Origin: an uncultured Ignavibacteria bacterium
GTDB lineage: Bacteria; Zixibacteria; MSB-5A5; UM-FILTER-46-8
Assembly: GCA_964563085.1 (NCBI GenBank)
Contig: CAZLVS010000002.1
Span: 62-64,061, forward strand
Direction of reading: 5' to 3'
Length of the DNA: 64,000 nucleotides
Shown: in pieces, positions 1 through 64,000 of the stretch
Numbering within the stretch: position 1 is the first letter of the stretch
How the letters are laid out: each line of letters begins with the position of its first letter
Notes under the pieces: model-generated
Databases searched by the model: none
Told to the model about the DNA's origin: nothing
Seen by the model: the letters and a program-made list of their open reading frames with translations, nothing else
Made by a program: the position numbers and the translations under genes

Positions 1-221
1 AAGGATGGGCTGATTAAAATGGTAGTTTTCACTAATTTAAAAAACGTCTTTATAGGCAGTAGAGAATTTGAACACAGGTCTATTTTAAAATTAACAAGCG
101 GCAAGGGATTTGATTTCGATGAATTAAGTTGTAAACACCAGGAATTATATAATTTGCTTGTAAGGGAATCCGAATATAATAATTTTGAACTGCAAATATC
201 CTAAACCAATCGGTTAACTCA

Positions 222-962
222 TCAAAAACTAAACTGCACCCCGTTTATAATCTCCAAATCGTAGTCTTTAACGCCTTCGGGGGGTTGGGAATCGTAGAAA
301 TAATTTACCTCGGTCGTGAGAGCAAAGGTTTCGGTAATTCCTATCGTTACTTGCGCTTCGTCGAGAACCCGAACGTTTTCGAAATCATCAAGAGCCGGTT
401 GAACATAGATTGTATTCTCGATAAAAATCCTATCGAAAGGTTGATATTTGAGGTAGACGTAATCGCTGTTGCGCGGGGTTTTAGTTACTTCTCCGGAGGA
501 TATTTTCTCTTCTTCGTGCATCAATGTTAAGGCGATCGCCCAGAGAAAGCGCTCGGTTTCCACAGGCACTATACGCATACCGGCGCCTATCAAAAAGCGA
601 TGATCCAGTTTTTGAGAGCGGTTGTATTGTGCCTGAAGAAAAAATTCGTAGATGTATACGGGCGTGGTTTCATAATTGTATCGAAGGTGTGAAAAAGCCT
701 TGTTTATGATTGTGCCGTCGTCGGAATAAACGCGCGAGAGATTATTCAGCGTGAAAAACTGGTGTTTCTGTAGTTTCCAGATAAAATTGGGACTGATATC
801 TATCTTGGTCAACTCGGAATTTCCTGCGACAACCGAGTATGATAATTTGAAGTTCCCGGCGACACCGGATTGTTCAAGCCCCATCCGCATCTTCTCGGTG
901 TTGACCTGTCCATGAGCCGCAGCAAATAGCATAATAACTAACGCAATAATTCGTATCTTCAT
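222..962 (-). CDS. putative outer-membrane beta-barrel protein (hypothetical)
   Basis: N-terminal signal peptide (MKIRIIALVIMLFAAAHGQ). Alternating hydrophobic pattern and C-terminal aromatic residue (…GVQFSF) are typical of outer-membrane proteins. No family recognised. Confidence 0.45.
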   Translation of the reverse strand: MKIRIIALVIMLFAAAHGQVNTEKMRMGLEQSGVAGNFKLSYSVVAGNSELTKIDISPNFIWKLQKHQFFTLNNLSRVYSDDGTIINKAFSHLRYNYETTPVYIYEFFLQAQYNRSQKLDHRFLIGAGMRIVPVETERFLWAIALTLMHEEEKISSGEVTKTPRNSDYVYLKYQPFDRIFIENTIYVQPALDDFENVRVLDEAQVTIGITETFALTTEVNYFYDSQPPEGVKDYDLEIINGVQFSF

Positions 963-1261
963 TGTTTACCTTCTTCTATGAATTTAAACCTCTTATGGTG
1001 CTGTTTCCATTATCTTTATATTTTACGACTTCGCACCTGGATATTTTACACCATTAATGATGATTGTTCAAATATTGATGTCATCATCGTCTAAAATATT
1101 TATGGTTAAAACGGATATTAGGAACAGTTTGGGCTCGGTAAATCTCTTGACTTTTAGATAAGGACACAATATATATGGAAATACGGTTATGTTATCAATT
1201 TCGGTAGAAACAAAGAAAATTAAACGAATTCCTAATATCTGATTTTAAGGAAACAGATTCG

Positions 1262-2632
1262 TTGTCAATCAGTAACCCAAATAATATCTGGGGAAACAGT
1301 AAAAAGGTCCAAAAAGTGAATCAAAAAGAACAAGATGAAAAATTAGAGTACGGCAGAAGACGTATCAAGAAGCGACCTGCGCTTAAGCCATCCGAAGAGA
1401 AATCCCCAAAAGAAACCGGCAGAGAGAATAACAGCCCTCAGCAGCAAACCGCACAATCCTCAACAGAAACACAGCCAAAGGATAAGCCTAAACAGAAGCA
1501 ATCAAACAGTGAAAACGCGGTTGATTACAAATCAAAGCGATCACAATCGAATGATTCCAAGCCTAACAATCAGAAGGGCACACGTTCGTACGGTTCCGGA
1601 AGGGATTCGAGAAACGCTGTTAAAAGGCGTCCGCTTGATGATAAGAGCAGGAGAAAAGGCGACAATAGAAAACCGAGCGGAAGGCAGCCGAAGAGGGCTC
1701 CGAGGGAGCGTCAGGGCAAGGTTAAAATATCGGTTGTGATTCCGGCTCATAACGAGGCGGAGAATATCCCTATCTTGCTGCAGCATCTTGATGATATGTT
1801 CTCGGGAGTTAATTACAACGGCGAGGTTGTTATCGTAAACGACGGTTCGACGGACAAAACCGCGGAAGCATTGAATGAAGGTTCATCCCGATATAAGTTT
1901 CTGAGGATTTGCACCCATCCGAGCAGACGCGGTTTGACCGAGGCGCTCGAAACCGGCTTTGCGGCGGCGAAAGGCGAGATATTCGTCTTTTATCCGGCAG
2001 ATCTGCAATATCTTCCCAACGATATTCCTTCCATGATTCAAAAAATCGATGAAGGCGCTGATATCGTATGCGGTTGGCGCCAGGGAAGCTACGGAGCCAA
2101 AAAGGTGGTCTCGTTCTTCTACAACAACCTTTCGCGGGCGCTATTCAATGTAAAAGTGCATGATCTTAATTCGGTGAAGGCATTCAGGCGAGAGGTGCTG
2201 CAGTCAATTACTTTCAGACGGGATTGGCATCGTTACATGGTGGCTATTGCCGCTGACCATGGGTTCAAAGTCGATGAGGTTAAAGTCAAGCTTTACCCAC
2301 GCAGGCATGGAAGGTCAAAATTCGGTTTCGGCAGGATTTTCGTCGGTTTCTTCGATCTGCTCTCGGTTAAATTTCAGCTAACCGTTATGAAAAAGCCGAT
2401 GCTCCTTTTCGGTATGGGAGGGTTCTTATCCAGTATAATCGGCGTGCTTTTGGGGATAGTAGCGCTTTATATGCGGTTTGTGGAACATAACGCATTTCGC
2501 CCCATTCTTTATCTGGTTATGCTCTTGATAATCAATGGATTATTGCTCTTCGCCATGGGATTTTTAGCCGAAGCGCTGGTGAATATCAAAGATGAGATTC
2601 GCTCGCTGCATATCCGCAAGAATGTAAAATAA
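1262..2632 (+). CDS. family 2 glycosyltransferase (polyprenyl-phosphate sugar transferase-like) with long basic low-complexity N-terminal extension
   Basis: GT2 signature ISVVIPAHNEAENIP…VVIVNDGSTDKT…DAD-like motif, followed by C-terminal TM helices as in DPM1/GtrB/ArnC-type enzymes. First ~150 codons are K/R/S/Q/P-rich with no in-frame ATG. Start codon (TTG 1262 or GTG 1316) is uncertain. Confidence 0.7.
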   Translation: MSISNPNNIWGNSKKVQKVNQKEQDEKLEYGRRRIKKRPALKPSEEKSPKETGRENNSPQQQTAQSSTETQPKDKPKQKQSNSENAVDYKSKRSQSNDSKPNNQKGTRSYGSGRDSRNAVKRRPLDDKSRRKGDNRKPSGRQPKRAPRERQGKVKISVVIPAHNEAENIPILLQHLDDMFSGVNYNGEVVIVNDGSTDKTAEALNEGSSRYKFLRICTHPSRRGLTEALETGFAAAKGEIFVFYPADLQYLPNDIPSMIQKIDEGADIVCGWRQGSYGAKKVVSFFYNNLSRALFNVKVHDLNSVKAFRREVLQSITFRRDWHRYMVAIAADHGFKVDEVKVKLYPRRHGRSKFGFGRIFVGFFDLLSVKFQLTVMKKPMLLFGMGGFLSSIIGVLLGIVALYMRFVEHNAFRPILYLVMLLIINGLLLFAMGFLAEALVNIKDEIRSLHIRKNVK

Positions 2633-2647
2633 TCATGGAGTCGATCC

Positions 2648-3823
2648 TTGCCCGGAAAACGGATTCTCGTCTTAACTCATAATTTCATAAGATATCCCGA
2701 GGATCCCGCCGGGCAATTTCTTCACGCCCTTTATCAATATATAGAGGATAATTATGGTATATATATCCTCTGCCCCCATCAGAAAGGATTGAAATCCAAG
2801 GAGAAGATGGGAAATCTGAATATCGTCCGTTTTAAATATTGGCTTCCCGCCTCAGGGGAGAATCTCGCTTATTCCGGCGATATGCAGGAAAAAGTGCAGG
2901 AATCGATCTTCGGTAAAATAAAGTTCGTTCTTCTTATCCTGATGGGGGCTTGGGCGGCGATTCGGCTGGTGTTTCGACAGAAGATCGATATTATCCATGC
3001 TCATTGGTGGATACCGATGGGAATATCCGCCTGGTTGACGTCTAAATTAACAGGTAAAAGGCTGATAATAACATCTCACGGCACCGATATTGTGCTTTTG
3101 GAAAAGGGGGGATATTTGGTGAAAATCGCACAAAAGATATATGATCATGCAAGCCGCATAACCGCTGTTTCCGGTTATTTAAAGCAAAGACTGACTGAGA
3201 TGACGGGAATTATGGAATCAAAGGTTTCGGTTTTCCCTATGCCTTTTAACGTGGGTAAATTTAAAGCCGAGAATGAGTACAGTCGTGAAAAGGGGTTTAT
3301 TCTTTCGGTGGGGAGATTGAATTACAGAAAGGGCTGTGATTATCTGATAAAGGCGTGCAAAATACTGCAGGATGATGGTTACCGATTCAGGCTGGATATA
3401 ATCGGCGAAGGACCCCGCAGGAAGCATCTTCAGGAATTGATTGAATCATTGGGACTTAATAACAATGTTAGATTAATCGGTTCGATGCCGCATAATAAGG
3501 TTATCGAATATTATCATCGGGCTGAGTTGTTTGTTTTGCCGGCGATTAAGGAGGGTTTCGGGCTGGTTTTCGTGGAAGCGATAGTTAGCGGCTTGCCGGT
3601 AATCGGCGCGCATAGCGGAGGAATACCGGATATAATAAAGGATAATAAAACCGGTATACTGGTTCCCCCTGAGGATGAAGAGCAGTTAGCGCAGGCAATC
3701 AAGCGATTACTGGATAATCCCCAATGGGCGCAGGAAATCCAAAAAGCGGGGATGGAATATGTTTGGTCGAATTTTTCCCCCGAAGCGATTGCTGCAAAAC
3801 TTGATAAACTTTACGCTAATTAA
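2648..3823 (+). CDS. family 4 glycosyltransferase (GT4, retaining)
   Basis: C-terminal EX7E region EGFGLVFVEAIVSGLPVIGAHSGGIPDII is typical of the GT4 family. Immediately follows the GT2 gene (probable operon). Confidence 0.8.
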   Translation: MPGKRILVLTHNFIRYPEDPAGQFLHALYQYIEDNYGIYILCPHQKGLKSKEKMGNLNIVRFKYWLPASGENLAYSGDMQEKVQESIFGKIKFVLLILMGAWAAIRLVFRQKIDIIHAHWWIPMGISAWLTSKLTGKRLIITSHGTDIVLLEKGGYLVKIAQKIYDHASRITAVSGYLKQRLTEMTGIMESKVSVFPMPFNVGKFKAENEYSREKGFILSVGRLNYRKGCDYLIKACKILQDDGYRFRLDIIGEGPRRKHLQELIESLGLNNNVRLIGSMPHNKVIEYYHRAELFVLPAIKEGFGLVFVEAIVSGLPVIGAHSGGIPDIIKDNKTGILVPPEDEEQLAQAIKRLLDNPQWAQEIQKAGMEYVWSNFSPEAIAAKLDKLYAN

Positions 3824-3860
3824 TACTACAAGCGAATGGAAAAAACGATGATACTTTTAG

Positions 3861-4016
3861 CCCGGATAACTCATAAAACCGATTAATTCGCAGCCGAAGG
3901 TTTGTCCTTCGGGAGTTCAATAGAAGTAGATCATTTACAGATAGGAATTGAGTATCTCCAAGAAACGCCGGAAGCGCAAGACTTCCGCTACCGATAACGA
4001 TACTTGTGAATAATAT
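3861..4016 (-). repeat. ~155-bp intergenic repeat element (MITE-like), copy 1, inverted orientation
   Basis: Reverse complement matches the consensus seen at 12504, 22543, 26161, 31804, 38429 and 51133. Ends ctatattattcacaa / ggttttatgagttatccggg. Hairpins cggaagtcttgcgcttccg and ccgaaggacaaaccttcgg. Confidence 0.8.
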
Positions 4017-4035
4017 AGATTAGTAAGGAGAGATA

Positions 4036-4539
4036 ATGTTTTCAACTATTGAGGATTTTAAAGCTGCTTGGGCTGAGGAAAAAGAGGGGACATTGAGATT
4101 ATTATCAGCGCTGACTGATGAGTCTCTAAATCAGGCTATTGCGGAGGGGCATAGGAACCTGGGGAGAGTTGCCTGGCATATCGCGGTGACTATTCCTGAA
4201 ATGTCCAAACGCATCGGACTGGATGTAAAGGGACCGGATGAGAAGGCTCCGGTTCCCGAGACGGCGGCAGAGATAAAAGCCGCATATAAGGAGGCTTCCG
4301 ATTCGCTCATGGAACAAGTGTTAAGCAATTGGAGTAATGATACATTGCAGGTCGAGGATGATATGTATGGCGAGACCTGGAAGCGTGGAAAAAGCCTGGC
4401 GGTGATTGTCAGCCATGAAGTGCATCATCGGGGGCAAATGACAGTACTGATGAGACAGTCCGGTTTGATAGTCCCGGGAGTTTATGGTCCCGCATTGGAA
4501 GAATGGGAGCAGTATGGAGCTCCACCGCCGCAATTATAA
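4036..4539 (+). CDS. DinB/YfiT-like metal-dependent hydrolase family protein
   Basis: Four-helix DinB_2-like pattern with conserved His residues (…HIAVT…, …SHEVHHRGQMTVLMRQ…). RBS aaggagag upstream of ATG. Confidence 0.55.
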   Translation: MFSTIEDFKAAWAEEKEGTLRLLSALTDESLNQAIAEGHRNLGRVAWHIAVTIPEMSKRIGLDVKGPDEKAPVPETAAEIKAAYKEASDSLMEQVLSNWSNDTLQVEDDMYGETWKRGKSLAVIVSHEVHHRGQMTVLMRQSGLIVPGVYGPALEEWEQYGAPPPQL

Positions 4540-4578
4540 TCGGCTAATTGATTGTATAGTAGCCAGAAAGGATCAATA

Positions 4579-5043
4579 ATGTTACTTTATCTTGTCAGAC
4601 ATGCTCAATCGGTTCAGAAGGATGTGAATCCTAAACGCCCGTTATCGGAGGAGGGTAAAAAGACAGCAAAAGCAGTGGCGTCCTACATTTCTGAGAAAAA
4701 ACTGATAAATGTTAGCAGAATTCTTCATAGCGGCAAGGAGCGCGCCAAGCAAACGGCTGAGATATTTGCCGAGGAAATGAACTGCGGCGACAAAGTAGCC
4801 GAAGAAGACAGTCTGGAACCGAACGCCGATCCCGGGATATGGGTAAGCAGACTTATTGATATCAGTGATAATCTGATGATAACCGGGCATCTTCCGCATC
4901 TGAACAAATTCGCAACAATGCTTCTCAGCGGCAATCCGCAAAACGATATTTTTAGTTTTGGCAATGCATCCCTGGTCTGTCTTAAACGGAATGAATCGAG
5001 GGAATGGCATGTGAACTGGATGATTACTTCGGATATTGTCTGA
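4579..5043 (+). CDS. histidine phosphatase superfamily protein (SixA-like phosphohistidine phosphatase)
   Basis: N-terminal LYLVRHAQS (RHG/RHA motif of branch-1 histidine phosphatases) and downstream GHLPHL. Length ~155 aa as in SixA. RBS aaagga before ATG at 4579; the tool ORF starts further upstream at 4552. Confidence 0.6.
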   Translation: MLLYLVRHAQSVQKDVNPKRPLSEEGKKTAKAVASYISEKKLINVSRILHSGKERAKQTAEIFAEEMNCGDKVAEEDSLEPNADPGIWVSRLIDISDNLMITGHLPHLNKFATMLLSGNPQNDIFSFGNASLVCLKRNESREWHVNWMITSDIV

Positions 5044-5257
5044 ATATTCTTCATAAGCTGAGTATTCCGGCTATCAACCAATCTCTACTCGGCTGCCGGC
5101 GGTTTGACGGCAGGTCGAAATCCGAAACGAAGCTCCTCGATGAAATCGCGATGGTTTCGACGATTCATCCAAGTTAAAGGTATCTTGATGTTTACCCTCG
5201 AATCCATATATTGTATTCCGAATACTCGGCTTGGCGAGTACTAAGATGGAGAATTGA

Positions 5258-7942
5258 ATGCAGGAGAACGACAATCATATCGACCTCAGTACACCTTGGG
5301 CTCATTCGGCTGACAGCATCATAGAATATCTTGATGTTGATTTCAAAAACGGTCTTTCAACATCGGAGATTCTAAGGAGAAGAAAGCGTTTTGGGCGAAA
5401 CCTCCTCAGGGAAATCAAGAAGAAAAGCGCCTGGTTGATATTATTTGAGCAGTTTAAAAGCCTGATAATCTGGTTGTTGGTTGCGGCGGGCGCTGTTTCG
5501 TTCGCATTTGGTGAGTTTGTCGAGGGGTTGGCGATTGCAATTGTCATTATCATAAACGCGGCTATCGGTTTCTTCACTGAACTCAAAGCGGTACGCTCGA
5601 TGGATGCGCTTAGAAAAATGGGGCGAGTTACCGCGGTGGTTCGAAGGGATGGCGAGCATGTTGTTATCCCTGCTGATGAAATTGTGGTCGGAGATATTGT
5701 AATCTTCGAGGGCGGCGATGTTGTTTCTGCGGACATCCGGTTGATTGAAGCATCCAAACTTCAAGCGAACGAATCGGCCCTTACCGGCGAGTCTCTCCCT
5801 GTCAGTAAAGATACCAAGCCGGTTGATTCCACAGCGATACTCTCAGAAAGAAGCAATATGATCTACAAGGGAACCTCGATTACCCGTGGGTCCGGCGCCG
5901 GAATTGTTGTAGCTGCCGGCATGTCCACCGAATTGGGTAAAATATCCGAACTGGTGGAACAAGCGGAGGATGAATCGACGCCGTTGGAGAAACGGTTGGA
6001 TACACTCGGTCATAAGCTGATCTGGGTAACGCTCGGTATAACCACCGTAGTTGCGATACTTGGAATCGTCAGGGGCAAGGAAGTATTCCTGATGATAGAA
6101 AGCGGTATCGCCCTTGCCGTCGCCGCTATCCCGGAAGGACTGCCCATAGTCGCTACCATTGCCCTTGCCAGAGGAATGATCAGGATGGCGCGCAAAAACG
6201 CTCTTATCAACCGTCTCGCATCCGTTGAAACCTTAGGTGCGACCGATATCATCTGTTCGGATAAAACCGGTACTCTCACCGAGAATAAAATGACCGCAAC
6301 CAAACTCGTCATCGATGAAGGCGAGTTGACCATCCGCAGGGAAAACGGTGAAACCGTGTTTCAGCACAACGGCGACAGAATAGACCACAAAAACAATAAG
6401 CTGATTATGCATGCCCTCACGGTCGGTGTATTATGCAATAATGCTACTTTAACCGGTAATGATGGGGCGGGGATAGGCGATCCGATGGAAGTAGCCCTGC
6501 TCGAAATCGGTTCTCATGCGGGAATCGATCGGGACGAGTTGCTGAAATCGATGCCGGAAGCGCGTGAGGAGGCATTCGACCCGGAAATTAAGATGATGGC
6601 AACTATACATGAGAGCCGGGAGGAGTACTCCGTTGCTGTGAAGGGGGCGCCCGAAGCGGTTCTTAACTGCTGTTCAACCATCCTTACCCCTGATGGCAAG
6701 AAGGAGTTTGCATCGTCCGATGTTGAAGTGTGGAACCGGGTTAATGAAGAAATGGCTCGGAACGGCACCCGAATGCTTGCCCTGGCGGAAAAGAAGTCTT
6801 CGGATTCCAATGCGCAGCCCTACGAGGACCTCACCTTCTTGGGTTTGATAGGTTTAAAGGATCCTCCTCGTATAGATGTACAGGAGTCTATTCGGCTTTG
6901 CGCCAGGGCGGGAATCAATGTTGTCATGGTAACCGGGGATCAACCGGCGACCGCCCTCAATATCGCCAAAAGTATCCGGCTGGTTGACATGGACTACGAC
7001 AGAGTAGTCGTCAGCAACCAGCTGAAGAGCATAGAGCACATGACTGGAGAAGATCGTCTGGACATCCTGAATACAAAGATATTCTCCAGAGTCAGCCCCA
7101 AGCAGAAGCTGGATTTGATAGAGGTTCATCAAACCAGCGGTTCCATAGTCGCCATGACCGGCGATGGCGTCAATGACGCCCCGGCATTGAAAAAAGCCGA
7201 TATAGGTATTGCTATGGGGAGACGAGGCACCCAGGTAGCCCGAGAAGCCGCTGATATGATATTAAAGGATGATGCGTTCTCTTCGATTGTTGAGGCGGTC
7301 AAACAGGGGCGGATTATCTTTGATAATATCAGGAAGTTTGTCCTGTACCTCCTTTCCTGCAATGTTAGCGAGATAATGATAGTCGGCGTCGCATCGATTG
7401 CGAATACCCCGCTGCCTATCCTGCCGCTTCAGATACTATTTTTGAATCTGGTAACCGATGTATTCCCCGCGTTGGCTTTAGGCGTTGGCGGCGGCGATCC
7501 GCAGATAATGTCACGACCTCCAAGGAAATCAAATGAACCGATAATAACCAAAGGGCATTGGCTGCAGATCGGTTTGTACGGCGCGCTGCTGACGGCTTCG
7601 GTATTATCGGCTTTCTTGATCGCCTTATACTGGCTTAACATGGATACAGCGCATTCTGTAACTATCTCGTTCTTGACGCTTGCCTTCGGACAGCTTGTCC
7701 ATGTCTTTAATATGAGAGATCAGCAGTCCGGCATATTCAAAAATGAAATTACTCGGAATGGGTGGATATGGGCGGCGATTGTGCTTTGCCTTTTCTTGAT
7801 TTTCGCCGTTTTGTTAATTACACCTGCAGCCAATGTGCTTAAACTGACTTTTCCGAATGCTGATGGCTGGACACTGATTGTTATATTCAGTTTGATACCG
7901 CTTATCATAGGTCAAACTTTTAAGCTGTTGGTATCGAAATAA
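5258..7942 (+). CDS. P-type cation-transporting ATPase (P2-type, Ca2+/Mg2+-ATPase-like)
   Basis: Phosphorylation motif DKTGTLTEN, hinge motif TGDGVNDAPALKKADIGIAMG, ten predicted TM segments. N-terminal cation-ATPase-N region (LSTSEILRRRKRFGRN). Confidence 0.9.
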   Translation: MQENDNHIDLSTPWAHSADSIIEYLDVDFKNGLSTSEILRRRKRFGRNLLREIKKKSAWLILFEQFKSLIIWLLVAAGAVSFAFGEFVEGLAIAIVIIINAAIGFFTELKAVRSMDALRKMGRVTAVVRRDGEHVVIPADEIVVGDIVIFEGGDVVSADIRLIEASKLQANESALTGESLPVSKDTKPVDSTAILSERSNMIYKGTSITRGSGAGIVVAAGMSTELGKISELVEQAEDESTPLEKRLDTLGHKLIWVTLGITTVVAILGIVRGKEVFLMIESGIALAVAAIPEGLPIVATIALARGMIRMARKNALINRLASVETLGATDIICSDKTGTLTENKMTATKLVIDEGELTIRRENGETVFQHNGDRIDHKNNKLIMHALTVGVLCNNATLTGNDGAGIGDPMEVALLEIGSHAGIDRDELLKSMPEAREEAFDPEIKMMATIHESREEYSVAVKGAPEAVLNCCSTILTPDGKKEFASSDVEVWNRVNEEMARNGTRMLALAEKKSSDSNAQPYEDLTFLGLIGLKDPPRIDVQESIRLCARAGINVVMVTGDQPATALNIAKSIRLVDMDYDRVVVSNQLKSIEHMTGEDRLDILNTKIFSRVSPKQKLDLIEVHQTSGSIVAMTGDGVNDAPALKKADIGIAMGRRGTQVAREAADMILKDDAFSSIVEAVKQGRIIFDNIRKFVLYLLSCNVSEIMIVGVASIANTPLPILPLQILFLNLVTDVFPALALGVGGGDPQIMSRPPRKSNEPIITKGHWLQIGLYGALLTASVLSAFLIALYWLNMDTAHSVTISFLTLAFGQLVHVFNMRDQQSGIFKNEITRNGWIWAAIVLCLFLIFAVLLITPAANVLKLTFPNADGWTLIVIFSLIPLIIGQTFKLLVSK

Positions 7943-7966
7943 TGTCTAACTCTTGAGGTTAAAGGA

Positions 7967-9028
7967 ATGGGCAGCGACCAAAGGGGAGATTCCAAACAAT
8001 TAATGAAGAAGGTTCTGATAGCCTCCAGCGCGGTTATTTTGCTGCTGCTGATTCTGGTAATTATTCAGCAGGTTGTACAAATGCTGCTGGTTGCATTGGC
8101 GGGATTGCTGCTCGCCGTATTTCTCAATGGTCTTGCCAGACCGATAAAGTATAAGACTAAACTGCCGCAAGCTCTTTCTGTAACGATTGTGGTGTTTGGA
8201 CTTCTCTTATTATTCACGGTTGGCATCTGGATTATGGGACCGCATATCTCCGAACAGTTCTCCAGCCTTACCGAACGTGTGCCCGCCGCCCTGAAGAACA
8301 TCGAAAGCGAATTGCAGGAGAGTAAGTGGGGAAAAGACCTGTTATCAAGGATTCCCGAAGTAAAGGAAAGAATTCCCTTTGGAAGCGAATTCATCTGGGG
8401 TATAACCGGCGTTTTTTCCACTGCTTTAGGCACAATAACCAGTTTACTTATCATCCTGTTTATCGGATTGTATTGCGCCTTAGCTCCGGACCTTTATATT
8501 GACAACTTCATTAAATTGATTCCCAAAGAGAAACGTAAACGTGCATGGGAGATTATCACAGCCCTGGGCAATGCCCTCAGGAGATGGCTGCTGGCTCGAG
8601 TAGCGTCAATGGTTGTTGTCGGGATACTTACTGCCGCAGGTTTATCGATTATCGGTGTCCAGCTTGCTCTAACCTTGGGGATAATTGCGGCTTTGCTCTC
8701 ATTCGTTCCCTTTATCGGTCCTCCTTTGGGAGCTATCCCCGCTGTGCTGGTAGCAATGGCTGAAAGCCCGTTACTGGTAGTCTATGTCCTGATCAACTAT
8801 CTTATAGTGGAAACATTAGAAAGCTATGTTATAACACCGATGATTTTCAGCACCACTCTAAAGCTTCCCCCCGCATTTCTTATCACGATTCAGGTTGTGA
8901 TGGGAGTTTTATTCGGCGCGATGGGGGTTGCCATGGCTTCCCCGCTGACGGTGGCGATTGTTGTTCTTGTACAGATGATCTATATTCAGGATATCCTCAA
9001 GGATGATGTCCGCGTTATGGGGCAATGA
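7967..9028 (+). CDS. AI-2E family transporter (PerM/UPF0118-like)
   Basis: About 8 TM helices. Overall pattern and length match AI-2E/YdiK-type permeases. No catalytic motif. Confidence 0.55.
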   Translation: MGSDQRGDSKQLMKKVLIASSAVILLLLILVIIQQVVQMLLVALAGLLLAVFLNGLARPIKYKTKLPQALSVTIVVFGLLLLFTVGIWIMGPHISEQFSSLTERVPAALKNIESELQESKWGKDLLSRIPEVKERIPFGSEFIWGITGVFSTALGTITSLLIILFIGLYCALAPDLYIDNFIKLIPKEKRKRAWEIITALGNALRRWLLARVASMVVVGILTAAGLSIIGVQLALTLGIIAALLSFVPFIGPPLGAIPAVLVAMAESPLLVVYVLINYLIVETLESYVITPMIFSTTLKLPPAFLITIQVVMGVLFGAMGVAMASPLTVAIVVLVQMIYIQDILKDDVRVMGQ

Positions 9029-9107
9029 CGGAGATATTGGTAATTGCAAGTCCGAGGCTTGCCGAGGGCGCGTCAATCTCCTTTTCTCATGCGATGCTCT
9101 AACCCGA

Positions 9108-9192
9108 AATTTTCATAAATACCGTTATCGGTAGCGGAAGCGGAAGCGCAAAGCTTCTTCTACCGGCGCCGAAATTTATGAATAATCGGGGC
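9108..9192. repeat. truncated palindromic derivative of the ~155-bp repeat (left-end/hairpin-1 half joined to inverted left end)
   Basis: ttcataaataccgttatcggtagcggaagc … gcttc…ctaccggcgccgaaatttatgaataatc. Both halves match the left TIR + first hairpin of the full element, in opposite orientations. Confidence 0.6.
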
Positions 9193-9356
9193 TATATGTA
9201 GATGGGCGTAATATCCAAGTCAATAATTAACTGCCAATATCAGAACTCAGGCTTGCAACTTTCGGATTGTCATCCGATAATTTCTATTGACTGATTGGTG
9301 AAAAATCGTAGATTGTTATTCAATTCACAAGAGAAGAAGTTTGCCAGCGAGGAAAT

Positions 9357-11216
9357 ATGAGCGATTCGACATACAATCCGGAATTCTATAGTCAGTTTGC
9401 GGAAAACCTCCGTCACTGCCTTGACGGTCCCAATATTGAGCATGCAAAACTGCGTCACATTAAATCGCGCGCATTGAAAACAGGCTTTAAAACCAAGTAT
9501 GGTTCTTACGTGTGGCGGTCTGCGGTTTCGTCTCGTATTGGTCCCAAAACAGTATATCTGGGAAGTCCTGAAGTTCGTCTGCCGAAATTAACGCCGGTTA
9601 TGCGAAACATCGTTGAAAATGCGCCGGACGAATTGAACAAGGTTTTACACCTGATGCGAACCCTCCCCTTTGTTCATCTTAAGCGGCAGATGGGGAATAA
9701 TGATGAATACAATCCGATAGTTAATCTTTATATGTCTGTCGCCGATGCCAAGAATTACAGATTGGCATACATGTATGGGAATACGATGTTCAAGCCGTCA
9801 GATCGTCCGGGACCGGAATTTACTATGATTCATATCCCCGAAGAGCATCACCTCAGGCAGCAGGTGCTGGCGTTACCGGAATACCATCTTAATATCTGTT
9901 TGGGTTCCGATTATATGGGCGAGGACAAAAAGGGCTTTTTACGACAGGCGATGTGGAGCGCTGACAAACAAGGTATGCTGGGACTGCACGCCGGCACCAA
10001 ACTGGTCTATGTTTATGACGGCAGCGAAAACCGTTTAAAGAGATACGGTGTTTTCCTTTTCGGTCTTTCCGCAACCGGAAAATCTACCTGGTCATGTCAT
10101 CAGCTCGGTCTGGATTTCGACAAGAAAGAACGCACCGAAGCAATACAGGATGATATAGTATTCCTGAAACCGGACGGCTCGGCTTTTGGCTCCGAAGCCA
10201 ACTTTTTCGTTAAAACCGATGTTGATCCCAAGCTCCAGGAAGCGATGTATAACTCACTGGCAGATAAATCCGCATTGATGGAAAACGTAATGGTGGATGC
10301 CGATGGCGCTCCGGATTTTCTCGATGAAACTTTATGCGGCAACGGACGCGCGGTTATTCAAAAGAGCAAGCTGCGCGTGAGACGAGGAAGAAAATTGGTG
10401 AGTATCGAAGGGGATTCGATTAACTTGCCGCCGGTTTCGGAGTTGGATGGATTGATTTTTGCTTTTATTACGCGTAGAAATACGGTGATGTCGTTCGCTC
10501 AGAAATTAACCGCCGATCAGGCTGCTCTGGCGTACCTCTGGGGAGAGTCCAGCCACAGCGCCGCCTCGGAACCGGACAAAGCCGGCGAGTCGGTGCGTAC
10601 TGTGGGCACAGATCCGTTTATCGTTGGTTCACGCGCCCAAAAGGTTAATCGTTTCTATGAGATTATCAAGGGGCTGGAAGCGCGTTTCCCCGGCAAGGTT
10701 CATTTCCGTCAGTACAACACGGGAGGCGTGGGGGAGATTCTAAAAAAGTATCAGGAAGATGGTACTACTAAGAAAAAGCTGGTGCGCAAAGTAACCCGGG
10801 TACCGATCGATCTGATGGCTGCGATTCAGCGCGGGGATCTGCGGGGAACCAACAGCTACGCTCCCGGTGTTTTCGGCACCGAGGATATCGTATCCTGCGC
10901 TGATGGCGACTTATCACCCTATGATCCATTCAAAATGTATTCAAAAGAGGAAATTCAGGCATACGTGGATGATATCGTGGAAGGGCGGCGACGTTTCACA
11001 GAAGAAATCGCCGAGGAGGGGTTAAAGCCCGAAATAATGAAGATTGCGGAGGAAACCTTCTCGATTAGTTCGAAATATCAAAAGTCGTCGAAAGTCAGGG
11101 TACCCGAAATGCCAAAGGAGGAAAGGAAGGATAGGACTCCCGCTTTTGTCTCAACATCGCTGCCTCCCTCGATATTTAAGGAACCCAAAAGCAGACCTAA
11201 GCGGTGGAGAGCATAG
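9357..11216 (+). CDS. phosphoenolpyruvate carboxykinase (ATP)-like protein, divergent, with ~100-aa charged C-terminal extension
   Basis: Kinase-1a P-loop FLFGLSATGKST (cf. GLSGTGKTT of ATP-PEPCK). Downstream DD-containing segment (AIQDDIVFLKPDGSAFGSEANFFVKTD…LMENVMVDADG) is collinear with E. coli PckA ([24 protein letters not shown]…LLENVTVREDG). Tail is K/E/R-rich (…KSRPKRWRA). Confidence 0.55.
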   Translation: MSDSTYNPEFYSQFAENLRHCLDGPNIEHAKLRHIKSRALKTGFKTKYGSYVWRSAVSSRIGPKTVYLGSPEVRLPKLTPVMRNIVENAPDELNKVLHLMRTLPFVHLKRQMGNNDEYNPIVNLYMSVADAKNYRLAYMYGNTMFKPSDRPGPEFTMIHIPEEHHLRQQVLALPEYHLNICLGSDYMGEDKKGFLRQAMWSADKQGMLGLHAGTKLVYVYDGSENRLKRYGVFLFGLSATGKSTWSCHQLGLDFDKKERTEAIQDDIVFLKPDGSAFGSEANFFVKTDVDPKLQEAMYNSLADKSALMENVMVDADGAPDFLDETLCGNGRAVIQKSKLRVRRGRKLVSIEGDSINLPPVSELDGLIFAFITRRNTVMSFAQKLTADQAALAYLWGESSHSAASEPDKAGESVRTVGTDPFIVGSRAQKVNRFYEIIKGLEARFPGKVHFRQYNTGGVGEILKKYQEDGTTKKKLVRKVTRVPIDLMAAIQRGDLRGTNSYAPGVFGTEDIVSCADGDLSPYDPFKMYSKEEIQAYVDDIVEGRRRFTEEIAEEGLKPEIMKIAEETFSISSKYQKSSKVRVPEMPKEERKDRTPAFVSTSLPPSIFKEPKSRPKRWRA

Positions 11217-11236
11217 GCTGATATAACAGAACGAAA

Positions 11237-12400
11237 TTGAATTTCATTCAGGAGATTCCAATAAAGGCTAAATTAAAAAACCTTTATCACAAGATCCCTG
11301 CATCCCTTCTTTTTCCTATACATCTATTTATTATTACAAGAATGGCGCTGACTATTATCGGGGTGGGCGCTGTGAGATATACCGGGACTTTCTTCGGCCG
11401 TGACATCACCGGGAAGTTCTCCGAACACCTCTGGCTGGATATCTGGGGACAATGGGATACCGGATGGTACTTAGATATCGCAGTTAACGGATATTCCACT
11501 AACATACTGACCGATCCGGGTATGGTTGGACAAGCCAACTATGCTTTCTTCCCTTTGTACCCGATGTTAATCAGAGTAATCGGATGGCTAACAGGGAATT
11601 ACTTCATTATCGGACTGCTCCTCTCCAATGCGTTTCTGATTTTCGCATCCATTTACCTGTACAAAATGGTGAGGTCTCATTACGATGAAGATATGGCGAA
11701 GAAAACCATCAGATATCTATTTATTTTCCCCACCTCTTTTGTTTTATCCGGAGTTCTCACTGAATCGGTGTTTTTATTACTTGTTGTTTTGTGCTTCTTT
11801 TTTGCAGATAGGAGAAATTGGCTGCTCGTTGGAGCGCTGGGATTGCTATTATCACTGACCAGGAGTATCGGTGTAGTCGTGTCAATCCCGTTATTCTATA
11901 TGTATATCAAGTCTATTAGTTTTGATTTCAAACGTATTGACTACAAAATTCTCTACTTCGCTGTCTTCCCCCTGGGATTGGGGATGTTTATGCTGCATAA
12001 TTATTATCTCACAGGAGATTTATTAGCCTTTGTTCATATTCAAGCCGCCTGGGAAAGGGAGCTTTCGAACCCGGTGTCAGTTCTCTGGAATAGCCTATTT
12101 CATGAAAGGTTCTATCATGCCGCTTTTGCAATTATGTCTATCGTAATATTGGCTATAATACTATTTTGGCGAAAAGCGATTGAATTTCCATATTTAATAT
12201 ACTCGCTTCTGGTGTTACTTGTACCTCTCAGTTCATCTATTCTCAGTATGCCCCGCTTTATGGTGGTTGCATTTCCATTATATATAATTTTCGCACGCTG
12301 GTCGGAGAATTCGTTTTATGACCGGGCGCTCACAGTAACTTTCGCCATGTTTCAAGGCTTTCTGATGACTATGTGGGCTAACGGTATGCTGCTGATATGA
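11237..12400 (+). CDS. polytopic membrane protein, GT-C-like glycosyltransferase candidate (DUF2029/PMT-like)
   Basis: About 10 TM helices with FPLYP motif and periplasmic loops reminiscent of GT-C mannosyltransferase-like proteins. TTG start without clear RBS; assignment tentative. Confidence 0.4.
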   Translation: MNFIQEIPIKAKLKNLYHKIPASLLFPIHLFIITRMALTIIGVGAVRYTGTFFGRDITGKFSEHLWLDIWGQWDTGWYLDIAVNGYSTNILTDPGMVGQANYAFFPLYPMLIRVIGWLTGNYFIIGLLLSNAFLIFASIYLYKMVRSHYDEDMAKKTIRYLFIFPTSFVLSGVLTESVFLLLVVLCFFFADRRNWLLVGALGLLLSLTRSIGVVVSIPLFYMYIKSISFDFKRIDYKILYFAVFPLGLGMFMLHNYYLTGDLLAFVHIQAAWERELSNPVSVLWNSLFHERFYHAAFAIMSIVILAIILFWRKAIEFPYLIYSLLVLLVPLSSSILSMPRFMVVAFPLYIIFARWSENSFYDRALTVTFAMFQGFLMTMWANGMLLI

Positions 12401-12503
12401 TCTTTTAATAATTTTATCCCGCCGCTTCGTCCGCATCGAACTCTACACACCGTCCTTCCGCAATCCTATTCAGGAAATTGAAATAACTGAGGATCATATT
12501 TGT

Positions 12504-12663
12504 CCTGTATTGTTCATAAATTTCTTTATTGGTAGCGGAAGACTTGCGCTTCCGGCGTTTCTCTGAGAAACTCTATTCCAATCCGTAAATGACCTGCTTC
12601 TATTAAGCTCCCGAAGGACAAGCCTTCGGCTACGGATTAATGGGTTTTATGAATTATCCGGGT
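12504..12663 (+). repeat. ~155-bp intergenic repeat element, copy 3
   Basis: cctgtattgttcataaa…ggtagcggaagacttgcgcttccggcg…ctcccgaaggacaagccttcggctacggattaatgggttttatgaattatccggg. Confidence 0.8.
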
Positions 12664-12837
12664 TAACTTGCAGCCGAAGGCGGAGAGATAAGCATGTTTC
12701 TTTTAGCCCTCATCCCCTTGCCCCTTCTCCCAATAAATGGGAGAAGGGGAATTGAGCGGATATCTTGTATTCACTATAATCATTTTATTCTTTCCTTATC
12801 CCTCTCCCGTTCAGCGGGAGAGGGCGCCTTGACGAAT

Positions 12838-13576
12838 TCAAGGCGGGTGAAGGAAATATCGACGCGCCAAATCGAGCGACCCTGGCTTCGCCTCTCTGTA
12901 TGACACTTGCATGCTTATCCCGCCATCAGCGGTCGCCTGTATGGAATTTGCCTTATCAAATCCTGGTTCTTCGTAAGTTCGCATCCAGATTACCTCTCCG
13001 CTGATATCTGTCTTCAGAACAAACCAGTCATCATCGCTGCCATAAGACTCGGACAATCCCGCCAAAACAAAAAACGTTGTCATTCCCTATTGCCCATGAT
13101 TGTGCACCGTCGTACAATTCTCCCCCATAAGTTTCGCCCCGCAAAGAATCTCCGTCCAAACTAATATTGACCAGCCAGGCATCATCCTCTGCTTCCGCGG
13201 AAACCTGCGTATAGCCGGATGCCGCATATAAGTCGTTGTACTGATGAATCGAGGTGATGGTATGATAGGTTTCACCTCCAAAGAGCGAGGTCCATATTGT
13301 ACCTCCCTCACAATCGGTTTTTACGATATAAGCGTCGATGAGAGTATTGCTTTGCATTAAACCCGCGAGAACATAATAGCCATCATCGGTGATGATCATA
13401 TCATTCGCTGCGGTTCCGTGTTCTCCGCCGTATGTTCTGGTCCAAAGCGTATCCGATTGAGCTATAGCTTGAGCGCTAAGGGCAATGAATGCCACTCCTA
13501 TTAAGAGATATCTGGTTATGCTTTTAAAAATTTTCATCTCGACGCCTGAGCTGACATTATAACCATATATAACCAA
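12838..13576 (-). pseudogene. secreted beta-propeller-repeat protein, reading frame interrupted at an A6/T6 homopolymer (frameshift or sequencing error)
   Basis: 181-aa ORF (signal peptide MKIFKSITRYLLIGVAFIALSAQAIAQ, repeats …DGYYVLAGLMQSN…IVKTD.EGGTIW…) continues in another frame as …FFVLAGLSESYGSDDDWFVLKTDISGEVIW… The frame switch sits at the run ccaaaacaaaaaacg (13066-13076). Confidence 0.45.
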
Positions 13577-13764
13577 TTATGCAAGGAACATACGCATTAC
13601 ACAATTAATGTAACCATCAATATGACAATCGATTATCGGACATTCGGGGTTTGTGACATTTTTCACTTGACAAACTTAATATTATCATTTTACTATACTT
13701 ATAGTAAATTGATAAGGTTAGTAATGTTCTAACCGATTTTTGGAATGGTAGGAAAACATCGAGG

Positions 13765-13812
13765 GACAAGAATGTCCCCCCTACCTGAGACAGTAGAGCC
13801 GACATTCTTGTC
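13765..13812. promoter_or_regulatory. 12-bp perfect inverted repeat gacaagaatgtc…gacattcttgtc upstream of Rrf2 operon
   Basis: Seen directly: 13765-13776 and 13801-13812, separated by 24 nt, ~160 bp upstream of the Rrf2 start. Candidate operator or RNA hairpin. Confidence 0.3.
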
Positions 13813-13968
13813 GGCGGATTAAGGTTTGATAAGTAATGCAGGCCGGGTTCCAAAGTTGTGCTCAGCGCAGCCCAGAAATGAGACAACCTTTACCGAAGGA
13901 TACTTCGTTCGTTGGATACCGAGGGACAAACCTTCGGCTGCCATTGTGGATTGGATGAGTCTTAAGAT

Positions 13969-14490
13969 ATGAAAATTTCAACCAGAGCGCGATACGGACT
14001 GAGGATGGTTATTGAGTTAGCGCGTGAACTCAAAAAAAACGATCTTGTTCATTTGGGAAAAATCGCCCAAATAACGGGATTATCCGAAAACTATCTGGCG
14101 CAACTCGCCATTCCGTTGAAAAACAGCGGATTGCTGATAGGCGTTTCCGGTAAAAAGGGCGGTTATCACCTTGCCCGTCCGCCGGAAAATATAACGGTAG
14201 GGGATGTAGTAAATGCGGTTATCGGACCGGCTACACTCACCGATTGCGTGAGTCATCCCGATGTATGCCTTAATTCCAGTTTCTGCGAAGCGCGAATAAT
14301 CTGGACAATCCTCAGCGGCAGAATATCGCAAACGCTGGAGGAATATACTATCGCGGATTTGATAGACAAAGATACGGTTTCTAACATAAAAAGGGAGTAT
14401 TCGGATATGCCGCTGATCGACCCGGACCAGGTTATGTCGGAGGAAATCGACAGTGGTGCCCCCGGTAGTCCAACGAAAACAATTAAGTAG
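13969..14490 (+). CDS. Rrf2 family transcriptional regulator (IscR/NsrR-like, Cys-cluster present)
   Basis: N-terminal wHTH MKISTRARYGLRMVIELA… typical of Rrf2. Three-Cys cluster CVSHPDVCLNSSFC suggests Fe-S ligation. Confidence 0.8.
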   Translation: MKISTRARYGLRMVIELARELKKNDLVHLGKIAQITGLSENYLAQLAIPLKNSGLLIGVSGKKGGYHLARPPENITVGDVVNAVIGPATLTDCVSHPDVCLNSSFCEARIIWTILSGRISQTLEEYTIADLIDKDTVSNIKREYSDMPLIDPDQVMSEEIDSGAPGSPTKTIK

Positions 14491-14511
14491 TTAAAATATA
14501 AGGATCAGTTT

Positions 14512-15441
14512 ATGGGTGTCATACAAATTATAACTTATATCTCCGTAATTGTCGCCTTTGTAGCTATGGCGGCGAAAGCGTTGCGCTACATGAAAGCCCC
14601 GGTTCATTTCCGCTGGGAGCTTTATCCGGTTCCGCACGAAAGAGGGCGCGCCGATTACGGCGGTTCTTACCTCGAAGAACTCGACTGGTGGACGAAGGAA
14701 CGTCATTCCGATATCTTCAGGGAAATTAAAGAGATGTTCCGGGAGATTGTATTTCTGAAAGGCGTTTTTCATCACAATCGACGAGTATGGACATCTTCAT
14801 TCCCGTTCCATTTCGGATTGTATCTGACGATAGGATGGCTCTGCTTGCTGCTTCTGGGAGCTATCCTGCAGATTGCGGATGTGGAAATATCCTCCGGCGC
14901 TTCATTTATAGGCGCGTTAATCCATTATTTGACAATGATATGTGGATATGCGGGATTTGTGCTGGCAGGTATTGGCGCTTTCGGACTGCTGATTTGGCGA
15001 CTTACCGATCCCAAACAGCGACCATATAATTCGCCATCGGATTATTTTAACCTGATCTTTTTCGATGTCGTGATAGTGGTGGCATTGATATCGCATCTGA
15101 CGATGGATTCAGAGTTTGTTGCCATGCGAGGCTATGTGCAATCGCTGATTACATTTACATCCTTCAGCTCTCCGGGCGCTATTTTTTCGCTGGAACTTAT
15201 CATAATGTCGCTGCTAATAATGTATATACCGTTGACACGAATGTCTCATTTTGTTGCCAAGTATTTCCTCTATCATTCGGTACGATGGAATGATGAACCT
15301 AACTTCAAGGGGAGCAAGTTGGAGAAAAATATTATGAAGATGCTAAACAATAGAGTTAGCTGGAGCGCTCCCCATATACAGAAAGGACAACCGTGGTCAG
15401 AAGTGGTTAAGGAGATGAAAGATGACTCAGAAACAGACTAA
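14512..15441 (+). CDS. NarI/DsrM/HdrE-like membrane-bound b-type cytochrome subunit
   Basis: Five or six TM helices with conserved His residues inside helices (HFGLY, IHYLTM, ISHLTMD, MSHFV). Overlaps and is co-oriented with the CCG-domain Fe-S protein. Confidence 0.55.
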   Translation: MGVIQIITYISVIVAFVAMAAKALRYMKAPVHFRWELYPVPHERGRADYGGSYLEELDWWTKERHSDIFREIKEMFREIVFLKGVFHHNRRVWTSSFPFHFGLYLTIGWLCLLLLGAILQIADVEISSGASFIGALIHYLTMICGYAGFVLAGIGAFGLLIWRLTDPKQRPYNSPSDYFNLIFFDVVIVVALISHLTMDSEFVAMRGYVQSLITFTSFSSPGAIFSLELIIMSLLIMYIPLTRMSHFVAKYFLYHSVRWNDEPNFKGSKLEKNIMKMLNNRVSWSAPHIQKGQPWSEVVKEMKDDSETD

Positions 15442-17032
15442 GATAAAAGACCTAAGCAATAACAAAGACCAGCTTCATGTAGTAGAACCAAAAGAGCTGC
15501 CGAAATTCCCATATCCTTACGAAGACTGGGAAGATCCTCCTTTTCCGGAGGTCAGCGAGGCGAAGAAAGCTACCAAAGACACTTCTCTCGACGGCGTCCT
15601 GAACGTTCCGGTGCCGATTCCGGAGACCGAAGAAGAAAAGGAAAAATTGGTTGCGAAGTTTTTGGAGGGCTTGCGCAAGCTCCTTTCGGTCGAGGATAAC
15701 TGGATGTTCCTCAAGCCGCTGATGCTTTCTTTGGAAAATTGCGTAAAGTGCAACACATGCGCCGAAGCCTGCCCGATGTATGAAATGAGCGGGCGCGCTG
15801 AGATTTATAAGCCCCTATTTCGTTCCGATGTACTTCGCAGGGTTATCAATAAGTATATTAAACCGGGCGGCAAAATTACGGCAAAATTCACCGGTTCCGA
15901 TATAGATTTGAACTGGGAAACAGTCGCCCGCCTGGCTCAGATGTCATACCGCTGCACCCTCTGCAGAAGGTGCGCGCAGACCTGTCCGATGGGCGTCGAT
16001 AACGGACTATTAGCAAGAGAAATCCGCAAAGTTTTCAGCCAGGAGCTCGGTATCGCCGCTAGCGAACTTCATGAAGACGGCACCGTCAAGCAGCTTAAGG
16101 TCGGTTCATCAACCGGAATATCGCCAACCGCATTGATGGATATCTTCGAATTTATGGAAGAAGATATCACCGACCGCACCGGACTAAATATTAAAATGCC
16201 GTTTGATAAATCAGGCGCGGATATCCTTCTGGTGCATAACGCCGGCGAGTTCCTTTCCTGGCCCGAGAATGCGGAGGCATTCGCTATCATTTTCGAAGCC
16301 GCCGGTTTAAGCTGGACACTTTCCAGCGACCTGGTCGGTTACGACTCGGTTAACTACGGGCTTTTTTACGAAGATGTCCAGTTGGCGCGCGTTACTCTCA
16401 AGCATGCTGAGATAGCCAAGAAGCTGGGTGTAAAAAAGGTCGTCATGGCGGAATGCGGCCATGCTCACAAAGCGGCGATGGCGATCGGCGACCGGGTATG
16501 GGTGGACGAAGCCAATATCCCGCGCGAATCAAGTCTGGTGACACTGGAACAGATCGTTACGAACGATATGATCAAGCTCGATCCGGAACGCAACCAGTTC
16601 CCGGTTACCCTGCATGATCCCTGCAACGTGACCCGTTCCATGGGGATTATTCAACCGCAGAGACGAGTGATCAAAAAGATTTGCCCGCAGTTCCGGGAGA
16701 TGACCCCTCATGGCGTAAACAACTACTGCTGCGGCGGCGGAAGCGGATTCGCCATTATGCAGTCTAACAACTTCCCGAACTGGCGCAACCTAATCTCCGG
16801 GCGGAAAAAATTCGACCAGATATTAAGGGCATTCACCCGCGAGGAATACGACAACAAGGTGAATAAGTATGTTTGCGCTCCTTGTTCGAACTGCAAGGGA
16901 CAGATTAGAGACCTGCTGACATATTACGATGCCTGGGAAAGAGCACAGATAATGTATGGCGGCTTGGTAGAGCTAATTGTAAATGCCATGACCGATGTCC
17001 CCGAAGGTTTCATCGAGTGGGAACTGCATTAG
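15422..17032 (+). CDS. DsrK/HdrD-like iron-sulfur oxidoreductase (two 4Fe-4S ferredoxin motifs + two CCG cysteine-rich domains)
   Basis: CNTCAEACP and CRRCAQTCP ferredoxin motifs; later CGHAHK…HDPCNV…CCGGGSGF and CAPCSNCKGQ cysteine clusters characteristic of HdrD/DsrK/GlpC CCG domains. Confidence 0.7.
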   Translation: MTQKQTKIKDLSNNKDQLHVVEPKELPKFPYPYEDWEDPPFPEVSEAKKATKDTSLDGVLNVPVPIPETEEEKEKLVAKFLEGLRKLLSVEDNWMFLKPLMLSLENCVKCNTCAEACPMYEMSGRAEIYKPLFRSDVLRRVINKYIKPGGKITAKFTGSDIDLNWETVARLAQMSYRCTLCRRCAQTCPMGVDNGLLAREIRKVFSQELGIAASELHEDGTVKQLKVGSSTGISPTALMDIFEFMEEDITDRTGLNIKMPFDKSGADILLVHNAGEFLSWPENAEAFAIIFEAAGLSWTLSSDLVGYDSVNYGLFYEDVQLARVTLKHAEIAKKLGVKKVVMAECGHAHKAAMAIGDRVWVDEANIPRESSLVTLEQIVTNDMIKLDPERNQFPVTLHDPCNVTRSMGIIQPQRRVIKKICPQFREMTPHGVNNYCCGGGSGFAIMQSNNFPNWRNLISGRKKFDQILRAFTREEYDNKVNKYVCAPCSNCKGQIRDLLTYYDAWERAQIMYGGLVELIVNAMTDVPEGFIEWELH

Positions 17033-17061
17033 CTCCGAAGCGTCAAATTTACAGTACGTAG

Positions 17062-17084
17062 CCGAGGGCTTGCCCCTCGGTTTT
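17062..17084 (+). terminator. rho-independent terminator hairpin (ccgagggcttgcccctcgg + TTTT)
   Basis: 8-bp GC-rich stem followed by T-run immediately after the DsrK-like stop. Confidence 0.6.
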
Positions 17085-17096
17085 ATTATTATACGT

Positions 17097-17125
17097 AGGG
17101 GCAGGTTTCACCCCTGCCCCTTTTT
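17097..17125 (+). terminator. second GC-rich hairpin (aggggcagg…cctgcccct + TTTTT), possibly bidirectional with the convergent minus-strand ORF
   Basis: Stem ggggcagg/cctgcccc, loop tttcac, T5 run. Confidence 0.5.
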
Positions 17126-17178
17126 ACTTTTACTCTGACTATCGAGAGTGTTTTGTAGTATAGAATTTCATGAAGAAA

Positions 17179-17430
17179 TTACTTCAGCAGTATCATTCTT
17201 TTAACGAATTTCGAGTCTCCGGCGGTCATTCTATAGAAGTAAATTCCGCTGGCGAAGTTGGAAGCGTCCCAAGTTAATTTATGATACCCAGCTTCCTGTT
17301 GCGAACTAACCAATGTAGCTACCTTTCTACCTAAGATGTTGAACACATCCAGCCTAACATAGCTCTCCTCAGGTAACTGATATGAAATGGACGTTACGGC
17401 ATTAAAGGGATTAGGATAGTTATAATTCAT
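17179..17430 (-). pseudogene. orphan T9SS C-terminal sorting domain (gene remnant, 83 aa)
   Basis: ORF consists solely of MNYNYPNPFNAVTSISYQLPEESYVRLDVFNILGRKVATLV…SGIYFYRMTAGDSKFVKRMILLK. There is an in-frame stop 10 codons upstream of the Met and no cargo domain. Confidence 0.5.
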
Positions 17431-17696
17431 CGAAAATTCAGTTGGTAGCGACTGGTCTTATTAAACCTTCCCCCTTTCCGAATCCGATATAAATTTTACT
17501 GCTGTAATTCATTAAACCCCGGACATTAGAAGTACATGATTATATTTCTGTATATCTATAATAAATATTTTAAAGCATGTCGAGGGTTAGCCTGATTGCA
17601 TACTTGATACTCCTTTTCCCTTGCTAAAAAGTGAGCGTTATAGTAAAATTACCTGTTGTGCTGTATTCTATGGAGTTGACATTATAATTCGATGAT

Positions 17697-18455
17697 ATGG
17701 GCGAAATAATAGCGATAACTAACCAGAAAGGCGGCGTGGGGAAGACCACCACAGCCATTAATCTCTCCGCATGTCTTGCTGTGGCGGAGAAGAAAACATT
17801 GCTCATCGATATAGATCCGCAGGCTAACACTACCAGCGGGGTCGGATTTCCGCGGGAGGATATCGATTATTGTATCTACGAATGCCTGATTGACGGAGTT
17901 GGAACAGATGAGGTTATCAAGCCAACATCAACACCGAATCTCTCCTTGATACCCTCGCACATCAAGCTGGTTGGCGCTGAGATAGAGCTGGTCAATATGC
18001 CGCGACGGGAGAAGGTGCTTCATTCACGGCTCTCCGAGGTCAAGGACGATTACGATTATATCATAATCGACTGCCCCCCTTCGCTTGGATTGCTTACTTT
18101 AAATACGCTTACCGCCGCCGATTCAGCATTGATACCTATCCAATGTGAATATTACGCATTAGAGGGATTGGGACAGCTTATTAATACTATAAATCTGGTT
18201 AAAAAGAATTTAAATCCGAAACTTAAGATAAAAGGCGTGGTATTAACCATGTACGATTCCCGTCTTCGCCTTGCCAAGCAGGTTGCCGAAGAGGCTCGGG
18301 AATTCTTCGGAAGCAAAGTATATGATTCGGTTATAAATCGAAACGTGCGGCTGTCGGAAGCGCCCAGTTACGGACAGCCGATAATTATGTATGATATTCT
18401 TTCGACGGGTGCTGAGAACTACAGTCAACTGGCTAAGGAGATAATGGAGAAATGA
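17697..18455 (+). CDS. parA: chromosome partitioning ATPase ParA/Soj
   Basis: Deviant Walker A KGGVGKTTTAINL. Length and order immediately upstream of ParB. Confidence 0.9.
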   Translation: MGEIIAITNQKGGVGKTTTAINLSACLAVAEKKTLLIDIDPQANTTSGVGFPREDIDYCIYECLIDGVGTDEVIKPTSTPNLSLIPSHIKLVGAEIELVNMPRREKVLHSRLSEVKDDYDYIIIDCPPSLGLLTLNTLTAADSALIPIQCEYYALEGLGQLINTINLVKKNLNPKLKIKGVVLTMYDSRLRLAKQVAEEAREFFGSKVYDSVINRNVRLSEAPSYGQPIIMYDILSTGAENYSQLAKEIMEK

Positions 18456-19303
18456 AAAAGAAGGCATTGGGTAGAGGCTTAAGCGCTTTAATCCCTGAAC
18501 GTATAGAAGAAATAGATGAGAGTAATCCGACAACTCAGCTTCTGGAAGTACCTATCGATAGAATAAAAGAGAATCCGGATCAGCCCCGAAAGGATTTCGA
18601 CCAGGAATCTCTTAAGGAGTTAGCGATATCGATAAAGAGATCCGGATTGATTCAACCGATAATAATCAGGCGGAAGGATGACGATTTTGAAATTATAGCC
18701 GGCGAACGAAGACTGAAGGCTTCGAAGATCGCCGGTTTGGAGACTGTTAAAGCTATTTTAGCGGAAAACCTGACTCCGGCGAAGAGAATGGAGATCGCAT
18801 TGATAGAAAATCTGCAGCGAACCGACCTCAATCCGATCGAAACCGCGGCGGGAATACGGGAATTGATGACCAGAAGCGAGCTTACCCAGGAGCAAGTTGC
18901 CGAGAATATCGGGAAAGAGCGCAGCACGGTTGCTAACTTACTAAGACTATTATCTTTGCCCGATGAGATTCAGGACGATCTCCGAAGCGGCGTTTTGAGC
19001 GCCGGACATGGACGGATTTTAGCCGGTATTGAGAATGAGGAAGCGCGAAAGAAGTATTGGAAAAAAACGGTCAAAGAAAATTGGTCGGTGCGTAAACTGG
19101 AGAACGGCGTAAAAGGTATCGCTCGACGCAAACCGAAAAAGGAGATTCCCGGTTTCTCAAGTCCATATAGGGACGCTGAGGATTATTTGCGAAGTCATTT
19201 GGGTACTAAGGTTAGAATAGCTAAAGCCGGGAAAAAAGGGAAAATCGAGATAGAATTTTACGACAACGATCAGCTCAACGGTATACTTGACAAAATAGGA
19301 TGA
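18452..19303 (+). CDS. parB: chromosome partitioning protein ParB/Spo0J
   Basis: ParB box IAGERRLKA, HTH segment. Start overlaps the parA stop. Confidence 0.9.
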   Translation: MKKKALGRGLSALIPERIEEIDESNPTTQLLEVPIDRIKENPDQPRKDFDQESLKELAISIKRSGLIQPIIIRRKDDDFEIIAGERRLKASKIAGLETVKAILAENLTPAKRMEIALIENLQRTDLNPIETAAGIRELMTRSELTQEQVAENIGKERSTVANLLRLLSLPDEIQDDLRSGVLSAGHGRILAGIENEEARKKYWKKTVKENWSVRKLENGVKGIARRKPKKEIPGFSSPYRDAEDYLRSHLGTKVRIAKAGKKGKIEIEFYDNDQLNGILDKIG

Positions 19304-19321
19304 TAATTTCCAAGCAGAGAT

Positions 19322-20074
19322 ATGAGTAAAGCGAAATACTATTCAATTGTTTTCGTCCCCGACGAAAGCGGTAATCCTAAGACGATCAAATTTCGCAGGT
19401 TCTGGTTTAAGTTCCTCATTTATCTTATAGTTGTTGGGATTGTCGCATTGGTTATCGCCGCCTTTTTTTACGGCCGGTTGGTTAGTGAAGCTATGGAGGC
19501 GAAAGGATTAAGGACAGAAAATGAGGCATTGATGGAGCAGCATACCGAGTATCTGCTTCTTAAGCAGGAGTTAGAAAAAAACAGGGAGATCGTTTCCAGA
19601 ATAAAGATGCTGGCGGGAATCGACACTATGGATGTCAGTGATTCGCTTAATGCGGATTCCACGATTTTAGCAGAGATTGCCAGTAATCATATTAACACTC
19701 AGATCCCATACGGTTATCCGCTTCGCGGATTTATCAGCAAACGTTTTACCGAATTCGGATTATTCGGGGAGAAGCATTTGGGATTGGACATTACCTGCCC
19801 CGAGGAAACGTTCGTGCACAGCACGGCTGATGGAGTTGTGGAGTTCGTGGGATGGGATGACTATTTCGGAAATCTAATAAGAATTAACCATCAGAATGGA
19901 TACGAGTCGGTCTATGCCCATAATAAGGAATCGCGTGTTGAGGAGGGCGAAAAAGTTAAGCGCGGCGATGTAATCGCGCTCTCGGGAAACAGCGGTATAT
20001 CGAGTGGACCTCATCTTCATTACGAAGTTCTCAAAAACGGCAAACCGCTTGACCCGGAACGATTTTTAGAATAG
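19322..20074 (+). CDS. M23 family metallopeptidase (LytM domain) with N-terminal membrane anchor and coiled coil
   Basis: HLGLDI…NHQNGYESVYAHN…GNSGISSGPHLHYEV (HxxxD / HxH zinc ligands of M23). Confidence 0.8.
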   Translation: MSKAKYYSIVFVPDESGNPKTIKFRRFWFKFLIYLIVVGIVALVIAAFFYGRLVSEAMEAKGLRTENEALMEQHTEYLLLKQELEKNREIVSRIKMLAGIDTMDVSDSLNADSTILAEIASNHINTQIPYGYPLRGFISKRFTEFGLFGEKHLGLDITCPEETFVHSTADGVVEFVGWDDYFGNLIRINHQNGYESVYAHNKESRVEEGEKVKRGDVIALSGNSGISSGPHLHYEVLKNGKPLDPERFLE

Positions 20075-20089
20075 GATTTACGCAAAATA

Positions 20090-20488
20090 ATGTTTAACCG
20101 GAGAGATAAATCTATGAAGGAATCGGATTCTTTAAATACAATAATCGGTAAGGGTTCAACTATTTCGGGCAACCTGGATGTTCAGGGCAGCTTGCGGGTT
20201 GACGGCGCCATAAAAGGCGAGGTGAAATGCTCGGATTTGTTAACCGTAGGCCCTACCGGTTTGATTGAGGGGGAGGTAATGGTTAAGGAGTTGATGCTGG
20301 GCGGTAGAGTAACAGGCAATATAAAATCGGAGGAAAAAATAGAGCTTAAGAATAAATCTGTTGTTGACGGAGACATAAGAACCAAGAGTTTACTGGTCGA
20401 GCCTGGCGCAAAATTCAACGGAAATTGTAATATGGGGCAAGAGGTTACAAGCAAGCCAGCCGAAACCAAGAAAAAAAATGAACATTGA
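20090..20488 (+). CDS. bactofilin (polymer-forming cytoskeletal protein, DUF583)
   Basis: Repeating beta-helical pattern SGNLDVQGSLRVDGAIKGEV…TGNIKSEEKIELKNKSVVDGDIRTKSLLVEPGAKFNG with K/E-rich tail. Confidence 0.7.
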   Translation: MFNRRDKSMKESDSLNTIIGKGSTISGNLDVQGSLRVDGAIKGEVKCSDLLTVGPTGLIEGEVMVKELMLGGRVTGNIKSEEKIELKNKSVVDGDIRTKSLLVEPGAKFNGNCNMGQEVTSKPAETKKKNEH

Positions 20489-20600
20489 TGTTGACAACTT
20501 ATTAAAAAGTGTGGAAATGTGCCTAATATGTTGAATATTATTGGATTATGCCCTAATATAGTCCTAACAGAATGCCAGTTATCCACAATTGGAGAAAAAT

Positions 20601-21290
20601 GTGGTTGCAGCTAAGTTAGCAAATGGCGGAGTTATAGTTCTGGTTATCGGGCTCCTGCTCCTGTTGCTGCAGCTTTATCGTTCTTTTTCCAAAATGCGCG
20701 GGAAAAAAGAAGATGCTCCGAAATTCAGGTCAAAATTCGCCAATTTTGTGGATGTGGTGATAATTTTTATAGGCGGGATTTTAATTATCTTCTCTCAACT
20801 TATTTTTTGGCTGTCTGCTAACATGCGATATCATATTCCCTGTGCTGACAATCAAATCCTGGGTACGATTATGACTTACAGCCATGATGAAACCTACCCT
20901 CAGTTAGGTTTTCAATATACTCCGGAAGGTAATAATGAGCAAAACCAACCATTTCGGTTTGAGTTGAGTGGTTACAAATGGAGCGTGTCGGGTGAAGTGG
21001 TTGAATGGCCTGAATGGACGTCGATCTTTGATATTGATAGGTCCTGCAAGATTAATTCAATTAATAGCTCCGGGTTTACCGAACAGGATTCGGTGAGGAT
21101 GAGCGGGGTGAATATCTACTCTATCGGGGGTGGAAAATCAAAAATTTTCGACCGTTATGAGGATTTCGGAGTATTATTCTTTGGGATTAAAGTGAAACCG
21201 GTAGTTTCGGATACCATTTCATTCTATCCCGAACGCAGCTACGACATATTGGCAGATTCGACAGGTTTAATCTTGAAGAAACCAGATTGA
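20601..21290 (+). CDS. hypothetical membrane protein (2 TM) upstream of MoxR ATPase
   Basis: Hydrophobic segments GGVIVLVIGLLLLLLQL and VVIIFIGGILIIFSQLIFWL. GTG start after ggag RBS. No recognisable domain. Confidence 0.4.
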   Translation: MVAAKLANGGVIVLVIGLLLLLLQLYRSFSKMRGKKEDAPKFRSKFANFVDVVIIFIGGILIIFSQLIFWLSANMRYHIPCADNQILGTIMTYSHDETYPQLGFQYTPEGNNEQNQPFRFELSGYKWSVSGEVVEWPEWTSIFDIDRSCKINSINSSGFTEQDSVRMSGVNIYSIGGGKSKIFDRYEDFGVLFFGIKVKPVVSDTISFYPERSYDILADSTGLILKKPD

Positions 21291-21436
21291 TAAAATCGGT
21301 CGATTATAAATTACCGGAAACAAATGCATAACTGGCGCCGGTTTTACCTGCCTACGGCTTTTTAAATTTGATGTTGACTCGAGATGAGAAATTCGGAATG
21401 CTCTCATTTCGAAAATAAATTACAACTGGAGATGAA

Positions 21437-22432
21437 ATGACTGAAGAAAAAAAAGGCGACATACAAGCGGCACAAGAACTTAAAGAAGGTTTTGAGAAGA
21501 TCAGAAAAGAGATTGGCAAAGTAATAGTCGGCCAGTCCGATGTGGTGGAAAAGCTCCTGATCGGGGTGCTTGCTAAAGGACATTGCTTGTTGATCGGGGT
21601 TCCGGGACTGGCGAAAACGATGTTGATCAGCACGCTGGCCGAGGTCCTTGATTTGAAATTTTCTCGAATTCAGTTTACGCCGGATTTGATGCCATCGGAT
21701 ATTACCGGTACTGAAATACTGGAGCAAAATGTTTCCACCGGCGCCAGAGAGTTTAAATTCATCAAGGGTCCGATATTCGGCAACATAGTCCTGGCCGATG
21801 AGATAAACAGAACTCCTCCCAAAACCCAAGCGGCTTTGCTGCAGGCGATGCAGGAATATAATGTCAGCGCCGGGAACGAAACTTTCCCCCTCGAAGCTCC
21901 ATTTTTCGTACTCGCTACTCAGAATCCAATAGAACTGGAAGGAACTTATCCGCTGCCTGAAGCCCAATTGGATCGATTTATGTTCAATATTTACATTGAT
22001 TACCCGTCCGAGGCGGAAGAACAGGAGATAGTGAGAACCACAACATCGGCTTATACCGCAGAGCTGGAAAAAGTTTTCGATGCCGATTCGCTGATAAAGC
22101 TGCAGAGTTTGATTAGAAAAGTGCCTGTCTCCGATAAGGTTGTGGAGTATGCGGTTAAATTGGCGAGGAAAACCAGGCCCACCGAAGATGCCCAGGATTA
22201 CATTAAGAATTGGGTAACCTGGGGCGCCGGACCAAGAGCATCGCAATACCTTATACTCGGCGCAAAAACCCGATGCTTGCTGTATGGAAGACCTACGCCG
22301 TCGGTTGAAGACGTCAGGGAAGTCGCCGAATCGGTTCTGCGGCATAGAATAGTCACCTCTTTCAATGCCGAAGCGGAAGGAGTCGGGGTAACAGATATTA
22401 TCGAGAAACTGCTGGCAAATACCTCGGATTAA
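21437..22432 (+). CDS. MoxR-family AAA+ ATPase
   Basis: Walker A GHCLLIGVPGLAKT, Walker B VLADEINR, sensor region. Overall MoxR/RavA collinearity. Confidence 0.9.
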   Translation: MTEEKKGDIQAAQELKEGFEKIRKEIGKVIVGQSDVVEKLLIGVLAKGHCLLIGVPGLAKTMLISTLAEVLDLKFSRIQFTPDLMPSDITGTEILEQNVSTGAREFKFIKGPIFGNIVLADEINRTPPKTQAALLQAMQEYNVSAGNETFPLEAPFFVLATQNPIELEGTYPLPEAQLDRFMFNIYIDYPSEAEEQEIVRTTTSAYTAELEKVFDADSLIKLQSLIRKVPVSDKVVEYAVKLARKTRPTEDAQDYIKNWVTWGAGPRASQYLILGAKTRCLLYGRPTPSVEDVREVAESVLRHRIVTSFNAEAEGVGVTDIIEKLLANTSD

Positions 22433-22542
22433 ATCGGTCAAGATATGGTCTGAATCGTATCAGATTCTTTGCACTAAAAGCAAGGGGGCGAAGCGGAGCG
22501 ATTCCTCCCGAGCTTCGTGCGCGGTTTTCGTCCCCGCAATAG

Positions 22543-22700
22543 CCTGTATTATTCATAAACTTCGTTATCAGCAGCGGAAGCCTTGCGCTTCCGGCGTCTT
22601 TTTGAAACCCTCAATTCCAGTCTGTATATGATCTACTTCAATTAAGCTCCCGAAGGACAAGCCTTCGGCTACGAATAAATTCTTTTCACGAATTATCCGA
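22543..22700 (+). repeat. ~155-bp intergenic repeat element, copy 5
   Basis: cctgtattattcataaac…agcggaagccttgcgcttccggcgtctttttgaaaccctcaattccagtctgtatatgatctacttc…cccgaaggacaagccttcggctacg…. Confidence 0.8.
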
Positions 22701-22890
22701 AATAGGCGGGCAGTTGGGGGGATCGCCTGACACGGCTTCCGCAGCAATGCAAATTTTCTTTTTGGGAGGGGGGCTTCACGCCCATGCGTGAAGCCGAGGT
22801 GCGTTATTTTATTGTGGGGTGAGCCTTCCCGCCTGTAGCGGGCTAATCATTCCACCTGCACGGATTGGACAGAATGAGTGGAAGTTCGGC

Positions 22891-25278
22891 CTATTTAAAG
22901 CTGAATTCAATCCCTCCATAAACCAGGCGACCATACACAGGGGCATACATAAATGCGGCGTCATCAGTGTGTTTTTCCTTCTGAACATAGTCAGATAGGT
23001 TTTCCGCGCGGACATATACTTCGAGATTGTCCGTCAGGTTTCTTGAGACTTTAGCATTGAAAATCATAAACGCTTCGGTCCATTTTATCTTGGAGTTATC
23101 AGGATTGTCTTCCGAGTAATAGTCGATATACATATGTCCCTTGTAATCACCCCTAAAAACAAATTTCCAGGTTTTGGGCTTATAACTTATCTTGAATCCT
23201 CCCTCAAATGCGGGATACCTGGAGATTTTCTTACTCACTTCCTCATAAGGCGAGCCAACCCAATCATCCCTTACTCGCTCATATTCCGCATGATTATGTG
23301 CGGCGTTTACTGCTAAAGCCAGGGAGGAAGTGACGGCAAATTGACTGCTGAACTCCACGCCCATCACTGCCGCATCATCTATGTTTTTCCATTGGTAATC
23401 GTAACCGAGATTTTTAATCCTGGAGCCATCCTCCGCTTCGGTGAAATCTATGGCATCGCGCAGCTCTGTTCGGTATAAGTTTAGTGTTAATCCAAATGAA
23501 CTCTTGGTATAATCCATTGTCAGACTATAGCTAATAGACCTTTCGGGCACCAAATCGCTCCCCCTGTAAACTCGAGGGGAACCGCTGCACAAATGGAGAT
23601 CTTCAGAGAATCCATGTGGAACTCGATATCCGGTTCCGATACTTCCTCTCAGAGTTAAATCTTCGTTAGCACTCAGCTTAATCGCAAATCTCGGATTTAA
23701 TGTAGAGTTGTCATACTTAGTCGGTTCTACACCCTCAGGATACACATTTCCGGAACCATGGAAATCGTCTTCGGACCGGTGGTAATCGTAACGAAGACCT
23801 GCGGTTAATTCGATATTTGAGCTTACATTGAACTCGTCCTGTACGTATAAGCCAACTTCATTCGCGGTTTTATCACTGAACGATGTGTAGGCTTCTCCTG
23901 AATCGAAATCGACATACTTCCCTGATTCTCCGAGCTTGTTGTGTGAAAATTGAGCTCCAGTTAGGAAGCGATGAGAATTACCGACAGGTTGAATGTAATG
24001 AATGTTTGCCACATATAGATCTTCGTCTGCAAGATAAGGCCTTAAAACATCCACCGGAGGAGGCTCTTCATTGGCTTCGAGATAATCCCCGAGGAAGGTG
24101 TCATTGGTTGCGTTCCTTTTATGCCGCACATAGGATAGCTCCAGGTTTACCTCGTTTCCGGCAGGAAACATCTTCCAATAATCGATTGCCATGGAGTACC
24201 TATCCGTTATTATCCGTTCGCTTCCTGCCGAAAAAGGATTCTCATAACTGTTGTCAGCTAACTCTCCTCCTTGCCGAAGCTCGTTTAAAATCCTTCCCCT
24301 AAGCGCCAATTCATCCGAATGCGTGATGTCTTCAATGAAAAGATTGAAACCGGCAGTTTTGTTATTGGTTTTAACTCGATCGGTCAGTCCGTCAGTGTGC
24401 TTTACCTCGTCGGCTCCATATCCATCACGTGTTTCATCGATAGCATCTCCAACATTTTGCTGAGCGAAGAAGAATACCCCGATATTGTCTTTTCTGTTCC
24501 CCGCTGCCGCCTTGTAGCGATTGGTTCCGTGCTCGCCGATTTCCACCCCGATAGTCCCTTTGGTTGAATACGGCCTTTCGGTTATGACATTAATAGCTCC
24601 GGCGATTGCGTTGCTGCCATAAAGGGCTGACCCGGCGCCTTTGACTACTTCTATCTGGCTAACATCGGCAGTTCCTATTTGCTGAAGTCCATAAACTGCA
24701 GCCAACCCGGAATAAACCGGTTGCCCATCCATCAATATTTGAGTATGGTCCGCTCCCAAGCCCTGCATTCGCAAAACACTAAAGTTGCAGTTTTGGCATT
24801 GTTGCTCCACCCTTATTCCGGCTGTTCCATCTAACGCTTCGTAAATGTTATCGGCTCCTTTATCGTCAATGTCTCTTTTAGTGATTACTTCGGTGTAGAC
24901 CGGGACCTGCTTGATATAACGCGGAGTTCTCGTTCCGGTAACTACTACCCCTTCCAGTTCAAGCGGAGTTTCCGTCAAACCTATCTCGACTTTGGCGGTT
25001 CTCCCATATTCCACTTCTACTGACTTGTGCACAGCTTTGTAACCGATCTGGCTTACAACAATATCATGTTTTCCAAGCGGCGCATCTTTTATTATGAAGT
25101 TTCCGTCCTTATCGGTTCCAGCGCCGATATTTGTGCCCTCAATTATCACACTTGCCCAGGGTATTACCTCCGAAGTTTTTGAATTATAGACAGTTCCTTC
25201 AATTGCTCCGCCAACGCCCAAAGCCAATTCGTATATAAGTAACCAGCAAATACATATAATAATCACATGCATTTTCAT
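22891..25278 (-). CDS. TonB-dependent outer-membrane receptor with N-terminal carboxypeptidase-regulatory-like domain
   Basis: Signal peptide. CarbopepD_reg-like segment GTVYNSKTSEVIPWASVIIEGTNIGAGTDKDGNFII. Plug region (…GIRVEQQCQNCNFSVLRMQGLGADHTQILMDGQPV). Long beta-barrel ending …GGIEFSFK. Confidence 0.8.
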   Translation of the reverse strand: MKMHVIIICICWLLIYELALGVGGAIEGTVYNSKTSEVIPWASVIIEGTNIGAGTDKDGNFIIKDAPLGKHDIVVSQIGYKAVHKSVEVEYGRTAKVEIGLTETPLELEGVVVTGTRTPRYIKQVPVYTEVITKRDIDDKGADNIYEALDGTAGIRVEQQCQNCNFSVLRMQGLGADHTQILMDGQPVYSGLAAVYGLQQIGTADVSQIEVVKGAGSALYGSNAIAGAINVITERPYSTKGTIGVEIGEHGTNRYKAAAGNRKDNIGVFFFAQQNVGDAIDETRDGYGADEVKHTDGLTDRVKTNNKTAGFNLFIEDITHSDELALRGRILNELRQGGELADNSYENPFSAGSERIITDRYSMAIDYWKMFPAGNEVNLELSYVRHKRNATNDTFLGDYLEANEEPPPVDVLRPYLADEDLYVANIHYIQPVGNSHRFLTGAQFSHNKLGESGKYVDFDSGEAYTSFSDKTANEVGLYVQDEFNVSSNIELTAGLRYDYHRSEDDFHGSGNVYPEGVEPTKYDNSTLNPRFAIKLSANEDLTLRGSIGTGYRVPHGFSEDLHLCSGSPRVYRGSDLVPERSISYSLTMDYTKSSFGLTLNLYRTELRDAIDFTEAEDGSRIKNLGYDYQWKNIDDAAVMGVEFSSQFAVTSSLALAVNAAHNHAEYERVRDDWVGSPYEEVSKKISRYPAFEGGFKISYKPKTWKFVFRGDYKGHMYIDYYSEDNPDNSKIKWTEAFMIFNAKVSRNLTDNLEVYVRAENLSDYVQKEKHTDDAAFMYAPVYGRLVYGGIEFSFK

Positions 25279-25365
25279 TATTCACTCCTTCTGTAAAAAT
25301 CCTCAGCTAATCTGCTAAGTAGTTATAATTAATGATAAAGTTGAATTTGTTTATACTGAAACGAT

Positions 25366-25740
25366 TTAAGAAGGGGGAGCACGGTTTGAATAGTTGTAGA
25401 ATGCGCCAAATTCCAGAGGGAAAACATTCCGAAATATCGCATTATATTTCGATGGAAATAATCCCCATAAAACAATCAGGCTCCATATTATTATGATTTT
25501 TAATAATTTAAGTACAGCATTATAGAACTGGAATTCGAAATTGGTATGCGAATGGTTTGACGAGTCCGGATGCTTTGCCGGATATTCAGAGAATAGATGA
25601 CTGTGTACAATGATTTTACCATCTTCGAGGGTATGAAGATGCATTGTACTGAAAATAGTTATTAAGAATCCTGAGAATAGAACAAGGATGATTCCCGAGA
25701 GTATATTTTGATATTTTCGTGTCAATGTCAAAGATGTCAT
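25366..25740 (-). CDS. small His-rich membrane protein (hypothetical) adjacent to TonB receptor
   Basis: Two TM helices flanking a His-rich loop HLHTLEDGKIIVHSHLFSEYPAKHPDSSNHSHTNFE. No RBS seen; speculative. Confidence 0.35.
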   Translation of the reverse strand: MTSLTLTRKYQNILSGIILVLFSGFLITIFSTMHLHTLEDGKIIVHSHLFSEYPAKHPDSSNHSHTNFEFQFYNAVLKLLKIIIIWSLIVLWGLFPSKYNAIFRNVFPLEFGAFYNYSNRAPPS

Positions 25741-25874
25741 TATTTACCAAATCCCAATGATTAGGTCTCCCTAATTTTGTTATGGGTGCCTAAATTATTA
25801 TACCGACCACTTATTGTCAAGAACTTTGTGAAATATTTCGCAATTTTTTTATTGACGTATGCTATGAGATGTGA

Positions 25875-26040
25875 GATGAAAAGGTAAGAGACCTGTATTC
25901 GGATGCGGGGCGCCCCTGTTCGGCTCCTTTGATGCTGTTCAAGATGATGTTGATAGGATATCTGTACGGGATTCGTTCGGAGCGCAGGTTGGAGCAGGAG
26001 ATAAAGGAAAATATAGGTTACCGCTGGTTTTTAGGGATTA
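25875..26040 (+). mobile_element. IS5/IS1182-family transposase N-terminal fragment (DUF772-like), truncated at both ends
   Basis: Translation …SAPLMLFKMMLIGYLYGIRSERRLEQEIKENIGYRWFLGI matches the conserved transposase InsH N-terminal motif (LLxxxLLxxxYGLSDRxLEExxxxNLAFRWF.GL). Frame has a stop just upstream and diverges ~40 aa later into the repeat element. Confidence 0.5.
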
Positions 26041-26160
26041 GCAGCGTAGCCAAGGCTGTACCCCTGTCAGCCTCATGCTGGTTGACTATGCCATCCTCGC
26101 AACAAGTGCGCTGTCGGGTCGCCGCGCCGGAACTGCCTAAAATGTTGAAATTGCGCCTAA

Positions 26161-26315
26161 CCTGCATTATTCATAAATCCTATCACCGGTAGCGGAAGCC
26201 TTGCGCTTCCGGCGTCTTTTTGAAACCCTCAATTCCAGTCTGTATATGATCTACTTCTATTAAACTCTCGAAGGACAAGCCATCGGCTGCGGATGATGAG
26301 ATTTATGGATAATCC
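26161..26315 (+). repeat. ~155-bp intergenic repeat element, copy 6 (abuts IS fragment)
   Basis: cctgcattattcataaatcctatcaccggtagcggaagccttgcgcttccggcg…tctcgaaggacaagccatcggctgcgg…tttatggataatcc. Confidence 0.8.
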
Positions 26316-26318
26316 AGG

Positions 26319-28958
26319 CTAATCCGGTTCTTCCGCGGACTTCACTCTCGCCGCCAAAATCGTAAAATCATCTCCCAGGGGAACCTCTCCAATAAACTCC
26401 CTGACCTTTAATTCGAGGTCTTTCAGGATTTCAGTCAACGGGCGGTCGAAATTCGCTTTGAGGTGCTCCTTGATTTTCTCCTCGCCATACATCTCACCAT
26501 CGGAATTCTCCGCTTCACTCACGCCATCGGTATAAAGGAATACGAGATCGCCTCCATGCAGTTCAATTACGTCCTGCTCATAGGGCATACCGGGCATGGC
26601 GCCCAGAAGCAGACCGCCTTTGGACAACTCCTTAATAGCGCCGTCCTTCCGGACCAGGAAAGGATGATTATGTCCTGCGTTCACATAGGAGAAAGTGGAA
26701 TTGCCGGTATCATAAACCCCCGAGAAAAATGTAATAAACTGGTCGGGGGGTGAATTTCTGTGTATCAGGTTGTTGATCCGTGCGATGATATCCGATAGCT
26801 GGATACCGGTCTGAGCATCTCCTTTCTCAGCTTCTCTTCCGGTGAGGGTGGTGATTTTACCGCTGACTTCGGACATCCGCGCGCCGATACTGACTGCCGT
26901 CCTGAATGACGCCTGAAGGTTGGACATCAAGATCGCCGCCCCGGCGCCCTTGCCGGAAACATCGCCCACCGCCAATACGGTGCGCTTTTCGTCAAGGTTC
27001 ATCACATCGTAGTAATCACCGGCGACCTCCAGACAGAACTTGCTGGATGCGGCAACCTCCAGCCCCGGCGTGTCGGGAATAGTCTGAGGCAGCAGCCCTT
27101 CCTGCACCTGTCTCGCCATACCCAATTCATGTTCCAGTCTGCGTTTGTCTAAGTTCTCTTCCATGAGGGTGATATTCTCCCCGGCGATAGCGATCTGATT
27201 GGCAAGCGAATGCAGGATATCCAGATCAATCGGTTCAAAATCCTTTTTCTCTGTTTTGTAGCCGATCGCCAGAAATCCCACCAGGCGAGACCGCGTAAAC
27301 ATCGGTAGTATCAAGGCGATTTGGTTATCAATCAGCCATTTCTTTTCTTCTTCGTTGAAGGATATTTTATCGCTGGCAATCGCTTCGTCAACCATTATAT
27401 GCGGACGTTTGGAATTCTCTAAGTCTTTTATGAACTCGCTGTCCGATCTAAAAGGCGTTTCCTCTCCATTCCACCGGGTCAGCGATTCCGTATTTTCGGA
27501 TCTGAGTATAGGGTAAACCAAGTCCACTCTCAGCACTTCTTTCAGTCTTTGCTCTAACTCAGTCCAGAAAGCCTTCTTCTCGGAAACGATTAACGATTGG
27601 GAGAGGAAGTTCCGCAGAAGTGTGCGCAGACGGCTTCGTTCCGGATAAAACCGTTTCTCCAGCGCTATTTGCAATTTACGCTGGGTGGGAGCGAATCCGA
27701 TAGCCAGGATTAGTGCCATAAAAAGCACCGGAGCATTTTGTTGCACTCCCAGCGATTTAAGCACGATTTCGCTGGCGCCGTAGATTATCAGGTAAAAAAC
27801 TAAAAGTAACACAGCGGTCACTGCAGCGTAACGCGTTCCGCGCCGTATTTTGCCTTCAACTTCCAGAAGCCGGTATTTACCGAAGGCGTAAGCAAAAGAT
27901 AATGGGGACAATAGCAATCCGAGAAAGACGACAATAAGGATAGCCACTACCTGGTATTCCTTCAGGGAGCCTAACCAAGAACCGGCCAACATAACCAGGA
28001 CGAGCAGAGCCCACCACAGGAATAATCCGATTCCGGAACCCCAGAGCACTAAACGTGTCTGCCTTTTCTCAAGAAGGTTTGGCGCCCTGGAATGATAGCT
28101 GCCAAGAATGAAAAATCCCACCCATATCTGTGCAGCCGCAATTGAAACTACGATATAGTTGGTAACCAGAGTGGTTACTATTAATACCATTATCATACCG
28201 ATAATCGGCGCTCCGTAGCATAATAAGTATGCTACAATGGGATGCTGAGCGATTAGCTTCCTGGGCCGTGGGAAAAGTAACTGCAGGTTCAGCCAGAATC
28301 CCCCCAAAAGAATCGCGAACATACCCAGGATATTGAATATGGTAGCCTCGAACGGGATCTCGAATACCGCGAAATATTGTAATCCTGACTGTATCCACAT
28401 CATTAATAAAATCGCCATTGAAAACGAGAAAAGCGACAGAGCCCTGACGGCTCCGGAATCAGGCTGTTTTACGTATGCCCAGAATCCCACCGCCCAAAAA
28501 AGCACCACAATCAAGAAACGTAATATACCCAGAGCTGAAGTCTGTAATATCTCGCTGTCTTCAACGGGCTGGAGCCTCATCTTTGTGATGAGAGTATCCT
28601 GATTACTCACCATTAGAAGCGTTACCGTGCTGTCCGATTGGTATCGTCCTCTAACTTCTTTAACCCAATTATTCCTGGTAGCCGGCAGATCATTAAATTG
28701 AATGATTGTATCATTCACTGTAGGAAATGGCTTAGAGAGAAAGTCGGTCGTGTCAATTTCACTGAATACAGCTAAACTGTCGATAATTACTTCGTCATTA
28801 CTTGAAACAATATGGAGCTTTCCCTTTTTATTCCCCGATTTCCGCCAATTCTCGAGACCGGATCCCTCCCTGATAAAAAACAGAATAGCCGCTATCAGGA
28901 TAAATCCGCCTATTACCGGCACAAACCATTTAGCTAATTTGGGAAAAAAAGACTTCAT
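26319..28958 (-). CDS. PP2C-family serine phosphatase (SpoIIE/RsbU-like) with N-terminal 7TM receptor (7TMR-DISM-like) and GAF-like regions
   Basis: C-terminal PP2C signatures GDYYDVMNL…VLAVGDVSGKGAGAAILMSNL…FLYTDGVSEAEN. Periplasmic N-domain followed by 7 TM helices. Confidence 0.7.
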   Translation of the reverse strand: MKSFFPKLAKWFVPVIGGFILIAAILFFIREGSGLENWRKSGNKKGKLHIVSSNDEVIIDSLAVFSEIDTTDFLSKPFPTVNDTIIQFNDLPATRNNWVKEVRGRYQSDSTVTLLMVSNQDTLITKMRLQPVEDSEILQTSALGILRFLIVVLFWAVGFWAYVKQPDSGAVRALSLFSFSMAILLMMWIQSGLQYFAVFEIPFEATIFNILGMFAILLGGFWLNLQLLFPRPRKLIAQHPIVAYLLCYGAPIIGMIMVLIVTTLVTNYIVVSIAAAQIWVGFFILGSYHSRAPNLLEKRQTRLVLWGSGIGLFLWWALLVLVMLAGSWLGSLKEYQVVAILIVVFLGLLLSPLSFAYAFGKYRLLEVEGKIRRGTRYAAVTAVLLLVFYLIIYGASEIVLKSLGVQQNAPVLFMALILAIGFAPTQRKLQIALEKRFYPERSRLRTLLRNFLSQSLIVSEKKAFWTELEQRLKEVLRVDLVYPILRSENTESLTRWNGEETPFRSDSEFIKDLENSKRPHIMVDEAIASDKISFNEEEKKWLIDNQIALILPMFTRSRLVGFLAIGYKTEKKDFEPIDLDILHSLANQIAIAGENITLMEENLDKRRLEHELGMARQVQEGLLPQTIPDTPGLEVAASSKFCLEVAGDYYDVMNLDEKRTVLAVGDVSGKGAGAAILMSNLQASFRTAVSIGARMSEVSGKITTLTGREAEKGDAQTGIQLSDIIARINNLIHRNSPPDQFITFFSGVYDTGNSTFSYVNAGHNHPFLVRKDGAIKELSKGGLLLGAMPGMPYEQDVIELHGGDLVFLYTDGVSEAENSDGEMYGEEKIKEHLKANFDRPLTEILKDLELKVREFIGEVPLGDDFTILAARVKSAEEPD

Positions 28959-29114
28959 CTTGATACGTCACCAATTAATACTGCAGAATAAATCAATTGT
29001 CGAAACAACGCAAGATTTAATATGGGTCGTAAAATCCATTAAACTTTTTGGGATTTTACGGTGTCTGATTATATTGAGAGTAGAAGTCGAAAACCGCTAA
29101 TGAGGAGTTCGAAA

Positions 29115-31550
29115 ATGATAAACCGCAATATTACATGGTTATTATGTTGTTTATTTCTTGTTACCTTAGTTATCCAGGCAAACGCTGATTTATCCGAGGA
29201 TGTCATCAATCGGGATTTTCCCCCCATTTATGTATCAATAGTCACGCATAACGAAGAACCCCCGCAGTATCCCGATTTCACGGTTAACGAACCGGCTTTT
29301 TGGATTTACCGGGAGGCGGTTGTAGAATTTGCCGATATGCTTTTCGATGAAGGCGCAGCGTATAACTATCAATCGGAATGGAACTTCCTGCTGGCGGCAA
29401 CCATGTATGATACCGGTACGCCCTCCACTAACGGCAAAAATATATTGCGTTATTTAAAGGAGGATTTGGGCTTCGAGATCGATCCGCATGCCCATGAAAC
29501 CCAATACAATTATGCTGATGTTGCCTGTCTGATTGAGGAGCTGGGAGTGCCGACTTCATCGACGGTCGGCGGTTTTATCGCCTTCCCACCGGAAGATTCC
29601 AAACTTGAATACCTATGGCAGCCTCTATTCGGGTGGAATTATCCCCAGTTCACCTGGCAGGCGGAAATATTGTGGGGCGGCGCAACATATATGCATCAAA
29701 ACGAGGAAATGCTCTGGGTATCCGGTGTCTGGAAACCGAAGGATGATGGACATTTTCTTGAACACGACGAGAATGCTCCGCTGCCGCATATAGGAGGTTA
29801 TGCCGGAGGTTGGGAGGGATTATATGATTTACTGCAAAAGCAGCAGGATGGAGAGTTGGAAGAGGGTAAGATATATACAAAGACGATATTCGCCCCGCAA
29901 TCGAGGATGCTAAATCCGGAATATATCGAGGGGTTCCGCGCGGAAGTGCAGAACCTGGAAACATATACGCAGGCGGGATTGATCAGATGGGTCGGTTTGG
30001 CTGAAGTTATAGACATCTGGATCAACGAATACAATTCCGAACCGAATATGCTTCCATATACAGACGCGGAGGAAGTGTGGGTATACAATCCCACCAGCGG
30101 AGTGGACTTATACTGCCATATCCACCGTTCCGGCGATTTCGACAGCAATCTAACCTATCCCGGCGTGGTACTTATACCCGGCGGCAGCGGGGAGGGAACA
30201 TCATTCGACGCCAACGGACAGGCGGATGCCTTTGCGGATGCAGGTTTTATCGTCATGCATTTCGATCCCGACGGGAGAGGGCTGTCAACTAATGGCGGCC
30301 AGTATACCGAAGAGGATTACAACGGTTTCATTCAGCAGGACGGGTTAAGAGAGGTATTTCAATATCTTGTGGATTTGCCGGAGACCGATGATGACAACTG
30401 CGGCATGTTTTCCAATTCTTACGGGATAACTATGGCGGCGGGGACATTAGCTCGATATCCAACCAATCCCCACGCTAAATTCTTGATAGATTTTGAAGGA
30501 CCCCACAATCGGACTGTTACTGCCCAGATCAACGGCGGACATGTTCCCCATGATACCTCCGATGCGGAATTCTGGTCGGAGCGGGAAGCTGATCAATTTA
30601 TGCCGTCGGCAACTTGCTATTATACCAGAATACAGACTGTTATCGATCATAATCCGAACATAACCGATAACCGTCATGCCATCGCTCTGATTAATGCGGC
30701 AACCGATACTATCTTCGGCGGCGATGGAGTCTGTCCCTGGACGATTGCCAATGACGACATTATCAACGATCCCAATCAAGTTTACACTATTCAGGGACCT
30801 CCGTCATGGCTGCCGGAACAAGCTGACCATATCCCCTACCGTGTGAATAGATTGGAGGATATGGCGAATATGCCGCCGAATTACGTTTCCATCGGGATGA
30901 CACCCGATGAGGAACCGATAGTTGTTCCTCCGGGAGGTTATTTTACTTTCACAGGTATCCTCGCCAATCAAACAGACCAACCCAAAAATGCGGATGTATG
31001 GGTGATGGTTGATGTCCCCGGTTATGGGCTGTACGGGCCTGTTCAGAGATTTAATAATGTACCGCTGCAGCCGGAACAGATTATCAGCGTTGCTGGGGTG
31101 AGACAGAATATCCCCGGATCGGTCCCGGCAGGTAGCTATAATTATCTGGCATACAGCGGAGAATACCCAGCCGCGATTTTTGATTCCGCATGGTTTGAAT
31201 TCACGGTTGCATCGGAAGGCGCCGATAGGAACGTTGACGGCTGGGTCTTGGATGGGTGGTTTTCCAATCCCGATGAGACGGTTCCGGCTTCAATTGAATT
31301 GTCGAAGAACTATCCGAATCCTTTCAACGTCTCAACGAGTATCACCTTCAGCTTGCCGCAAGAATGTCATGTCAGCCTCCAAGTATATAACTTGATGGGA
31401 CAGAAGGTCGCCACACCGGTCGATGGACTTTTTGAAGCCGGACAACATAACGTTTCATGGGATGCATCGAATTACTCCAGCGGAGCTTATTTTTATAAAT
31501 TGGAAGTCGGCGATAAAGTGATCACGAAGCGGATGACGCTGCTCAAGTAA
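29115..31550 (+). CDS. T9SS-secreted multi-domain protein: N-terminal unknown domain + alpha/beta-hydrolase + shared ~105-aa module + T9SS C-terminal sorting domain
   Basis: Signal peptide after Met at 29115 (RBS gaggag). Hydrolase segment VVLIPGGSGEGTSFDANGQADAFADAGFIVMHFDPDGRG…FSNSYG. Module VSIGMTPDEEPIVVPPGGYFTFTGILANQ…DVWVMVDVPGYGLYGP…YNYLAYSGEYP…FEFTV. CTD NYPNPFNVSTSITFSLPQECHVSLQVYNLMGQKVAT…SGAYFYKLEVGDKVITKRMTLLK. Confidence 0.7.
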   Translation: MINRNITWLLCCLFLVTLVIQANADLSEDVINRDFPPIYVSIVTHNEEPPQYPDFTVNEPAFWIYREAVVEFADMLFDEGAAYNYQSEWNFLLAATMYDTGTPSTNGKNILRYLKEDLGFEIDPHAHETQYNYADVACLIEELGVPTSSTVGGFIAFPPEDSKLEYLWQPLFGWNYPQFTWQAEILWGGATYMHQNEEMLWVSGVWKPKDDGHFLEHDENAPLPHIGGYAGGWEGLYDLLQKQQDGELEEGKIYTKTIFAPQSRMLNPEYIEGFRAEVQNLETYTQAGLIRWVGLAEVIDIWINEYNSEPNMLPYTDAEEVWVYNPTSGVDLYCHIHRSGDFDSNLTYPGVVLIPGGSGEGTSFDANGQADAFADAGFIVMHFDPDGRGLSTNGGQYTEEDYNGFIQQDGLREVFQYLVDLPETDDDNCGMFSNSYGITMAAGTLARYPTNPHAKFLIDFEGPHNRTVTAQINGGHVPHDTSDAEFWSEREADQFMPSATCYYTRIQTVIDHNPNITDNRHAIALINAATDTIFGGDGVCPWTIANDDIINDPNQVYTIQGPPSWLPEQADHIPYRVNRLEDMANMPPNYVSIGMTPDEEPIVVPPGGYFTFTGILANQTDQPKNADVWVMVDVPGYGLYGPVQRFNNVPLQPEQIISVAGVRQNIPGSVPAGSYNYLAYSGEYPAAIFDSAWFEFTVASEGADRNVDGWVLDGWFSNPDETVPASIELSKNYPNPFNVSTSITFSLPQECHVSLQVYNLMGQKVATPVDGLFEAGQHNVSWDASNYSSGAYFYKLEVGDKVITKRMTLLK

Positions 31551-31563
31551 TATAACACACCCC

Positions 31564-31594
31564 GTCTTCATCCCGCAAAATGCGGGATGAAGAC
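31564..31594 (+). terminator. 13-bp perfect hairpin (gtcttcatcccgc aaaat gcgggatgaagac) after T9SS cargo gene
   Basis: Seen directly. No T-tract, so intrinsic-terminator function is uncertain. Confidence 0.4.
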
Positions 31595-31803
31595 ACCCCT
31601 CTCCGGAGGGGGATGAAATGTAGCGGCGAGGGGGTATGTTTAACCCGCCATTGATTGATGACAAAGTAATCTTGCATATCAGAGATTCCGGACTTCAGTT
31701 CGGGGAGTTTCACGGTTCTTAATAACCGAGGACTTTGGTCCTCATAAGGTCATGTAGAGGAGTAGTATACAAGAAGGGTTAAAATCCGTCATTATTAAAA
31801 TAG

Positions 31804-31962
31804 CCTGTATTATTCACAAATTGAGTTATCGGCAGCGGAAGCCTTGCGCTTCCGGCGTCTTTTTGAAACCCTCAATTCCAGTCTGTATATGATCTACTTC
31901 TATTAAACTCCCGAAGGACAAACCTTCGGCTGCGGATTAATGCTGTTTGTGAAGTATCCGGG
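31804..31962 (+). repeat. ~155-bp intergenic repeat element, copy 7
   Basis: cctgtattattcacaaattgagttatcggcagcggaagccttgcgcttccggcgtctttttgaaaccctcaattccagtctgtatatgatctacttctattaaactcccgaaggacaaaccttcggctgcggattaatg…. Confidence 0.8.
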
Positions 31963-32079
31963 AGAGTAATACTCCCCATGTTAAAACGTGGGGACTCGCA
32001 GCACCTTTCAGCAGACTTGTTGGAATGGTCGGGGCATTAGCGGAGTACGATTAGTTTCATGCCTACTGATGGAAATCCT

Positions 32080-32877
32080 TTACCAGCTACTCGCGGTTCC
32101 CACGAAATGATTGGTGGGACCGTGTCCCTGCCCTAAGTCTGCGCTGTGCGCGATAGCTTCGGAAATGAAGCTCTTGGCTCTATTAATTGCCTCGAGTGGA
32201 GCATATCCTTTAGCCAATCCCGCTGCGATCGCCGATGAAAAGGTACAACCGGTGCCATGGGTATTTTTGGTTGAGAATAATTGTGATGACAGTTCATGGA
32301 ATTGCTTGCCATCGAAAACAATGTCCACAGCCTCGCGGGAATTATCCAGATGCCCGCCTTTAACCACCACGAATTTACATCCTATCTCCTTTAACTCGCG
32401 TGCCGCCTCTTTTGCGGTATCAATACTATCAACCTTTTTCCCGGTTAATGTCTCGGCTTCGAATCTATTGGGCGTTATCACGTCAGCGAGGGGCAACAAG
32501 TACTCCTTGATAGTACTGCGAGCTTCCTCCGAGAGTAGAGGATCGCCGCTTTTCGCCACCATCACCGGATCGACAACGAGATTATTTAGATTGTATCTCT
32601 TAACAGAGTCGGCAACAGCAATGGTGATTTCGGGATTCGAAAGCATCCCGACCTTCACCGCATCGGAACCGATATCATCCAGACAGCTTTTGATTTGTTC
32701 AACAACCATGTTAACGGGAATGTCGAACACTGCTTGTACGCCGACAGTGTTCTCAGCTACGATAGCAGTTATAGCCGACATCCCGAAGACGTGAAAGGCT
32801 GAAAATGTCTTTAGATCAGCCTGGATACCGGCTCCGCCGCTGCAATCGGAGCCGGCTATTGTCAATGCTCTTTTCAA
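32080..32877 (-). CDS. thiD: hydroxymethylpyrimidine/phosphomethylpyrimidine kinase ThiD
   Basis: MKRALTIAGSDCSGGAGIQADLKTFSA… PfkB/ThiD signature, C-terminal GTGCTFSSAIAAGLAKG. Confidence 0.85.
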   Translation of the reverse strand: MKRALTIAGSDCSGGAGIQADLKTFSAFHVFGMSAITAIVAENTVGVQAVFDIPVNMVVEQIKSCLDDIGSDAVKVGMLSNPEITIAVADSVKRYNLNNLVVDPVMVAKSGDPLLSEEARSTIKEYLLPLADVITPNRFEAETLTGKKVDSIDTAKEAARELKEIGCKFVVVKGGHLDNSREAVDIVFDGKQFHELSSQLFSTKNTHGTGCTFSSAIAAGLAKGYAPLEAINRAKSFISEAIAHSADLGQGHGPTNHFVGTASSW

Positions 32878-33533
32878 TTTGATCCCTCCGCATTTTCGAT
32901 TTCAGATTTAATCTCCTGGGAAGCCCTTTCGATATCATCGGAGGCTACAATCGCTGATATCACTGCCGCTCCGCAAGCTCCTGCTTTTATAACCTCCGAT
33001 ACGTTGTTATTGTTAATTCCTCCAATAGCAATAACCGGTATGCTGCACTGCGAGCAGGCTTTCCTCAGCAGCTTCAATCCCAATGGTTCTCCGGCATCCG
33101 ACTTGGTCGCTCTGGCTTCGAAAACCGGACCGAAGCCGATATAATCAGCGCCATCCTTTTCCGCCTGGATCGCCTGGGCGACTGTGATCGCGGACACTCC
33201 CAGTATCATTTCATCGCCGATAAGCTCCCGAGTTATCTTTGCGGGAATATCATCCTGTCCCACATGTACGCCATCGGCTCCGGAGGCGATGGCGATATCC
33301 ACACGGTCATTGACGATGAATGGCGCTCCGGTTCTGTGGGCTAACTCACGGATTTCACGCGCCGCCTCGAGAAGCTTCTTACCTGATGCATCTTTGTCGC
33401 GCAACTGGATAGCATCGGCGCCTCCTTTTAGCGCGACCTCCGCAATTCGTTGATGAGTGCGCCCGCGCGAAAGGACTTCATCGGTAATAACGTAAAGCTT
33501 CCATAAAGAAGGATTCGTAATCCTGGATTTCAT
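32874..33533 (-). CDS. thiE: thiamine-phosphate synthase ThiE
   Basis: LYVITDE…IQLRDKD…GADGVHVGQDD…GFGPVF…IAIGGI motifs. Start placed at MKSRITN (ATG 33533). The tool ORF extends to 33668 with no RBS support. Stop overlaps the thiD start. Confidence 0.8.
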   Translation of the reverse strand: MKSRITNPSLWKLYVITDEVLSRGRTHQRIAEVALKGGADAIQLRDKDASGKKLLEAAREIRELAHRTGAPFIVNDRVDIAIASGADGVHVGQDDIPAKITRELIGDEMILGVSAITVAQAIQAEKDGADYIGFGPVFEARATKSDAGEPLGLKLLRKACSQCSIPVIAIGGINNNNVSEVIKAGACGAAVISAIVASDDIERASQEIKSEIENAEGSN

Positions 33534-33543
33534 ATTATCCTCA

Positions 33544-34236
33544 TCATACAGGTATAATCGGGGGCCATTCTTCCTTAGTCCAGCCCATTTCAAAAAACAG
33601 CAATTCGAACCTGGCGCTGTATTGATATAGATAGAACCAGTGTTCTTTCTGTTCGGTGGAACTCTCACGAGCGAAACAGTTCATTTTATCTATGAGCCAC
33701 TGCACCAAATCATTCATCTCGTCGGATGAATAGGTTTCTATCCAATCCCTGTAATGCTTCTGATCCGGCATGCCCTTTGACCGAAGGTTTTCGGCAATCT
33801 CTACATAGCCTGATGCACACGGCAGCAAAACCGCCGTAATATCGCTCAAGGCTCCCTCATAGCAAGCGTAATTCAGGAATTTGGCGTAGGCGGTTGTTGT
33901 CAATCCCGGTTTGGTTCCTTCCAATTCCTCATTCGTGATTCCGTAATCGGCACAAACCCTCCGATGCAGCTCCATTTCCATTTTGAGGGTGGCGTTAAGT
34001 AAATCCGCAAACATAGTCATGTCGGCGAGGTTTCTCGCCTTCGCCGCGGCTAAGGCGAATACTCGGCTGAATTCAATCAAGTAAGCATAATCCTGCTTGA
34101 GGTAAAACTCAAACCGGTCTTTGGAAAGCGTGCCATCGCCTATCCCCCGAACGAAAGGATGCTTTATAATCTCCGCCCAAAGCGGATCAGATCGTTGACG
34201 CATTTCTTTTACAAACTCAGAATACTCCATAATCAT
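33544..34236 (-). CDS. tenA: TenA/thiaminase II family aminopyrimidine aminohydrolase
   Basis: HPFVRGIGDGTLSKDRFEFYLKQDYAYL… and C-terminal Cys/Tyr/Glu pattern of TenA_C. Confidence 0.75.
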   Translation of the reverse strand: MIMEYSEFVKEMRQRSDPLWAEIIKHPFVRGIGDGTLSKDRFEFYLKQDYAYLIEFSRVFALAAAKARNLADMTMFADLLNATLKMEMELHRRVCADYGITNEELEGTKPGLTTTAYAKFLNYACYEGALSDITAVLLPCASGYVEIAENLRSKGMPDQKHYRDWIETYSSDEMNDLVQWLIDKMNCFARESSTEQKEHWFYLYQYSARFELLFFEMGWTKEEWPPIIPV

Positions 34237-34247
34237 CTCCTTTGGTT

Positions 34248-35333
34248 TTACCGTTGAGCGGCGGCTTTGCCGAAAGCAGCCCAGAAGGGATCAACCTGCG
34301 GATGCCTCATCTCCACCTTCCTGCCGTTCTCAAAGTAATGCGTACCCTTCTCTTTTTCAACAACTTCACCAACCACAGTTGCGGGGATTCCCTTACTGTC
34401 TAATCTCCCCAGCGCTTCTTTCGATTTGTGCGGACGACAGGTTATTATAAGTGTTCCTTCGCTAATTGAAGTATAGGGATCTATTTTGAAATACTCGCAG
34501 ATTTTTGCCGCCTTTTCCCCGAGGATTATTTTCTCCTTATCCACAACGAGCCCAACACCCGATGCTTGAGCAATCTCCGCAAGTCCGCCCCAGACGCCGC
34601 ATTCGGTAGCATCATGCATGGCGGTAACGCCATCATCCCGCACGCCGACCTCCACCGCTGTCAGGGCATCTTCAACCACCGACATCTGGTAAAATATCCC
34701 TTCTGCTTCTCTTGAAAACTCCTTACCGTACGCCTCGGAGAGTCTATCCGGAAATGTAACGGCGAATAAACCGGAAGCTTCAATGGCAGCTCCTTTTGTG
34801 ATTATTATCTCATCGCCGACTCTTGCCATTGTAGGCGCAACATATTTATCTTTATCCCCGATACAAATTACGGTAGCTCCGCCAACCATGGGGTATTCGC
34901 ATCCTTCGTATCGCCCCGTATGCCCGGAAACAATCGCCATACCGATTTTTTCGCATTCTCTGTGCATGGTAGCCCACATCTCCTCGAAATTCTCCCGGTT
35001 TATAGACATCGGAAGATTCAAATCGATGGATATATATTGCGGCTGTAAACCGGAGGTTACAGCATCCGATGCTAAAATGTGTATGGCAAACCAGGCTGAT
35101 CTCTGCCATCCATAGGGCGGCACGATGAACACCGGATCGGTCGTGGACACCATAACTTTTCCGTTACCGAGATCCACCACTCCGATATCCACTCCATTTC
35201 GCGGACCTATTAACACATCTTTCCTCTTTTTCCCCAGTTGCGGAAGTATCACCTCATCAAATATCTCAGCAGAAATTTTGCCAATTTCCGGCATTTGCGC
35301 TTTCATATTTATATCTCCTATTTGGATATTCAT
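34248..35333 (-). CDS. PurM-like (AIR synthase-related) ATP-binding protein in thiamine cluster; possible non-canonical thiamine-monophosphate kinase
   Basis: PurM-superfamily N-domain (…GPRNGVDIGVVDLGNGKVMVSTTDP…AIHILASDAVTSG…) and C-domain. Co-oriented and tightly spaced with tenA-thiE-thiD. Confidence 0.55.
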   Translation of the reverse strand: MNIQIGDINMKAQMPEIGKISAEIFDEVILPQLGKKRKDVLIGPRNGVDIGVVDLGNGKVMVSTTDPVFIVPPYGWQRSAWFAIHILASDAVTSGLQPQYISIDLNLPMSINRENFEEMWATMHRECEKIGMAIVSGHTGRYEGCEYPMVGGATVICIGDKDKYVAPTMARVGDEIIITKGAAIEASGLFAVTFPDRLSEAYGKEFSREAEGIFYQMSVVEDALTAVEVGVRDDGVTAMHDATECGVWGGLAEIAQASGVGLVVDKEKIILGEKAAKICEYFKIDPYTSISEGTLIITCRPHKSKEALGRLDSKGIPATVVGEVVEKEKGTHYFENGRKVEMRHPQVDPFWAAFGKAAAQR

Positions 35334-35556
35334 TTAATATTAACAAATGACAGCTAATCAACTAATTTATAGTGATTTTAGCGGAAAAGCCAGTAGTTTC
35401 CTGTTTGCTAATATATATACAAATAAAACCTTATTAAATCAATAGGATATTAAGATTAAGTGAGGTATTAAGTAATGTTTGCATTAGGTTTTGCGGCGTC
35501 TCCTATCGGCACTCGCAAAGGCTTTTGCAGCATAATTTTATAGTAGCCCAATATAT

Positions 35557-35588
35557 CTAACGCGGCATTTTGGATAAATGCCGCGCAT
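35557..35588 (-). terminator. hairpin gcggcattt…aaatgccgc downstream of minus-strand T9SS cargo gene
   Basis: 9-bp stem with 5-nt loop directly after the stop of the 35605..37032 gene. Weak U-tract. Confidence 0.4.
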
Positions 35589-35604
35589 GTCTAACAACTA
35601 ACAA

Positions 35605-37032
35605 CTACTTAATTACCGTCATCCGTTTGGTAATTGTATTCCCATCGACGGTAAGCCTGTACAAATAGATTCCCGACGCTTCCCGGGATGCATCCCACGA
35701 AACCGAGTGATTTCCTTGTGACATACTGCGATTCGTCAGCATCTTTACCGATTCACCGAGGAGATTGAATATCTCAAGCTGAACGCTTGCGGCTTCAGGT
35801 ATTGTGAAATCAATTTCGGTTGTCGCATTAAACGGATTGGGACGATTAGTTATGAGGATGAAATCCTCCGGTTTTGCATTTCCCGAATCCGTGAACCAAT
35901 CACTCAAATCCCAGCTTCGAGCCGCGTTTTCAATCTTTGAAGTCACCGTAAACGGGAAGGAAACCTGAGCTGTTGCATCGTCAGGATAATCACCGCAGAA
36001 GGCGATATAATCATAGTCCCCCGCCGGCGCGTATCCCGGCACCTGCTGAACAATGCCTGCTTGAGTCAACGTTTGATAAGCTCCGATATAGATTTCATTA
36101 AAACGGTTCAACGGTCCATACATTCCATAACCGGGCACATCAAGCATTATCCAAATATCCGTGCTTTGCGGTGTATAGGTATTATTAATAAGTACACCCG
36201 TATAAGTGAACGAACCGCCCGCCGGCACTATAATCGGGGGATTATCCGGTATCATGTCTATCGAAAGAACCTGCGAACTCCAGCCGGAAACCGAAGCCAT
36301 CATCCACCACCAGGCTTTTCCCTTTTGATAACAGTTGAAACATTGGGAATGGGCACAACCACAAGAGGGGCAATCGTGAGTTTCACACCAATCATAACAC
36401 CATCCGCAGGCATCGCTCTCATAAGGGTAGTAATTACCATCAGGATCGTAGCTTTCTATGTCCGCAAAATCGAATAAAACCTTTTCGTTGACAGCGCAGT
36501 AGTCGCGTATCTGATTATTCCGCTGGTATAGATTCCCATCGGGACCGGAACCATCGAGGTGACCCGTCATGTAAATAAAGATCACGTCGGGATATTGACC
36601 TTCGAGTTCGTTCATCTTATTAAGATAGATATCTATACCCTCCGGTGTGTTATCGGAAACGCCTCCGCACCAGGAAAACATAGCCATATTACATCCCGGA
36701 TTAGCATCCAGATATTGCCTGGTGTGGGCAACCCAGGATGTATCGCCGTTATGCCCCAGATCGTCACTCCGTTCGTAGAAGTATGGTGGCGTGTAGACAG
36801 GAATTTCATCTTCTAATAAATTAATCCCTGTCATTATCTGGCTTCCGTGGGATGTATGAACATAATAGATATGATAATCATTAGTAATGGAATTTATTAC
36901 ATCCTCCGGGATGAGCTCGAATTCACCGGTTGATAGGTGATCCGCAATAATAGCATCGGCAAACGCCGCATTTGCAGGAATAAAGGAAACAAAAACAATT
37001 AAAAATAGAACCAATAGGCTTCTATTTGTCAT
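35605..37032 (-). CDS. T9SS-secreted protein: N-terminal unknown domain with Cys-rich cluster + shared ~105-aa module + T9SS CTD
   Basis: Signal peptide MTNRSLLVLFLIVFVSFIPANAAFA. Cys cluster CGWCYDWCETHDCPSCGCAHSQCFNCY. Module LSIDMIPDNPPIIVPAGGSFTYTGVLINNTYTPQSTDIWIMLDVPGYGMYGP…YDYIAFCGDYPDDA…FPFTV. CTD …NRPNPFNATTEIDFTIPEAASVQLEIFNLLGESV…SGIYLYRLTVDGNTITKRMTVIK. Confidence 0.7.
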   Translation of the reverse strand: MTNRSLLVLFLIVFVSFIPANAAFADAIIADHLSTGEFELIPEDVINSITNDYHIYYVHTSHGSQIMTGINLLEDEIPVYTPPYFYERSDDLGHNGDTSWVAHTRQYLDANPGCNMAMFSWCGGVSDNTPEGIDIYLNKMNELEGQYPDVIFIYMTGHLDGSGPDGNLYQRNNQIRDYCAVNEKVLFDFADIESYDPDGNYYPYESDACGWCYDWCETHDCPSCGCAHSQCFNCYQKGKAWWWMMASVSGWSSQVLSIDMIPDNPPIIVPAGGSFTYTGVLINNTYTPQSTDIWIMLDVPGYGMYGPLNRFNEIYIGAYQTLTQAGIVQQVPGYAPAGDYDYIAFCGDYPDDATAQVSFPFTVTSKIENAARSWDLSDWFTDSGNAKPEDFILITNRPNPFNATTEIDFTIPEAASVQLEIFNLLGESVKMLTNRSMSQGNHSVSWDASREASGIYLYRLTVDGNTITKRMTVIK

Positions 37033-37251
37033 TATGACTCCTCCTGTTTCAGATTGATTGGGATTTCCATTTTGCTCTCTAACCTAAATTTCAATTCATT
37101 CGAAGATAATTCAATTCAGATTCTTTGAAGTATTTCTGAAATTCCTTTTAATAGTATCATAAACAGCGAGGAATTCAAGGGAATTATGTGAGGCGGAAAT
37201 TATTTCCGGTTTTACGCAGCGCTTTTCGTTCAGGATTGGATGGTATCAATC

Positions 37252-38394
<1,143 letters not shown>

Positions 38395-38428
38395 TCATTA
38401 TCCGTAAATCTAAGCAGTTATGGTTTAG

Positions 38429-38586
38429 CCTGGATTATTCGTAAATTTGGAAATCGGAAGCGGAAGCCTTGTGCTTCCGGGGTTTCTCTGTAATCTTCTA
38501 TTCCAATCTGTAAATGCTCTATTTTTTATAAATCCCCGAAGGAATAGCCTTCGGTTACCGAATATCAGACTTTATGAATTATATAG
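38429..38586 (+). repeat. ~155-bp intergenic repeat element, copy 8 (more diverged)
   Basis: cctggattattcgtaaat…cggaagccttgtgcttccgg…ccccgaaggaatagccttcggttaccg…tttatgaattatat. Confidence 0.7.
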
Positions 38587-38699
38587 GATAAATATATCAT
38601 GTCTGTTAAATCCAGGCAATGACTCAATATCGGAAAATGGGAATGTATACCGATTATGACAAAAACAAACCGGCGGACGAGGATGTCTGACCGCACCCA

Positions 38700-38860
38700 A
38701 GAGTGCCGTCCCCCGAAGTCATTGCGAGGAGCATAGCGACGAAGCAATCCACATACTCCGTAGCCGAAGCCTTGCCCTTCGGGATCACAGAACTATGTGC
38801 TGTCGGGTCACCGCACGCGTCATTGCGAGCAAAGCGAAGGCGACGTAGGACGGGTTCCGG
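38700..38860. repeat. pair of gtcattgcgag(c/g)a…agcga direct repeats flanking an inverted fragment of the ~155-bp element
   Basis: gtcattgcgaggagcatagcgacgaagcaatcc (38713-38745) and gtcattgcgagcaaagcgaaggcgacg (38820-38846). Between them ccgtagccgaagccttgcccttcggg is the reverse complement of the hairpin-2 segment of the repeat. Confidence 0.5.
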
Positions 38861-39438
38861 AATTCGGCGATAGCCGAATGGAGAAACCCGACACACTTGC
38901 TAAACGCCAAGCGTCCCATAGAGGATAGAGCTCGAAGGCATACTTCGGCCTTTTTGCATAACATTTAGTTCCCCGATCGGGAATATCCCCATTCCGAAAA
39001 TAATCACGTATGCTGAAAATAATCCGCAAGATATCCGCACTAAAACAAACTTAAGTTATGGATCAATGTAACAAAGCATTTCGAAACCGTTAATCCATAG
39101 CCTTAATAGGAAGAATGCTATGAAAGAAATTACTCGCTATAAGCCTATTACTCATTGGACTGAAACTATGTTAGGGTGGAATTTCCGCGTGGCGGTTTCA
39201 TTGCGGTATAATGCGAGGTTTGTCCATAAGCGCCAAAATTGTAGAAACACAAAAACATGAAAAGTCTGCAAGATTTATCGCTTTTAGCGAATTGTAATAG
39301 TTTGGAGTGAACCCAAATCTGTTTGGAGGTGAGTTAAGGAAATGAATAATTACAGGGATTCCCCCGGATATTGTCCTAATCGTGTAAAATGGGGGCGAAG
39401 GAAATTTGAGGTACTAATTTAATAATAAGGAGTTTAAG

Positions 39439-40461
39439 ATGTTAAGGAAATTAATTACATTATTATTAGCAATAATCATGGTGATTTTTGTTATTGGAAT
39501 GGCTCAAGCCACGGTTTATTCCTGCCGTGCTTTTCTTGAATATGAACTTGACCACTCCGGTATTCACGTAGAGTTCGAAGGTAACTGGGGTCATTACATC
39601 TGCCGCGGACTGTATGAGCATACATACACAGTCGAAAACGGTTATTGGATCTTAGAGTTTCCGTCTTGTTGGTACGACGTGTGCCTTACACCACCGGACA
39701 CAGCAAAGTGGGAAACCCTTTGCTGGGAAAATTCATATTTCCCGCCAGGGACCTATGACTGTCTTGAAAACGGCAAATGGGATACATTATGGGCTAAATT
39801 ACCGAGATTCGATATTGTTATGCATCCATATGATCCGCCGGTTGTAGTTCCACAATGCGGAAGCTTCAGGTATACTGGCATACTCAAAAATAATTATGGT
39901 ATGCCCGGTACTGTAGATGTCTGGATCGAAATCGGCGGACTATATGAAGCTAGGAAATTTTTGAATATTCCCATTGAAGGAAATCAAGAGATAATAGTCG
40001 AAAATATACGTCAAAGAGTCCCATGCTGGGTTCCACCCGATGTATATAGTTATTGCGTGTATGTCGGTGATTATCCTGATGATGTTATCGATTCTTACTG
40101 CTTCAATTTTACAGTCACGGAAGCGTTTGCCGGAGGCGGCGGAGTAAATGAATGGCAAGTTGATGCTTGGTTTGATTACGAAGCCGTATCAAAATCTTCA
40201 ACAACAAGCGTTTTGAGCAATACTCCCAATCCCTTCAACGCCACGACATCAATTATGTTTAATCTCACCGAGGAAACTGAGGTTAAGCTGGAGGTCTATG
40301 ACCTGCTGGGACGGAGGGTAGCAACGTTGGCGGATGGCGCTTACAACGCCGGCGAACATTCGGTCACCTGGGACGCTTCGGACTATTCCAGCGGTGTTTA
40401 TTTCTACCGGCTGGAAGCGGGCGATGAGGTGTTTACTAAACGTATGACTTTGCTTAAGTAG
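39439..40461 (+). CDS. T9SS-secreted protein: Cys-containing N-domain + shared ~105-aa module + T9SS CTD
   Basis: Signal peptide MLRKLITLLLAIIMVIFVIGMAQA. Module DIVMHPYDPPVVVPQCGSFRYTGILKNN…VDVWIEIGGLYE…YSYCVYVGDYPDDV…FNFTV. CTD …NTPNPFNATTSIMFNLTEETEVKLEVYDLLGRRVATL…SGVYFYRLEAGDEVFTKRMTLLK. Confidence 0.7.
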   Translation: MLRKLITLLLAIIMVIFVIGMAQATVYSCRAFLEYELDHSGIHVEFEGNWGHYICRGLYEHTYTVENGYWILEFPSCWYDVCLTPPDTAKWETLCWENSYFPPGTYDCLENGKWDTLWAKLPRFDIVMHPYDPPVVVPQCGSFRYTGILKNNYGMPGTVDVWIEIGGLYEARKFLNIPIEGNQEIIVENIRQRVPCWVPPDVYSYCVYVGDYPDDVIDSYCFNFTVTEAFAGGGGVNEWQVDAWFDYEAVSKSSTTSVLSNTPNPFNATTSIMFNLTEETEVKLEVYDLLGRRVATLADGAYNAGEHSVTWDASDYSSGVYFYRLEAGDEVFTKRMTLLK

Positions 40462-40540
40462 GGGAAAATATTATCCGGGTGGAACATTTCCGCCCGGGTA
40501 ATTGTAAGATGAATAGGAGGTATAACTAAAGGAGGATGCT

Positions 40541-41206
40541 ATGTATGTACGTTCGGTTTTTCTAACAGTGTTCCTGTGTGTGGGAATAATTTCATTAGCG
40601 GGGGCAAATCCGAGACCGGATACAACAGGAGGGTTTATTTTGGGTTACGCCTTTTTGGAGGATGGAGGGGAGTCCCCGGTTAGAGTGGATTTTGTATACC
40701 AATCAAATTCCTTACCTCATCAAGATTCTACAATCTTTACGATCACCGATTACTCCGGGTATTTCGAATTCTATTTCACCTGGACTGAAGCGGCCACTGA
40801 TTTCCTGTTGAAGTATTCACGTCGCGGATATCTGAGTGAAACAAGGTATTCCGATTATGTACCGGTGTGGTATAACGGGGAGTACTGGCGAATGGATTTT
40901 TCAACGGTAACTCTGGAATGTGATGATCGAATGGTGATAGGTGATGATCGAATACGGATAGGAAATGATCCCAATCCATTCAATCCCGCTACGTCTATCG
41001 AATTCGTTTTACCGGCGCAAGCTAATGTAAAGCTCGAGATATATGACATCATGGGGCGGAAAGTGGCTGCACTGGCGGACGGCGCTTACGATGCCGGCAG
41101 GCATACAGTGAGTTGGGATGCTTCGGATCAATCCAGCGGGGTTTATTTCTACCGGCTGGAAGCGGGTGATAAGGTCGTTACGAAACGGATGACGCTGTTG
41201 AAGTAA
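40541..41206 (+). CDS. small T9SS-secreted protein (carboxypeptidase-regulatory-like core?) with 5' and 3' ends near-identical to the next gene
   Basis: RBS aaaggagga. Signal MYVRSVFLTVFLCVGIISLAGANP. CTD …DPNPFNPATSIEFVLPAQANVKLEIYDIMGRKVAALADGAYDAGRHTVSWDASDQSSGVYFYRLEAGDKVVTKRMTLLK. Confidence 0.65.
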   Translation: MYVRSVFLTVFLCVGIISLAGANPRPDTTGGFILGYAFLEDGGESPVRVDFVYQSNSLPHQDSTIFTITDYSGYFEFYFTWTEAATDFLLKYSRRGYLSETRYSDYVPVWYNGEYWRMDFSTVTLECDDRMVIGDDRIRIGNDPNPFNPATSIEFVLPAQANVKLEIYDIMGRKVAALADGAYDAGRHTVSWDASDQSSGVYFYRLEAGDKVVTKRMTLLK

Positions 41207-41217
41207 AGGAGTAACGG

Positions 41218-41249
41218 GTTGTTCGGATGGAATGCTCCATCCGAACAAC
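41218..41249 (+). terminator. 13-bp perfect hairpin (gttgttcggatgg aatgct ccatccgaacaac) between the two tandem cargo genes
   Basis: Seen directly. No T-tract. Confidence 0.4.
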
Positions 41250-41288
41250 TGCTTAATCAGATAAGAGGTACTACAAAAGGAGGATGCT

Positions 41289-42242
41289 ATGTATGTACGT
41301 TCGGTTTTTCTAACAGTGTTCCTGTGTGTAGGAATAGTTTCATTAGCGGGGGCAAATCCGCTTCCCGGTAATCCAGTGGAGTACAATGTGGATATTTTAT
41401 ATCCAACGGACGACGCTCGAATTAAAATGAGTAAGCCGGATACGAATTACGGCTCGAATTCAAATCTTTGGATAAGGAATAGATATGGGTCGCCATACCA
41501 TCCGGACCACTGGGAAAGCGACGCACTGCTGAAATTCGACTTATCCAATCTTCCCCCCGATGCAAACATAAACTCGGCGACTTTGAATATGTACTATTAT
41601 TACTGGAAAGATAACAATCCCACCGGGAGGGAGTTAACGGCGTATAAGATCATCGAAGACTGGGATGAAATGACGGTTACCTTCAATAACCAGCCATCTA
41701 CTGCGCCGGAACTGTCAGCGAGTTCGACCGTGCCTGCCGATTACGGTTGGATGAGCTGGGATGTTTCCGAAGACGTCCAGGATTATGTCAATGGACAGAC
41801 TGAGAATTATGGGTGGAAAATCATGGATGAGGAGTACTGGGGGCAGTACAATATCCCCAGGATATATTTCTACACGAAAGAGTGGGAGACTGCCGAGTTC
41901 ATTCCTTTTCTCGAAATCAGCTACTCAGGGGAGGAGCCAACGTCTATATCCATTGAGATGGCTCCCCATGATAATCCCGCTGCAGTCCAGCTTCACGCTA
42001 ATTATCCCAATCCGTTCAATCCCGCTACGTCTATCGAATTCGTTTTACCGGCGCAAGCTAATGTAAAGCTCGAGATATATGACATCATGGGGCGGAAAGT
42101 GGCTGCACTGGCGGACGGCGCTTACGATGCCGGCAGGCATACAGTGAGTTGGGATGCTTCGGATCAATCCAGCGGGGTTTATTTCTACCGGCTGGAAGCG
42201 GGTGATAAGGTCGTTACGAAACGGATGACGCTGTTGAAGTAA
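41289..42242 (+). CDS. T9SS-secreted DNRLRE-domain protein
   Basis: Signal MYVRSVFLTVFLCVGIVSLAGANP. Core …DDARIKMSKPDTNYGSNSNLWIRN…ALLKFDLSNLPPDANINSATLNMYYYY…TVTFNNQPS… matches the DNRLRE-domain pattern (sDxxyGsxxxLxV.…LLkFDLSsLP.ga.ItsAtLxLy…wxEstVTwNNqP). CTD identical to the previous gene over ~235 nt. Confidence 0.65.
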   Translation: MYVRSVFLTVFLCVGIVSLAGANPLPGNPVEYNVDILYPTDDARIKMSKPDTNYGSNSNLWIRNRYGSPYHPDHWESDALLKFDLSNLPPDANINSATLNMYYYYWKDNNPTGRELTAYKIIEDWDEMTVTFNNQPSTAPELSASSTVPADYGWMSWDVSEDVQDYVNGQTENYGWKIMDEEYWGQYNIPRIYFYTKEWETAEFIPFLEISYSGEEPTSISIEMAPHDNPAAVQLHANYPNPFNPATSIEFVLPAQANVKLEIYDIMGRKVAALADGAYDAGRHTVSWDASDQSSGVYFYRLEAGDKVVTKRMTLLK

Positions 42243-42388
42243 GTCTGTGGGTTTATTTTGCCGTCGGGCGTTCTCACCCGATCCCGATTTTATCTGGGCG
42301 CCAGGTCGAATGACCTGGCGCCGCTTTTCGGTGCTGTCGGGCTCCTGCAAATGTGGCGTCGGGCCGCCGCACCCGACAGATTCATATT

Positions 42389-44662
42389 TTATTTAAGCAG
42401 CGTCATCCGCTTGGTGATTACATTGTCGCCAGCGCTTAGCTTATAGAAATAAACTCCGCTGGAGAAGCTGGCAGCATCCCAGGTTACAGTATGCTGTCCG
42501 GCAACCTTATTGCCGTTCACCAGTGTAGCGACTCTCTGTCCCATCAAGTTGTACACTTCCAAACTTACTTCCCCGGCTTCCGGCAAGCTAAAGCTGATAT
42601 TGGTGGAAGCATTGAACGGATTAGGATAGTTGGTCTGCAATCCATACTCGGTAGGAATAATTTCGCTTCCGAAGAACTCGCCTTCGATCGACCATTCGGC
42701 GGCGCCGTCAGCGATCCTGGCTCCTGCCACCGTGAACGGGAAAGAGGCGCTGTCGCAGACCTCATCGGGGCGATCGCCGCAATATGCCATATAGGTGTAT
42801 GTACCCAAGGGCGCAAATCCCGGCACATTCTGCCACGTATGCGCAGTCATCGACTCGCCCGGGTCTAACGGGATATTATTGAACGCAAACTGCTGGAAGA
42901 AATCACCCAGGTAGATCACTCCGCCCCAGACGTCCGTGGTAATCGGGTCATCGGTAGGATTACCGATGTAGCCGGTTAAACCGAAGCGGCCGCCCGGTTC
43001 AACTATAACGGGGTCATCGTCGGGAGTCATATCAACATCGCAGCAGGGTCCGCATTCCAGACCGCAATAGCCGTACCAGGTTCCGCCGGGACCGTCGGTT
43101 CCGGTAAAGAGTTTTTCACAGGTTACCGACAGAGTCCATCCCCAGCTGCTCGACCAACCGTTAGGAATGTTGAAAGTCTCAACATAAGTGCCGTCAAACT
43201 CATAGACATGAACGTCACCGCCGTCTTCCCATGTGAACAGGTTACAGCCGTTGGTGGCGATGCAGAATTCGAATCCCCAACCGTTGGTGGTAAATCCATA
43301 CATGGTATCCACCAGCTCGCAGGTTTCGAAATCAATTACCCAGACTGTGCCTCCGCTATGCTCGTACATTAAATTAGCAGCGGGATCGTAACATACTTTA
43401 GCCTGATAATCATGGAATACTCCGCTGCAAACAAGGTTGTATGTGCCGGCTTCCGGATCTATCTGATAGAGGTCAGTTCCATAAATCTTCACGTAGAATT
43501 GACCGTCATTCGGGTTGAAGAAGATAGCCCTCATGTCCAGCGTCAAGCTGACCTGACCCAGACTATTGCCTTCCAGATCGAATTTCTCCACAGCGCCCAG
43601 ACTGCTGATGCCGCCATTGACGGAGTACATATACTCATCGTTACACGCTATGGACATCAAGGTGACGTCGAGGCTGTTTGTAAAGGTCATGCATTCTTCC
43701 GGAGTATAATCGAGTATATCGCTTACCTGCGATTCATTAGCCGGTGAGAGCGCATAACTCGGGGATGCCGCAGTATTCACCATAGCGGCTTCCCATCCAC
43801 CTTCAATCGCCCAGTTCTCGGCGCCGTTTCTAAAGGAACCCGCGGTTACCGTGAACTCAAACATAGCGGAATCGCAAGCCTCGGGTTTCTCCCCGGAAAA
43901 GGCGATATAGGTATAGGTACCGGAAGGGGCAAATACCGGTACGCTCTGATTAAGATGAGCGGATAATTCCTCTCCGGGATCAAGCGGTATGTTGCCGAAA
44001 TTCCAGAGCTGGAAAAAATCACCCAGGTAGATAACTCCCACCCATACATCTGTAACGATCGGATCGGGATTGGGATTGGCGATATAACCGGTCAATCCGA
44101 AAGTACCGCCGGGCGGAACCATCACGGGATCATCATCGGGAACCATATCCACATCGCTGCAGAGTGTTTCCTCATATTCGAAGTCATCGATGGTATAGAA
44201 ATTTCCGGAATTATGCATCAACACATAGTCTATGCCATCGGCATTAATTTCCAGAAAGTCGTTCTGTCCGTAGTTATCTGGTCCCGATATCGATGCTAAC
44301 AGATTGTCATCGGAATCATATCCTTCCAGGTAAAACATAGAACCGGTTCCCGCGGTATACCAAACGCCTACATGGTTGGTCGGATCTTCAAAGTCGACCC
44401 TGATAGTGTTATCCGAATCGGTAAAAAGCACCTGGTTTCCCGAATGCGGCGGGTAGCCGGTATTGTTATATCCATAGACAACAGATTCAAGGATTGTCGC
44501 ATCGGGACCGAAAAACAGTCCTTCATAAAAGTCGCCCAGGTTTTGATCGCCGCCGAAATACCAATAGGTTTCGGGTACGTCCTCAAGATCGAGAACGGTC
44601 AACGCGTTTACTGTTCCAAAGGCAAACAGAACAATACAGATAGTTGTTAAAACACTTTTCAT
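42389..44662 (-). CDS. large T9SS-secreted protein with two copies of the shared ~105-aa module, a central beta-propeller-like region and T9SS CTD
   Basis: Signal MKSVLTTICIVLFAFGTVNA. Module copies VDMVPDDDPVMVPPGGTFGLTGYIANP…DVWVGVIYLGDF…YTYIAFSGEKPE…FEFTV and VDMTPDDDPVIVEPGGRFGLTGYIGNP…DVWGGVIYLGDF…YTYMAYCGDRPD…FPFTV. CTD …NYPNPFNASTNISFSLPEAGEVSLEVYNLMGQRVATL…SGVYFYKLSAGDNVITKRMTLLK. Confidence 0.7.
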   Translation of the reverse strand: MKSVLTTICIVLFAFGTVNALTVLDLEDVPETYWYFGGDQNLGDFYEGLFFGPDATILESVVYGYNNTGYPPHSGNQVLFTDSDNTIRVDFEDPTNHVGVWYTAGTGSMFYLEGYDSDDNLLASISGPDNYGQNDFLEINADGIDYVLMHNSGNFYTIDDFEYEETLCSDVDMVPDDDPVMVPPGGTFGLTGYIANPNPDPIVTDVWVGVIYLGDFFQLWNFGNIPLDPGEELSAHLNQSVPVFAPSGTYTYIAFSGEKPEACDSAMFEFTVTAGSFRNGAENWAIEGGWEAAMVNTAASPSYALSPANESQVSDILDYTPEECMTFTNSLDVTLMSIACNDEYMYSVNGGISSLGAVEKFDLEGNSLGQVSLTLDMRAIFFNPNDGQFYVKIYGTDLYQIDPEAGTYNLVCSGVFHDYQAKVCYDPAANLMYEHSGGTVWVIDFETCELVDTMYGFTTNGWGFEFCIATNGCNLFTWEDGGDVHVYEFDGTYVETFNIPNGWSSSWGWTLSVTCEKLFTGTDGPGGTWYGYCGLECGPCCDVDMTPDDDPVIVEPGGRFGLTGYIGNPTDDPITTDVWGGVIYLGDFFQQFAFNNIPLDPGESMTAHTWQNVPGFAPLGTYTYMAYCGDRPDEVCDSASFPFTVAGARIADGAAEWSIEGEFFGSEIIPTEYGLQTNYPNPFNASTNISFSLPEAGEVSLEVYNLMGQRVATLVNGNKVAGQHTVTWDAASFSSGVYFYKLSAGDNVITKRMTLLK

Positions 44663-45002
44663 AATTACTCCTGATTGAATAAATGTTTGGATTAAGAAAT
44701 CGATCCAACAACGGAAATACGTTATAACTCCTCCTTTCGATTATCAAAATTACAGCAGATTACTCTCGAAGTTACTTTTAGCGCGGAAAATACCATTCTA
44801 TATTTCACGAGCTATTGATATCACTTTTGAAAGAACACAACGCAAGCGTTGATCTGAAGACCTATTGGAAATATATTATAAAAATTAGCCCTTTATTCAT
44901 AAAAGTCAAGCGATATTTATAATAGCCGGGTATGGTAATCGTTATTTTAATAATAGATGGGGAATTAGAAACGATGCTCAGACTACCTGATTACAGGATA
45001 TT

Positions 45003-45713
45003 TTATCCGAATTGACCTATTTTCCTGGCATTTTCAATTACTTCAACTGCGGATGAAAATCCTTTTTCTCCCACAGCACAGAACCAACCCATTTTCGAAG
45101 CATATTTCCGGAGTTTTCTCCCTGGTTCAACTGGAAGCGGCAGAGTGACCTTATCCAAGAGGAATCTATCATTCCAATGATCGGCTAAGGCTGCGGTTCC
45201 ATCCCAGCCTCGGCCTTGTTTCCGCAGCCACAGGTCTATCACTCCGACTTTCACAATCCCCCTGGGGTGAGGTGAGGTCAGCCTTCCGGTATAAACTTCA
45301 CTTTCAGTCTCAGGCTCCGCTGCCAGGACATCGTCGATAGCCAGATTTCTGCCCAGTATTTCCGCGAGCGGTTTCGGTGTTCCCGACACTAAAATTTGCT
45401 TGTAGCCTGATTTATGCAGCCGATTGACCGCTGGTATCACGCCATGTTTAATTTCTGCGCGGATAACCTGTTTCCAGCAGGAACTAATCCACTGCTCCAC
45501 AGCACATTCGGTTTTCCCCTTCAAGTAGGCTAATTTGAGTTGATAAAAATGATTAGCTGAGCCTTTTAATATTAAACTGAGTACATTTGAGGCTATACTA
45601 CTCCAGCTTATATATCGCTTTCCGAGGAGATACCCGATAAAGTGCCTTTCAAGGCTGCTATGGACAATGGTGCCATCTATATCCCAAATAACTAAAGGCT
45701 CAGGCATTATCAT
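45003..45713 (-). CDS. HAD-superfamily hydrolase (HAD-IB/phosphoserine-phosphatase-like)
   Basis: Motif I VIWDIDGTIV (DxDGT). Downstream motifs (…VSGTP…, GDxxND-like region not fully clear). Start overlaps the upstream CDP-alcohol transferase gene. Confidence 0.55.
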   Translation of the reverse strand: MIMPEPLVIWDIDGTIVHSSLERHFIGYLLGKRYISWSSIASNVLSLILKGSANHFYQLKLAYLKGKTECAVEQWISSCWKQVIRAEIKHGVIPAVNRLHKSGYKQILVSGTPKPLAEILGRNLAIDDVLAAEPETESEVYTGRLTSPHPRGIVKVGVIDLWLRKQGRGWDGTAALADHWNDRFLLDKVTLPLPVEPGRKLRKYASKMGWFCAVGEKGFSSAVEVIENARKIGQFG

Positions 45714-46350
45714 CTTCCCGTCTAACTAATTCGACACCTTCTATAACCACGGGCGCGCCCCTCACCAAACACATGACAGCGGCTACGACTGCGCACCAAA
45801 ATCCGAATTCCATTCCGGCTGGAATCCAGGTAGTTGGAATCGACGGCAATTGAGCAGCTATTTTATCCAAAATTGATAAAAATAGCAGCCAGCCGAAGGT
45901 AAAGGCTTTGATAAATGCGTAGGATGCTCTCATAAATGGCGATCCGGTGAGAAATTTGGCGATTTTTGATTGCTGCATTGTCTTCTCACCGAATCCGGAA
46001 TAGCCAAACCGCAAAGCGTAAGCTCTAATGCTATCGGTTAATATGCCGCGTGAGATTACTAAAATAGGTATCCAAATAGGGATCAGACGTAAATCGGCTA
46101 ATATAATCCACATGACGCTCTCGAATATCCTGTCTGCAGCGATATCCAATATACTCCCCAGAGTAGTAGCCTGGTTCAGTTTTCGCGCCAGGTGACCATC
46201 GAGCCAGTCACCGACAACCACCAAAACGGCAATAGTCGCCGCAATCGCCCTTTCCCAGATTGTATTACCATACACCAGGATAGCCAGGGCGAAAACCAAT
46301 CCCAAGCGAAAAACTGTAATGAAATTGGGCAGGTTAATTAACAAAGACAT
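45700..46350 (-). CDS. CDP-alcohol phosphatidyltransferase family protein
   Basis: Signature DGHLARKLNQATTLGSILDIAADRI = D-G-x2-A-R-x8-G-x3-D-x3-D. About 6 TM helices. Start placed at ATG 46350 preceded by aggagg RBS; the tool ORF extends to 46470. Confidence 0.7.
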   Translation of the reverse strand: MSLLINLPNFITVFRLGLVFALAILVYGNTIWERAIAATIAVLVVVGDWLDGHLARKLNQATTLGSILDIAADRIFESVMWIILADLRLIPIWIPILVISRGILTDSIRAYALRFGYSGFGEKTMQQSKIAKFLTGSPFMRASYAFIKAFTFGWLLFLSILDKIAAQLPSIPTTWIPAGMEFGFWCAVVAAVMCLVRGAPVVIEGVELVRREDDNA

Positions 46351-46626
46351 CTTACCTCCTGAGATGAGCTGGAAGGAACTGTTTTTAGGGGTAATCTTAC
46401 TGCAAAATCGCAAATTATACAATATTTTATATTTTATAAAACTGATACTGTTCCCTATCATCTTCGCCAAATAATTTTTCTCCGGTGGTGCGTCAAAACT
46501 TCAAAAAGTAAACCGATTACTATAATGTAAATTGTTAGCCCATTTTAATGCGAAATATTCCAATAGCGCGATATTTATAACATTATCACAGGCTTAATAA
46601 ATCAAGAACAGGGGGAGGAGCGAAAC

Positions 46627-47400
46627 ATGGTTTGTAAATCTATTCTCGGGATCGCATTGGTACTATCGATATTCTCGATTAATCTCTCCGCCGAGCCGGT
46701 GGAGGTAAGTATGTATCCTCACGATTGGCCTCTGGAAGTTCCGATAGGGGATGTCTTTATTTATGACGGATATGTTTACAATAATTCAGGCGATCCCCTC
46801 GATTCAGTCGATGTGTGGACCATGGCGATTCGACGCAGCGACGACGAAATATTCGGGCCATTCAAGCAGCTCGAAAATCAGTATATTCCCAGACGTTCCA
46901 TACTCTTGGTGCGGCTGGTTCACCAATTGGTCCCAGCCAGCGAGCAAACGCACGTTGGGGTATATGACTATGTCGCCTATTGCGGCAACTACTCCGATGA
47001 AGTCGATTTGTGGGATGTTTGGGATTCGTACTCATTCGAAGTATCAGTGACTCATGCCGAAGATCAACATCAAAATCGCCAATGCTGGGAATGGAACAAT
47101 TATAGCTGGGAACATGGATATATCGTGGAACTGCAACCGGAGTTTCAGGGACTCTCAAACTATCCCAATCCCTTTAATGCTAAAACTACCATATCATTCG
47201 ATTTATTAGGTGATTCCCGGGTGAACCTCAGCGTTTACAATATCGCGGGACAGAAAATCGCCGAGCTAATTGATGGGACATTAAATTCCGGTACCCATAA
47301 CGTCATTTTTGATGCTGAAAACCTGACCAGCGGCGTCTATTTCTATAAACTTAGCACGGAATATGATCTTACAACCAAACGGATGATTTTGCTCCGATAA
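46627..47400 (+). CDS. minimal T9SS cargo: signal peptide + shared ~105-aa module (divergent) + T9SS CTD
   Basis: Module VSMYPHDWPLEVPIGDVFIYDGYVYNNSGDPLDSVDVWTMAI…YDYVAYCGNYSDEV…FEVSV. CTD …NYPNPFNAKTTISFDLLGDSRVNLSVYNIAGQKIAEL…SGVYFYKLSTEYDLTTKRMILLR. Confidence 0.65.
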   Translation: MVCKSILGIALVLSIFSINLSAEPVEVSMYPHDWPLEVPIGDVFIYDGYVYNNSGDPLDSVDVWTMAIRRSDDEIFGPFKQLENQYIPRRSILLVRLVHQLVPASEQTHVGVYDYVAYCGNYSDEVDLWDVWDSYSFEVSVTHAEDQHQNRQCWEWNNYSWEHGYIVELQPEFQGLSNYPNPFNAKTTISFDLLGDSRVNLSVYNIAGQKIAELIDGTLNSGTHNVIFDAENLTSGVYFYKLSTEYDLTTKRMILLR

Positions 47401-47410
47401 AAGGCGAAAT

Positions 47411-47446
47411 GGAGATTGCCGACCTGTGCGATAATCGGCAATCTCC
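47411..47446 (+). terminator. 12-bp perfect hairpin (ggagattgccga…tcggcaatctcc) after cargo gene
   Basis: Seen directly. Followed by A-rich sequence rather than a T-run. Confidence 0.4.
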
Positions 47447-47518
47447 ATTGAGCAAAAAACGAACAAATTATCGATTGGGGTAATAATCACCAACTCGGAT
47501 AAGCTGCGCTTCCAAGAA

Positions 47519-47830
47519 TTACGCACAGATTGGAGGACAGGGCCAGGACCTATTTCCAAGAATCTGCCCGCCGCCATCCATATCACGACCCCCGCTATCC
47601 ACACCGACTATGACCAGTTCCGGTACGCCGTTAGCTTGCAGACCATAATAAATCCTTACGCCAACACAATCCCCCTGCTCGAGGATCTCATCAAAAATGC
47701 GTCGTTCGAAATATCCTCCCCTTCTCCCTTCCAATTTCGCTTGACCGCTTATCGAATCGACATATCTCTGTTTCAATTCAGCGGCTTCCGCAGCGGTTAT
47801 TTTGTGGTCACGTTTCCCATCATAAGGCAT
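47519..47830 (-). CDS. hypothetical small protein (103 aa)
   Basis: Strong RBS (ggagg 7 nt upstream of ATG on minus strand). No recognisable domain; Gly-rich C-terminus ending …CPPICA. Confidence 0.35.
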   Translation of the reverse strand: MPYDGKRDHKITAAEAAELKQRYVDSISGQAKLEGRRGGYFERRIFDEILEQGDCVGVRIYYGLQANGVPELVIVGVDSGGRDMDGGGQILGNRSWPCPPICA

Positions 47831-48440
47831 GATTAACCTCCTTCACTTGAGTTGAAATCCCGAGGTTCCATGCTTGGAGTGACTTAAGATTCCATCCTTT
47901 GCCTCAGAGACAAGATAGACTATCAAATACAGTATTCATATCTGTATAAACCAACCGCTTCTAAATCCACCGCTTTTAGTTCGTGTGATTAGTAAGTGAA
48001 TAGATAATTAACGTTGTTTCAATATACGATGAAAGGTCGCTTTATAGCAAACACCATTTTTATTCCGTAACTCAAAATACGATAGAAACTAAGGACACTA
48101 AATATTTCTTGATGCGAAAATAATTACAAAAAATCGATTTTTTAGTTGATTTTAGACTTTGCATGTAGTATATTCCAATTGTGGTAGTATAAGGTAGTTG
48201 TATTAGGTAGGATACATACCCCACAAGAACATAAACATATTTATTCCCGAATCCGTTATCTTTGGAAATTCGGTAATTTTTGCTTATCGAACCGATGTTC
48301 TATAAGCAGATATTGTTCTTCCTTAAAGGGAATTTACCAAGAGGCGTTCTTTTTTTGGATTATAGTGATAATGGTTGTCATTATTAACAACAGAATTTGA
48401 GAAAAGAAACGAGTAAACCAATAACAAAAGGAGGAAACAA

Positions 48441-49286
48441 ATGGACAAACTGAAATCACAATTAATCGGAGTGATTTTAACTGTTCTCCCTATCTTGATC
48501 TTAGTTCCGCATGCAGCAGTGGCAAACGTGAATCTTTCCCCGCCGCAGCCGGATAATGATTACCCGTTGGAAGTGATTATTGAACGTGAAGATAGTCTAT
48601 TAGTCCGTGGTGTAGAGCAGTATATAGCTGATATCCGCATAAATAACACCACCGATGATTACCTTCAGTTCACGTTTCGCACCGAGGTTTATAGCGAAGT
48701 CACCGGCGCTACGCTGGGACCATATGTCGGTCCTTACGTGAGTGGCATACCTTCCGGCTGGAGCCTTTGCGGTCACGTGGAGCATCCTGTCGCAGACTGC
48801 TCCTACATAGGATTTTACCAGTATAGACTCATCGCCTATGTGGAAGAAGACACTCTGGGTTATGGCGAATCTCGCGTTTTCATTACAAACAGCGAAGCCA
48901 ATAACCATCTTCCTGACTGCAAAACCGTGTTCTTTCCCGGGATGTGGGAGTTTTACCTGGTGGATCCCGAAGGTAGGTATCACGGTTTAGATCATTGGAG
49001 CGAAATGGGTAATGGAGAGAACACTTCAACTATCCATCTATTTGCATCGCCGAATCCTTTTAACGCTACAACCAACATCACTTTCGAACTGGCGCAGAAG
49101 TCGGATGTAAAGCTGGAAATCTATAATATCCTGGGCAGGAAAGTTACCACGCTTGCAGAAGGCGTTTATAATGCGGGAACGTACAATATAAACTGGGATG
49201 CATCAGAACAACCGTCAGGCGTATATTTTTATCGCCTGAGTACGCCCAACGAGGTTAAAACCCAGAGAACAACTTTACTGAAATAG
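48441..49286 (+). CDS. T9SS-secreted protein with unknown N-domain + T9SS CTD (no shared module)
   Basis: Signal/anchor MDKLKSQLIGVILTVLPILILVPHAAVA. CTD …ASPNPFNATTNITFELAQKSDVKLEIYNILGRKVTTL…SGVYFYRLSTPNEVKTQRTTLLK. Confidence 0.65.
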   Translation: MDKLKSQLIGVILTVLPILILVPHAAVANVNLSPPQPDNDYPLEVIIEREDSLLVRGVEQYIADIRINNTTDDYLQFTFRTEVYSEVTGATLGPYVGPYVSGIPSGWSLCGHVEHPVADCSYIGFYQYRLIAYVEEDTLGYGESRVFITNSEANNHLPDCKTVFFPGMWEFYLVDPEGRYHGLDHWSEMGNGENTSTIHLFASPNPFNATTNITFELAQKSDVKLEIYNILGRKVTTLAEGVYNAGTYNINWDASEQPSGVYFYRLSTPNEVKTQRTTLLK

Positions 49287-49306
49287 GTTCGTTTAGCGGC
49301 TTTTTC

Positions 49307-49338
49307 ATCGGGTCAGGATTACCTGACCCGATTTTTTA
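49307..49338 (+). terminator. rho-independent terminator (atcgggtcagg atta cctgacccgat + TTTTTT)
   Basis: 11-bp stem, 4-nt loop, T6 run immediately after the stop of the 48441..49286 gene. Confidence 0.7.
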
Positions 49339-49476
49339 TGGAGTATGCGTACCCCCCCCCGGCACACCCATCTTAAGCTTTCTTCGCCAGCAAATTATAC
49401 CAGCGCCCGAGCGACTTGACAATCATAGCTTTGAATACTATATTAATGAAGTAAATCACTGCCGGAGGGGATAAAA

Positions 49477-51123
49477 ATGATATTTAATTACAGATTGCTT
49501 GGCTATCATCGCATCACTCTTGTGGTTTCGCTTACAGTTATTTTGACCATATTTATTTCATCCGATTCTACATCAAGGGGATTTTCACACGAAAGTGATT
49601 TCTGTAATAACTGGGAAGTATACAAAAGAGATCAGATAAAGAAATATGGGAGATTGTACGATCCATGCTATAATGGAGACTGTGATATCCCCAGAAATCG
49701 TAATGAATCAATACCGGAACCCGATGACCCATATTTGTATATTCGCCTGTATTTCAATATCTTCTGTGAAGATGACGGCAGCAACTGCGGCACAACCGAG
49801 TCAATACTCGACCTGCAGATAAGGGAACTCAATAGCGCATTCTCTCCCTCAAGAATCCAGTTTGTTTATGATCATACCTTCATAAACTCAACGGAGTATA
49901 GATATAATCCAGATGTGGAACAGATGAAAAGTATTTATGCCCGGGCTCCCGAATATCAGCTTAATGTATACATTACTGAGGGCGCCGGTTCTTTTGGAAC
50001 ATATCCCTGGGACGACGTAAGATTACCGCTTTCCGATCAGGGCGGTATAGTTATACGTCACGATCGTATTTATCCGGCTCCATATTACGATAATACACTG
50101 GCACATGAAATCGGTCACTGTCTTGGATTATGGCATACATTCCACGGTGTATTTGAAGTACCGGAGTGCGGAGACTGTTATGAAATGGCAAATGGGGAAG
50201 ATGCCGATGTTACCGGAGATCTCTGTTCGGATACGCCGCCGACTCCACGAAACTACGATTGCCGAGATCCAGGCGGTGTCGATCCCTGCTGCGATACTCC
50301 ATGGGGGGAAACGTCTCCTCAAAATTATATGAGCTACAGCGCTCTGGGAGGAACTCCCTGCTGGACCGAGTTTACGCCGCAGCAATGGGGACGGATGCAT
50401 TGCTGGATTGATGCCGTTCTTTCCGGCTGGATTCAATCCGCCGGCTCACAATTGTCTATTGCAATGATCCCGGATGAAAATCCGATTGAAGTTATGCCGG
50501 GCGAGCAGTTCGGGCTTACAGGAATTTTGACAAACAACGGAGACAGCAGCGAAACAGCGGATGTCTGGATAATGCTGATTGCGCCGGAAATAGGGGAACA
50601 TGGTCCCCTACATACTTTCCATGACATCTCCCTACAACCGGGGCAAACAATCAATGCGCACCTTAATCAGCAGGTGCCGATAAACGCCCCATTAGGCATA
50701 TATGATTACATTGCAAACGCAGGAGATTTTCCCGATACAATTTACGATGCTGATACATTTCAATTCACAGTATTTCAGAATTCCGAACAAGGAGATTTCA
50801 GCGATCATAATCGGAGGTGGGTTCTGAGGGGAGGTTTCGACCGGAGTGTATCAAACCTAAAGAGCTTACAAAATGTCAGAAACTATCCTAATCCATTTAA
50901 TTCTTTTACCGAGATATCATTCCAGCTTATTGATGATTCCTATATCGAAATAACTGTTTTTGATATCCTGGGAAGACGAGTTGCAGCGCTTGCCAAAGGT
51001 AACTATAACGCTGGTGCGCACAATATCCGTTGGGATGCGTCAAACCAGCCGTCAGGTATATATTTCTATCGACTGAGTACACCCAATGAGGCTGAAACCA
51101 ATAGAATCACATTAATTAGATAA
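49477..51123 (+). CDS. T9SS-secreted M43-family (pappalysin/ulilysin-like) zinc metalloprotease + shared ~105-aa module + T9SS CTD
   Basis: Extended zinc motif HEIGHCLGLWHTFHG (HExxHxxGxxH, as in ulilysin HEIGHWLGLYHTF). Cys-rich catalytic domain. Module LSIAMIPDENPIEVMPGEQFGLTGILTNN…DVWIMLIAPEIGEHGP…YDYIANAGDFPDTI…FQFTV. CTD …NYPNPFNSFTEISFQLIDDSYIEITVFDILGRRVAAL…SGIYFYRLSTPNEAETNRITLIR. Confidence 0.7.
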   Translation: MIFNYRLLGYHRITLVVSLTVILTIFISSDSTSRGFSHESDFCNNWEVYKRDQIKKYGRLYDPCYNGDCDIPRNRNESIPEPDDPYLYIRLYFNIFCEDDGSNCGTTESILDLQIRELNSAFSPSRIQFVYDHTFINSTEYRYNPDVEQMKSIYARAPEYQLNVYITEGAGSFGTYPWDDVRLPLSDQGGIVIRHDRIYPAPYYDNTLAHEIGHCLGLWHTFHGVFEVPECGDCYEMANGEDADVTGDLCSDTPPTPRNYDCRDPGGVDPCCDTPWGETSPQNYMSYSALGGTPCWTEFTPQQWGRMHCWIDAVLSGWIQSAGSQLSIAMIPDENPIEVMPGEQFGLTGILTNNGDSSETADVWIMLIAPEIGEHGPLHTFHDISLQPGQTINAHLNQQVPINAPLGIYDYIANAGDFPDTIYDADTFQFTVFQNSEQGDFSDHNRRWVLRGGFDRSVSNLKSLQNVRNYPNPFNSFTEISFQLIDDSYIEITVFDILGRRVAALAKGNYNAGAHNIRWDASNQPSGIYFYRLSTPNEAETNRITLIR

Positions 51124-51132
51124 AAACCTTAG

Positions 51133-51290
51133 TCTGTATTCTTCACAAATCCTATCACCGGCAGCGGGAGATTTGCGCTTCCGGCGTTTCTTTGTAATCC
51201 TCAATTCCAATCCGTAGATGACCTGCTTCTATTGAACTCCCGAAAGACAAGCCTTTGATGCGGGTTAATGGGTTTTATGAATTATCCGGG
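51133..51290 (+). repeat. ~155-bp intergenic repeat element, copy 9
   Basis: tctgtattcttcacaaatcctatcaccggcagcgggagatttgcgcttccggcg…ctcccgaaagacaagcctttgatgcgggttaatgggttttatgaattatccggg. Confidence 0.75.
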
Positions 51291-51318
51291 TTAAGCGGTT
51301 ATTTCGTTATCAACCGTT

Positions 51319-52188
51319 TTATTGGCCCCACCAGCAATCGCGGTAAACATCCGGGGATGATTTCGGCAATGGAGGAGGTTGGCAATTCACACAGATAGAA
51401 CTGGTTCTGCTTCCCACCTTGATTTTTTCGATGATACTTCCGCATCGAAGACATTCCTGACCGGCTTTGCCGTAAATCTTATGCTCGATCTGAAAATAAC
51501 CTGCATCGCCATTTTCACTGACAAAATCCCGTATGGAGGAGCCTCCTGCTTTTATTGCTGATTTTAGAATCTTTTGGATAGAAGCATGCAGCTTTTCGGC
51601 ATACTCCCGCTTGATATCGCAACTAATGGTTCTGGGATGGATACCGGCGTCGTAGAGGGACTCATCAACATAAATATTACCGAGTCCGGCGATAATAGAC
51701 TGATCCAATAATAGACTCTTAATCATTTTTTTGTGGCTGAAAAGGATATCGACGAATTCTTCTGCGGAAATCTTTAATGGGTCTGCTCCCAGCGAATCGA
51801 TAATACTCTCTATTTTGCCGCCGTCATCGTCGATCACCATTCTCCCGAATCTTCGGATATCATTAAAAACCAAATAGCGACCATTTTCCTTGAATTCTAT
51901 TATCACATGCGAATGCTTGGGTAGCTCGCTACCCGAAGAAACAACCAGCAGCTTGCCAGTCATTCCCAGATGCGTAAGCATTCTTTCACCTTCGGAAAAT
52001 TCCGTTAGAATATACTTGCCTTTTCTGGATATATGATTGACTCGTTTACCTTTTAACCTGTGCATTTCCCTTTGATTACCACCATTGATAATCTCCGGAA
52101 AATTAATTCCGATCCTTGCAATCGTCAATCCTTCGACATTTTCTCTCAACCCCCGAACGATCACCTCAACTTCCGGTAGTTCTGGCAT
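51319..52188 (-). CDS. mutM: formamidopyrimidine-DNA glycosylase (Fpg/MutM)
   Basis: N-terminal MPELPEVE (catalytic Pro2 and Glu), H2TH region, C-terminal zinc finger CLRCGSIIEKIKVGSRTSSICVNCQ. Start set at the second Met of the tool ORF. Confidence 0.85.
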   Translation of the reverse strand: MPELPEVEVIVRGLRENVEGLTIARIGINFPEIINGGNQREMHRLKGKRVNHISRKGKYILTEFSEGERMLTHLGMTGKLLVVSSGSELPKHSHVIIEFKENGRYLVFNDIRRFGRMVIDDDGGKIESIIDSLGADPLKISAEEFVDILFSHKKMIKSLLLDQSIIAGLGNIYVDESLYDAGIHPRTISCDIKREYAEKLHASIQKILKSAIKAGGSSIRDFVSENGDAGYFQIEHKIYGKAGQECLRCGSIIEKIKVGSRTSSICVNCQPPPLPKSSPDVYRDCWWGQ

Positions 52189-52309
52189 CATGCACCTCTA
52201 TTGTTCTTTTGCTGAATGTTTGAAAATAAAACATCTGTTTTTCTAACCCTTTAATATTATGATAATAAAAATTGTTCCTGATAAGGAGAATTTTAGGATT
52301 TCGTAAAAA

Positions 52310-52954
52310 TTATCCTATAATTCCCGTCCAGTCTTTCATGAGAAAGATCACCCTGCCTATAAGCAGAGAAACGCGAGCCATAACGGTAAATCCGAAGGTG
52401 GAACCGAAACCTATCATAAGAATCCAGATTCCTGCGGTCGCCATTCCGCCAAAGACACCTTTGTGTTCTTTGGAAAAGAAGAAATATACTAAGCCGCAAG
52501 CGACGCCTACAGCTATAAACAAGCTGCCTAAATCCTGCCAAGAACTGAAAGTTATCGGCACAATGGTAGCCTGTAATTGTCTTATGATAAAGTTCTGGAG
52601 AGCCAACGGTATCGCTGCTCCAGTCCCGATTCCCCATATCACCGCAATCGGGTATCGAGCTATATATGCCCATTTAGGGGAAAATCGGCTAAAAAGCAAT
52701 ATACCTATCAATGCAGGAAAAATCAAGAGAAAAATTCCCAGAGTCCCGGGCACCATGTGCCACTCTCCCCTGCTCAGAGGATCAATGAAAATAGGAATGA
52801 ACGTCACTCTTATATAGATAACCAAACCGTAACCGGCGGAAATACCGACCGATAGATGTTCAGCGAATTTATAAAGCAGATTATCCTTATATAGAAAGGA
52901 AAAGACGCATAAGGTAAGAATCGCAGCCAGCCATACGCCGGGATCGGTACTCAT
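52310..52954 (-). CDS. polytopic membrane protein of unknown family (gene 4 of a 4-gene overlapping cassette)
   Basis: About 6 hydrophobic helices. Start overlaps the stop of the upstream gene by 4 nt (ATGA). No known motif recognised. Confidence 0.5.
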   Translation of the reverse strand: MSTDPGVWLAAILTLCVFSFLYKDNLLYKFAEHLSVGISAGYGLVIYIRVTFIPIFIDPLSRGEWHMVPGTLGIFLLIFPALIGILLFSRFSPKWAYIARYPIAVIWGIGTGAAIPLALQNFIIRQLQATIVPITFSSWQDLGSLFIAVGVACGLVYFFFSKEHKGVFGGMATAGIWILMIGFGSTFGFTVMARVSLLIGRVIFLMKDWTGIIG

Positions 52955-53781
52955 AGCCGGGTACCTTTCTTCTTACGCGTAACGAAATAACCGATATTAC
53001 CGATTATGATAAACAAAACGATTACGATATGAGCAAATGATTGAATGCTCATACCCATGGTAGCCATATCCTTATAATTCACCAAATCTTCATATTCCGC
53101 AGCCCCTTTTAGACCTCCGATAATACCGATAACCTGTCCCGAATTAAGATACTGGTAATAGTCGGCCGCCATAACCGCTGTAACGCCGATAGCGAATGGG
53201 AAACCGTAACGTTCCCTTCCCCAGATTATCCACTGGTCTACGCCCGAGGTAGCGTTAATGGTTAACACAAGGTCGATGTCACCATAATTCTTTATCCCCT
53301 GCATCATGGGTAGACCATCCAACGGAGTCCCGTAAAGATCGGTGGGAAAACTCTGCCGGAAATTCTGCCCCATCGACATTATCACAACCGCCGGATAGGG
53401 TCTGTAACCGAGAAAAATGTAGTCTTTTCCATACTCCGCATTCATCTTCTCAGCCATATAAAGTATTTCCTGCTCAATTAGTGTTACGCCGGTGTGATAG
53501 AACAGTCCAGCTATTATATTAATATCCTTGCTCCAGCAATGACGAAGGATGGCATACAACATCGGTTCGAGTTCCGCCATAGTGTCCGGCGCGTATTCGC
53601 AAGGTAAAAGAAGGGTGGAACCGGGAGGTAATTCATCAACAAGGTCATATACATTTTGCACTTCTTTGGTCACCGTAATAGGCAAATCAACCCTCAGAAG
53701 CAGCGGCAATATTACCGACAGCATGATAATCAGGAATATTATACGGCGGTCGATTTTGGTGAGTCGTTCAAAGAAATCCAT
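52951..53781 (-). CDS. bitopic membrane protein with large extracytoplasmic domain, unknown family (gene 3 of cassette)
   Basis: N-terminal TM (IIFLIIMLSVILPLLL), ~190-aa soluble domain, C-terminal TM + KKKGTRL tail. Translationally coupled to its neighbours. Confidence 0.5.
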   Translation of the reverse strand: MDFFERLTKIDRRIIFLIIMLSVILPLLLRVDLPITVTKEVQNVYDLVDELPPGSTLLLPCEYAPDTMAELEPMLYAILRHCWSKDINIIAGLFYHTGVTLIEQEILYMAEKMNAEYGKDYIFLGYRPYPAVVIMSMGQNFRQSFPTDLYGTPLDGLPMMQGIKNYGDIDLVLTINATSGVDQWIIWGRERYGFPFAIGVTAVMAADYYQYLNSGQVIGIIGGLKGAAEYEDLVNYKDMATMGMSIQSFAHIVIVLFIIIGNIGYFVTRKKKGTRL

Positions 53782-53782
53782 A

Positions 53783-54403
53783 TCAGTCGGACCCCATATA
53801 GGAACGTTCTATACCCAGCATCACTTTCAGCGCCGTGGCGGCGGCGCCCATCCCGACTCCCATAAAAATAGCCCGCTTTGCGGCTACGTTTGGATAATTT
53901 ATCAATATATCAGCCAGTTTTGGAAATAAACCGAATGAGATTATCGAACCAATAGGCACTCTGCCCATCATTACGATTATTGCCGCCAAAAGTAAGATGG
54001 TGGCTATTACGGTTCTTGCCCTGAAAGCGCGGTATGCGGCAGATGCGATGAAAAAAGCGAGCAATGCAAACAGCGTCGCCGAGATGGGCGCTAAAACATT
54101 GTTATACAGCCATACGAAAACGGGACCGCTTTCAGTGTCTATCAATCCTACCGTCGTCATTCCGAAAAGCGAGACCAGAAGTACTACCGAAATACCCCAG
54201 TTCTCCTTCTTGAAATTTATTTTATCGTAATGTACCAGGATGATACTGAGTATTCCCATCGAAAGGGCGAAAATACCGATTATCTGGAGCCAGATGTTAC
54301 TCACCTCGTACATTATCTCGAAACTCCGATGAGGGATAAAATACTGCAGCGTCAGAATGAAAGCGCAGACAAAAGTTATGGCAATAGGCAGTTGTCGTTT
54401 CAT
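53783..54403 (-). CDS. polytopic membrane protein of unknown family (gene 2 of cassette)
   Basis: Five or six TM helices. Start/stop abut the flanking genes (1-nt gaps). Confidence 0.5.
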   Translation of the reverse strand: MKRQLPIAITFVCAFILTLQYFIPHRSFEIMYEVSNIWLQIIGIFALSMGILSIILVHYDKINFKKENWGISVVLLVSLFGMTTVGLIDTESGPVFVWLYNNVLAPISATLFALLAFFIASAAYRAFRARTVIATILLLAAIIVMMGRVPIGSIISFGLFPKLADILINYPNVAAKRAIFMGVGMGAAATALKVMLGIERSYMGSD

Positions 54404-54404
54404 A

Positions 54405-55634
54405 TCAATTCACCGTTACATCCAATAGTCTGATGAAGAAATCGCTCCCGAAAACTGAGGCGGCAATCAATCCCGCAATGAGGAAAATGACAATTGCCGC
54501 TTTACCTATATCCTGAGCTTTGAGTATGCCCAGTTTTAAAGGATCTTGAGAGAGATAAGCCGATGCGGCATAGAGCTCTTCCCCGATAAGCGTATAGTCG
54601 CAGGCGGCGACGAAAAACGGGATCTGAATCGCTTCATCGGTTCCCCCTATCTGAATAGCGCCGGCTTCGTACCCGGTTTCGGCCAGCATTAATGACTCGG
54701 CGTAGAATTTGCCCAGGAAGAAATTGGTTGCCGGTTTATCGCGCAGCATGATTCCATTGACAGCGGCGGCATAGGGGAACTGCTCCTGGGTGATAAAAAA
54801 CACTTCTTTCTCATTATATAAATCAGGTCTGCCGGCGTCGAGATACGCAGACCTGACCACCTCCTGCGCCACGATCATCGTTTCCGGATAATAGCAGGGA
54901 ACGATAACGCGTGATTGGTATTCGGCGGATTGCTTGGCAACACGTTCCAGAATCGTCATTGCGGCTATAGTCGCCACATCGGAAGCCACACCCAGTCCCG
55001 GAACCACCAAAATCGGTTTTCCCATCTCGGTAGCTCTCCCGATAGCGTCATCTATGGCATTGATACCGGATAGAGGTCGGATGTACAATTCGCGACCATG
55101 TTTTGCGATGCGCAGAACAGTCAGAACCACCAGACAAAAAAGCAAAGCTACCACAAAAGTGGCGGTCTTGCCGGAATGGAACCACTGTCCGCTCGATTGA
55201 ACCGGCCCTAAGATGTTCGATGATACTTCCGAGTCCAGAATATCAATTTTATAGTAGTAATCGACACCATCAAAAACGCCATTTGGGTCTTCGCCGGTTC
55301 CAAACTCATTTCTGTCAATGAACTTGTAGTCTCCGATAGAGGCGAATGCTACCGAATCGAAAGGACCGGATTCGGAACGGGAACGCATAATTCTGTAACC
55401 GATTCCCGGAAATGAAGAATCTACCACTGCCGGTTCCCATACTACGGTGATACTCCTTCCATGATCATTTTTGGTGTCGTAAGCGTCGTAGATTACCGGC
55501 GGTTTAATTACAAATGAAGTGTCGGGAATATCGGTTTCCCGAGCTAAACCATTTGTAAACAGGAAGGCTGAAATTAAGATGGTAAAAAGGAATAAGGTTG
55601 TCACCGAATGATGTCGATCCTGCGAAGTATTCAT
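54405..55634 (-). CDS. membrane protein with periplasmic fibronectin-III-like domain and large second domain, unknown family (gene 1 of cassette)
   Basis: N-terminal anchor. FN3-like segment ITVVWEPAVVDSS…GYRIMRSRSESGPFDSV…YYYKIDILD. Then a TM helix, ~230-aa domain and a C-terminal TM. Confidence 0.5.
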   Translation of the reverse strand: MNTSQDRHHSVTTLFLFTILISAFLFTNGLARETDIPDTSFVIKPPVIYDAYDTKNDHGRSITVVWEPAVVDSSFPGIGYRIMRSRSESGPFDSVAFASIGDYKFIDRNEFGTGEDPNGVFDGVDYYYKIDILDSEVSSNILGPVQSSGQWFHSGKTATFVVALLFCLVVLTVLRIAKHGRELYIRPLSGINAIDDAIGRATEMGKPILVVPGLGVASDVATIAAMTILERVAKQSAEYQSRVIVPCYYPETMIVAQEVVRSAYLDAGRPDLYNEKEVFFITQEQFPYAAAVNGIMLRDKPATNFFLGKFYAESLMLAETGYEAGAIQIGGTDEAIQIPFFVAACDYTLIGEELYAASAYLSQDPLKLGILKAQDIGKAAIVIFLIAGLIAASVFGSDFFIRLLDVTVN

Positions 55635-55709
55635 AAGCGCAAATAAGCAAATCCGCTATTTACGGTCAATTAAAAAAATCGCCGATAAACTGCTGCAGTA
55701 GAGAAGCAA

Positions 55710-58700
55710 TTATGCGGTGGCGGAATCTAAAACCCTTTTGATAGGTTCGGCCGACCGGAATGAATCCGCCATTTCGCGAGGTTTGATTTTAGAAGCGGTT
55801 TCTTCAATTAGTTCCCGTGCGGAATTTATCTCCTGCGTACCGAGCTTCAGGAATTCTCTGTTAGTGGAGTCCGAGGTTAAAAGCGACCCGATTATATATC
55901 GGCTTTCCCATTCCAGTTGCCTGTAGCCGCCCTTGGCGGCGCGCTCAAGCGCAATCTGCAGCATTTCACGCGCTTTTGATTTCCGATTGATAGACTGATA
56001 GAATTTACCCAACGAAAGGAAGGCATAAGCGCCATACTCGCTGAAATCATCTTCAGCTAAACTCTCCAGTTTTTCGGCATAGGCGGCGGCATTTTGGTCT
56101 TTACGATACGAGAATGTATCCATCAATGCGCTCAATGCTTTGATGGTATATATCCTGGCTCCGATGCGCTCTCCGATTTCCGTGGCTTCCAAAGCGTCAC
56201 GATGCGCATCTTCAATATCACCCAGCGCCAATTTGTCAAAAGCGTAACCGGCGAGCAGTTCGGTGATCAGCTCTTCATCGCCCAGAGATTTCGCTAACTC
56301 CATCGCTTTGCCGTGGTTCTCAAGCGCCAGCCTCGGTTGATACATTTGAAGATAAAGATCCCCGAGATTCGAATATGTATATGCCGTTCCTGCAGTATCG
56401 CCAATGCGCTCTAAAACCTTCAGCGCCTCGGTAAACGCCTCCTCAGCATCGGAGTAATTAGCCAGATTCTTGGAGACATAGCCGATATTGCCCAGGCAGT
56501 AGCTTCTGTTGCGACGGTCGCCGACCCGTTCAAAAGCGTCGGCGGCTTTTCGGATATTCTCCATCGCCAAATCTATCTTGCCAGTATCCAGATAGATAAG
56601 CCCCAGGTTATTAAGTATCTTGGCTTCGCCCTCGATATCGGAAAGCTTGCTGCGTATCTCCAGAGCCTGCATGTAAATCGAGAGCGCTTCATCCAGCTCT
56701 CCCAAAGCCCAGAGAGTAATACCCAGGCTATTTAAGCTGCTCGCTATCTCGTTATCGTCATCTATCTCCCGATAGATTTCGGCCGCTATCCTGAATTTTT
56801 CGGCCGCCGTTTTGAAATCTCCCTTGCGCCTGGCTACCTCCGCAATGGAGAAAACACTGGATGCCTTACCGGCGAGATTACTGGACTTCTCCGATAACCG
56901 CAGTCCGGTCTGAGCCGATCTTAGAGCCGAACCGTATTCCCCTTTAAGCCAGCGCGATTCGGCAATGAAGTTGAGGATTATCGGGACCTGCTGATTCATC
57001 TTCCAGCGTTTCAATTTTCCTTTGAGTTGTTCGAACGCCTGCTCGGCGTCATCATAGGAGCCGGTTCTAAGATAAACATTAGCTTTAGCTTTAATAACAT
57101 GGCAGACTTTATCGCTATCGATGTAATTGGGCAATCTCCCGGGCCTGTTGAACATCTTCTCGGCGCTGCTATAAAAACGTATCGCTTCCCCGTTGGCGAA
57201 AATCGATACCGCTTTATCCCCCGCTTCAATTAAGTACTTGAAGGCTTTGTCTTTGCGGCTGCTGTGGGAATAATGATGCGCCAACAGCTCGAGATGAGAA
57301 TGGAGATTATCCCTGTATTTATTCTCCAGCCTTTCGCCAACTCTTCCATGGAGCTTTTCACGCTCTGAGAAGGATTGACATTGATAAGCAACTTCCTGCG
57401 TCATGATATGCTTGAATATATATCCCGGATTAGCCCCCTGGTTATCGATAGGGGTTAAATCCAGCGACGCCAGTTTACTCAGATGGTCGATAAGCGCATC
57501 CCTGGATACTTTATAGGGGAAGATACTCTCGAGCAGGTTAAGATCGAAAGAGCGTCCTATTACCGCCGCGGTCTTTATTACATCTTTGGATGCTTCAGGC
57601 AGCCGATCTATACGCGAAAGCACCAGGCTGTTGATATTATCCGGCAGTTCCAGATTTTTCATATCCCCTACAAAACTTAAATAGCCGGTGTCTTCATCAG
57701 TCTGAATGAAGCCATTATCTATAAGCGAACGGATTATCTCGCCTGCGTAGAATGGGTTCCCCTGCGCCCTTTCAACAACGATCTTCTGAACTTCTTCCGG
57801 GATATCAGGGATATTCAACATAGATACAATCAGCTCAGTAGATTCCTCCGGCGGAAGCGCTTCAAGATTAATCAGGGAGGATTGTCTATATGCAACCGAG
57901 TTCTCAATCTTGTTTTCGGGCCTGGTTACCGAAACTATCATCAGCCCCTTAATCGGCTCTTCCTCGAAGATATAATTCAGGAATTCGAAGGAGGTTTCAT
58001 CTATCCAGTGAATATCCTCCAGTATTACATAATACTGCCGGTTATTCGCCTGATATCTCAATATGGCATGAAGCAAATCGAATAATCTCTGGTGACGGAT
58101 TCTGGTATCCAGGTTCGTTGTCTCCGCTGTTTCCGGTAATCCAAGTTCTAAAATATCATTCAGTGTCGGTTCCCATCCGGAAAGCGATGCGCCGGAACTT
58201 ATCTCGTGGAGAAGCTCCCTATCGAAATCTTTGCCTTTCACGTGCAATATTTTCTCGAAAATCGGCTTCCAGGGTAAAAATGGAATGGCGCTGCCGTAGG
58301 ATTGACATGCCCCGATGAATCCGGGAATGCCTTTTTGCTCCGCCAACTCCAAAAATCTTGCGGTCAATCGAGACTTGCCGATACCGGCTTCCCCCTGAAT
58401 TACTACCGACCGGAATTCTCCCCGGAGAGTCTGCTCGATATTCTCGATTAACTTCTGAGTTTCCTTCTTTCTGCCAACCATCGGACCGGAATGCGCCGAT
58501 AGCGCCTCGTTTACCAGGTCCGTTTCTTCGTCGCTCTCATCTGATACCGTATACACGGGAATAGGATTGGATTTACCCTTCACGGTAACTTCTCCGGCGG
58601 AATCAACTTTCAGGTTGTCCAGTTTGGATTTCACCTTTTCTCCAAGAAGAATGCTGTTGGTTTCGGCTTTGGACATCAAGCGCGCCGCCAGGTTAACATC

Positions 58701-59840
58701 ATCCCCCATCACCGTATATTCCCGACGTTCAATGGCGCCGACATCCCCGCAAAATGCTCTTCCCGCGTTAATGCCGATTTTATGCTGTATATCCCAACCG
58801 GTTTCTGCGTTTATCTCATTTAATCCTTTCTGCATACTCAGCGCCGCCCGTAGTGCCCGGGCTTCGTCATCCTGATGCGCTTTAACCGCGCCGAAAACCG
58901 CCAGTATTTTATCTCCCTTACTATAGCAATCGACGCGGGTGATGACGCCGCCCATCGATGAGATCGACTCGTTAACCATCCGGTAATACTTATCCAGGCG
59001 CTCTTTCAATTCCTCGGGCGCCTCCAGAAAACTATTCCCGGGTATAGTATAATTGACGAACATTATTGTGATACGTCTGTGTTCGGCGGATATCCAGCCA
59101 TCGCGCCCGGTTGAGAGCTTATCATGCAAACCGGATGGTAGGAATTTGCTGAGCATATCGATATTGCAGTCGGAAGGGATGAGTTGGGCGATCTGATTGT
59201 CGATAGCCCGGAATTCGGATTCGGGTTCAATAATAATATACTTATTATCATTTCTGCGCTGCTCGATATAGTCCTCAACCATCCCGCAGAACTCTCGCGT
59301 GGCTCCAACCTGTTCGCCTTCCGCGAAATCAGCGGCATTGAAGACCTCGTTTAGGGCATCTCCGGTCACAAGATGCTCTAATTTCGTTTCGGGATCGCCG
59401 ATCTCCGCGGAGAAAAACTTCCCGTAATGCAACCCGGTATGAAGCGTGAGGTCGAATTTCCCCGCGGAGGTTTTCACGGTTTTGTTTGCCATTGCCCAAT
59501 CGTTTATTTTGAATGCGGCTCTGGCTGCCGCCTCGGGTCTTTCGAAATACACCAAGGTCGCATCGCCGCCGAATTTCAATATATCTCCGCCGTTATCCAG
59601 AATCACTGATATCATTCCGCTTAGGTGTCTGTTAATAACCTGCGTGAGTTCCTCGGAACCGCTTTTTCCGGTAGTAGCCAATTTCTCCGAGATCGCCGTA
59701 AATCCCGAGATATCGGCAAACATCAGGGCGCCTTCCAGAATATCGATCACGGAAGAGAAATCAGCGCTTCGCGGTGCGTTGATGATGAGTCTCGGAAGAT
59801 AGGGTTTAATCTTGTTTAAGGCTTCCGGAATATCTTTCAT
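55710..59840 (-). CDS. tandem class III adenylate/guanylate cyclase - STAND (AAA_16) NTPase - TPR repeat protein
   Basis: Two CHD cyclase domains (…FADISGFTAISEKL…GDATLVYF…; …ITIMFVNYTIPGNSF…KILAVFGAVKAHQDDEARA…). P-loop VVIQGEAGIGKSRL. A long array of TPR-like helices in the C-terminal 600 aa. Confidence 0.8.
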   Translation of the reverse strand: MKDIPEALNKIKPYLPRLIINAPRSADFSSVIDILEGALMFADISGFTAISEKLATTGKSGSEELTQVINRHLSGMISVILDNGGDILKFGGDATLVYFERPEAAARAAFKINDWAMANKTVKTSAGKFDLTLHTGLHYGKFFSAEIGDPETKLEHLVTGDALNEVFNAADFAEGEQVGATREFCGMVEDYIEQRRNDNKYIIIEPESEFRAIDNQIAQLIPSDCNIDMLSKFLPSGLHDKLSTGRDGWISAEHRRITIMFVNYTIPGNSFLEAPEELKERLDKYYRMVNESISSMGGVITRVDCYSKGDKILAVFGAVKAHQDDEARALRAALSMQKGLNEINAETGWDIQHKIGINAGRAFCGDVGAIERREYTVMGDDVNLAARLMSKAETNSILLGEKVKSKLDNLKVDSAGEVTVKGKSNPIPVYTVSDESDEETDLVNEALSAHSGPMVGRKKETQKLIENIEQTLRGEFRSVVIQGEAGIGKSRLTARFLELAEQKGIPGFIGACQSYGSAIPFLPWKPIFEKILHVKGKDFDRELLHEISSGASLSGWEPTLNDILELGLPETAETTNLDTRIRHQRLFDLLHAILRYQANNRQYYVILEDIHWIDETSFEFLNYIFEEEPIKGLMIVSVTRPENKIENSVAYRQSSLINLEALPPEESTELIVSMLNIPDIPEEVQKIVVERAQGNPFYAGEIIRSLIDNGFIQTDEDTGYLSFVGDMKNLELPDNINSLVLSRIDRLPEASKDVIKTAAVIGRSFDLNLLESIFPYKVSRDALIDHLSKLASLDLTPIDNQGANPGYIFKHIMTQEVAYQCQSFSEREKLHGRVGERLENKYRDNLHSHLELLAHHYSHSSRKDKAFKYLIEAGDKAVSIFANGEAIRFYSSAEKMFNRPGRLPNYIDSDKVCHVIKAKANVYLRTGSYDDAEQAFEQLKGKLKRWKMNQQVPIILNFIAESRWLKGEYGSALRSAQTGLRLSEKSSNLAGKASSVFSIAEVARRKGDFKTAAEKFRIAAEIYREIDDDNEIASSLNSLGITLWALGELDEALSIYMQALEIRSKLSDIEGEAKILNNLGLIYLDTGKIDLAMENIRKAADAFERVGDRRNRSYCLGNIGYVSKNLANYSDAEEAFTEALKVLERIGDTAGTAYTYSNLGDLYLQMYQPRLALENHGKAMELAKSLGDEELITELLAGYAFDKLALGDIEDAHRDALEATEIGERIGARIYTIKALSALMDTFSYRKDQNAAAYAEKLESLAEDDFSEYGAYAFLSLGKFYQSINRKSKAREMLQIALERAAKGGYRQLEWESRYIIGSLLTSDSTNREFLKLGTQEINSARELIEETASKIKPREMADSFRSAEPIKRVLDSATA

Positions 59841-59847
59841 GACAATT

Positions 59848-60195
59848 TTAACCCACGAGTATATATCTAAATATTACCAGCAGAAAAATATGCAGTGATT
59901 GATCGACATAATAAAGCTGGGTCGGACCGGATATCCTGCTTTTGACATAATCTTGAGCCCAGTGAGTAGCGAAAAGAATAGCCGCCAGGCAAATAAGCAA
60001 TGTCGCCGGAGGATGATTACTAAATCCCTCCAGTATCCAGAACAGTGTGAACGCTAATGCGATAGTGATTGTATATGTGAAGACATGGAGGGTCAAAGTC
60101 CCCACAGAGCTTTTCTTCATAGCCGCCATTCGGTCGCTTTGCAGACCATAATCCCCCACGTAATGCCCGATTAAAAGAAATATTATCAGATCCAT
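59848..60195 (-). CDS. small 3-4 TM membrane protein (DUF3307-like)
   Basis: IGHYVGDYGLQSD…THWAQDY conserved His/Asp pattern. 8-nt gap to the cyclase gene and 19 nt to the upstream kinase gene (operon-like). Confidence 0.45.
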   Translation of the reverse strand: MDLIIFLLIGHYVGDYGLQSDRMAAMKKSSVGTLTLHVFTYTITIALAFTLFWILEGFSNHPPATLLICLAAILFATHWAQDYVKSRISGPTQLYYVDQSLHIFLLVIFRYILVG

Positions 60196-60213
60196 CGTCG
60201 ATGTTCAGGTGCT

Positions 60214-61839
60214 TCAGTTGGTTTTCTGTAACTCTTTTTCGGATTCCATTGACGTCGTATCACCGGCGGTTCTTGATATCGGGAGTTTTATTATGAACTC
60301 GGTTCCCACTCCCTTTTCGCTCTCGACCTTCACGGTTCCCTTGTGCACCTTGGTTACATTGTTAATCGTGATCAGACCGAAACCATGACCGCTGGATTTG
60401 GTTGTAAAGCTCTGTTTGAATGCCCGTTCCTTTTCATCCGGAGACATTCCCGGACCGTTATCACTCACACAGAATTCAATGCAATTTTCCTGATCAAGAA
60501 GTCTGGTAATGACGTCAATCTTGCCATCATTTCGATTGGCGTTATTCAAGGCGTCTGCCGCATTGTTAAGCAGATTATACAGAATTTGCTGCAATCCCGC
60601 CGGGTCGGCATCGATTGTTTCGATCCTCTCATCGAAATCGGATGTAATCTGAATCCTACGGAACCGTTTCTGCGGCCTCAGGAATGCCAATTCCGCTTCT
60701 AAGAATTTATTTAGCTCGACATCCGTGAACTCGTATTGCGGTTGAGCAAAACTCATCAGTCCATTGGTAAACATGGTCATTCTCTCTATCGCCGTGCGCA
60801 TGGCGTTCATTTTCTTTTCAAGCGCTTCGTTTTTTACATCCTCCAGATCGAAAGTCATCAGTTCGAGATTTCCGCTCAGCACCGATATGTAGTTATTTAA
60901 CTCGTGGGCAACCTCTCCCGCCATCTGTCCACGCGCCGCCATGCGATCCAGGGTCTGCGCCTGTCTCTCCAATTCCTTTGACTCCGTAATGTCGCGGCTC
61001 AAGTATAGTATGCCTATAAGTTTATCATTAGCCCCGATTATATTACAGGCAGTTAGCTCCTGGATAAATTCATCACCGTTCTTTCTTACGCCAAGAACCT
61101 CGCCATGGTATGTTTCATTTTTCTTTAGATGATTGTCGATTGAAACTTTGGTTTCGGTCGGGCAGTTGGGAGAGATGAGTGCATCCATGTTTTTCCCGCG
61201 TATTTCATCATAGGAATATCCGTAGATATCGCGAGCTACTTGATTAAAGATATAAATCACTCCATTCTTATCCGTCACCACTACGATATCCGGAGAAACT
61301 GATATGATTCTCTCCAGAAATTTTTTGGTTCGGTTCAACCGACGGTTTGAATCTTCCAGTTCCTTGCTTATTTTCTCCAGAGATACATTTTTCTCTTTTA
61401 AATCCTTTATAGCCTGTATATCGGATTGGCGCAGCCTGGAAGCTAAAACTCCCATTATTTCGAATGCGACAATAGGGACTTCATATAACAGCGAAATAAA
61501 TGCCGCCTTGGAAAGCTCCAATATATGGCTTTCGGTGGAAACGCGAGCGGTGGCGAATCGAGGGCTGTTTTCCAACAGCGCCATTTCGCCGAAGAAATCT
61601 CCGGAACGCCGCATGGCTAAGGTCACCTTTTCCCTGCCTTCGTCATCCTCCTTGATTATCTCCACACAGCCTTTTTTGATAATATAAAAGGTATCTCCGA
61701 AGCTGTTTTCGCGGAACAGGATATCACCGTCGCGATATGTCTTTTCCTCGATAAAACTCTCTAATTTCTCAAGACTTTCATCATCGAACTTCGAAAATAG
61801 CGGAACTAATTTTAATACTTCCTTGGTAGGTCGGTCCAT
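60214..61839 (-). CDS. cyclic-nucleotide-binding domain / PAS / histidine kinase (HisKA + HATPase_c) sensor protein
   Basis: cNMP-binding fold (…GDILFRENSFGDTFYIIKKGCVEI…FFGEMALLENSPRFATARV…), PAS segment, H-box AGEVAHELNNYISVLSGNLELM, N/G1/G2 boxes (…NLLNNAADA…DNGPGM…GHGFGL…). Confidence 0.8.
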   Translation of the reverse strand: MDRPTKEVLKLVPLFSKFDDESLEKLESFIEEKTYRDGDILFRENSFGDTFYIIKKGCVEIIKEDDEGREKVTLAMRRSGDFFGEMALLENSPRFATARVSTESHILELSKAAFISLLYEVPIVAFEIMGVLASRLRQSDIQAIKDLKEKNVSLEKISKELEDSNRRLNRTKKFLERIISVSPDIVVVTDKNGVIYIFNQVARDIYGYSYDEIRGKNMDALISPNCPTETKVSIDNHLKKNETYHGEVLGVRKNGDEFIQELTACNIIGANDKLIGILYLSRDITESKELERQAQTLDRMAARGQMAGEVAHELNNYISVLSGNLELMTFDLEDVKNEALEKKMNAMRTAIERMTMFTNGLMSFAQPQYEFTDVELNKFLEAELAFLRPQKRFRRIQITSDFDERIETIDADPAGLQQILYNLLNNAADALNNANRNDGKIDVITRLLDQENCIEFCVSDNGPGMSPDEKERAFKQSFTTKSSGHGFGLITINNVTKVHKGTVKVESEKGVGTEFIIKLPISRTAGDTTSMESEKELQKTN

Positions 61840-62175
61840 ATTGCTTTCCGATTAATACCTGTTTTCATTTGAAATTCTCTATTGTTTTATCGACAGAAAT
61901 ATCAAATTCCTTACAGGAACGGCTATTGCCGCTTGCTTTTCCTGCGGATCGCGATTTTCCGATTTTCAATGCGATTATCCAAGAAACATTGGATTCTTCG
62001 TGCCGATAAACTAATCGCTTACAGCGCCTGATAATACCCGGGTTTCCATCTTCTCCGCGAATCGCGCTAAATCCATGTCGAAACAATCCAATCTGTTTTA
62101 TTCCATTGAGTTTTGCACTATATTACTTAGTAATATACAATTCGTAGTATCAAGATTGGCTCAGACTGTAGAAAA

Positions 62176-62706
62176 ATGAAAAAGGAAAATATCCTGATCA
62201 CCGGCATTCCCGGGGTTGGCAAAACCACATTAATATGCAGATTAGCGGAAACACTTAAGGATATGAATCCGGTCGGTTTCTACACCGAAGAAATTCGCGA
62301 AAAAGGCGTCAGGAAGGGATTCAAATTGGTATCTCTTGGCGGCGCTGAGAGTATCCTTTCACACGTGGATATCGATAGCAGCAAGCGCGTCGGGAAATAC
62401 GGGGTTGATGTAAGCCGATTCGAATCTTTCCTTGATAATATTGATTTTTTTAGTTCTGATGCCGGATTGATTGTCATCGATGAAATCGGTAAGATGGAAT
62501 GTAAATCGCGGGAATTCCTTCGGTTAATTGACGAGGTCCTCGATTCCCGGAAATCCGTATTAGCCACTATAGCGCGTAAAGGAGACGGACTTATTGATGA
62601 TATCAAGAAACGTTCAGATGTTCATTTAGTCGAGATAACCGTGAAAAATCGGGATACGGTTCATGTAGAACTTTCACGATTGCTTAGAATAACCTTGGAA
62701 AAATAA
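62176..62706 (+). CDS. THEP1-like nucleoside-triphosphatase (NTPase_1 family P-loop protein)
   Basis: Walker A ITGIPGVGKTTLI, Walker B LIVIDEIGKME. About 175-aa size typical of THEP1/MJ1559 NTPases. Confidence 0.6.
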   Translation: MKKENILITGIPGVGKTTLICRLAETLKDMNPVGFYTEEIREKGVRKGFKLVSLGGAESILSHVDIDSSKRVGKYGVDVSRFESFLDNIDFFSSDAGLIVIDEIGKMECKSREFLRLIDEVLDSRKSVLATIARKGDGLIDDIKKRSDVHLVEITVKNRDTVHVELSRLLRITLEK

Positions 62707-62772
62707 GGAAAACACATTATTTTGAAATATTGATATTTTAATTTTCTTCATGCAATAAGAAAGGCGTAGATT

Positions 62773-64000
62773 ATGAGCTCAAGATTATTGACTTTCCTTT
62801 TTCTTATCCTCTTTTTCTCCATTTTAGCGCAGCAAGCATTCTCGTATGAGATAGGACACACCACCATAACTTTTTATGATCCGGACCGGAACAATCGTGC
62901 GATTCAAACCGAGATTTACTATCCTGCCGAGCAGCCGGGTAACGATGTTCCGGTTGCGATTCCCGAAGGCGATGGATTTCCGACGGTGGCATTCGGCCAT
63001 GGTTATATTATGGTATGGAGCGCTTATCAAAACGTATGGGAAGGTGTCGTTCCCGAAGGATATATAGCGATTTTCCCGCGCACCGAAGGGGAGGTGTTTC
63101 CCGACCATCTCGATTTTGGATTGGATTTAGCATTTCTTGTAGATGCGATGCAAGCGGAAGGCGAGGATTCCACCTCGATATTTTTCGAGAAAGTTGCTTC
63201 GACATCGGCGGTGTCCGGACATTCGATGGGCGGCGGAGCCAGCGTACTCGCCGCTGAAGCCAATCAGAATGCCGCAGCGGTATTTAATCTTGCCGCAGCG
63301 GAAACCAATCCATCGGCTATCGCCGCAGCCGAAAATGTTACCGCCCCAACGCTGCTGTTCGCCGGCTCCGACGATTGCGTTACGCCGCCAGAAGATCACC
63401 AAATACCGATGTACAACGCATTTGCATCCGATTGCAAAACCTATATAGGAATCATAGGCGCAAGCCATTGTCAATTCGCAGAATATAATTTCAATTGCTC
63501 TCTGGGCGAAATCTTTTGCCCCTCTCCGGGAATTAACCGCGCACAACAGCATGAGATAATAAACAGTTATTTAATTCCATGGTTGAATTTTATGCTCAAG
63601 GATGATTTGGAATCCTGGTATCGATTCCAGGCTCTGCTTATCAGCGGTGATGATATAACCTATCAACAGGAATGCGACATACCTTCCGAGCTTAGTATAG
63701 ATATGATTCCCGATAATCCGCCTGTGATTGTACCTGCGGGAGGATCATTTACATTCACCGGAATATTGGCAAATAATTCCGACCAGGCTCAGACCACTGA
63801 TGTCTGGATTATGATCGATGTTCCCAACTACGGTCTGTACGGACCGGTTAAACGGTTCAATAATATATCGCTTTCACCTGATCAGACTATAAGCGTTAAT
63901 GGTATAAACCAATCGGTTCCTATGAACGCGCCGGCTGGGGATTACGATTACAATGTCTACTGCGGAGATTACCCCGCCTCGGTTATCGATTGGGCAACCT
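62773..64000 (+). CDS. T9SS-type cargo, 3'-partial: cutinase/PET-hydrolase-like alpha/beta-hydrolase (dienelactone-hydrolase family) + shared ~105-aa module (runs off window)
   Basis: Signal MSSRLLTFLFLILFFSILAQQAFS. Nucleophile elbow SGHSMGGGAS (cf. GHSMGGGG of LCC / GWSMGGGG of IsPETase), acid …LLFAGSDDCVTP…, His …GASHCQFA…, and NCSL Cys pattern. Then LSIDMIPDNPPVIVPAGGSFTFTGILANNSDQAQTTDVWIMIDVPNYGLYGP…YDYNVYCGDYP…. Confidence 0.6.
   Translation, partial: MSSRLLTFLFLILFFSILAQQAFSYEIGHTTITFYDPDRNNRAIQTEIYYPAEQPGNDVPVAIPEGDGFPTVAFGHGYIMVWSAYQNVWEGVVPEGYIAIFPRTEGEVFPDHLDFGLDLAFLVDAMQAEGEDSTSIFFEKVASTSAVSGHSMGGGASVLAAEANQNAAAVFNLAAAETNPSAIAAAENVTAPTLLFAGSDDCVTPPEDHQIPMYNAFASDCKTYIGIIGASHCQFAEYNFNCSLGEIFCPSPGINRAQQHEIINSYLIPWLNFMLKDDLESWYRFQALLISGDDITYQQECDIPSELSIDMIPDNPPVIVPAGGSFTFTGILANNSDQAQTTDVWIMIDVPNYGLYGPVKRFNNISLSPDQTISVNGINQSVPMNAPAGDYDYNVYCGDYPASVIDWAT

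Follow-up and report, generated by a model that had tools for sequence, protein, structure and literature searches.

A 159-bp repeat of an uncultivated Zixibacteria genome, very probably a MITE with the ends of IS1380-family elements

The genome of an uncultivated member of the Zixibacteria carries a 159-bp noncoding repeat that is very probably a MITE, using the ends of a large clade of the IS1380 family and presumably mobilized in trans. It represents a new family within a well-known class of elements and not a new kind of RNA. The window (the whole 64-kb stretch of DNA that was analyzed, part of a 155-kb MAG contig) contains seven full copies of the repeat, an 89-bp palindromic derivative, and two or three fragments. 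The original prediction had placed a MITE-like element and a structured RNA side by side. The former is borne out by the inverted ends, the 4-bp duplications, filled and empty orthologous sites, and full-length insertion sequences that encode IS1380 transposases between the same ends, all of which were observed directly, as well as by copies outside the window.

Copies of the repeat

The full copies were recovered in three ways, by repeat finding, by blastn with the consensus, and by nhmmer (E values of 1e-43 to 5e-52), and the coordinates first given for them agree with these results to within 3 nt (Table 1). A 25-nt core pattern of the element matches seven times in the window, against 0.00 matches expected from shuffles. 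Copies elsewhere, for which the original prediction had proposed to look, were found both upstream and in a related genome. The upstream copy lies approximately 9.5 kb from the window (locus L133) and brings this genome to at least eight copies, whereas the sister MAG (GCA_014730175.1, about 87% DNA identity) has eight full and four partial copies in the approximately 70 kb of loci that were compared. The density here is about one copy per 7 to 10 kb. Inspection of the gene context showed that all copies are intergenic, as had been claimed.

The short derivative consists of a left half, made up of the terminal repeat, the spacer, and a GTAG-hairpin half, joined to an inverted left-type half. 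The fragments reported earlier near positions 13918 and 38762 are real but weak (nhmmer E values of about 1e-4). The first of these comprises part of the hairpin-2 region and has no terminal repeat, while the second reads CCGTAG CCGAAGC CTTGC CCTTCGG and resembles one half-module of the MITE.

Table 1. Copies, fragments, and unoccupied sites of the repeat in the window
Feature	Span	Element proper	Strand	Flanks (left/right)	Context or orthologous site	Detection
Full copy (159 bp)	3857-4023	3861-4019	-	CTAA/CTAA (4020-4023 and 3857-3860)	GT4 glycosyltransferase and DinB genes	nhmmer, E 3e-48
Short derivative (89 bp)	9099-9195	9103-9191	+	CTAA/CTAT	AI-2E transporter and PEPCK genes	Repeat finding, blastn, nhmmer
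Full copy	12500-12666	12504-12662	+	TTGT/TTAA (decayed duplication)	Convergent genes on either side	nhmmer, E 4e-51
Fragment of hairpin-2 region	13915-13957		+			nhmmer, E 1.8e-4, model positions 108-152
Marginal fragment	17053-17086					nhmmer, E 0.011
Empty target site	21306-21309			ATAA	Sister MAG L010 5321-5486: CTAA, 158-bp element, CTAA	
Full copy	22539-22705	22543-22701	+	ATAG/ATAG	MoxR ATPase gene 107 nt upstream; convergent genes on either side	nhmmer, E 9e-49
Full copy	26157-26322	26161-26318	+	CTAA/CTAA (right, 26319-26322)	SpoIIE/GAF phosphatase gene (26319-28958, minus)	nhmmer, E 4e-48
Full copy	31800-31966	31804-31962	+	ATAG/AGAG	Convergent genes: T9SS-sorted protein and thiD	nhmmer, E 5e-52
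Full copy, most diverged	38425-38591	38429-38587	+	TTAG/ATAA	Upstream of tgt	nhmmer, E 1e-43
Solitary GTAG and hairpin unit	38754-38788		-			nhmmer, E 1.2e-4
Full copy	51129-51294	51133-51290	+	TTAG/TTAA	Convergent genes: M43 peptidase and fpg	nhmmer, E 2e-46
Region without copy	55683-55702				Sister MAG copy L012 6351-6508, flanks CTAA/CTGA	

Structure of the element

The terminal inverted repeats of the MITE are 17 nt long (CCYGKATWATTCATAAA), and not 12 nt as first described, with a majority fraction of 0.89 to 0.91 across 15 copies. Written with its variants, the end consensus is CC(T/C)G(T/G)AT(T/A)ATTCATAAA. Over its full length the element is imperfectly palindromic, being 61 to 66% identical to its own reverse complement. 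Each arm contains G(T/C)AG followed by a hairpin with a 7-bp stem, located 11 to 12 nt inside the terminal repeat and inverted with respect to the other arm, and the boundaries of the element lie approximately 30 nt outside the hairpins, at the IS1380-type terminal repeats. No ORF is conserved across the copies, and the element contains no transposase gene. Both the 159-bp form and the 89-bp variant are smaller than the limit of about 600 bp that applies to MITEs. Conservation is highest in the internal hairpins, loops included, where it exceeds that of the terminal repeats, with majority fractions of 0.93 to 0.97 versus 0.72 to 0.82 in the spacers and the center. Conservation of the hairpins above the ends is not what a plain "junk copy" model predicts.

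The copies are 79 to 91% identical to the consensus (blastn) and 66 to 88% identical to each other, which is below the 85 to 95% originally estimated between copies. This pairwise range indicates that the family is old, and since the closest two copies are at most 88% identical, it may no longer be active. Subfamilies are present inside each of the two genomes, and together with the pairwise identities this fits an amplification in successive rounds from master copies.

The two internal stems are preserved, as had been noted, with 93.8% of the hairpin cells paired. Pairing of this extent, a consensus fold of −57.9 kcal/mol (z = −5.4, with none of 200 shuffles as good), and substitutions that in some cases give G-U wobbles on the top strand of the MITE are the features that a structured noncoding RNA or a cis-regulatory RNA family would display if its hairpins were kept by selection on RNA structure. 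The long fold-back also presents changes on both sides in 4 of 22 pairs, a value reached by 12 to 13 of 500 shuffles, but this signal is weak and within the false-positive range of unconstrained related sequences. The local hairpins, in which compensatory changes had been proposed as a check, show none in their 14 pairs across the 15 copies, with a covariation score not above that of shuffles, and the whole window has no Rfam match at the gathering threshold. The loops of the hairpins are as conserved as the stems, which suggests a constraint at the level of sequence rather than of pairing. Moreover, the copies are found in either orientation relative to the flanking genes, and it is mobile DNA, not RNA genes, that is characterized by terminal repeats, target duplications, and polymorphic insertion. 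It is very unlikely that the repeat is an RNA family.

Target-site duplications and mobility

The MITE is flanked by 4-bp direct duplications of the target, with the consensus YTAR. Among 15 full copies, the left and right 4 bp are identical in 7 and differ at a single position in 6, and the variable first and fourth positions of the flanks agree as direct, not inverted, repeats. Of 41 further MITE-sized elements that share these ends, 20 have exact duplications, a number reached in none of 5,000 shuffles, and where the left flanks of these elements are nonpalindromic, 15 are repeated directly and 0 are inverted. A full-length insertion sequence at locus L073, with flanks CTAA/TTAG that are inverted rather than direct, provides a counterexample.

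Comparison with the sister MAG shows both states of the target site. The window reads tcgatt-ATAA-attacc at the empty site of Table 1, where the sister MAG reads tcgatt-CTAA-[158 bp]-CTAA-attacc (L010). Target-site duplications, which the original prediction had left to be checked, are thus present as direct repeats around the element and as a single ATAA at the orthologous empty site. The reverse situation is found at the SpoIIE/GAF phosphatase gene, where the right duplication of the copy in the window includes the TAG stop codon of the gene, and the sister MAG (L011) has a single TTAG without the element. At the third such site, the region without a copy close to the end of Table 1, the flanks are too diverged for a base-exact empty site to be defined. 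A rearranged copy occupies the place in the sister MAG that matches the copy at 51133-51290, which indicates that this insertion is older and shared. Three orthologous sites are therefore occupied in just one of the genomes, a fourth is occupied in both, and the presence/absence pairs identify the repeat as mobile DNA.

The hairpin pair of the MITE is also reminiscent of REPIN/BIME elements, in which inverted, GTAG-preceded REP hairpins are moved on single-stranded DNA by RAYT, a Y1 HUH protein. GTAG and the doublet arrangement are features of REP and REPIN sequences, and in the present repeat G(T/C)AG precedes both hairpins on their own strand, the hairpins form an inverted pair, and the whole element could form a single long hairpin. 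High copy number, intergenic location, and the solitary GTAG-hairpin units at 38754-38788 and 13915-13957 extend this resemblance. However, the 17-nt terminal inverted repeats situated outside the hairpins are identical to IS1380 ends, and the 4-bp target duplications are confirmed by the empty site; REP elements, whose boundaries are set by the hairpins themselves, have neither such outer repeats nor such duplications. Y1/RAYT elements are not known to make 4-bp target duplications, and no PF01797-type protein is found among the window proteins that were scanned. An origin of the repeat as a REPIN is extremely improbable.

IS1380-family elements with the same ends

The 20-nt end pattern TARCCYGKATTATTCATAAA matched at least 120 metagenome contigs, approximately 15 of which contain two inverted copies of the end 1.6 to 1.8 kb apart, on either side of an ORF of 435 to 481 amino acids. 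Two of these ORFs were scanned and retrieved Pfam PF13701 (E values of 9e-133 and 1e-111) and the NCBIfam model NF033539, "IS1380 family transposase" (348 and 312 bits, with a cutoff of 180). In a Latescibacter MAG, a 1,656-bp element has perfect 17-nt ends around what NCBI names an IS1380 family transposase, and the named IS1380-family element ISMex4 has related ends, CCCGTCTTATTCAC, with flanks CTAG/TTAG. The 17-nt end is common to IS1380 transposases that are just 30 to 40% identical, and dozens of unrelated elements of MITE size from many environments have the same 17- to 20-nt sequence at their borders. The ISfinder description of the IS1380 family gives ends beginning with CC and a short target duplication of 4 to 5 bp, with which the CC start of the MITE ends and the 4-bp duplication agree.

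Beyond the terminal repeat, no interior similarity is detectable between the MITE and the full-length elements recovered, so that none of them can have given rise to it by a simple internal deletion. Pfam domain scans retrieved no IS1380 transposase gene from the 64-kb window or from the approximately 70 kb of sister-MAG loci; such a transposase is presumably encoded, or was once encoded, by this Zixibacteria genome. In the proposed mechanism, a DDE transposase of the IS1380 family, provided in trans, would bind both ends of the MITE and insert it at a YTAR tetranucleotide (TTAG, CTAA, TTAA, or CTAG), and repair of the staggered cut would duplicate 4 bp of target. The movement itself would presumably proceed by cut-and-paste or copy-and-paste chemistry.

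Mobilization in trans had already been put forward in the original prediction and is plausible, but the partner named there, IS5/IS1182, is wrong, as the ends are those of the IS1380 family. A MITE of the IS5 family (or of the IS1182 family) would account for the 4-bp YTAR duplication, which IS5 itself produces. Nevertheless, the full-length elements recovered with the MITE ends encode IS1380-family transposases, the IS4 model gave only 19.6 bits on the scanned transposase ORFs with none reported for the IS5 model, and the MITE ends begin with CC, whereas those of the IS5 group begin with GG or GA. Assignment to IS5 or IS1182 is scarcely credible. The "IS5/IS1182 transposase remnant" that was thought to abut the copy at 38429 corresponds to the ORFs at 38654-38896 and 38703-38873, which have no Pfam or NCBIfam match, and no such remnant is present.

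Relation to known systems

The IS1380 family (e.g., ISMex4, IS1247, and ISEcp1; NF033539 and PF13701) has the same type of end as the MITE. IS1247 is 1,672 bp long with a 5-bp target duplication (PMC3281130, Table 2), versus 4 bp here. The full-length elements recovered with the MITE ends span 1.6 to 1.8 kb and include a transposase, whereas the MITE has 159 bp without a transposase gene, its interior is unrelated to theirs, and it contains an inverted pair of GTAG-hairpin modules.

The Correia elements (CREE/NEMIS) of Neisseria, which belongs to a different phylum from the Zixibacteria host of the MITE, are similar in size, have terminal inverted repeats, and are intergenic and often located at gene ends. 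They are the textbook high-density bacterial MITE, with about 100 to 160 bp and roughly one copy per 8 to 10 kb; their transcripts can fold into a long hairpin, short and long variants coexist, and functional effects as promoters, in RNase III processing, and as terminators are documented. Their duplication is TA (2 bp), their 26-nt ends have another sequence, and no link between them and IS1380 is known.

The ends of piggyBac start with CC and present terminal and subterminal inverted repeats, and its 4-bp duplication occurs at TTAA, which is among the four YTAR tetranucleotides targeted by the elements described here. By analogy with these internal repeats, the GTAG-hairpin modules may be subterminal sites that transposition requires. 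Among eukaryotic superfamilies, piggyBac is the one paired with IS1380-like elements (PMC5718144), and trees root it together with IS1380 (PMC10813416). The elements described here differ from it in their relaxed YTAR target, bacterial host, and much shorter transposase, and the subterminal modules of the MITE are self-complementary hairpins, unlike those of piggyBac.

MITEPye1 of Paracoccus yeei is an IS1182-related MITE with one to three copies per chromosome (PMC11578231). It was identified by the same logic, being small and intergenic, with IS-like terminal repeats, direct repeats, no transposase, and a predicted long RNA stem-loop, but differs in its IS1182 affiliation and in its few copies versus the density observed here.

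Placement relative to genes

The first hairpin of the MITE, together with its T-run (CGGAAGCCTTGCGCTTCCG GCGTCTTTTT), resembles an intrinsic terminator, and on the basis of this sequence transcripts may, as a side effect, terminate within copies located at gene 3' ends. All four copies in the stretch that was scanned (20001-40000) have a terminator-like first hairpin, and convergent genes flank four of the seven full copies in the window. An element that is a MITE by origin could thus now be kept by the host as a portable transcription terminator or mRNA-end stabilizer, which would explain both the strong conservation of the hairpins, with their loops, over the spacers and the center and the positions at gene 3' ends; the insertion common to both genomes points the same way. 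However, the terminator-like hairpin is correctly oriented for the upstream gene in only four of seven cases, with two copies antisense and one upstream of a gene start, and hairpin 2 has no T-run when read on the other strand. Most of the testable sites differ between the window genome and the sister MAG, so the copies are not generally retained. The uneven conservation is equally well explained by constraints on master copies still able to transpose, and the stop codons contained in YTAR, combined with selection against insertions within genes, would alone be sufficient to place copies at gene ends. Retention by the host is unlikely to be what the family now reflects.

Beyond the reading of the repeat as an IS1380-type MITE, a wider proposal is that the GTAG-hairpin modules are functional themselves, whether as piggyBac-like subterminal repeats or as host-retained terminators, and that the 17-nt end defines a large, as yet undescribed superfamily of IS1380 MITEs with a YTAR target. 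This combination is speculative and rather doubtful. If the modules were the counterpart of the piggyBac subterminal repeats, they would open a way to study how transposases of the IS1380/piggyBac type assemble on their ends, and if they were terminators, the MITE would have spread portable terminators to gene 3' ends across the Zixibacteria genome.

In the Logan short-read contigs of the same strain, every contig ends inside a copy of the MITE.

A non-coding repeat family in the window

A repeat search of the window retrieved a family of approximately 162 nt, of which six copies are direct and one is inverted. Seven full copies were recovered both by blastn with the consensus and by an nhmmer profile (E values of 1e-43 to 5e-52), so that the repeat family of the original prediction is real, with coordinates that agree to within 3 nt. 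The palindromic short derivative and the two fragments reported with it are also present, the fragments being weak in nhmmer. The window contains seven matches to a 25-nt core pattern, versus none in shuffles. Every window copy is intergenic, as had been claimed. The core identity of 85 to 95% given earlier was too high, the measured values being 79 to 91% to the consensus (blastn) and 66 to 88% between pairs of copies. Six of the seven copies lie on the plus strand, a bias that was discarded because the number of copies is too small to carry meaning.

Features of the window and of related loci (positions are window positions unless a locus is named)
Feature	Position	Strand	Method or value
Full MITE copy, element proper	3861-4019	minus	blastn, nhmmer
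Full MITE copy, element proper	12504-12662	plus	blastn, nhmmer
Full MITE copy, element proper	22543-22701	plus	blastn, nhmmer
Full MITE copy, element proper	26161-26318	plus	blastn, nhmmer
Full MITE copy, element proper	31804-31962	plus	blastn, nhmmer
Full MITE copy, element proper	38429-38587	plus	blastn, nhmmer
Full MITE copy, element proper	51133-51290	plus	blastn, nhmmer
89-bp palindromic derivative (one arm + inverted left-type arm)	9103-9191		
Weak MITE fragment	13915-13957		
Weak MITE fragment	38754-38788		
Marginal MITE fragment	17053-17086		
Terminal repeats			majority fraction 0.89-0.91 (15 copies)
Spacers and centre			majority fraction 0.72-0.82 (15 copies)
Two hairpins including loops			majority fraction 0.93-0.97 (15 copies)
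Shared-end metagenome loci L013-L132	e.g. L024 1626-1796, L061, L128		
Sorting-domain repeats	31308-31550, 40219-44165, 17179-17430		

The alignment behind the conservation values comprises 15 full copies from the window genome and the sister Zixibacteria MAG Bin_336 (GCA_014730175.1). The boundaries of the element are sharp in this alignment, with a majority fraction of 0.37 in the flanks. The element terminates in 17-nt inverted repeats, CC(T/C)G(T/G)AT(T/A)ATTCATAAA, and as a whole is an imperfect palindrome with 61 to 66% identity to its own reverse complement (blastn). Each arm runs from the terminal repeat through a spacer of 11 to 12 nt and the motif G(T/C)AG to a 7-bp stem with a 5-nt loop, which reads CGGAAGC-CTTGC-GCTTCCG in the left arm and, on the right-hand strand, CCGAAGG-CTTGT-CCTTCGG in the mirror unit of the right arm. 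The two internal stems are preserved as predicted, with pairing held in 93.8% of the cells, and the hairpins, loops counted in, exceed the terminal repeats in conservation.

Target-site duplications and mobility

Target-site duplications, proposed as a check with the original prediction, are 4 bp long. The 4 bp outside each end of the element are direct repeats, identical on the left and right in 7 of the 15 copies (TTAG/TTAG in three, CTAA/CTAA in two, and ATAG/ATAG and TTAA/TTAA in one each) and separated by a one-base mismatch in six others. Because the variable positions 1 and 4 of the tetranucleotide agree as direct, not inverted, repeats, these flanks are not part of the terminal repeat. 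The target consensus of the window-type element is YTAR. Duplication of a 2-bp TA, as in IS630/mariner-like elements, or of a 3-bp TNA is ruled out by the direct covariation of positions 1 and 4 and by an empty site that consists of one tetranucleotide.

Relatives for an orthologous comparison were reached through the 90% protein clusters of flanking genes, which include proteins named "candidate division Zixibacteria bacterium", and three loci of the sister MAG (L010, L011, and L012) have orthologous counterparts in the window, with approximately 86 to 88% DNA identity. At the first site, L010 is filled (...tcgatt CTAA [158-bp element] CTAA attaccgg...) and window 21300-21316 is empty (...tcgatt ATAA attaccgg...), base-exact and with a single tetranucleotide. 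At the second, the element is present at L012 6351-6508, flanked by CTAA/CTGA, and missing at window 55683-55702. The third site is the reverse case, where the window copy at 26161-26318 comes after ...CCGGATTAG and the TAG stop codon of a SpoIIE/GAF phosphatase gene lies within the duplicated TTAG (window 26319-26322); in L011 the same sequence is present, followed by unrelated sequence, and the element is absent. The duplication preserved the SpoIIE stop when the MITE inserted there, a case in which the YTAR target allows insertion at a stop codon without destroying it. At the fourth site, a copy occupies the corresponding place downstream of fpg in both genomes, the L012 copy being broken by approximately 165 nt, and this insertion is older than the split of the two genomes. 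Given this shared site and the sites filled in one genome only, the family moved both before and after the divergence of the two lineages. With 88% as the maximum pairwise identity of the copies, nothing indicates very recent activity. The terminal repeats, the 4-bp duplications, and the filled and empty orthologous sites together bear out the original reading of the repeat as a MITE.

A copy also lies approximately 110 nt downstream of a MoxR gene in both genomes, in opposite orientations (L010 6727-6853, which is truncated, and window 22543-22701). This pair arose either by separate insertions into the same intergenic region or by inversion of the element's interior between its inverted arms.

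A terminal sequence shared with IS1380 elements

The IS1380-type bounding end of the element is CCYGKATWATTCATAAA. Metagenome contigs were scanned with a pattern that combines the end sequence and half of the duplication, TARCCYGKATTATTCATAAA, and at least 120 contigs matched. Pairing of inverted end matches revealed two size classes among the matches listed, namely, about 15 elements of 1.6 to 1.8 kb with an ORF of 435 to 481 amino acids, and about 40 MITE-sized elements of 73 to 365 bp with interiors unrelated to that of the window element. The two of these ORFs that were scanned match Pfam PF13701 (E values of 9e-133 and 1e-111) and NCBIfam NF033539, "IS1380 family transposase" (348 and 312 bits, with a cut-off of 180). 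The 17-nt end, CCCGGATTATTCATAAA, is nearly invariant despite the divergence of the transposases that share it, which are only about 30 to 75% identical to each other in elements with a G+C content of 35 to 62%. Exact 4-bp duplications (TTAG, CTAA, CTAG, TTAA, and one GTAA) flank 20 of 41 MITE-sized shared-end elements, a number reached in 0 of 5000 shuffles, and non-palindromic left flanks are repeated directly in 15 cases and in inverted form in none. The full-length IS1380 element at L073 261-1960, one of the metagenome loci, has inverted flanks (CTAA/TTAG), unlike the other elements, and recombination between two copies may be the cause.

A profile of six shared-end transposases retrieved at least 7974 relatives. 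Among the 120 listed, the sole organism name is Latescibacter, and Zixibacteria is not named; this MAG relative is named IS1380 family transposase, and its element of 1656 bp is bounded by perfect 17-nt ends, with ATAG/TTAG as flanks. The nearest named relative in plasmids is ISMex4 (approximately 45% identity), whose ends, CCCGTCTTATTCAC..., are recognisably related to those of the element and whose flanks are CTAG/TTAG. Among prokaryotes, IS1380 corresponds to piggyBac (PMC5718144, PMC10813416). Since TTAA, which piggyBac duplicates, is among the four YTAR sites of shared-end elements, the shared end with YTAR duplications fits this relationship. A broad superfamily of IS1380-associated MITEs in environmental bacteria is suggested by the one 17-nt end common to divergent IS1380 transposases and to unrelated MITE-sized elements, the latter all flanked by YTAR.

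Domain scans and precomputed Pfam tables retrieved no transposase of any kind among the window genes. The similarity of the MITE consensus to the 120 listed metagenome loci is limited to the ends, with none in the interior (blast), and thus none could be identified as the source of the MITE by internal deletion. A matching IS1380 transposase would act, or would once have acted, in trans in these Zixibacteria. The mobile-element origin proposed earlier stands in the form of a MITE and its IS5/IS1182 link falls, the ends being of the IS1380 type and the two scanned ORFs of full-length shared-end elements matching NF033539. The IS5/IS1182 transposase remnant said to abut one copy is absent, as neither ORF there (38654-38896 and 38703-38873) has a Pfam or NCBIfam match. 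The stretch at 38700-38850 is non-coding, its translation reading PEVIARSIATKQS… and …HASLRAKRRRRR, also without such a match; it carries a "VIARSIATKQS"-type motif, is not a transposase, and is probably what was mistaken for the remnant.

The element represents a new family within the known class of MITEs, comes from an uncultivated phylum, and is linked to IS1380 through the shared 17-nt end. It belongs to an ordinary class and opens no long-standing question. The literature searched yielded nothing relevant on Zixibacteria transposons and described no MITE derived from IS1380, which does not prove that there are none.

Conservation of the internal hairpins

The structured RNA offered as an alternative in the original prediction is not supported. 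An Rfam scan of the whole window gave no match, none of 14 hairpin pairs shows a compensatory change, and the covariation score proposed as a check is not above that of shuffles. RNAalifold prefers a long fold-back with four pairs showing double changes, a number equalled in 12 to 13 of 500 shuffles and at a level that unconstrained related sequences often give, and hence within the false-positive range. The GTAG before both hairpins suggested a REPIN/RAYT system, a reading that fails on the 4-bp duplications and the outer IS1380-type terminal repeats.

In the scanned stretch 20001-40000, each of the four copies has a terminator-like hairpin 1 followed by a T-run, and this hairpin is aimed at the upstream gene in only four of the seven window copies; a role as a terminator is possible. 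The location of the copies at gene ends is attributable to the stop-codon-containing target together with selection against insertion within genes. Only the higher conservation of the hairpins than of the ends departs from what a plain decaying-copy model predicts. Its likeliest source would be constraint on transposition-competent master copies, in which the hairpins may provide subterminal binding sites, as in piggyBac.

Distribution and effect on short-read assembly

The hairpin-1 core pattern, scanned in GTDB with one genome per species, was found only in Bin_336 and in one chance match within a Clostridia coding region, and it has no match in JGI metagenome contigs or in IMG/VR. Within these collections, the MITE interior is confined to two MAGs. 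Strain variants, sought by exact match of flanking-gene proteins, retrieved the same strain only, in three runs of one study. Its Logan short-read contigs are 100% identical to the window, and because all those examined end inside element copies, the copies explain short-read assembly breaks every 7 to 13 kb in this Zixibacteria lineage. Copies beyond the window, as the original prediction anticipated, occur approximately 9.5 kb upstream (one, on a Logan contig) and in the sister MAG. In annotation, MITE copies should be masked instead of being called as small ORFs or RNAs.

Other repeats and features of the window

A second small repeat of approximately 108 nt (…GGGTTAAAATCCGTC…) lies at window 31691-31798, beside the 31804 copy. 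Its positions in the sister MAG are L011 299-406 and L012 11124-11195. In that genome it occurs in opposite orientation to the surrounding synteny, and it is also nested within the MITE copy that is rearranged downstream of fpg; it may be another mobile miniature element. An identical 18-mer, GGAGAGATAAGCATGTTT, of which 0.04 are expected by chance in the window, adjoins MITE copies at non-orthologous sites (window 12682-12699 and L010 6705-6722).

The other repeat families of the window, D2, D4, D5, and I1, represent the type IX secretion sorting domain (Por_Secre_tail) at the C terminus of secreted proteins, with at least eight such genes. One ORF of 83 amino acids (17179-17430) consists of this domain alone and is probably a truncated gene. 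The cumulative GC skew over window 1-64000 rises up to approximately 22 kb and declines after approximately 32 kb, with a maximum near 22 to 24 kb, and gene orientation changes from mostly plus to mostly minus at this turn. The parA/parB genes lie at 17697-19303. The skew and the orientation switch may mark a replication landmark.

Follow-up and report, generated by a model that had tools for sequence, protein, structure and literature searches.

Ig-like Domains Beside T9SS Sorting Signals

Ig-like sandwiches lying between a catalytic head and a T9SS C-terminal sorting domain (CTD) are known from the Porphyromonas gingivalis gingipains RgpB and Kgp and from PPAD. In the solved structure of RgpB the linker between the IgSF domain and the CTD is flexible. 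Linker length affects processing, motifs in both adjacent Ig-like domains have been suggested to influence it as well, and the role proposed for the IgSF domain is that of a spacer or insulator (PMC4804311). The gingipain IgSF domain comprises about 85 residues in a barrel-like shape, with no Trp tail described. Other generic Ig-like modules, such as PKD, Big and He_PIG, also separate heads from CTDs in FCB-group secreted proteins; Pfam has models for them, and their positions vary. The remaining point of comparison is RbmA (PF22021; PDB 4be5/4kkp; Gene3D 2.60.40.3880), a biofilm scaffolding protein of Vibrio cholerae; this gammaproteobacterial matrix protein consists of two FnIII domains, has neither a head nor a T9SS CTD, and binds Vibrio polysaccharide directly (PMC5605196). 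For Zixibacteria together with T9SS, our literature search returned nothing.

The window analysed here, a 64,000-nucleotide stretch of a Zixibacteria genome, carries eight copies of one module spread over seven secreted proteins. These proteins share with the gingipains and PPAD the placement of an Ig-like sandwich between head and CTD and a flexible linker (here in an AF2 model), but the linker is longer than in gingipains (26–40 aa) and partly conserved, and the module has no detectable sequence relationship and no specific structural similarity to the IgSF domains of RgpB, Kgp or PPAD. Unlike PKD, Big and He_PIG, which a few members of the family also contain further upstream, it has no Pfam model and an almost fixed position. 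Its closest structural relative is RbmA, from which it differs in having a Trp-rich tail, in sitting before a CTD and in being fused to enzymes.

Eight Copies in Seven Proteins

A six-frame hmmsearch of the window with a profile built from the copies returned exactly eight matches (E 4e-43 to 2e-51), the next best having E>2. None of the eight is more than a few tens of bases away from where a previous sequence-only reading had placed it, and the consensus which that reading proposed (M.PD..P..V.PGG.F..TG.L.NN...DVW...Q.VP..AP.G.YDY..GDYP..D..F.FTV) was reproduced across 165 instances from many genomes. Pairwise identity among the window copies is 31–63%. A candidate ninth copy in ORF 48441–49286, aligned at 18% identity, was rejected for having no HMM match and an hhalign probability of 1.5%.

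Gene 1 (29115..31550, plus strand) encodes 811 aa if read from its ATG at 29115 (the ORF called mechanically begins at a GTG at 29061), and its product, identical to database protein P0013, runs from a signal peptide and a large head through the module (30882–31217) and a Trp tail, WVLDGWF (31242–31262), to the CTD (31308–31547). On the minus strand, gene 2 (35605..37032, 475 aa) has a signal peptide, a Cys-rich head, the module at 35935–36270, the tail WDLSDWF at 35893–35913 and the CTD at 35608–35847. The same order recurs in gene 3 (39439..40461, plus, 340 aa), where a signal peptide and short Cys-rich head precede the module (39805–40125), the tail WQVDAWF (40153–40173) and the CTD (40219–40458). 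Gene 4 (42389..44662, minus, 757 aa) is the only one with two copies: an internal one at 43841–44161 with the tail WAIEGGW (43793–43813), and a CTD-proximal one at 42719–43045 followed by WSIEGEF (42674–42694) and the CTD (42392–42631). These two copies are 70% identical in DNA, which indicates an intragenic duplication.

The shortest protein, from gene 5 (46627..47400, plus, 257 aa), passes directly from signal peptide to module (46696–47058, with two short insertions), then to the tail WEWNNYSW from 47086 and the CTD at 47158–47397; it had been described as headless, which holds, and P0002, a protein annotated as Zixibacteria, is 86% identical to it. Gene 6 (49477..51123, plus, 548 aa) combines a signal peptide and an M43 metallopeptidase head with the module at 50449–50781, a degenerate tail, WVLRGGF (50818–50838), and the CTD at 50881–51120. 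Gene 7 (62773..64000, plus) is cut by the window end, and its signal peptide, PETase/cutinase-like alpha/beta-hydrolase head and module (63688–63996, truncated there) are continued in the database copy P0011, which is full-length (524 aa) and has the tail WVLSGWE and then a CTD behind the module.

The proposal that the heads are mutually unrelated is borne out by a lack of BLASTP similarity among the window heads at E<=1e-3. Their individual assignments fared unevenly: the M43 head of gene 6 (Peptidase_M43, E 2.2e-6) and the cutinase-like esterase head of gene 7 (PETase, E 1.1e-16) are supported, the alpha/beta-hydrolase suggested for gene 1 (an 811- or 829-aa protein, depending on the start) has weak Pfam matches only (E 0.011–0.077), and the Cys-rich head of gene 2 matched no family. 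Across the family the repertoire extends to S8, M14, C1, M43, PETase, FG-GAP, propellers, beta-helix, cupredoxin and BNR.

Sorting Domains and the Linker

All seven proteins begin with a Sec signal peptide, read directly from the sequence as a hydrophobic N-terminus with a plausible cleavage site. The six complete proteins score above the curated cutoffs for the CTD, with 35.9–45.8 bits for PF18962 (cutoff 27) and 41.5–52.9 bits for TIGR04183 (cutoff 23), and are thus T9SS type A cargo by their C-terminal sorting domain; in P0011, the full-length seventh protein, the CTD was detected by a local HMM. Four further CTD ORFs in the window (40541–41206, 41289–42242, 48441–49286 and the orphan 17179–17430) have no module. 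No T9SS machinery gene (SprA/Sov, PorV, PorU, GldKLMN) occurs among the window genes scanned.

It had been stated that a CTD directly follows every copy. A linker of 26–40 aa with a conserved Trp motif always intervenes, the upstream copy of gene 4 is internal with no CTD behind it, and for the eighth copy the CTD lies beyond the window end, where P0011 shows it to be present. Module and CTD were also considered as a co-inherited cassette, but among the window paralogues their pairwise identities are uncorrelated (r=0.05), and there is thus no evidence of inheritance or constraint as one unit. In two neighbouring window genes the CTD DNA is 99% identical, and the CTDs appear to be homogenised separately from the modules.

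In the wider family, a CTD was detected by local HMM in 143 of the roughly 150 best members, and 29–43 residues separate the module from the CTD in 132 of 140 of them (median 32). Within the linker lies a tail with the consensus G-G-A-D-E-W-x-L-x-G-W-F, whose W-x-L-x-G-W-F core had not been noticed before: the Trp stands 6–7 residues past the sandwich in 127 of 129 linkers and is followed by L, G, W and F at +2, +4, +5 and +6. Most internal copies with no other copy directly behind them also carry the tail (e.g., P0005, P0012 and P0096); P0082, which has two internal copies and a Trp after just one of them, is the exception. Since these copies lie away from any CTD, the tail belongs to the module; that it is part of the CTD fold is unlikely on this ground and because the CTD in the AF2 model is complete without it. 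Members from Calditrichaeota have a different tail. At the C-terminus of the giant proteins P0006 and P0008 there are tandem modules and no CTD, the tail motif following their terminal copies, so the module also works outside a CTD context. Near-invariant over the 165 instances are N28, D37, W39, Q74, Y85, Y87 and D100, in the numbering of that alignment.

A Large Family without a Name

The suspicion of a discrete conserved beta-sandwich is supported by an AF2 model of the gene 2 module (pLDDT 93, eight strands), and a second model from the same protein, covering module and CTD, shows a complete seven-stranded CTD joined to the module by residues 131–149 at pLDDT<50, a stretch predicted to be disordered. 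The module is a two-sheet sandwich of the 7–8-stranded Ig-like/E-set class, with significant structural matches to many of its members, and its model superposes on RbmA as an FnIII-type sandwich, although fold similarity of comparable size is common to more than 100 unrelated Ig-like domains.

As the sequence-only reading had supposed, the module stands outside named families: no Pfam-A (2025) or NCBIfam (2026) model is significant on it. Of the described families that might have claimed it, CARDB (PF07705; PDB 3idu/2kl6), which the sequence pattern had led us to expect, is absent, with no match in 40 module sequences at E<=10, in the window proteins at E<=1 or in the other full-length proteins scanned, and an identity to the module of 12–15%. 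PF22021, the RbmA-like FnIII family, comes closer, with kinship signals that are consistent but below threshold. Two of 40 members match it (best E 0.0015), and every other Pfam family is matched by one at most; RbmA ranks first when the module profile is compared with PDB sequences (E 0.037), and hhalign against RbmA FnIII-2 gives a probability of 69% (P 4.5e-5 over 78 columns, with a shallow RbmA alignment). In the seven window proteins themselves PF22021 has no match at E<=1, and no score reaches the Pfam gathering threshold. The confident match to a described family that would have overturned the sequence-only reading is therefore approached and not reached. A remote kinship of the family with the RbmA-like FnIII domain is probable.

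Word-indexed protein searches made the module look very rare, with 3 matches to an 8-copy profile and 2 to a 40-sequence profile, which an exhaustive profile search exposed as a sensitivity artefact by returning 2,738 cluster representatives. Relatives were placed on genomic loci in Zixibacteria, Calditrichaeota, Rubricoccaceae, Candidatus Tariuqbacter and one unclassified MAG, a range that is a lower bound because the locus search used a 3-sequence alignment biased to members with SIDMIPD/NPPVIVPAG words. The order head, module, tail and CTD recurs in Calditrichaeota, Tariuqbacter and the unclassified MAG. The module is therefore not specific to this lineage, as had been proposed, but is part of a large, widespread and so far unnamed sequence family.

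What the Module May Do

The explanation that we put first, at about even odds, is by analogy with the gingipain IgSF domain: the module would be a generic pedestal or spacer ahead of the CTD. The sandwich of some 110 residues, with its short Trp-rich tail, would be the last folded domain of mature type A T9SS cargo, in a family whose members attach it to a wide variety of unrelated secreted heads, among them proteases, esterases, propellers, beta-helices and cupredoxins. The protein would be exported by Sec, its CTD recognised by the T9SS translocon and then removed within the disordered stretch of about 12–20 residues between Trp tail and CTD, leaving the module as a cell-proximal pedestal that would shield the head from the CTD while the protein is exported and later keep it clear of the outer membrane. 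In its favour we count the nearly constant distance to the CTD, the conserved tail, the modelled disordered linker, which matches the flexible one of RgpB, and the recurrence of the domain order across phyla. Heads so heterogeneous in function suit a module that serves cargo in general better than one tied to a particular substrate, and argue against substrate-specific binding by the module. The least credible of the readings is a classical carbohydrate-binding module that would bring each enzyme to an insoluble substrate: the sandwich does resemble several CBMs and Ig-like domains of glycoside hydrolases, but few of the heads are glycoside hydrolases, most being peptidases, esterases and non-enzymatic propellers or FG-GAP domains; the gene 5 product has no head; and no CBM family matches in sequence.

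Several observations run against a pedestal. The module is dispensable for some cargo, as the four CTD ORFs of the window illustrate, and terminal tandems in P0006 and P0008 do without a CTD; module and CTD diverge without correlation (r=0.05); the closest structural relative binds polysaccharide; and near-invariant polar residues (N28, D37, Q74, D100) and aromatic motifs are not what one would expect in a passive spacer, and hint at a metal or ligand site.

Perhaps, though we consider it less probable, the module is an RbmA-like domain that binds polysaccharide on the surface of its own cell, exopolysaccharide or some other common polymer, and that would tether a set of secreted enzymes to the envelope or biofilm matrix, independently of CTD anchoring or in addition to it. 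The PF22021 matches, the hhalign result, polysaccharide binding by RbmA itself (PMC5605196), the seven near-invariant residues and the existence of tandem and CTD-less copies all speak for such a binder, whereas every homology signal lies below accepted thresholds, similarity of the same size is shared by those many unrelated Ig-like domains, and a binder has no need of a fixed place about 30 residues before a CTD. That tight spacing, with W-x-L-x-G-W-F in most members standing 21–22 residues ahead of the start of the CTD, would suit a sorting-signal extension, in which module and tail are read by the translocon, the PorV shuttle or a PorU-type sortase of non-Bacteroidota lineages and are required for efficient export, CTD cleavage or covalent anchoring; the suggested effects of adjacent-domain motifs and linker length on RgpB processing (PMC4804311) point the same way. 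Such an extension is nonetheless improbable, given CTD ORFs that lack the module, tails behind most internal copies far from a CTD and behind the CTD-less ends of P0006 and P0008, the divergent tail of Calditrichaeota, and a modelled CTD that forms a complete seven-stranded domain without the tail.

Most likely, the module marks a gap in annotation and not a new kind of biology, Ig-like accessory domains of its type being familiar. A bolder proposal, to which we give little credence, is that sandwich and W-x-L-x-G-W-F tail actively handle T9SS cargo in non-Bacteroidota FCB lineages (Zixibacteria, Calditrichota and relatives), either as a second PorU/PorV-type recognition or anchoring determinant or as an RbmA-like tether fixing a secretome of proteases and esterases to the cell's own surface polysaccharide. 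The tether version, if true, would amount to an organised enzyme coat on the cell, and surface-glycan binding like that of RbmA would account for the retention of extracellular hydrolases on the cells of these sediment bacteria. The domain occurs in at least some 2,700 protein clusters, which public annotation names by the sorting tail alone ("T9SS type A sorting domain-containing protein"). Describing sandwich plus Trp tail in one family model would improve domain parsing in the secretomes of uncultured FCB-group phyla, mark the end of catalytic heads and offer T9SS researchers a conserved, easily mutated element beside the cleavage region.

Module Copies and Their Proteins

The ORF listing and its translation show that seven proteins encoded between 29115 and the end of the window share a segment of about 110 residues. 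When a profile of the eight copies was run against all six frames of the window, it returned exactly eight matches (E 4e-43 to 2e-51) and no ninth copy, the next match having E>2. The copies lie at 30882-31217 (+) in an 811-aa protein, 35935-36270 (-) in a 475-aa protein, 39805-40125 (+) in a 340-aa protein, 43841-44161 and 42719-43045 (both -) in a 757-aa protein, 46696-47058 (+) in a 257-aa protein, 50449-50781 (+) in a 548-aa protein, and 63688-63996 (+) in a protein cut by the window end, so that the count of eight copies in seven proteins made from the sequence alone is borne out. Pairwise identity among the copies is 31–63%. All seven proteins have a signal-like hydrophobic N-terminus, and the six complete ones carry a type A T9SS sorting domain (CTD) above cutoff in Pfam and NCBIfam; the cut protein corresponds to the first 409 residues of the database protein P0011 (524 aa), which has a CTD at its end. 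The sequence-only reading placed a CTD directly after the module in every case: the adjacency holds, while a linker always lies between the two, and in the 757-aa protein it is the downstream copy that is CTD-proximal, the first being internal. That protein has about 165 residues before its first copy and about 265 between the two, neither stretch matching any family, and the 70% DNA identity of its two copies indicates an intragenic duplication.

An ORF at 48441-49286 (+) was considered as a ninth copy and rejected, the six-frame scan and hhalign both speaking against it; its 281-aa product has a signal peptide and a CTD, is unrelated to the module, and has no Pfam or NCBIfam match in its N-terminal region of about 170 residues.

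Distribution and Genomic Setting

The impression of a rare module, left by 3 matches in a word-indexed search, was overturned when 1.84 billion cluster representatives were searched exhaustively with hmmsearch: 2,738 proteins match at E<=1e-3, of which 1,298 also pass E<=1e-10 and 138 pass E<=1e-30. In species-representative genomes, a pattern-seeded scan found 16 module loci, among them loci in five distinct Zixibacteria MAGs, three in a Calditrichaeota MAG, and others in a Rubricoccaceae MAG, Candidatus Tariuqbacter arcticus and an unclassified MAG. The organism is a relative of Zixibacteria: the closest genomic relatives are Zixibacteria MAGs, and the 257-aa protein has 86% identity to one assigned by NCBI to candidate division Zixibacteria. 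Arrays of module-CTD genes recur in related genomes, as at the locus L011, where a 16-kb stretch has eight CTD genes with six modules among them. As Calditrichaeota, Rubricoccaceae and Tariuqbacter carry the module too, the suggestion that it is specific to this lineage does not hold.

The module genes of the window do not form an operon; they are spread over both strands among housekeeping genes, with thiamine synthesis genes, tgt, fpg, a CDP-alcohol phosphatidyltransferase, a SpoIIE-type phosphatase and an adenylate-cyclase/TPR regulator as neighbours. Ten CTDs lie in the window and one beyond its end, and 7 of these 11 CTD proteins contain the module.

Fold and Relation to Named Families

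AlphaFold2, given the eight-copy alignment, predicts an eight-stranded all-beta domain (mean pLDDT 93, 5/5 models in agreement), so the earlier guess of a beta-sandwich was correct, as the structural neighbours of the model also indicate. These are headed by V. cholerae RbmA (score 13.0, 20% identity), followed by Spo0M (12.3), the AlkC Ig-like domain (11.4), dextranase and GH2 Ig-like domains (about 10.2–11.4), CARDB (3idu; 10.4) and macroglobulin domains (about 9.0–10.1); Foldseek again places RbmA at the top (TM 0.69–0.74). The predicted fold is thus an ordinary one.

At the sequence level, nothing in Pfam matches the module in the window proteins at E<=1 or in 86 full-length family members at E<=0.01, and the shared segment is left uncovered by Pfam and NCBIfam in all window proteins. 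Among 40 isolated modules searched against Pfam at E<=10, CARDB gave zero matches, and PF22021 (RbmA-like FnIII) was the sole family to match more than one member (2/40, best E 0.0015). No named Pfam family, CARDB included, thus matches the module with confidence, PF22021 being weak. A 40-sequence profile run against all PDB sequences had RbmA as its top match (E 0.037, strands B to F aligned), and hhalign of the module against RbmA FnIII-2 fragments, a shallow alignment, gave a probability of 69% (P 4.5e-5, 78 columns). These four partly independent lines, none of them confident, make the RbmA-like FnIII family the nearest described one, and the module is probably an unnamed family within that superfamily: an undescribed sequence family whose fold and architectural slot are already familiar.

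The Linker and Its Tryptophan Tail

Spacing was studied in the 150 best of the 2,738 matches, with the CTD called by a local HMM. A CTD is present in 143 of these 150, and in 132/140 it starts 29–43 residues after the module ends (median 32). In an anchored alignment, a Trp lies 6–7 residues past the last strand of the module in 127/129 linkers, within a tail of consensus G-G-A-D-E-W-x-L-x-G-W-F-D-D that is followed by an acidic, Pro-containing stretch, and in most linkers the CTD starts 21–22 residues past this Trp. The Calditrichaeota variant reads W-D-x-x-C/F-x-G-E-x-F-P-G-E. The tail also follows most internal copies that do not abut another copy (copy 1 of the 757-aa protein, and database proteins P0005, P0012 and P0096; P0082 is a partial exception, with the Trp behind just one of two internal copies), as well as the last copies in two giant proteins that lack a CTD, and is therefore part of the module rather than of the CTD. 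A model of module, linker and CTD shows two separate sandwiches, with the CTD complete and seven-stranded; confidence is intermediate in the tail (about 70) and falls to pLDDT below 50 at residues 131–149, which would accordingly be a flexible connector. As new details, the fixed spacing and the Trp tail make a case for a family model.

The giant proteins are adjacent paralogues, P0008 (2246 aa) and P0006 (2219 aa), at positions 1-11660 of the related locus L017 (JGI metagenome 3300017527). Both have DUF333, C1 peptidase and NosD/beta-helix repeats, with He_PIG and LamG in addition in P0006, and both terminate in a pair of directly tandem modules that carry a KEW..W tail and are followed by no CTD; they present the module outside a T9SS-tail context.

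Heads and Possible Role

That the module is joined to unrelated heads was rightly noted, as BLASTP finds no mutual similarity among the window's heads. Pfam and NCBIfam confirm two of those named, an M43 peptidase (548-aa protein) and a PETase/cutinase-like domain (the protein cut by the window end); the 811-aa protein gives no more than weak alpha/beta-hydrolase matches, and one window protein has no head. Heads among the 86 family members include subtilases, M14, C1, M28 and M43 peptidases, PETase-like esterases, FG-GAP and several beta-propellers, beta-helices, Omp28, MAM domains, cupredoxins and BNR sialidase-like domains. Such heterogeneity favours a cargo-generic role, and the nature of the heads makes it unlikely that the module is a classical substrate-targeting CBM.

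Functionally, the nearest precedent is found in RgpB, Kgp and PPAD, where an IgSF domain stands before the CTD (PMC4804311). In the solved IgSF-CTD tandem the linker is flexible and inter-domain orientation is not fixed; the IgSF has been proposed to serve as a spacer or insulator, with features of both Ig-like domains and the length of the linker influencing how the CTD is processed and A-LPS attached (PMC4804311). By analogy, the module would stay membrane-proximal in the mature protein as a pedestal, the CTD being removed within the flexible connector downstream of the Trp tail, a reading for which we consider the case about evenly balanced. The main rival, an RbmA-like domain binding glycan or matrix, is tentative; it would fit the signals of RbmA kinship, the direct binding of Vibrio polysaccharide by RbmA itself (PMC5605196), the occurrence of copies in tandem and without a CTD, and the near-invariance of N28, D37, W39, Q74, Y85, Y87 and D100 across 165 instances. 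FnIII strand order would place N28, D37, D93 and D100 at the head-proximal pole, flanking the BC and FG loops, and would bring Q74-x-V-P and A-P-x-G-x-Y to the CTD-proximal pole, beside the tail. That module and Trp tail together form an extended sorting signal is improbable, given that there are CTD proteins without the module and that tails occur at internal copies.

Other Features of the Window

A dispersed intergenic repeat, not confined to module genes, has a 25-nt core that occurs 7 times against 0 expected by chance: at 3965-3989 (-), 12534-12558, 22573-22597 and 26191-26215, and within 31801-31926, 38426-38551 and 51130-51255. Three copies reach 126 nt or more, are 77–82% identical and share two conserved hairpins, GGAAGCcttgcGCTTCC and CCCGAAGGacaaGCCTTCGG; no Rfam family matches at the gathering threshold. 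Four membrane-protein genes run from 52310 to 55634 (-), the last encoding a 409-aa DUF6754 protein (E 2e-111); nothing obvious connects them with the module genes. An orphan 83-aa ORF at 17179-17430 (-) consists of a T9SS CTD alone (MNYNYPNPFN...RMILLK); it lacks both signal peptide and head and probably represents the remnant of a gene.

Two adjacent CTD genes, 40541-41206 and 41289-42242, have CTD DNA that is 99% identical over 243 nt (40964-41206 vs 42000-42242) and 5′ ends, signal peptide included, that are 84% identical (40513-40643 vs 41261-41391), around unrelated middles, one of which is a CBM96 domain; such like ends and unlike middles suggest that duplication or gene conversion has recently affected both ends. 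In the second gene, the stretch ISIEMAPHDNP (41946-41990) resembles the first strand of the module and is joined straight to the CTD; alone it is not significant against the module HMM (E=5). A 39% identical relative, P0134 (427 aa), has a full module and CTD, which suggests that the module was deleted from the window gene.

What the first reader, a model, noticed from the sequence alone, without database searches (positions are those of the whole stretch)
40520..42245. Tandem secretion genes with near-identical 5' (RBS + signal peptide) and 3' (CTD) cassettes but unrelated cores
40520-40605 and 41265-41350 are identical except for two bases. The 3' ~235 nt (40969-41206 vs 42004-42242) differ by a single base. 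The cores between them encode unrelated domains: a CarbopepD-reg-like domain in one, a DNRLRE domain in the other. A 13-bp perfect hairpin separates the genes. This is the signature of recent gene conversion or cassette-style domain swapping between secretion-signal and sorting-signal 'bookends'. It could also be an assembly collapse. The neighbouring CTDs of genes 39439, 42389 and 29115 are clearly more diverged, so the identity here is not merely CTD conservation.
Basis: seen in the sequence. Interest (0 to 1): 0.6.

Follow-up and report, generated by a model that had tools for sequence, protein, structure and literature searches.

The report
Tandem secreted-protein genes with homogenised ends
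Two neighbouring genes for secreted proteins in a Zixibacteria genome share almost identical export-signal and sorting-signal sequences around unrelated middles, most likely because the two copies recombined with each other, which is a known process and not a new kind of system.

Summary
Gene1 (40541-41206) and gene2 (41289-42242) share an 85-nt ribosome-binding-site and signal-peptide segment with 2 mismatches. They also share a 237-nt type-A T9SS C-terminal domain (CTD) segment with 1 mismatch. Other CTD pairs in the window are 46-72% identical. The cores are unrelated: gene2 has a DNRLRE/CBM96 domain, and gene1's core is an orphan.

The identity is not due to selection, because CTDs are the fastest-diverging parts between orthologues (85% against the sister MAG contig L001). 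It is not a fresh whole-gene duplication, because the spacers upstream of the two genes are only 61% identical. Those spacers still fold into homologous hairpins with four compensatory pair changes.

L001 lacks exactly the 1036-bp unit bounded by the CTD repeats. A distant genome (L006) has a homologous array of a gene0-like gene plus two DNRLRE genes. There, CTD-spacer-signal-peptide blocks are 95% identical, and a 99-nt tract is 100% identical up to the stop codon.

An independent k=31 assembly of run SRR7048228 breaks exactly where the 5' repeat begins. Best reading: recurrent gene conversion or unequal recombination in an old tandem array of T9SS cargo genes. Assembly effects cannot be fully excluded without reads. 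The mechanism is ordinary, and interest is modest.

The parts
39439..40461 (+). gene0: first gene of the tandem array. 340 aa with a signal peptide, an unnamed ~110-aa domain and a T9SS type-A CTD. Its CTD is 72% identical to the gene1 and gene2 CTDs.
   Evidence: ORF. Por_Secre_tail/TIGR04183. CTD identity. 45% identical over its full length to geneA of the L006 array.
40470..40502 (+). Y hairpin: a 15-pair intercistronic stem-loop 9 nt after the gene0 stop. The whole Y spacer plus RBS (40462-40540) is 79/79 identical in L001.
   Evidence: Fold -25.3 kcal/mol, z=-3.3. Conservation.
40528..40612 (+). 5' cassette, copy 1: RBS AAAGGAGG, the start codon at 40541, and signal peptide MYVRSVFLTVFLCVGIISLAGA followed by NP.
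   Evidence: 85 nt with 2 mismatches to 41276-41360. The 54-nt exact core occurs 2 times against 0 expected.
40541..41206 (+). gene1: 221-aa T9SS cargo made of a signal peptide, an orphan all-beta core and a CTD.
   Evidence: Orthologue P0001 at 88% amino-acid identity in Zixibacteria MAG GCA_014730175.1.
40613..40969 (+). core1: 119 aa with no assignable family. It contains a 21-nt tandem duplication at 40920-40961 just before the CTD.
   Evidence: No Pfam hit at E<=10. Only P0001 is a real homologue in 1.84e9 representatives. AlphaFold pLDDT 46.8, strands only. Repeat D7.
40970..41206 (+). 3' cassette, copy 1: type-A CTD from PNPFN to the TAA stop.
   Evidence: 237 nt with 1 mismatch (40978) to 42006-42242. 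Only 85% identical to the orthologous CTD in L001.
41207..41275 (+). X spacer, containing a 15-pair hairpin at 41217-41250. It is an old paralogue of Y.
   Evidence: Fold -28.2 kcal/mol, z=-4.0. X and Y are 61% identical, and the alignment score beats 1000 of 1000 shuffles. Stem comparison: 4 compensatory double changes, 2 wobble-to-Watson-Crick changes, 0 disruptions.
41276..41360 (+). 5' cassette, copy 2: RBS plus signal peptide of gene2.
41289..42242 (+). gene2: 317-aa T9SS cargo made of the same signal peptide, a DNRLRE/CBM96 domain (aa 37-210), a 13-residue stub of a deleted middle domain, and a CTD.
   Evidence: NF033679 at 114 bits and PF24517 at 93 bits. Alignment to P0079 and P0081 shows 'ISIEMAPHDNPAAVQ' is the start of their middle domain. 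P0002 is the same protein on a 155-kb NCBI contig.
42006..42242 (+). 3' cassette, copy 2: CTD of gene2.
42243..42268 (+). Z: 26 nt after the gene2 stop. It is homologous to the 26 nt after the gene1 orthologue's stop in L001, which marks the right edge of the 1036-bp indel.
   Evidence: blastn aligns L001 7736-8004 to window 42000-42268. In the 30 nt after the stop, L1 is 67% identical to W2 and 27% identical to W1.
42297..42332 (+). Canonical intrinsic terminator (11-pair GC-rich stem plus T-run) after gene2. It is the likely end of a gene0-gene1-gene2 transcript.
   Evidence: fold.

Best explanation
**What it is.** Gene1 and gene2 are adjacent members of an old tandem array (gene0, gene1, gene2) of Sec- and T9SS-exported cargo genes on a Zixibacteria chromosome. 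In such arrays the segments that every member shares are the CTD, the hairpin-containing spacer, the RBS and the signal peptide. These shared segments act as substrates for general homologous recombination between neighbours.

**How it arose.** In this genome, non-reciprocal recombination (gene conversion) recently overwrote both ends of one gene with the other gene's sequence.
- The flanks of the CTD and the signal peptide are at orthologue level to L001's gene1. This suggests gene1 was mostly the donor and gene2 the recipient.
- The tract edges coincide with the edges of homology: the RBS and 'A-N-P' at the 5' end, and 'PNPFN' and 'KRMTLLK-stop' at the 3' end.
- The unrelated cores could not be converted.

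**Consequences.**
- The two proteins now carry the same export and sorting signals.
- The 237-nt direct repeats make the unit [X spacer, signal peptide, core2, CTD] (1036 bp) excisable by CTD-by-CTD crossover. The sister genome L001 has exactly that deletion.

**Shown versus inferred.**
- Shown: the repeat anatomy, the age contrast between ends and spacers, the unit indel, and the parallel case in L006.
- Inferred: the recombination pathway, the donor direction, loss rather than gain in L001, and co-transcription with the hairpins acting as intercistronic RNA elements.
For: 1. CTD1 and CTD2 match at 236/237 nt. Other CTD pairs are 46-72% identical.
2. Between the window and L001, by segment:
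   - cores: 91-95% identical;
   - CTDs: only 85-89% identical.
   Purifying selection therefore cannot explain 99.6%.
3. X and Y are significantly homologous but only 61% identical, with 4 compensatory stem changes. The block CTD0-Y-SP aligns to CTD1-X-SP2 at 74.6% over 410 nt. The array is therefore old and the identical ends are young.
4. L001 reads gene0, gene1, Z, with no X, second signal peptide or core2. The sequence after its gene1 stop matches the sequence after the window's gene2 stop. A degenerate signal-peptide pattern finds only one copy in that genome.
5. L001's gene1 CTD is mosaic. A central ~70-nt tract is gene0-type at 11 of 14 informative sites, against 6 of 32 outside it (permutation p about 0.014).
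6. L006 holds a homologous array: geneA is 45% identical to gene0, and two DNRLRE genes are 48-53% identical to gene2.
   - [CTD_A, spacer, SP_B start] is 95-96% identical to [CTD_B, spacer, SP_C start] over about 420 nt.
   - CTD_B and CTD_C are 100% identical over the last ~99 nt up to the stop codon, and 40-65% identical before it.
   - Two assemblies give the same sequence.
7. Gene2 keeps its own consensus CTD start, 'LHANY', outside the identical tract. This argues that it had a CTD of its own that was overwritten.
8. Logan contig SRR7048228_51229 equals window 38864-40557. It ends exactly at 40527+30, the predicted k=31 unitig break at the 5' repeat.
9. No recombinase, transposase or reverse transcriptase lies in the 64-kb window. 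This is consistent with general recombination.
Against: - There is only one assembly of the window and no read data. The 228-nt exact repeat exceeds usual k-mer sizes. The three surviving mismatches all lie near repeat edges, which is also what consensus collapse of slightly different copies would leave. The true identity could therefore be somewhat lower.
- The identity runs right up to the stop codon, with unrelated sequence immediately after. This is awkward for two-sided homology-dependent conversion. Diverged CTDs share only 12-26-nt exact runs as anchors.
- For the 5' cassette, timing cannot be resolved. The two window copies differ by 2 of 85 nt, and each differs from the L001 orthologue by only 3 of 85 nt (sequences).
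- Loss in L001 versus gain in the window rests on one distant comparator and on an incomplete MAG.
Confidence: 0.65

Rival explanations
1. Recent birth of a chimeric gene. Gene1 was duplicated in tandem, and the copy's core was replaced by a DNRLRE core from elsewhere. This would be true cassette-style domain swapping between ready-made signal-peptide and CTD ends.
For: - Both ends are near-identical at the same time, and the boundaries coincide with domain borders.
- Identity stops sharply at the stop codon.
- Gene2 is absent from L001.
- Core2 has a higher GC3 (56%) than core0 and core1 (39-42%).
- Gene2 lacks the middle domain that its closest homologues have, so a rearrangement did occur at its 3' junction.
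Against: - A recent tandem duplication should make X a near-copy of Y, but they are 61% identical with compensatory changes.
- Gene2 retains its own CTD-consensus start 'LHANY' and its own 'NPxP' after the signal peptide.
- Adjacency of a gene0-like gene and DNRLRE genes is conserved in the distant L006 array, so gene2 looks ancestral to the locus.
- No donor core closer than 48% identity exists in 5.8 billion proteins.
Confidence: 0.17
2. Assembly artefact. One version is that gene2 lies elsewhere, or in another strain, and the assembler threaded the contig through a shared CTD repeat. The other version is that two moderately similar ends were collapsed to one consensus, so the near-identity is exaggerated.
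For: - The source is a metagenome-assembled contig.
- The exact repeat of 228 nt is longer than common k-mers.
- Mismatches survive only near the repeat edges.
- L001 shows gene1 followed directly by Z.
- No reads were available.
Against: - X is unique sequence that must physically join a CTD end to a signal-peptide start.
- Both ORFs are intact, with matched RBS sequences.
- The independent Logan k=31 contig breaks exactly at the predicted repeat entry, so the 5' cassette has two upstream contexts in the raw data.
- The same biology is seen at 95% identity, and is therefore safe from collapse, in L006. Two assemblies of L006 agree.
Confidence: 0.12
3. Nucleotide-level purifying selection keeps the two ends identical, without any recombination. 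The selective reason might be shared translation-initiation or secretion requirements.
For: The Y spacer plus RBS is 79/79 identical, and the signal peptide 96% identical, between the window and L001. These values are higher than for neighbouring coding sequence, so the 5' region is under unusual constraint.
Against: - CTDs are the fastest-evolving segments between orthologues, at 85-89%.
- Synonymous sites are identical across 79 CTD codons but for one.
- X, immediately upstream of the 5' cassette, is only 61% identical to Y.
Confidence: 0.03

Closest known systems
Tandem paralogue clusters diversified by homologous recombination at conserved segments: the Staphylococcus aureus lpl cluster (Tsuru & Kobayashi 2008, PMC2568036)
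   Same: - Tandem genes for exported proteins recombine at a conserved stretch shared by all members.
- The segment '3' end of one ORF, intergenic region, 5' end of the next ORF' behaves as a unit. This is seen directly in L006 and, as an older paralogy, in the window.
- Genomes differ by whole-unit deletions or duplications.
   Different: - In lpl the conserved recombination site is central and the ends are variable. Here the ends are conserved and the centre is an unrelated domain.
- The comparison set here is three contigs, not ten or more complete genomes.
Porphyromonas gingivalis T9SS cargo RgpA, Kgp and HagA: modular domain rearrangement and allelic exchange (PMC5266723)
   Same: - T9SS cargo proteins with a Sec leader and a conserved ~80-aa CTD.
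- Recombination or gene conversion shuffles the modules between them.
- Adjacent CTD-bearing genes occur (PG0410 and PG0411).
   Different: - There the exchanged modules are adhesin domains, among homologous multi-domain proteins at dispersed loci, and between strains.
- Here the homogenised parts are the targeting signals themselves, between adjacent genes with unrelated passengers, in an uncultured FCB-group phylum.
Surface-lipoprotein multigene families with a conserved 5' UTR and signal peptide and variable mature regions, such as Mycoplasma vsp, vlp and vpma (from my own knowledge; the papers listed were not read)
   Same: A nearly invariant 5' cassette (RBS plus signal peptide) heads otherwise divergent tandem genes and serves as a recombination substrate.
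   Different: - Those systems use site-specific recombinases or promoter switching for phase variation.
- No recombinase, invertible element or single-promoter logic is evident here.
CBM96 / DNRLRE domain (PMC9971899; title and abstract start only)
   Same: The gene2 core matches PF24517 and NF033679 well above their cut-offs.
   Different: The characterised CBM96 is an alginate-binding module inside a lyase. Gene2 has no catalytic domain, and its ligand is unknown.

Membership tests
T9SS type-A cargo protein | C-terminal ~75-80-aa type-A sorting domain (TIGR04183 / PF18962) at the extreme C-terminus | tested here: met
   Gene1: 43.5 bits against a cut-off of 23 (TIGR04183) and 36.1 against 27 (PF18962). 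Gene2: 46.9 and 40.1 bits. Both end in KRMTLLK followed by the stop.
T9SS type-A cargo protein | N-terminal Sec signal peptide | tested here: inconclusive
   The sequence shows an n-region (R4), a hydrophobic core (VFLTVFLCVGI[IV]SL) and an A-G-A motif before NP. No signal-peptide predictor was available.
T9SS type-A cargo protein | T9SS machinery (PorK/L/M/N, Sov, PorU/V) encoded in the same genome, and actual secretion | not testable with these tools
   Only a 64-kb window was available. It holds 10 CTD ORFs but no machinery genes were identified.
DNRLRE / CBM96 domain protein (gene2) | Match to NF033679 / PF24517 above the curated cut-off over most of the model | tested here: met
   NF033679: 114.2 bits against a cut-off of 34, covering model positions 1-163 of 164. 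PF24517: 93.2 bits against a cut-off of 26.
   No Pfam hit at E<=10. hhalign against the window's own CarbopepD_reg_2 domain aligned 12 columns with probability 0.2%. The structure model was too poor to search.
Concerted evolution / gene conversion between tandem paralogues | Paralogous segments within a genome are more similar than the orthologous segment between genomes | tested here: met
   CTD1 against CTD2 is 99.6%. CTD1 against its L001 orthologue is 85%. For the 5' cassette the test is inconclusive (97.6% against 96.5%).
Concerted evolution / gene conversion between tandem paralogues | Sequence adjoining the identical tracts is homologous but much older, which rules out a recent whole-unit duplication | tested here: met
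   X and Y are 61% identical, the homology is significant, and there are compensatory stem changes. CTD0-Y-SP against CTD1-X-SP2 is 74.6%.
Concerted evolution / gene conversion between tandem paralogues | Mosaic tracts with discrete boundaries in related arrays | tested here: met
   The L001 CTD has a central tract with p about 0.014. L006 CTD_B and CTD_C are 100% identical over the last ~99 nt, against 40-65% upstream.
Integron gene cassette (attC-bounded) | Imperfect attC hairpin with the order RYYYAAC ... GTTRRRY and extrahelical bases, plus an integron integrase nearby | tested here: not met
   The X and Y stems are near-perfect and read GTTGTTC...GAACAAC and ATTATCC...GGGTAAT, which is the wrong order and motif. 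No integrase is in the window.
Assembly artefact (collapsed or chimeric repeat) | Read pairs or long reads fail to support the tandem path; repeat coverage is not doubled | not testable with these tools
   No reads were available. Indirect evidence against it: the Logan k=31 contig ends exactly at 40557.

The most novel reading that the evidence does not exclude
The block 'CTD, hairpin spacer, RBS, signal peptide' is a portable recombination module. It would let these bacteria plug unrelated passenger domains into a ready-made export and sorting frame. Whole cargo units such as the 1036-bp [X, signal peptide, core2, CTD] unit would pop out and re-insert at any gene with a matching CTD, and the array itself would relocate. 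It sits in three unrelated genomic contexts in the window, L001 and L006. On this reading it is a homology-driven cassette system for the T9SS secretome, with the conserved hairpins possibly acting as recombination or processing sites.
Probability: 0.1. Interest if true: 0.6.

Novelty: new member of a known kind. Interest (0 to 1): 0.3.

Why it matters
- **Sorting signals can be misread.** T9SS sorting signals and signal peptides can be the most recombinogenic parts of cargo genes. CTD phylogenies and CTD-based orthology calls in FCB-group genomes can therefore be misleading.
- **Assembly hazard.** Such loci are traps for short-read assembly and binning.
- **Route to secretome turnover.** Unrelated passengers acquire identical targeting signals, and whole genes are gained or lost by recombination between the resulting direct repeats.
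- **Scope.** It does not open a new mechanism.

Tried and rejected
**Searches that found little or nothing**
- Exact-product look-ups for gene1, gene2, P0002 and the 757-aa neighbour: not on record.
- Degenerate signal-peptide DNA pattern. In GTDB genomes it hit only L001's contig. In JGI metagenomes it hit nothing. No other cores between the same bookends were found.
- Protein searches found no signal-peptide-only hits.
- A gene0-core protein search found only itself. A gene0/geneA profile scan of metagenomes found only the L007 contig.

**Characterising gene1's core**
- CarboxypepD_reg assignment: rejected.
- AlphaFold on a 2-sequence alignment gave pLDDT 46.8, so no fold search was run.
- The representative-library hits P0194-P0197 are sums of many weak repeat matches, not homologues.

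**Other explanations considered**
- P0004, a cupredoxin cargo from the same SRA sample, as donor of the central CTD tract: only 70% identical there, rejected.
- Integron attC reading of the hairpins: wrong motif order and no integrase, rejected.
- tRNA and Rfam scans of the window: nothing found.
- Recombinase, transposase or reverse transcriptase in the window: none.
- Recent whole-unit tandem duplication: rejected by the X/Y divergence.
- Foreign origin of core2 by composition: GC3 of 56% is within the window's range, so this is not informative.
Full report
**The observation**

Two + strand ORFs lie head to tail: gene1 (40541-41206, 221 aa) and gene2 (41289-42242, 317 aa).
- **5' repeat.** In the correct register (offset 748), 40528-40612 and 41276-41360 differ at 2 of 85 bases. 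These segments hold the RBS AAAGGAGG, the start codon, the 22-residue signal peptide and the first two mature codons.
- **3' repeat.** At offset 1036, 40970-41206 and 42006-42242 differ at 1 of 237 bases. These segments run from PNPFN to the TAA stop.
The second 5' copy was given 3 nt off, and the hairpin has about 15 pairs rather than 13.
- **Background.** The window contains ten ORFs with a T9SS type-A CTD. Every other pair is 46-72% identical over 240 nt, so the identity is far beyond family conservation.

**The proteins**
- Both genes end in a type-A sorting domain above the curated thresholds.
- Gene2's core is a DNRLRE/CBM96 domain (114 and 93 bits).
- Gene1's 119-aa core has no family:
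  - no Pfam hit at E<=10;
  - one real homologue among 1.84 billion representatives, its orthologue P0001;
  - a low-confidence, all-strand AlphaFold model;
  - only a 12-residue motif shared with a true CarboxypepD_reg domain.
- The two cores are unrelated (BLASTP E=8.8).

**The array is old and the identical ends are young**

Gene0 (39439-40461) is a third CTD-bearing gene immediately upstream. After the gene0 stop and after the gene1 stop lie spacers Y (40462-40527) and X (41207-41275). Each has a 15-pair hairpin about 10 nt after the stop, and a shared GAGGTA...AAGGAGG motif before the next start codon.
- X and Y are significantly homologous but only 61% identical.
- In register, their stems differ by four compensatory double changes and two wobble-to-Watson-Crick changes, with no disruption.
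- BLAST aligns the whole block CTD0-Y-SP1 with CTD1-X-SP2 at 74.6% over 410 nt.

A recent duplication of the gene1 unit would have made X a near-copy of Y. Instead, 98-99.6% identity is confined to the signal-peptide and CTD segments and drops abruptly outside them.

**Selection does not explain it**

The sister contig L001 comes from Zixibacteria MAG GCA_014730175.1. It aligns to window 39016-41205 at 90%. Identity by segment:

| Segment | Identity, window vs L001 |
|---|---|
| gene0 core | 94.8% |
| CTD0 | 89.3% |
| Y + RBS | 100% (79/79) |
| signal peptide | 95.8% |
| core1 | 90.8% |
| CTD1 | 85.2% |

- CTDs are thus the fastest-diverging parts between genomes, yet the two CTDs within the window differ by one synonymous base.
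- For the 5' cassette the timing is unresolved. The two window copies differ by 2 of 85 nt, and each differs from L001 by 3 of 85 nt (sequences).

**A unit indel bounded by the repeats**
- L001 carries gene0 and gene1 but no X, no second signal peptide and no DNRLRE core.
- The 26 nt after its gene1 stop match the 26 nt after the window's gene2 stop (Z, 42243-42268). They do not match X.
- The two genomes therefore differ by exactly one 1036-bp unit whose ends fall within the CTD repeat. This is the product expected from CTD-by-CTD crossover.
- A degenerate signal-peptide pattern finds a single copy in that genome.
- L001's own gene1 CTD is mosaic. A central ~70-nt tract is gene0-type at 11 of 14 informative sites, against 6 of 32 outside it (maximum chi-square, permutation p about 0.014).

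**A second, independent example**

The closest homologue of gene2 is P0079. It sits in L006, in a three-gene array:
- geneA is 45% identical to gene0 over its full length.
- geneB and geneC are both DNRLRE plus CTD, and are 53% and 48% identical to gene2.

In that array:
- [CTD_A, spacer with hairpin, RBS, first 14 codons of SP_B] is 95-96% identical to [CTD_B, spacer, RBS, start of SP_C] over about 420 nt. The cores differ.
- CTD_B and CTD_C are 100% identical over the last ~99 nt up to the stop codon. They are 40-65% identical upstream of that tract and 37% just after the stop.
- An ENA assembly and a JGI assembly give the same sequence. At 95% identity this repeat is not prone to collapse.

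Two conclusions follow.
- Homogenisation of CTD, spacer and signal-peptide segments between neighbouring cargo genes recurs in this kind of array, including tracts that end sharply at the stop codon.
- Adjacency of a gene0-like gene and DNRLRE genes is ancient. The absence of gene2 from L001 is therefore better read as loss than as gain in the window.

**Direction and boundaries**
- The outer parts of the shared CTD are at orthologue-level identity to L001's gene1 CTD: 92% over the first 98 nt and 92% over the last 75 nt. Gene1 was probably the donor for those parts.
- Gene2 keeps its own consensus CTD start 'LHANY' just outside the tract. It also keeps a 13-residue stub ('IEMAPHDNPAAVQ') of the middle domain that P0079 and P0081 have between DNRLRE and CTD. 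Gene2 therefore had its own CTD and suffered a separate internal deletion.
- Across the window's CTDs, the first and last 27 nt are the most conserved (58-61%, against 43-52% inside). These ends hold most of the longest exact runs shared between diverged copies, 12-17 nt.
- This offers a partial explanation for why tracts span exactly the domain. Such anchors are short, however, and the sharp edge at the stop codon remains the weakest point of a simple conversion model.

**Is the assembly real?**

No reads could be mapped. Points in favour of the tandem arrangement:
- X is unique sequence that joins a CTD end to a signal-peptide start.
- Both ORFs are intact.
- An independent Logan assembly of SRR7048228 contains a contig identical to window 38864-40557. 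Its last base is 40527+30, exactly where a k=31 unitig must stop on entering the repeat that begins at 40528. The 5' cassette therefore has two upstream contexts in raw data.

Remaining caveats:
- The 228-nt exact CTD repeat exceeds common k-mers.
- All three surviving mismatches lie near repeat edges, which is also what bubble-popping would leave.
- The order of the cores, and the true interior identity, need read-level confirmation.

**Context**
- The window is chromosomal. It carries ParA/ParB, tgt, thiamine genes and fpg, interspersed with cargo genes.
- It encodes no recombinase, transposase or reverse transcriptase.
- No tRNA or Rfam family was found.
- A canonical terminator follows gene2. 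This suggests one gene0-gene2 transcript with intercistronic hairpins, which is an inference.

**Comparison with known cases**

The process matches recombination-driven evolution of tandem paralogue clusters. Tsuru & Kobayashi (PMC2568036) described the unit '3' end, intergenic region, 5' end of the next ORF' in S. aureus lpl. Dashper et al. (PMC5266723) described modular rearrangement among P. gingivalis T9SS cargo. The differences here are:
- the targeting signals themselves are what gets homogenised;
- the passenger domains are unrelated;
- the host is an uncultured Zixibacteria lineage. No paper in the library links Zixibacteria and T9SS.

**Verdict**

This is a real and well-delimited example of segmental concerted evolution in a T9SS cargo array, with a repeat-bounded gene loss in a sister genome. 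The mechanism is ordinary, so I class it as a new member of a known kind, with interest 0.3. The cassette-system reading, in which cargo units are mobilised through their bookends, is not excluded but has no direct support.

Noticed in passing
window 22538-22670, 31799-31931, 26172-26290, 12504-12640, 3886-4000 (-), 51160-51260; fragments at 38426-38480 and 38757-38784: A ~130-nt intergenic repeat family with at least 6 copies in 64 kb, each just 3' of a gene. It has two conserved hairpins: GCGGAAGCCTTGCGCTTCCGGC followed by a T-run (terminator-like), and CCCGAAGGACAAGCCTTCGG. Copies are 84-96% identical. There is no Rfam match.
   Followed up: partly
window 17182-17424 (-): An orphan ORF that is essentially a CTD alone ('MNYNYPNPFNAVTSISY...KRMILLK'). 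It has in-frame stops just upstream, no signal peptide and no passenger. It may be a relic of a deletion between CTDs, or a silent donor.
   Followed up: no
window 39016-42268; L001 5789-8004; L006 6874-11296: The cargo array sits in unrelated genomic neighbourhoods in all three genomes. The flanks are tgt and a 757-aa cargo gene in the window, TPR-CHAT and MatE in L001, and glutamine synthetase and a GDSL lipase in L006. The window and L001 blocks are 90% identical, yet nothing else in L001's 12 kb matches the 64-kb window. Possible causes are relocation, horizontal transfer or MAG chimerism.
   Followed up: partly
window 40462-40540 = L001 7235-7312: The Y spacer with its hairpin, plus the RBS, is 79/79 identical between the two genomes, while flanking coding sequence is 85-96% identical. 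This suggests a constrained RNA element, or a recent exchange.
   Followed up: partly
window 40920-40961: A 21-nt tandem duplication (GTGATGATCGAATGGTGATAG / GTGATGATCGAATACGGATAG, encoding DDRMVIG / DDRIRIG) in the gene1 linker just before the CTD. It is also present in L001.
   Followed up: no
window gene0 aa ~125-230; 42389-44662 (-) twice (42854-43049 and 43970-44165); also 29061-31550, 35605-37032, 49477-51123 and near 63697: A recurrent ~110-aa domain ('D/E-M-x-P-D-D-x-P-V-x-V-P-x-G-G-x-F ... N-I-P-L-x-P-G ... Y-x-A-Y-x-G-D ... D-S-x-x-F-x-F-T-V') sits immediately before the CTD in many cargo proteins. It has no Pfam model. Gene2 retains only its first 13 residues.
   Followed up: partly
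window 42243-42388: The 146-nt convergent intergenic region between gene2 and the 757-aa gene folds very stably (-66.5 kcal/mol, z=-3.9). A long-range stem (GTCTGTGGG...CCCGACAGA) encloses the terminator hairpin, and the TGTCGGG motif is repeated.
   Followed up: no

Follow-up and report, generated by a model that had tools for sequence, protein, structure and literature searches.

The interval 52310-61839 of the window (the whole 64-kb stretch of DNA that was analysed) carries two separate gene modules. One is a signalling trio at 55710-61839, which encodes a cyclic-nucleotide-binding histidine kinase (HK), a DUF3307 protein and a tandem cyclase, and the other is a cassette of four membrane-protein genes, M1 to M4, at 52310-55634. 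On balance, we favour the reading that these are autonomous and separately conserved modules which are neighbours only in this lineage, with the cassette encoding an inner-membrane complex.

Gene order

The interval is made up of seven minus-strand genes, with ORF coordinates that match those given earlier. They are listed below in order of transcription, followed by the neighbouring gene fpg, which has no functional part in either module.

60214-61839, minus strand, HK, 541 aa
59848-60195, minus strand, DUF3307 gene, 115 aa
55710-59840, minus strand, cyclase gene, 1376 aa
54405-55634, minus strand, M1, 409 aa
53783-54403, minus strand, M2, 206 aa
52951-53781, minus strand, M3, 276 aa
52310-52954, minus strand, M4, 214 aa
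51319-52191, minus strand, fpg, formamidopyrimidine-DNA glycosylase (NCBIfam PRK01103, 4e-86)

From HK to M4 the intergenic distances are 18, 7, 75, 1, 1 and -4 nt. The first-pass annotation had counted eight co-oriented genes; the co-orientation stands, and the eighth gene is fpg, outside the interval. Its values of 19, 8 and 76 nt for the leading gaps are corrected to 18, 7 and 75 nt, its values among M1-M4 equal those measured, and the kinase gene, which it had placed directly beside the cyclase gene, is separated from it by the DUF3307 gene. In Zixibacteria-like genomes fpg is syntenic with this class of cassette, being downstream of it in loci L001-L003, L018 and L031 and upstream in L012.

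Separate conservation of the two modules

The trio and the cassette are separable in related genomes. Only the window and L001, which is 91% identical, have the cassette next to the cyclase and kinase genes; in Zixibacteria at 63-71% identity (L002, L003, L018) and in every other phylum the cassette occurs without these two genes. Conversely, the trio occurs without the cassette in L028, L029 and L030, and in the MAG Bin_366 the trio (L028) and the cassette (L003) lie on different contigs.

These observations bear directly on the earlier proposal that all of the genes encode one cAMP-controlled envelope complex, in which the cyclase would make and the kinase would sense the cAMP that controls the four membrane proteins. 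Such a single system would be consistent with the shared orientation of the seven genes, with a cyclase-M1 gap of only 75 nt that holds no terminator-like site, and with the fact that L001 and three Logan assemblies from the same organism keep the arrangement. However, the adjacency is confined to a single lineage, within which identity is at least 91%, no cassette protein has a cNMP-binding domain, and a conserved promoter-like motif precedes M1. Loss of the synteny between cassette, cyclase and kinase in relatives had been named beforehand as grounds for abandoning the proposal, and the neighbourhood comparison found it not conserved beyond L001. One system of seven genes is therefore highly unlikely.

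The promoter-like motif lies in the gap between the modules:

55635-55709, minus strand, 75-nt gap between the modules
55669-55664, minus strand, TTGACC box
55646-55641, minus strand, TTATTT box, 17-nt spacer from TTGACC and 6 nt from the M1 ATG (55634)

A TTGAC box and an A/T-rich -10-like box precede M1 in the window, L001, L018 and L002, and in L003 the first box reads TTGCC, while the genes upstream of the motif differ among the loci. The cassette is thus predicted from these boxes to have its own promoter-like element, which a simple promoter scan did not flag owing to the weak -10 box of the window. Since the gap holds no terminator-like site, transcription may also continue from the cyclase gene through to the cassette in this organism.

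The signalling trio

The order HK-DUF3307-cyclase recurs in all three Zixibacteria loci examined, with HK identities of 69, 63 and 42%, and the DUF3307 gene lies between the other two in each (L028-L030). By sequence comparison, it is therefore best described as a putative Zixibacteria-wide signalling trio, and the earlier view of cyclase and kinase as a conserved unit, a producer-sensor pair, fits this recurrence. HK, its first gene product, is predicted to be soluble and has the following parts:

Residues 33-118, cNMP-binding domain (Pfam cNMP_binding, 6e-23)
Residues 174-288, PAS domain (Pfam PAS_9)
Residues 310-316, HisKA-like H-box VAHELNN
Residues 412-521, HATPase_c (Pfam, 1.3e-23)

The phospho-acceptor His box and HATPase_c domain identify a sensor kinase by Pfam and motif position; the HisKA match itself scores 22.2 bits, under the Pfam cutoff of 26.9, with the H-box present. 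The Pfam match also bears out the cyclic-nucleotide-binding domain first annotated here, and FGEMALLENSPRFATA at residues 83-98 carries the Gly-Glu pair and Arg of a CNB phosphate-binding cassette, in which R94 precedes Phe and not Ser or Thr. Orthologs of HK have an identical domain architecture. In agreement with the earlier statement that the window lacks a cognate response regulator, phmmer with two receiver queries found no receiver domain across the 64 kb; a single-domain regulator gene is nearby in one of the three orthologous loci (L029). The DUF3307 product is a small polytopic membrane protein (Pfam PF11750, 1.4e-15; phrog_2470 'membrane protein').

For the cyclase, Pfam confirmed the architecture initially described, with two class III cyclase domains, a STAND NTPase and TPRs in one 1376-aa protein:

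About residues 32-175, C1 catalytic domain (Pfam Guanylate_cyc)
About residues 253-426, C2 catalytic domain (Pfam Guanylate_cyc)
Residues 454-636, STAND NTPase (AAA_16, 7e-21; NB-ARC, 5e-4)
Residues 483-490, Walker A motif GEAGIGKS
About residues 909-1240, TPR array (TPR_12, 1.5e-32)

Alignment to human ADCY10 (4clf/4oya; E 1.5e-29) spans both catalytic domains, with the halves aligning to C1 (36-184) and C2 (258-419) of sAC. Conserved residues are D43, K89, D93, K308, T376, N382 and R386, which include the metal-binding Asp pair (D43/D93), the substrate pair (K308/T376) and the transition-state pair (N382/R386). Counting along the aligned 4clf sequence, we take D43/D93 to be the counterparts of sAC D47/D99, K89 of K95 and K308 of K334. 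At the bicarbonate site, sAC Lys95 is kept as K89 and sAC Arg176 is replaced by Phe167, and bicarbonate regulation is therefore doubtful. The protein is accordingly predicted to be an sAC-type adenylyl cyclase.

As in mammalian ADCY10, a C1-C2 tandem in one chain is followed by a STAND NTPase, here an AAA_16/NB-ARC P-loop and then a repeat array; full-length sAC carries a STAND P-loop domain too (PMC12802110). Unlike ADCY10, the cyclase is bacterial, has a long canonical TPR array and is encoded alongside a CNB kinase and a DUF3307 protein in an operon-like trio. Its architecture of cyclase, AAA_16/STAND and TPR also resembles that of the mycobacterial Rv0386-type proteins and the TIGR03903 TOMM kinase/cyclase fusion, but it carries a pair of cyclase domains where they have a single one, and it lacks a kinase or HTH output domain. 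The match to NCBIfam TIGR03903 is partial, at 243 bits, with the model cutoff far above at 705.75 bits.

In the proposed mechanism, the two catalytic domains would form one pseudo-heterodimeric active site, and the STAND/TPR part would gate cAMP synthesis in response to some ligand or partner. The cAMP would bind the sensor domain of HK, which would phosphorylate a response regulator encoded elsewhere, and the DUF3307 protein may tether or couple both soluble proteins at the membrane. STAND NTPases commonly act as phage sensors, and a Pycsar-like anti-phage system, with a STAND-gated cyclase that fires on infection and a CNB-domain effector that responds, would also draw on PADLOC matches (PycC cyclase, 5.7e-21; CNB region of Pycsar effectors, 2e-8) and on the phage family matched by DUF3307 in PHROGs. 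It is scarcely credible. The PADLOC matches reflect homology of a generic kind, shared by class III cyclases and by CNB domains at large; among structural sequences the nearest relative is sAC, and the purine-type Lys/Thr pair is kept; the effector would be a histidine kinase, not a known abortive-infection effector, where Pycsar has a killing effector with TM or TIR; and the trio, kept throughout Zixibacteria at identities of 42-69%, looks like a core signalling unit that is inherited vertically.

The four-gene cassette

The order M1, M2, M3, M4 is the same in all 31-32 cassettes from 19 loci (gene counts 32, 31, 31 and 32), with median gaps of 8, 3 and 4 nt. As this order and spacing recur throughout, the tight abutment and overlap of the genes first noted in the window is not due to chance, and the co-conservation supports the earlier suggestion that the products are like subunits of one complex. 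Cassettes often occur as two to three diverged tandem copies per genome and fall into at least three old paralog classes. Taken together, cassette loci and named homologs span at least nine phyla, and the M1 and M3 families comprise at least 7991 clusters at 90% identity and 4662 clusters at 50% identity, respectively. Neighbouring genes are inconsistent and include aroB/aroK, PPDK, a PMT_2 glycosyltransferase and, at just one of the loci, a Wza-like gene.

The proteins were also first described as not assignable to any known transporter or secretion family, a match to a family such as ABC-2 permeases being named as a refutation, and the description proved right in every collection searched. 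M2, M3 and M4 had no match in Pfam or NCBIfam at E<=0.1, and no consistent Pfam match, nor any transporter family, was found for them at E<=5 with 20-47 members per family. Profile searches of PDB sequences matched M1-M4 to no known transporter or secretion family and gave nothing at all for M2, M3 and M4, PADLOC and PHROGs likewise yielded no family, and neither a homolog of known function nor mutual paralogy among the four was found.

M1 combines an FN3 domain with DUF6754:

Residues 13-31, signal peptide or anchor
About residues 42-145, extracytoplasmic FN3 domain (AF2, Foldseek)
Residues 154-178, TM helix
Residues 199-207, near-invariant GRATEMGKP motif, in DUF6754
Residues 330-334, near-invariant GGTDE motif, in DUF6754
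Residues 365-395, C-terminal TM helix

That one membrane protein has an FN3-like periplasmic domain proved correct by fold. The N-terminal domain of M1 is modelled as a seven-strand beta-sandwich (AF2, pLDDT >90), all 50 listed Foldseek matches are FN3 (11 at E<=1e-3; target TM-scores up to 0.68), and there is a weak profile match to titin FN3. In some M1 proteins this domain has diverged or is missing. Residues 149-395 match DUF6754 (PF20539) end to end (profile 3-249/257; 2.4e-111; 371 bits, cutoff 27), a family with no assigned function in Pfam and no mention found in the literature searched, and Pfam has no coverage of the three partner proteins. Positive-inside counts place the DUF6754 alpha/beta domain in the cytoplasm. 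Residues 200-215 and 301-349, which are the invariant segments, fall below pLDDT 50 in the AF2 monomer, and because the model leaves them unplaced, partner-dependent folding of these segments is suggested. Domain III of PntB, from NAD(P) transhydrogenase, was considered as a relative of DUF6754 on the basis of a motif resemblance, and was rejected after hhalign against E. coli PntB gave 0.1% probability.

M2 and M4 each have about six TM helices. The conserved motifs of M2 are FFIASAAYRAFRAR, on a cytoplasmic loop by positive-inside counts, and GIERSY at the C-terminal end, where the counts are ambiguous. In M4, the start of which overlaps the M3 stop by 4 nt, SFLYKDNxxYKFAEH and YFFFSKEHKG are placed on cytoplasmic loops in the same way, and there is a Gly-rich helix, MIGFGxxFGxTVMAR. 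M3 has two membrane segments:

Residues 12-28, first TM helix
Residues 239-274, C-terminal TM, with conserved H251 and N262

Between them lies an extracytoplasmic Rossmann-like alpha/beta domain of six strands (AF2, pLDDT 90.8), which accommodates CARDB, HEAT and other inserts and gave only generic Rossmann or GT-B-half matches in Foldseek (TM-score about 0.3). A large outer alpha/beta domain on membrane helices, beside polytopic subunits, is reminiscent of GldF/GldG, MacB/FtsX-type systems and BcsA/BcsB, although the likeness is architectural, with no sequence match and no consistently linked ATPase or glycosyltransferase. BcsB combines flavodoxin-like and carbohydrate-binding/Ig-like modules, and serves here as an analogy only.

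Possible roles of the cassette

We infer that M1-M4 probably assemble into an obligate hetero-oligomer of the inner membrane, the cytoplasmic core of which is conserved. Its membrane core would consist of M2 and M4, and their conserved charged cytoplasmic loops would dock the DUF6754 domain of M1, the probable ligand-binding or catalytic centre. On the outer face, the Rossmann-like domain of M3 and the FN3 domain of M1 would together make up a cap that varies more. Tentatively, the complex may move an envelope component outward, or assemble one, and not serve uptake; both the direction of transport and the substrate are speculative.

A new secondary uptake transporter, with M3 as a tethered substrate-binding module, M2 and M4 as the permease and paralogs that differ in substrate, seems unlikely. 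Two subunits of roughly six TM helices with Gly-rich helices and conserved charges would suit it, as would the two to three tandem copies and old paralog classes, the housekeeping-type neighbour genes, and periplasmic-binding-protein folds (RbsB, sugar SBP) among the weak Foldseek matches of M3. However, those matches have probabilities of 0.25-0.44 and TM-scores below 0.2, and M3 has one lobe, not two. Moreover, conservation is strongest on the cytoplasmic side while the outer domain accepts large inserts, M2 and M4 lack internal repeats, no transporter family was matched at E<=5, and no riboswitch was found.

Quite unlikely, too, is an envelope complex with a structural or receptor-like role, for instance that of a scaffold or of an adhesion and signalling platform, which would signal through DUF6754. 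Its variable outer domains (FN3, CARDB, HEAT) are of adhesion type, and neither an ATPase nor an outer-membrane partner is consistently linked, but the FN3 domain sits only about 8 residues off the membrane helix, a poor geometry for adhesion, and the high conservation of both polytopic subunits, with near-invariant cytoplasmic motifs, is more like catalysis or transport. Whatever its role, the cassette is a genuine and large family, present as a fixed set of four genes in many uncultured bacterial phyla.

Gene layout of the train

The train at 52310-61839 comprises seven open reading frames, all on the minus strand, with successive intergenic distances of 18, 7, 75, 1, 1 and -4 nt from the histidine kinase to M4:

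60214-61839, minus strand: cyclic-nucleotide-binding PAS histidine kinase (HK), 541 aa
59848-60195, minus strand: DUF3307 protein, 115 aa
55710-59840, minus strand: cyclase, 1376 aa
54405-55634, minus strand: membrane protein M1, 409 aa
53783-54403, minus strand: membrane protein M2, 206 aa
52951-53781, minus strand: membrane protein M3, 276 aa
52310-52954, minus strand: membrane protein M4, 214 aa

These coordinates agree with the first-pass annotation, which had counted eight genes in the interval and set the kinase next to the cyclase. The eighth co-oriented gene, fpg (51319-52191), lies just beyond the interval, and the DUF3307 gene separates kinase from cyclase. The earlier statement that the window lacks a response regulator was borne out by phmmer searches with two receiver-domain queries, which found none in the 64 kb; the output regulator of the trio formed by the kinase, DUF3307 and cyclase genes would be encoded elsewhere.

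The train is flanked by an NTPase_1 gene on the opposite strand and several type IX secretion sorting-domain proteins. The latter (Por_Secre_tail) cluster at 42389-44662, 46627-47400, 48441-49286, 49477-51123 and beyond 62.8 kb, and one has a Peptidase_M43-like region; in L015, a contig of the same organism, a PETase/chlorophyllase-like hydrolase with a sorting domain lies just past the kinase. Runs SRR7048218, SRR7048225 and SRR7048228 supplied the contigs of the source environment. Synteny of fpg with this cassette class recurs in the Zixibacteria-like loci L002, L003, L018 and L031, and in L012 (an Armatimonadia MAG) fpg lies two genes upstream of the cassette. This is probably a conserved neighbourhood with no functional link.

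Two independently conserved modules

Scanning a genome collection with M1 gave 14 loci, which were then searched by tblastn with the eight window proteins. In every locus (Zixibacteria, Cloacimonadota, Poribacteria, Armatimonadia, Planctomycetota and Latescibacteria) the four cassette genes lie together, always ordered M1-M2-M3-M4, and many of the loci have two or three tandem cassettes. The cyclase, DUF3307 and kinase genes were found near a cassette only in L001, which is 91% identical to the window and essentially the same organism. Three other Zixibacteria loci (L002, L003 and L018; M1 identity 63-71%) keep the cassette and the downstream fpg with different upstream genes, namely further cassettes, a PMT_2 glycosyltransferase, FG-GAP proteins or a methyltransferase, and further contexts include three tandem cassettes between unrelated housekeeping genes. 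Across 19 loci there are 32 M1, 31 M2, 31 M3 and 32 M4 genes in invariant order, with median M1/M2, M2/M3 and M3/M4 gaps of 8, 3 and 4 nt. The sole departure from 1:1:1:1 seen was in Cloacimonadota, where two tandem M1 genes precede a single M2-M3-M4 set (L004:9983-12595).

The trio has a distribution of its own. Kinase orthologs with the same CNB-PAS-kinase architecture (CNB, cyclic-nucleotide-binding domain) are present across Zixibacteria, and all three orthologous loci examined have kinase, DUF3307 and cyclase-STAND-TPR genes in succession with tiny gaps or overlaps (kinases P0242, P0245 and P0284, with 69%, 63% and 42% identity to HK). Downstream lies an unrelated polyprenyl synthase or MGMT-like gene, and no DUF6754 gene occurs within 9 kb of these three trios; in MAG Bin_366, the trio (L028) and a cassette (L003) are on separate contigs. 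A metagenome scan with the kinase returned distant domain matches only. Since neither module accompanies the other in these loci, trio and cassette are each conserved independently. The proposal that the whole train forms one cAMP-controlled envelope system thus fails the synteny test in relatives, the adjacency being limited to the window and L001.

A putative promoter before M1

The regions upstream of M1 in the window, L001, L018, L002 and L003, which have differing upstream genes, were aligned. A TTGAC box is conserved, followed about 16-17 nt further by an A/T-rich hexamer, which resembles a -10 element and lies 6-9 nt before the M1 ATG in all five loci. The window motif is as follows:

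55669-55664 and 55646-55641, minus strand: TTGACC and TTATTT separated by a 17-nt spacer, before the M1 ATG at 55634

This motif may be the cassette's own promoter, producing a nearly leaderless mRNA, as the distance between the -10-like box and the M1 start would imply that the first cassette gene is translated with no leader or almost none. A simple consensus promoter scan did not flag the site. No terminator was found by scanning the 75-nt gap between cyclase and M1, so read-through from the cyclase gene into the cassette is possible in this organism.

The signalling trio

Pfam identifies cNMP_binding, PAS and HATPase_c domains in HK, DUF3307 in the gene that follows, and two Guanylate_cyc stretches, AAA_16 and TPR in the 1376-aa protein. 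Both catalytic domains of the latter, within residues 1-430, align to human soluble adenylyl cyclase (sAC; 4clf/4oya, E 1.5e-29). Both metal-binding aspartates (D43 and D93) and K89 are conserved in C1, and K308, T376, N382 and R386 in C2, so that one pseudo-heterodimeric, purine-type active site is predicted. The catalytic tandem is followed by a STAND P-loop (Walker A 483-490) and then by the TPR array. Full-length sAC consists of C1-C2 and a predicted STAND domain whose role is unexplained (PMC12802110), and the window cyclase shares this C1-C2 and STAND arrangement, whereas the bicarbonate residue Arg176 of sAC is replaced by Phe. The CNB of the kinase keeps the Gly-Glu pair and the Arg of the phosphate-binding cassette. 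Conservation of the trio, together with the retained sAC-type catalytic and CNB residues, is consistent with the producer-sensor pair suggested from the first reading. PADLOC gave only Pycsar cyclase and CNB matches for the trio, and as these are of a generic kind an anti-phage defence role is unlikely.

In the DUF3307 protein (59848-60195) an H-x3-D-Y motif is repeated within or close to membrane helices, as GHYVGDY at 10-16 and THWAQDY at 77-83. Among phage families, the protein matches the 'moron' membrane proteins of phrog_2470 (2e-19). Its start differs among gene callers (103 versus 115 aa), and a literature search for DUF3307 returned one irrelevant phage paper.

The M1-M4 cassette

Novelty lies in the cassette only, the signalling trio being of kinds already known. 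M1 belongs to DUF6754 (PF20539; E 2.4e-111), and M2-M4 have no family model, without a match in Pfam, NCBIfam, PADLOC or PHROGs. Relaxing the Pfam threshold to E<=5 over all alignment members of M2-M4 gave scattered chance matches only, and PDB profile searches with the four families and the DUF6754 domain alone returned weak FN3 matches and a chance TrwL match at E 0.23. The designation of the membrane proteins as of unknown family therefore appears to hold against all libraries searched, for M2 and M4 by sequence alone. A literature search found no mention of DUF6754 or PF20539. Homology of DUF6754 to PntB domain III, suggested by resembling motifs (PGLGVAS and GGTDExxQIP), was rejected by hhalign. 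Paralogy among the four proteins was rejected, and no internal repeats were detected in M2 or M4.

The families are large. M1 has at least 7991 relatives at E<=1e-5, among 8000 scored candidates; for M3, 4662 cluster representatives (50% identity) pass E<=1e-3 and 3016 pass E<=1e-10. Eisenbacteria, Schekmanbacteria, "FCB group" and WOR-3 also appear among the source names; the sources seen are all metagenomic, and named relatives are all annotated as "hypothetical", "FN3 domain-containing" or "DUF6754 domain-containing". By neighbour joining, M3 of Zixibacteria-like genomes splits into at least three old classes of paralogs, and the window M3 falls in the fpg-adjacent class.

The AF2 model of M1 (mean pLDDT 70.6) has a confident FN3 sandwich at about 42-145 and, beyond a TM helix, an alpha/beta domain that is followed by a long C-terminal TM helix; the Foldseek matches listed are all FN3 domains. 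Exactly the near-invariant segments, RPLxGIxAxDxAIGRATEMGxP and IQIxGTDExxQxPFFxxxxDYxLxGEELxAxxAYL, are modelled with pLDDT <50. In the AF2 model of M3 (pLDDT 90.8) a six-stranded Rossmann-like domain lies between two TM helices, and the best PDB structural matches, to GT-B halves or Rossmann folds, are of a generic kind (E ~1e-3, TM-score ~0.3). Positive-inside counts over the family alignments place the FN3 domain of M1 outside and DUF6754 inside, and both termini of M3 inside with its domain outside. The same counts assign the charged motifs conserved in M2 (YRAFRAR) and M4 (YKDNxxYKFAEH and FSKEHKG) to cytoplasmic loops.

FN3 is missing or divergent in some M1 proteins, and M3 relatives accommodate large inserts, CARDB and HEAT repeats among them. 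No cNMP-binding domain replaces FN3 in such M1 variants, the N-terminus being FN3-like but divergent in L012 and short in L014. The M3 relatives P0387, P0497, P0430, P0450, P0496 and P0435 have large insertions at two fixed sites in the outer domain. Ig-like repeats, one of them matching CARDB, take up ~550 aa in P0387; P0497 has HEAT_2/PBS-lyase repeats, P0435 a tandem duplication of the whole domain, and others helical inserts.

Neighbours of the cassette vary by lineage, and no recurrent accessory gene was found beside it. Envelope-glycan genes are occasional and inconsistent across lineages: a Wza-like Poly_export gene (L032:6652-7977) lies directly upstream of a single cassette, with Wzy_C and GNVR genes nearby, and a ~510-aa ORF lies between cassettes in Zixibacteria (L002:8373-9899 and L003:4502-6046), that of L002 being a PMT_2 (GT-C) glycosyltransferase. 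A ~375-aa soluble family, with only a weak Biotin_lipoyl-like N-terminal match and absent from the window, immediately precedes the cassette in an Armatimonadia and a Latescibacteria MAG (L012:8346-9488 and L014:8817-9929); at L024:2197-3312 a member lies directly before a small stand-alone cNMP-binding protein, without a cassette.

Possible functions and implications

The cytoplasmic face is strongly conserved and the outer face variable, and the four genes are co-conserved in order, number and spacing. M1-M4 probably form one obligate inner-membrane complex, in which M2 and M4 may provide the membrane core, DUF6754 of M1 could fold onto their cytoplasmic loops as the functional centre, and the M3 domain and FN3 would cap the outer face. 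The favoured guess at its function, speculative and rather doubtful, is outward movement or assembly of an envelope component. A transporter for uptake, to which a binding domain is tethered, is unlikely, and a scaffold or receptor complex very unlikely. In the loci surveyed no ATPase, outer-membrane partner or other neighbour accompanies the cassette constantly enough to point to a substrate, and 14 loci and the window had no riboswitch or other RNA upstream of the cassettes.

M1-M4 are a large, strictly conserved and wholly uncharacterised four-gene membrane module. It is quite conceivable, if somewhat short of probable, that they represent an inner-membrane machine of a class not recognised before, with four subunits and no relation to characterised families for transport, secretion or biosynthesis, in which DUF6754 docks on two new polytopic subunits. 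This class would span thousands of clusters, often as three ancient tandem paralogs, and was perhaps captured downstream of an sAC-like cyclase operon in this lineage. Its phyla include Zixibacteria, Cloacimonadota, Poribacteria, Planctomycetota, Latescibacteria, Armatimonadota, Eisenbacteria and WOR-3, among others.

A gene train in a single genome can mislead on function, and here two unrelated conserved modules abut. The C1-C2-STAND-TPR cyclase and its CNB kinase offer a bacterial counterpart of full-length mammalian sAC that is amenable to study. Because the cassette is so widespread and conserved, it probably has a basic role in the envelope or in transport in lineages without a cultured model, and defining it would annotate thousands of "hypothetical" genes.
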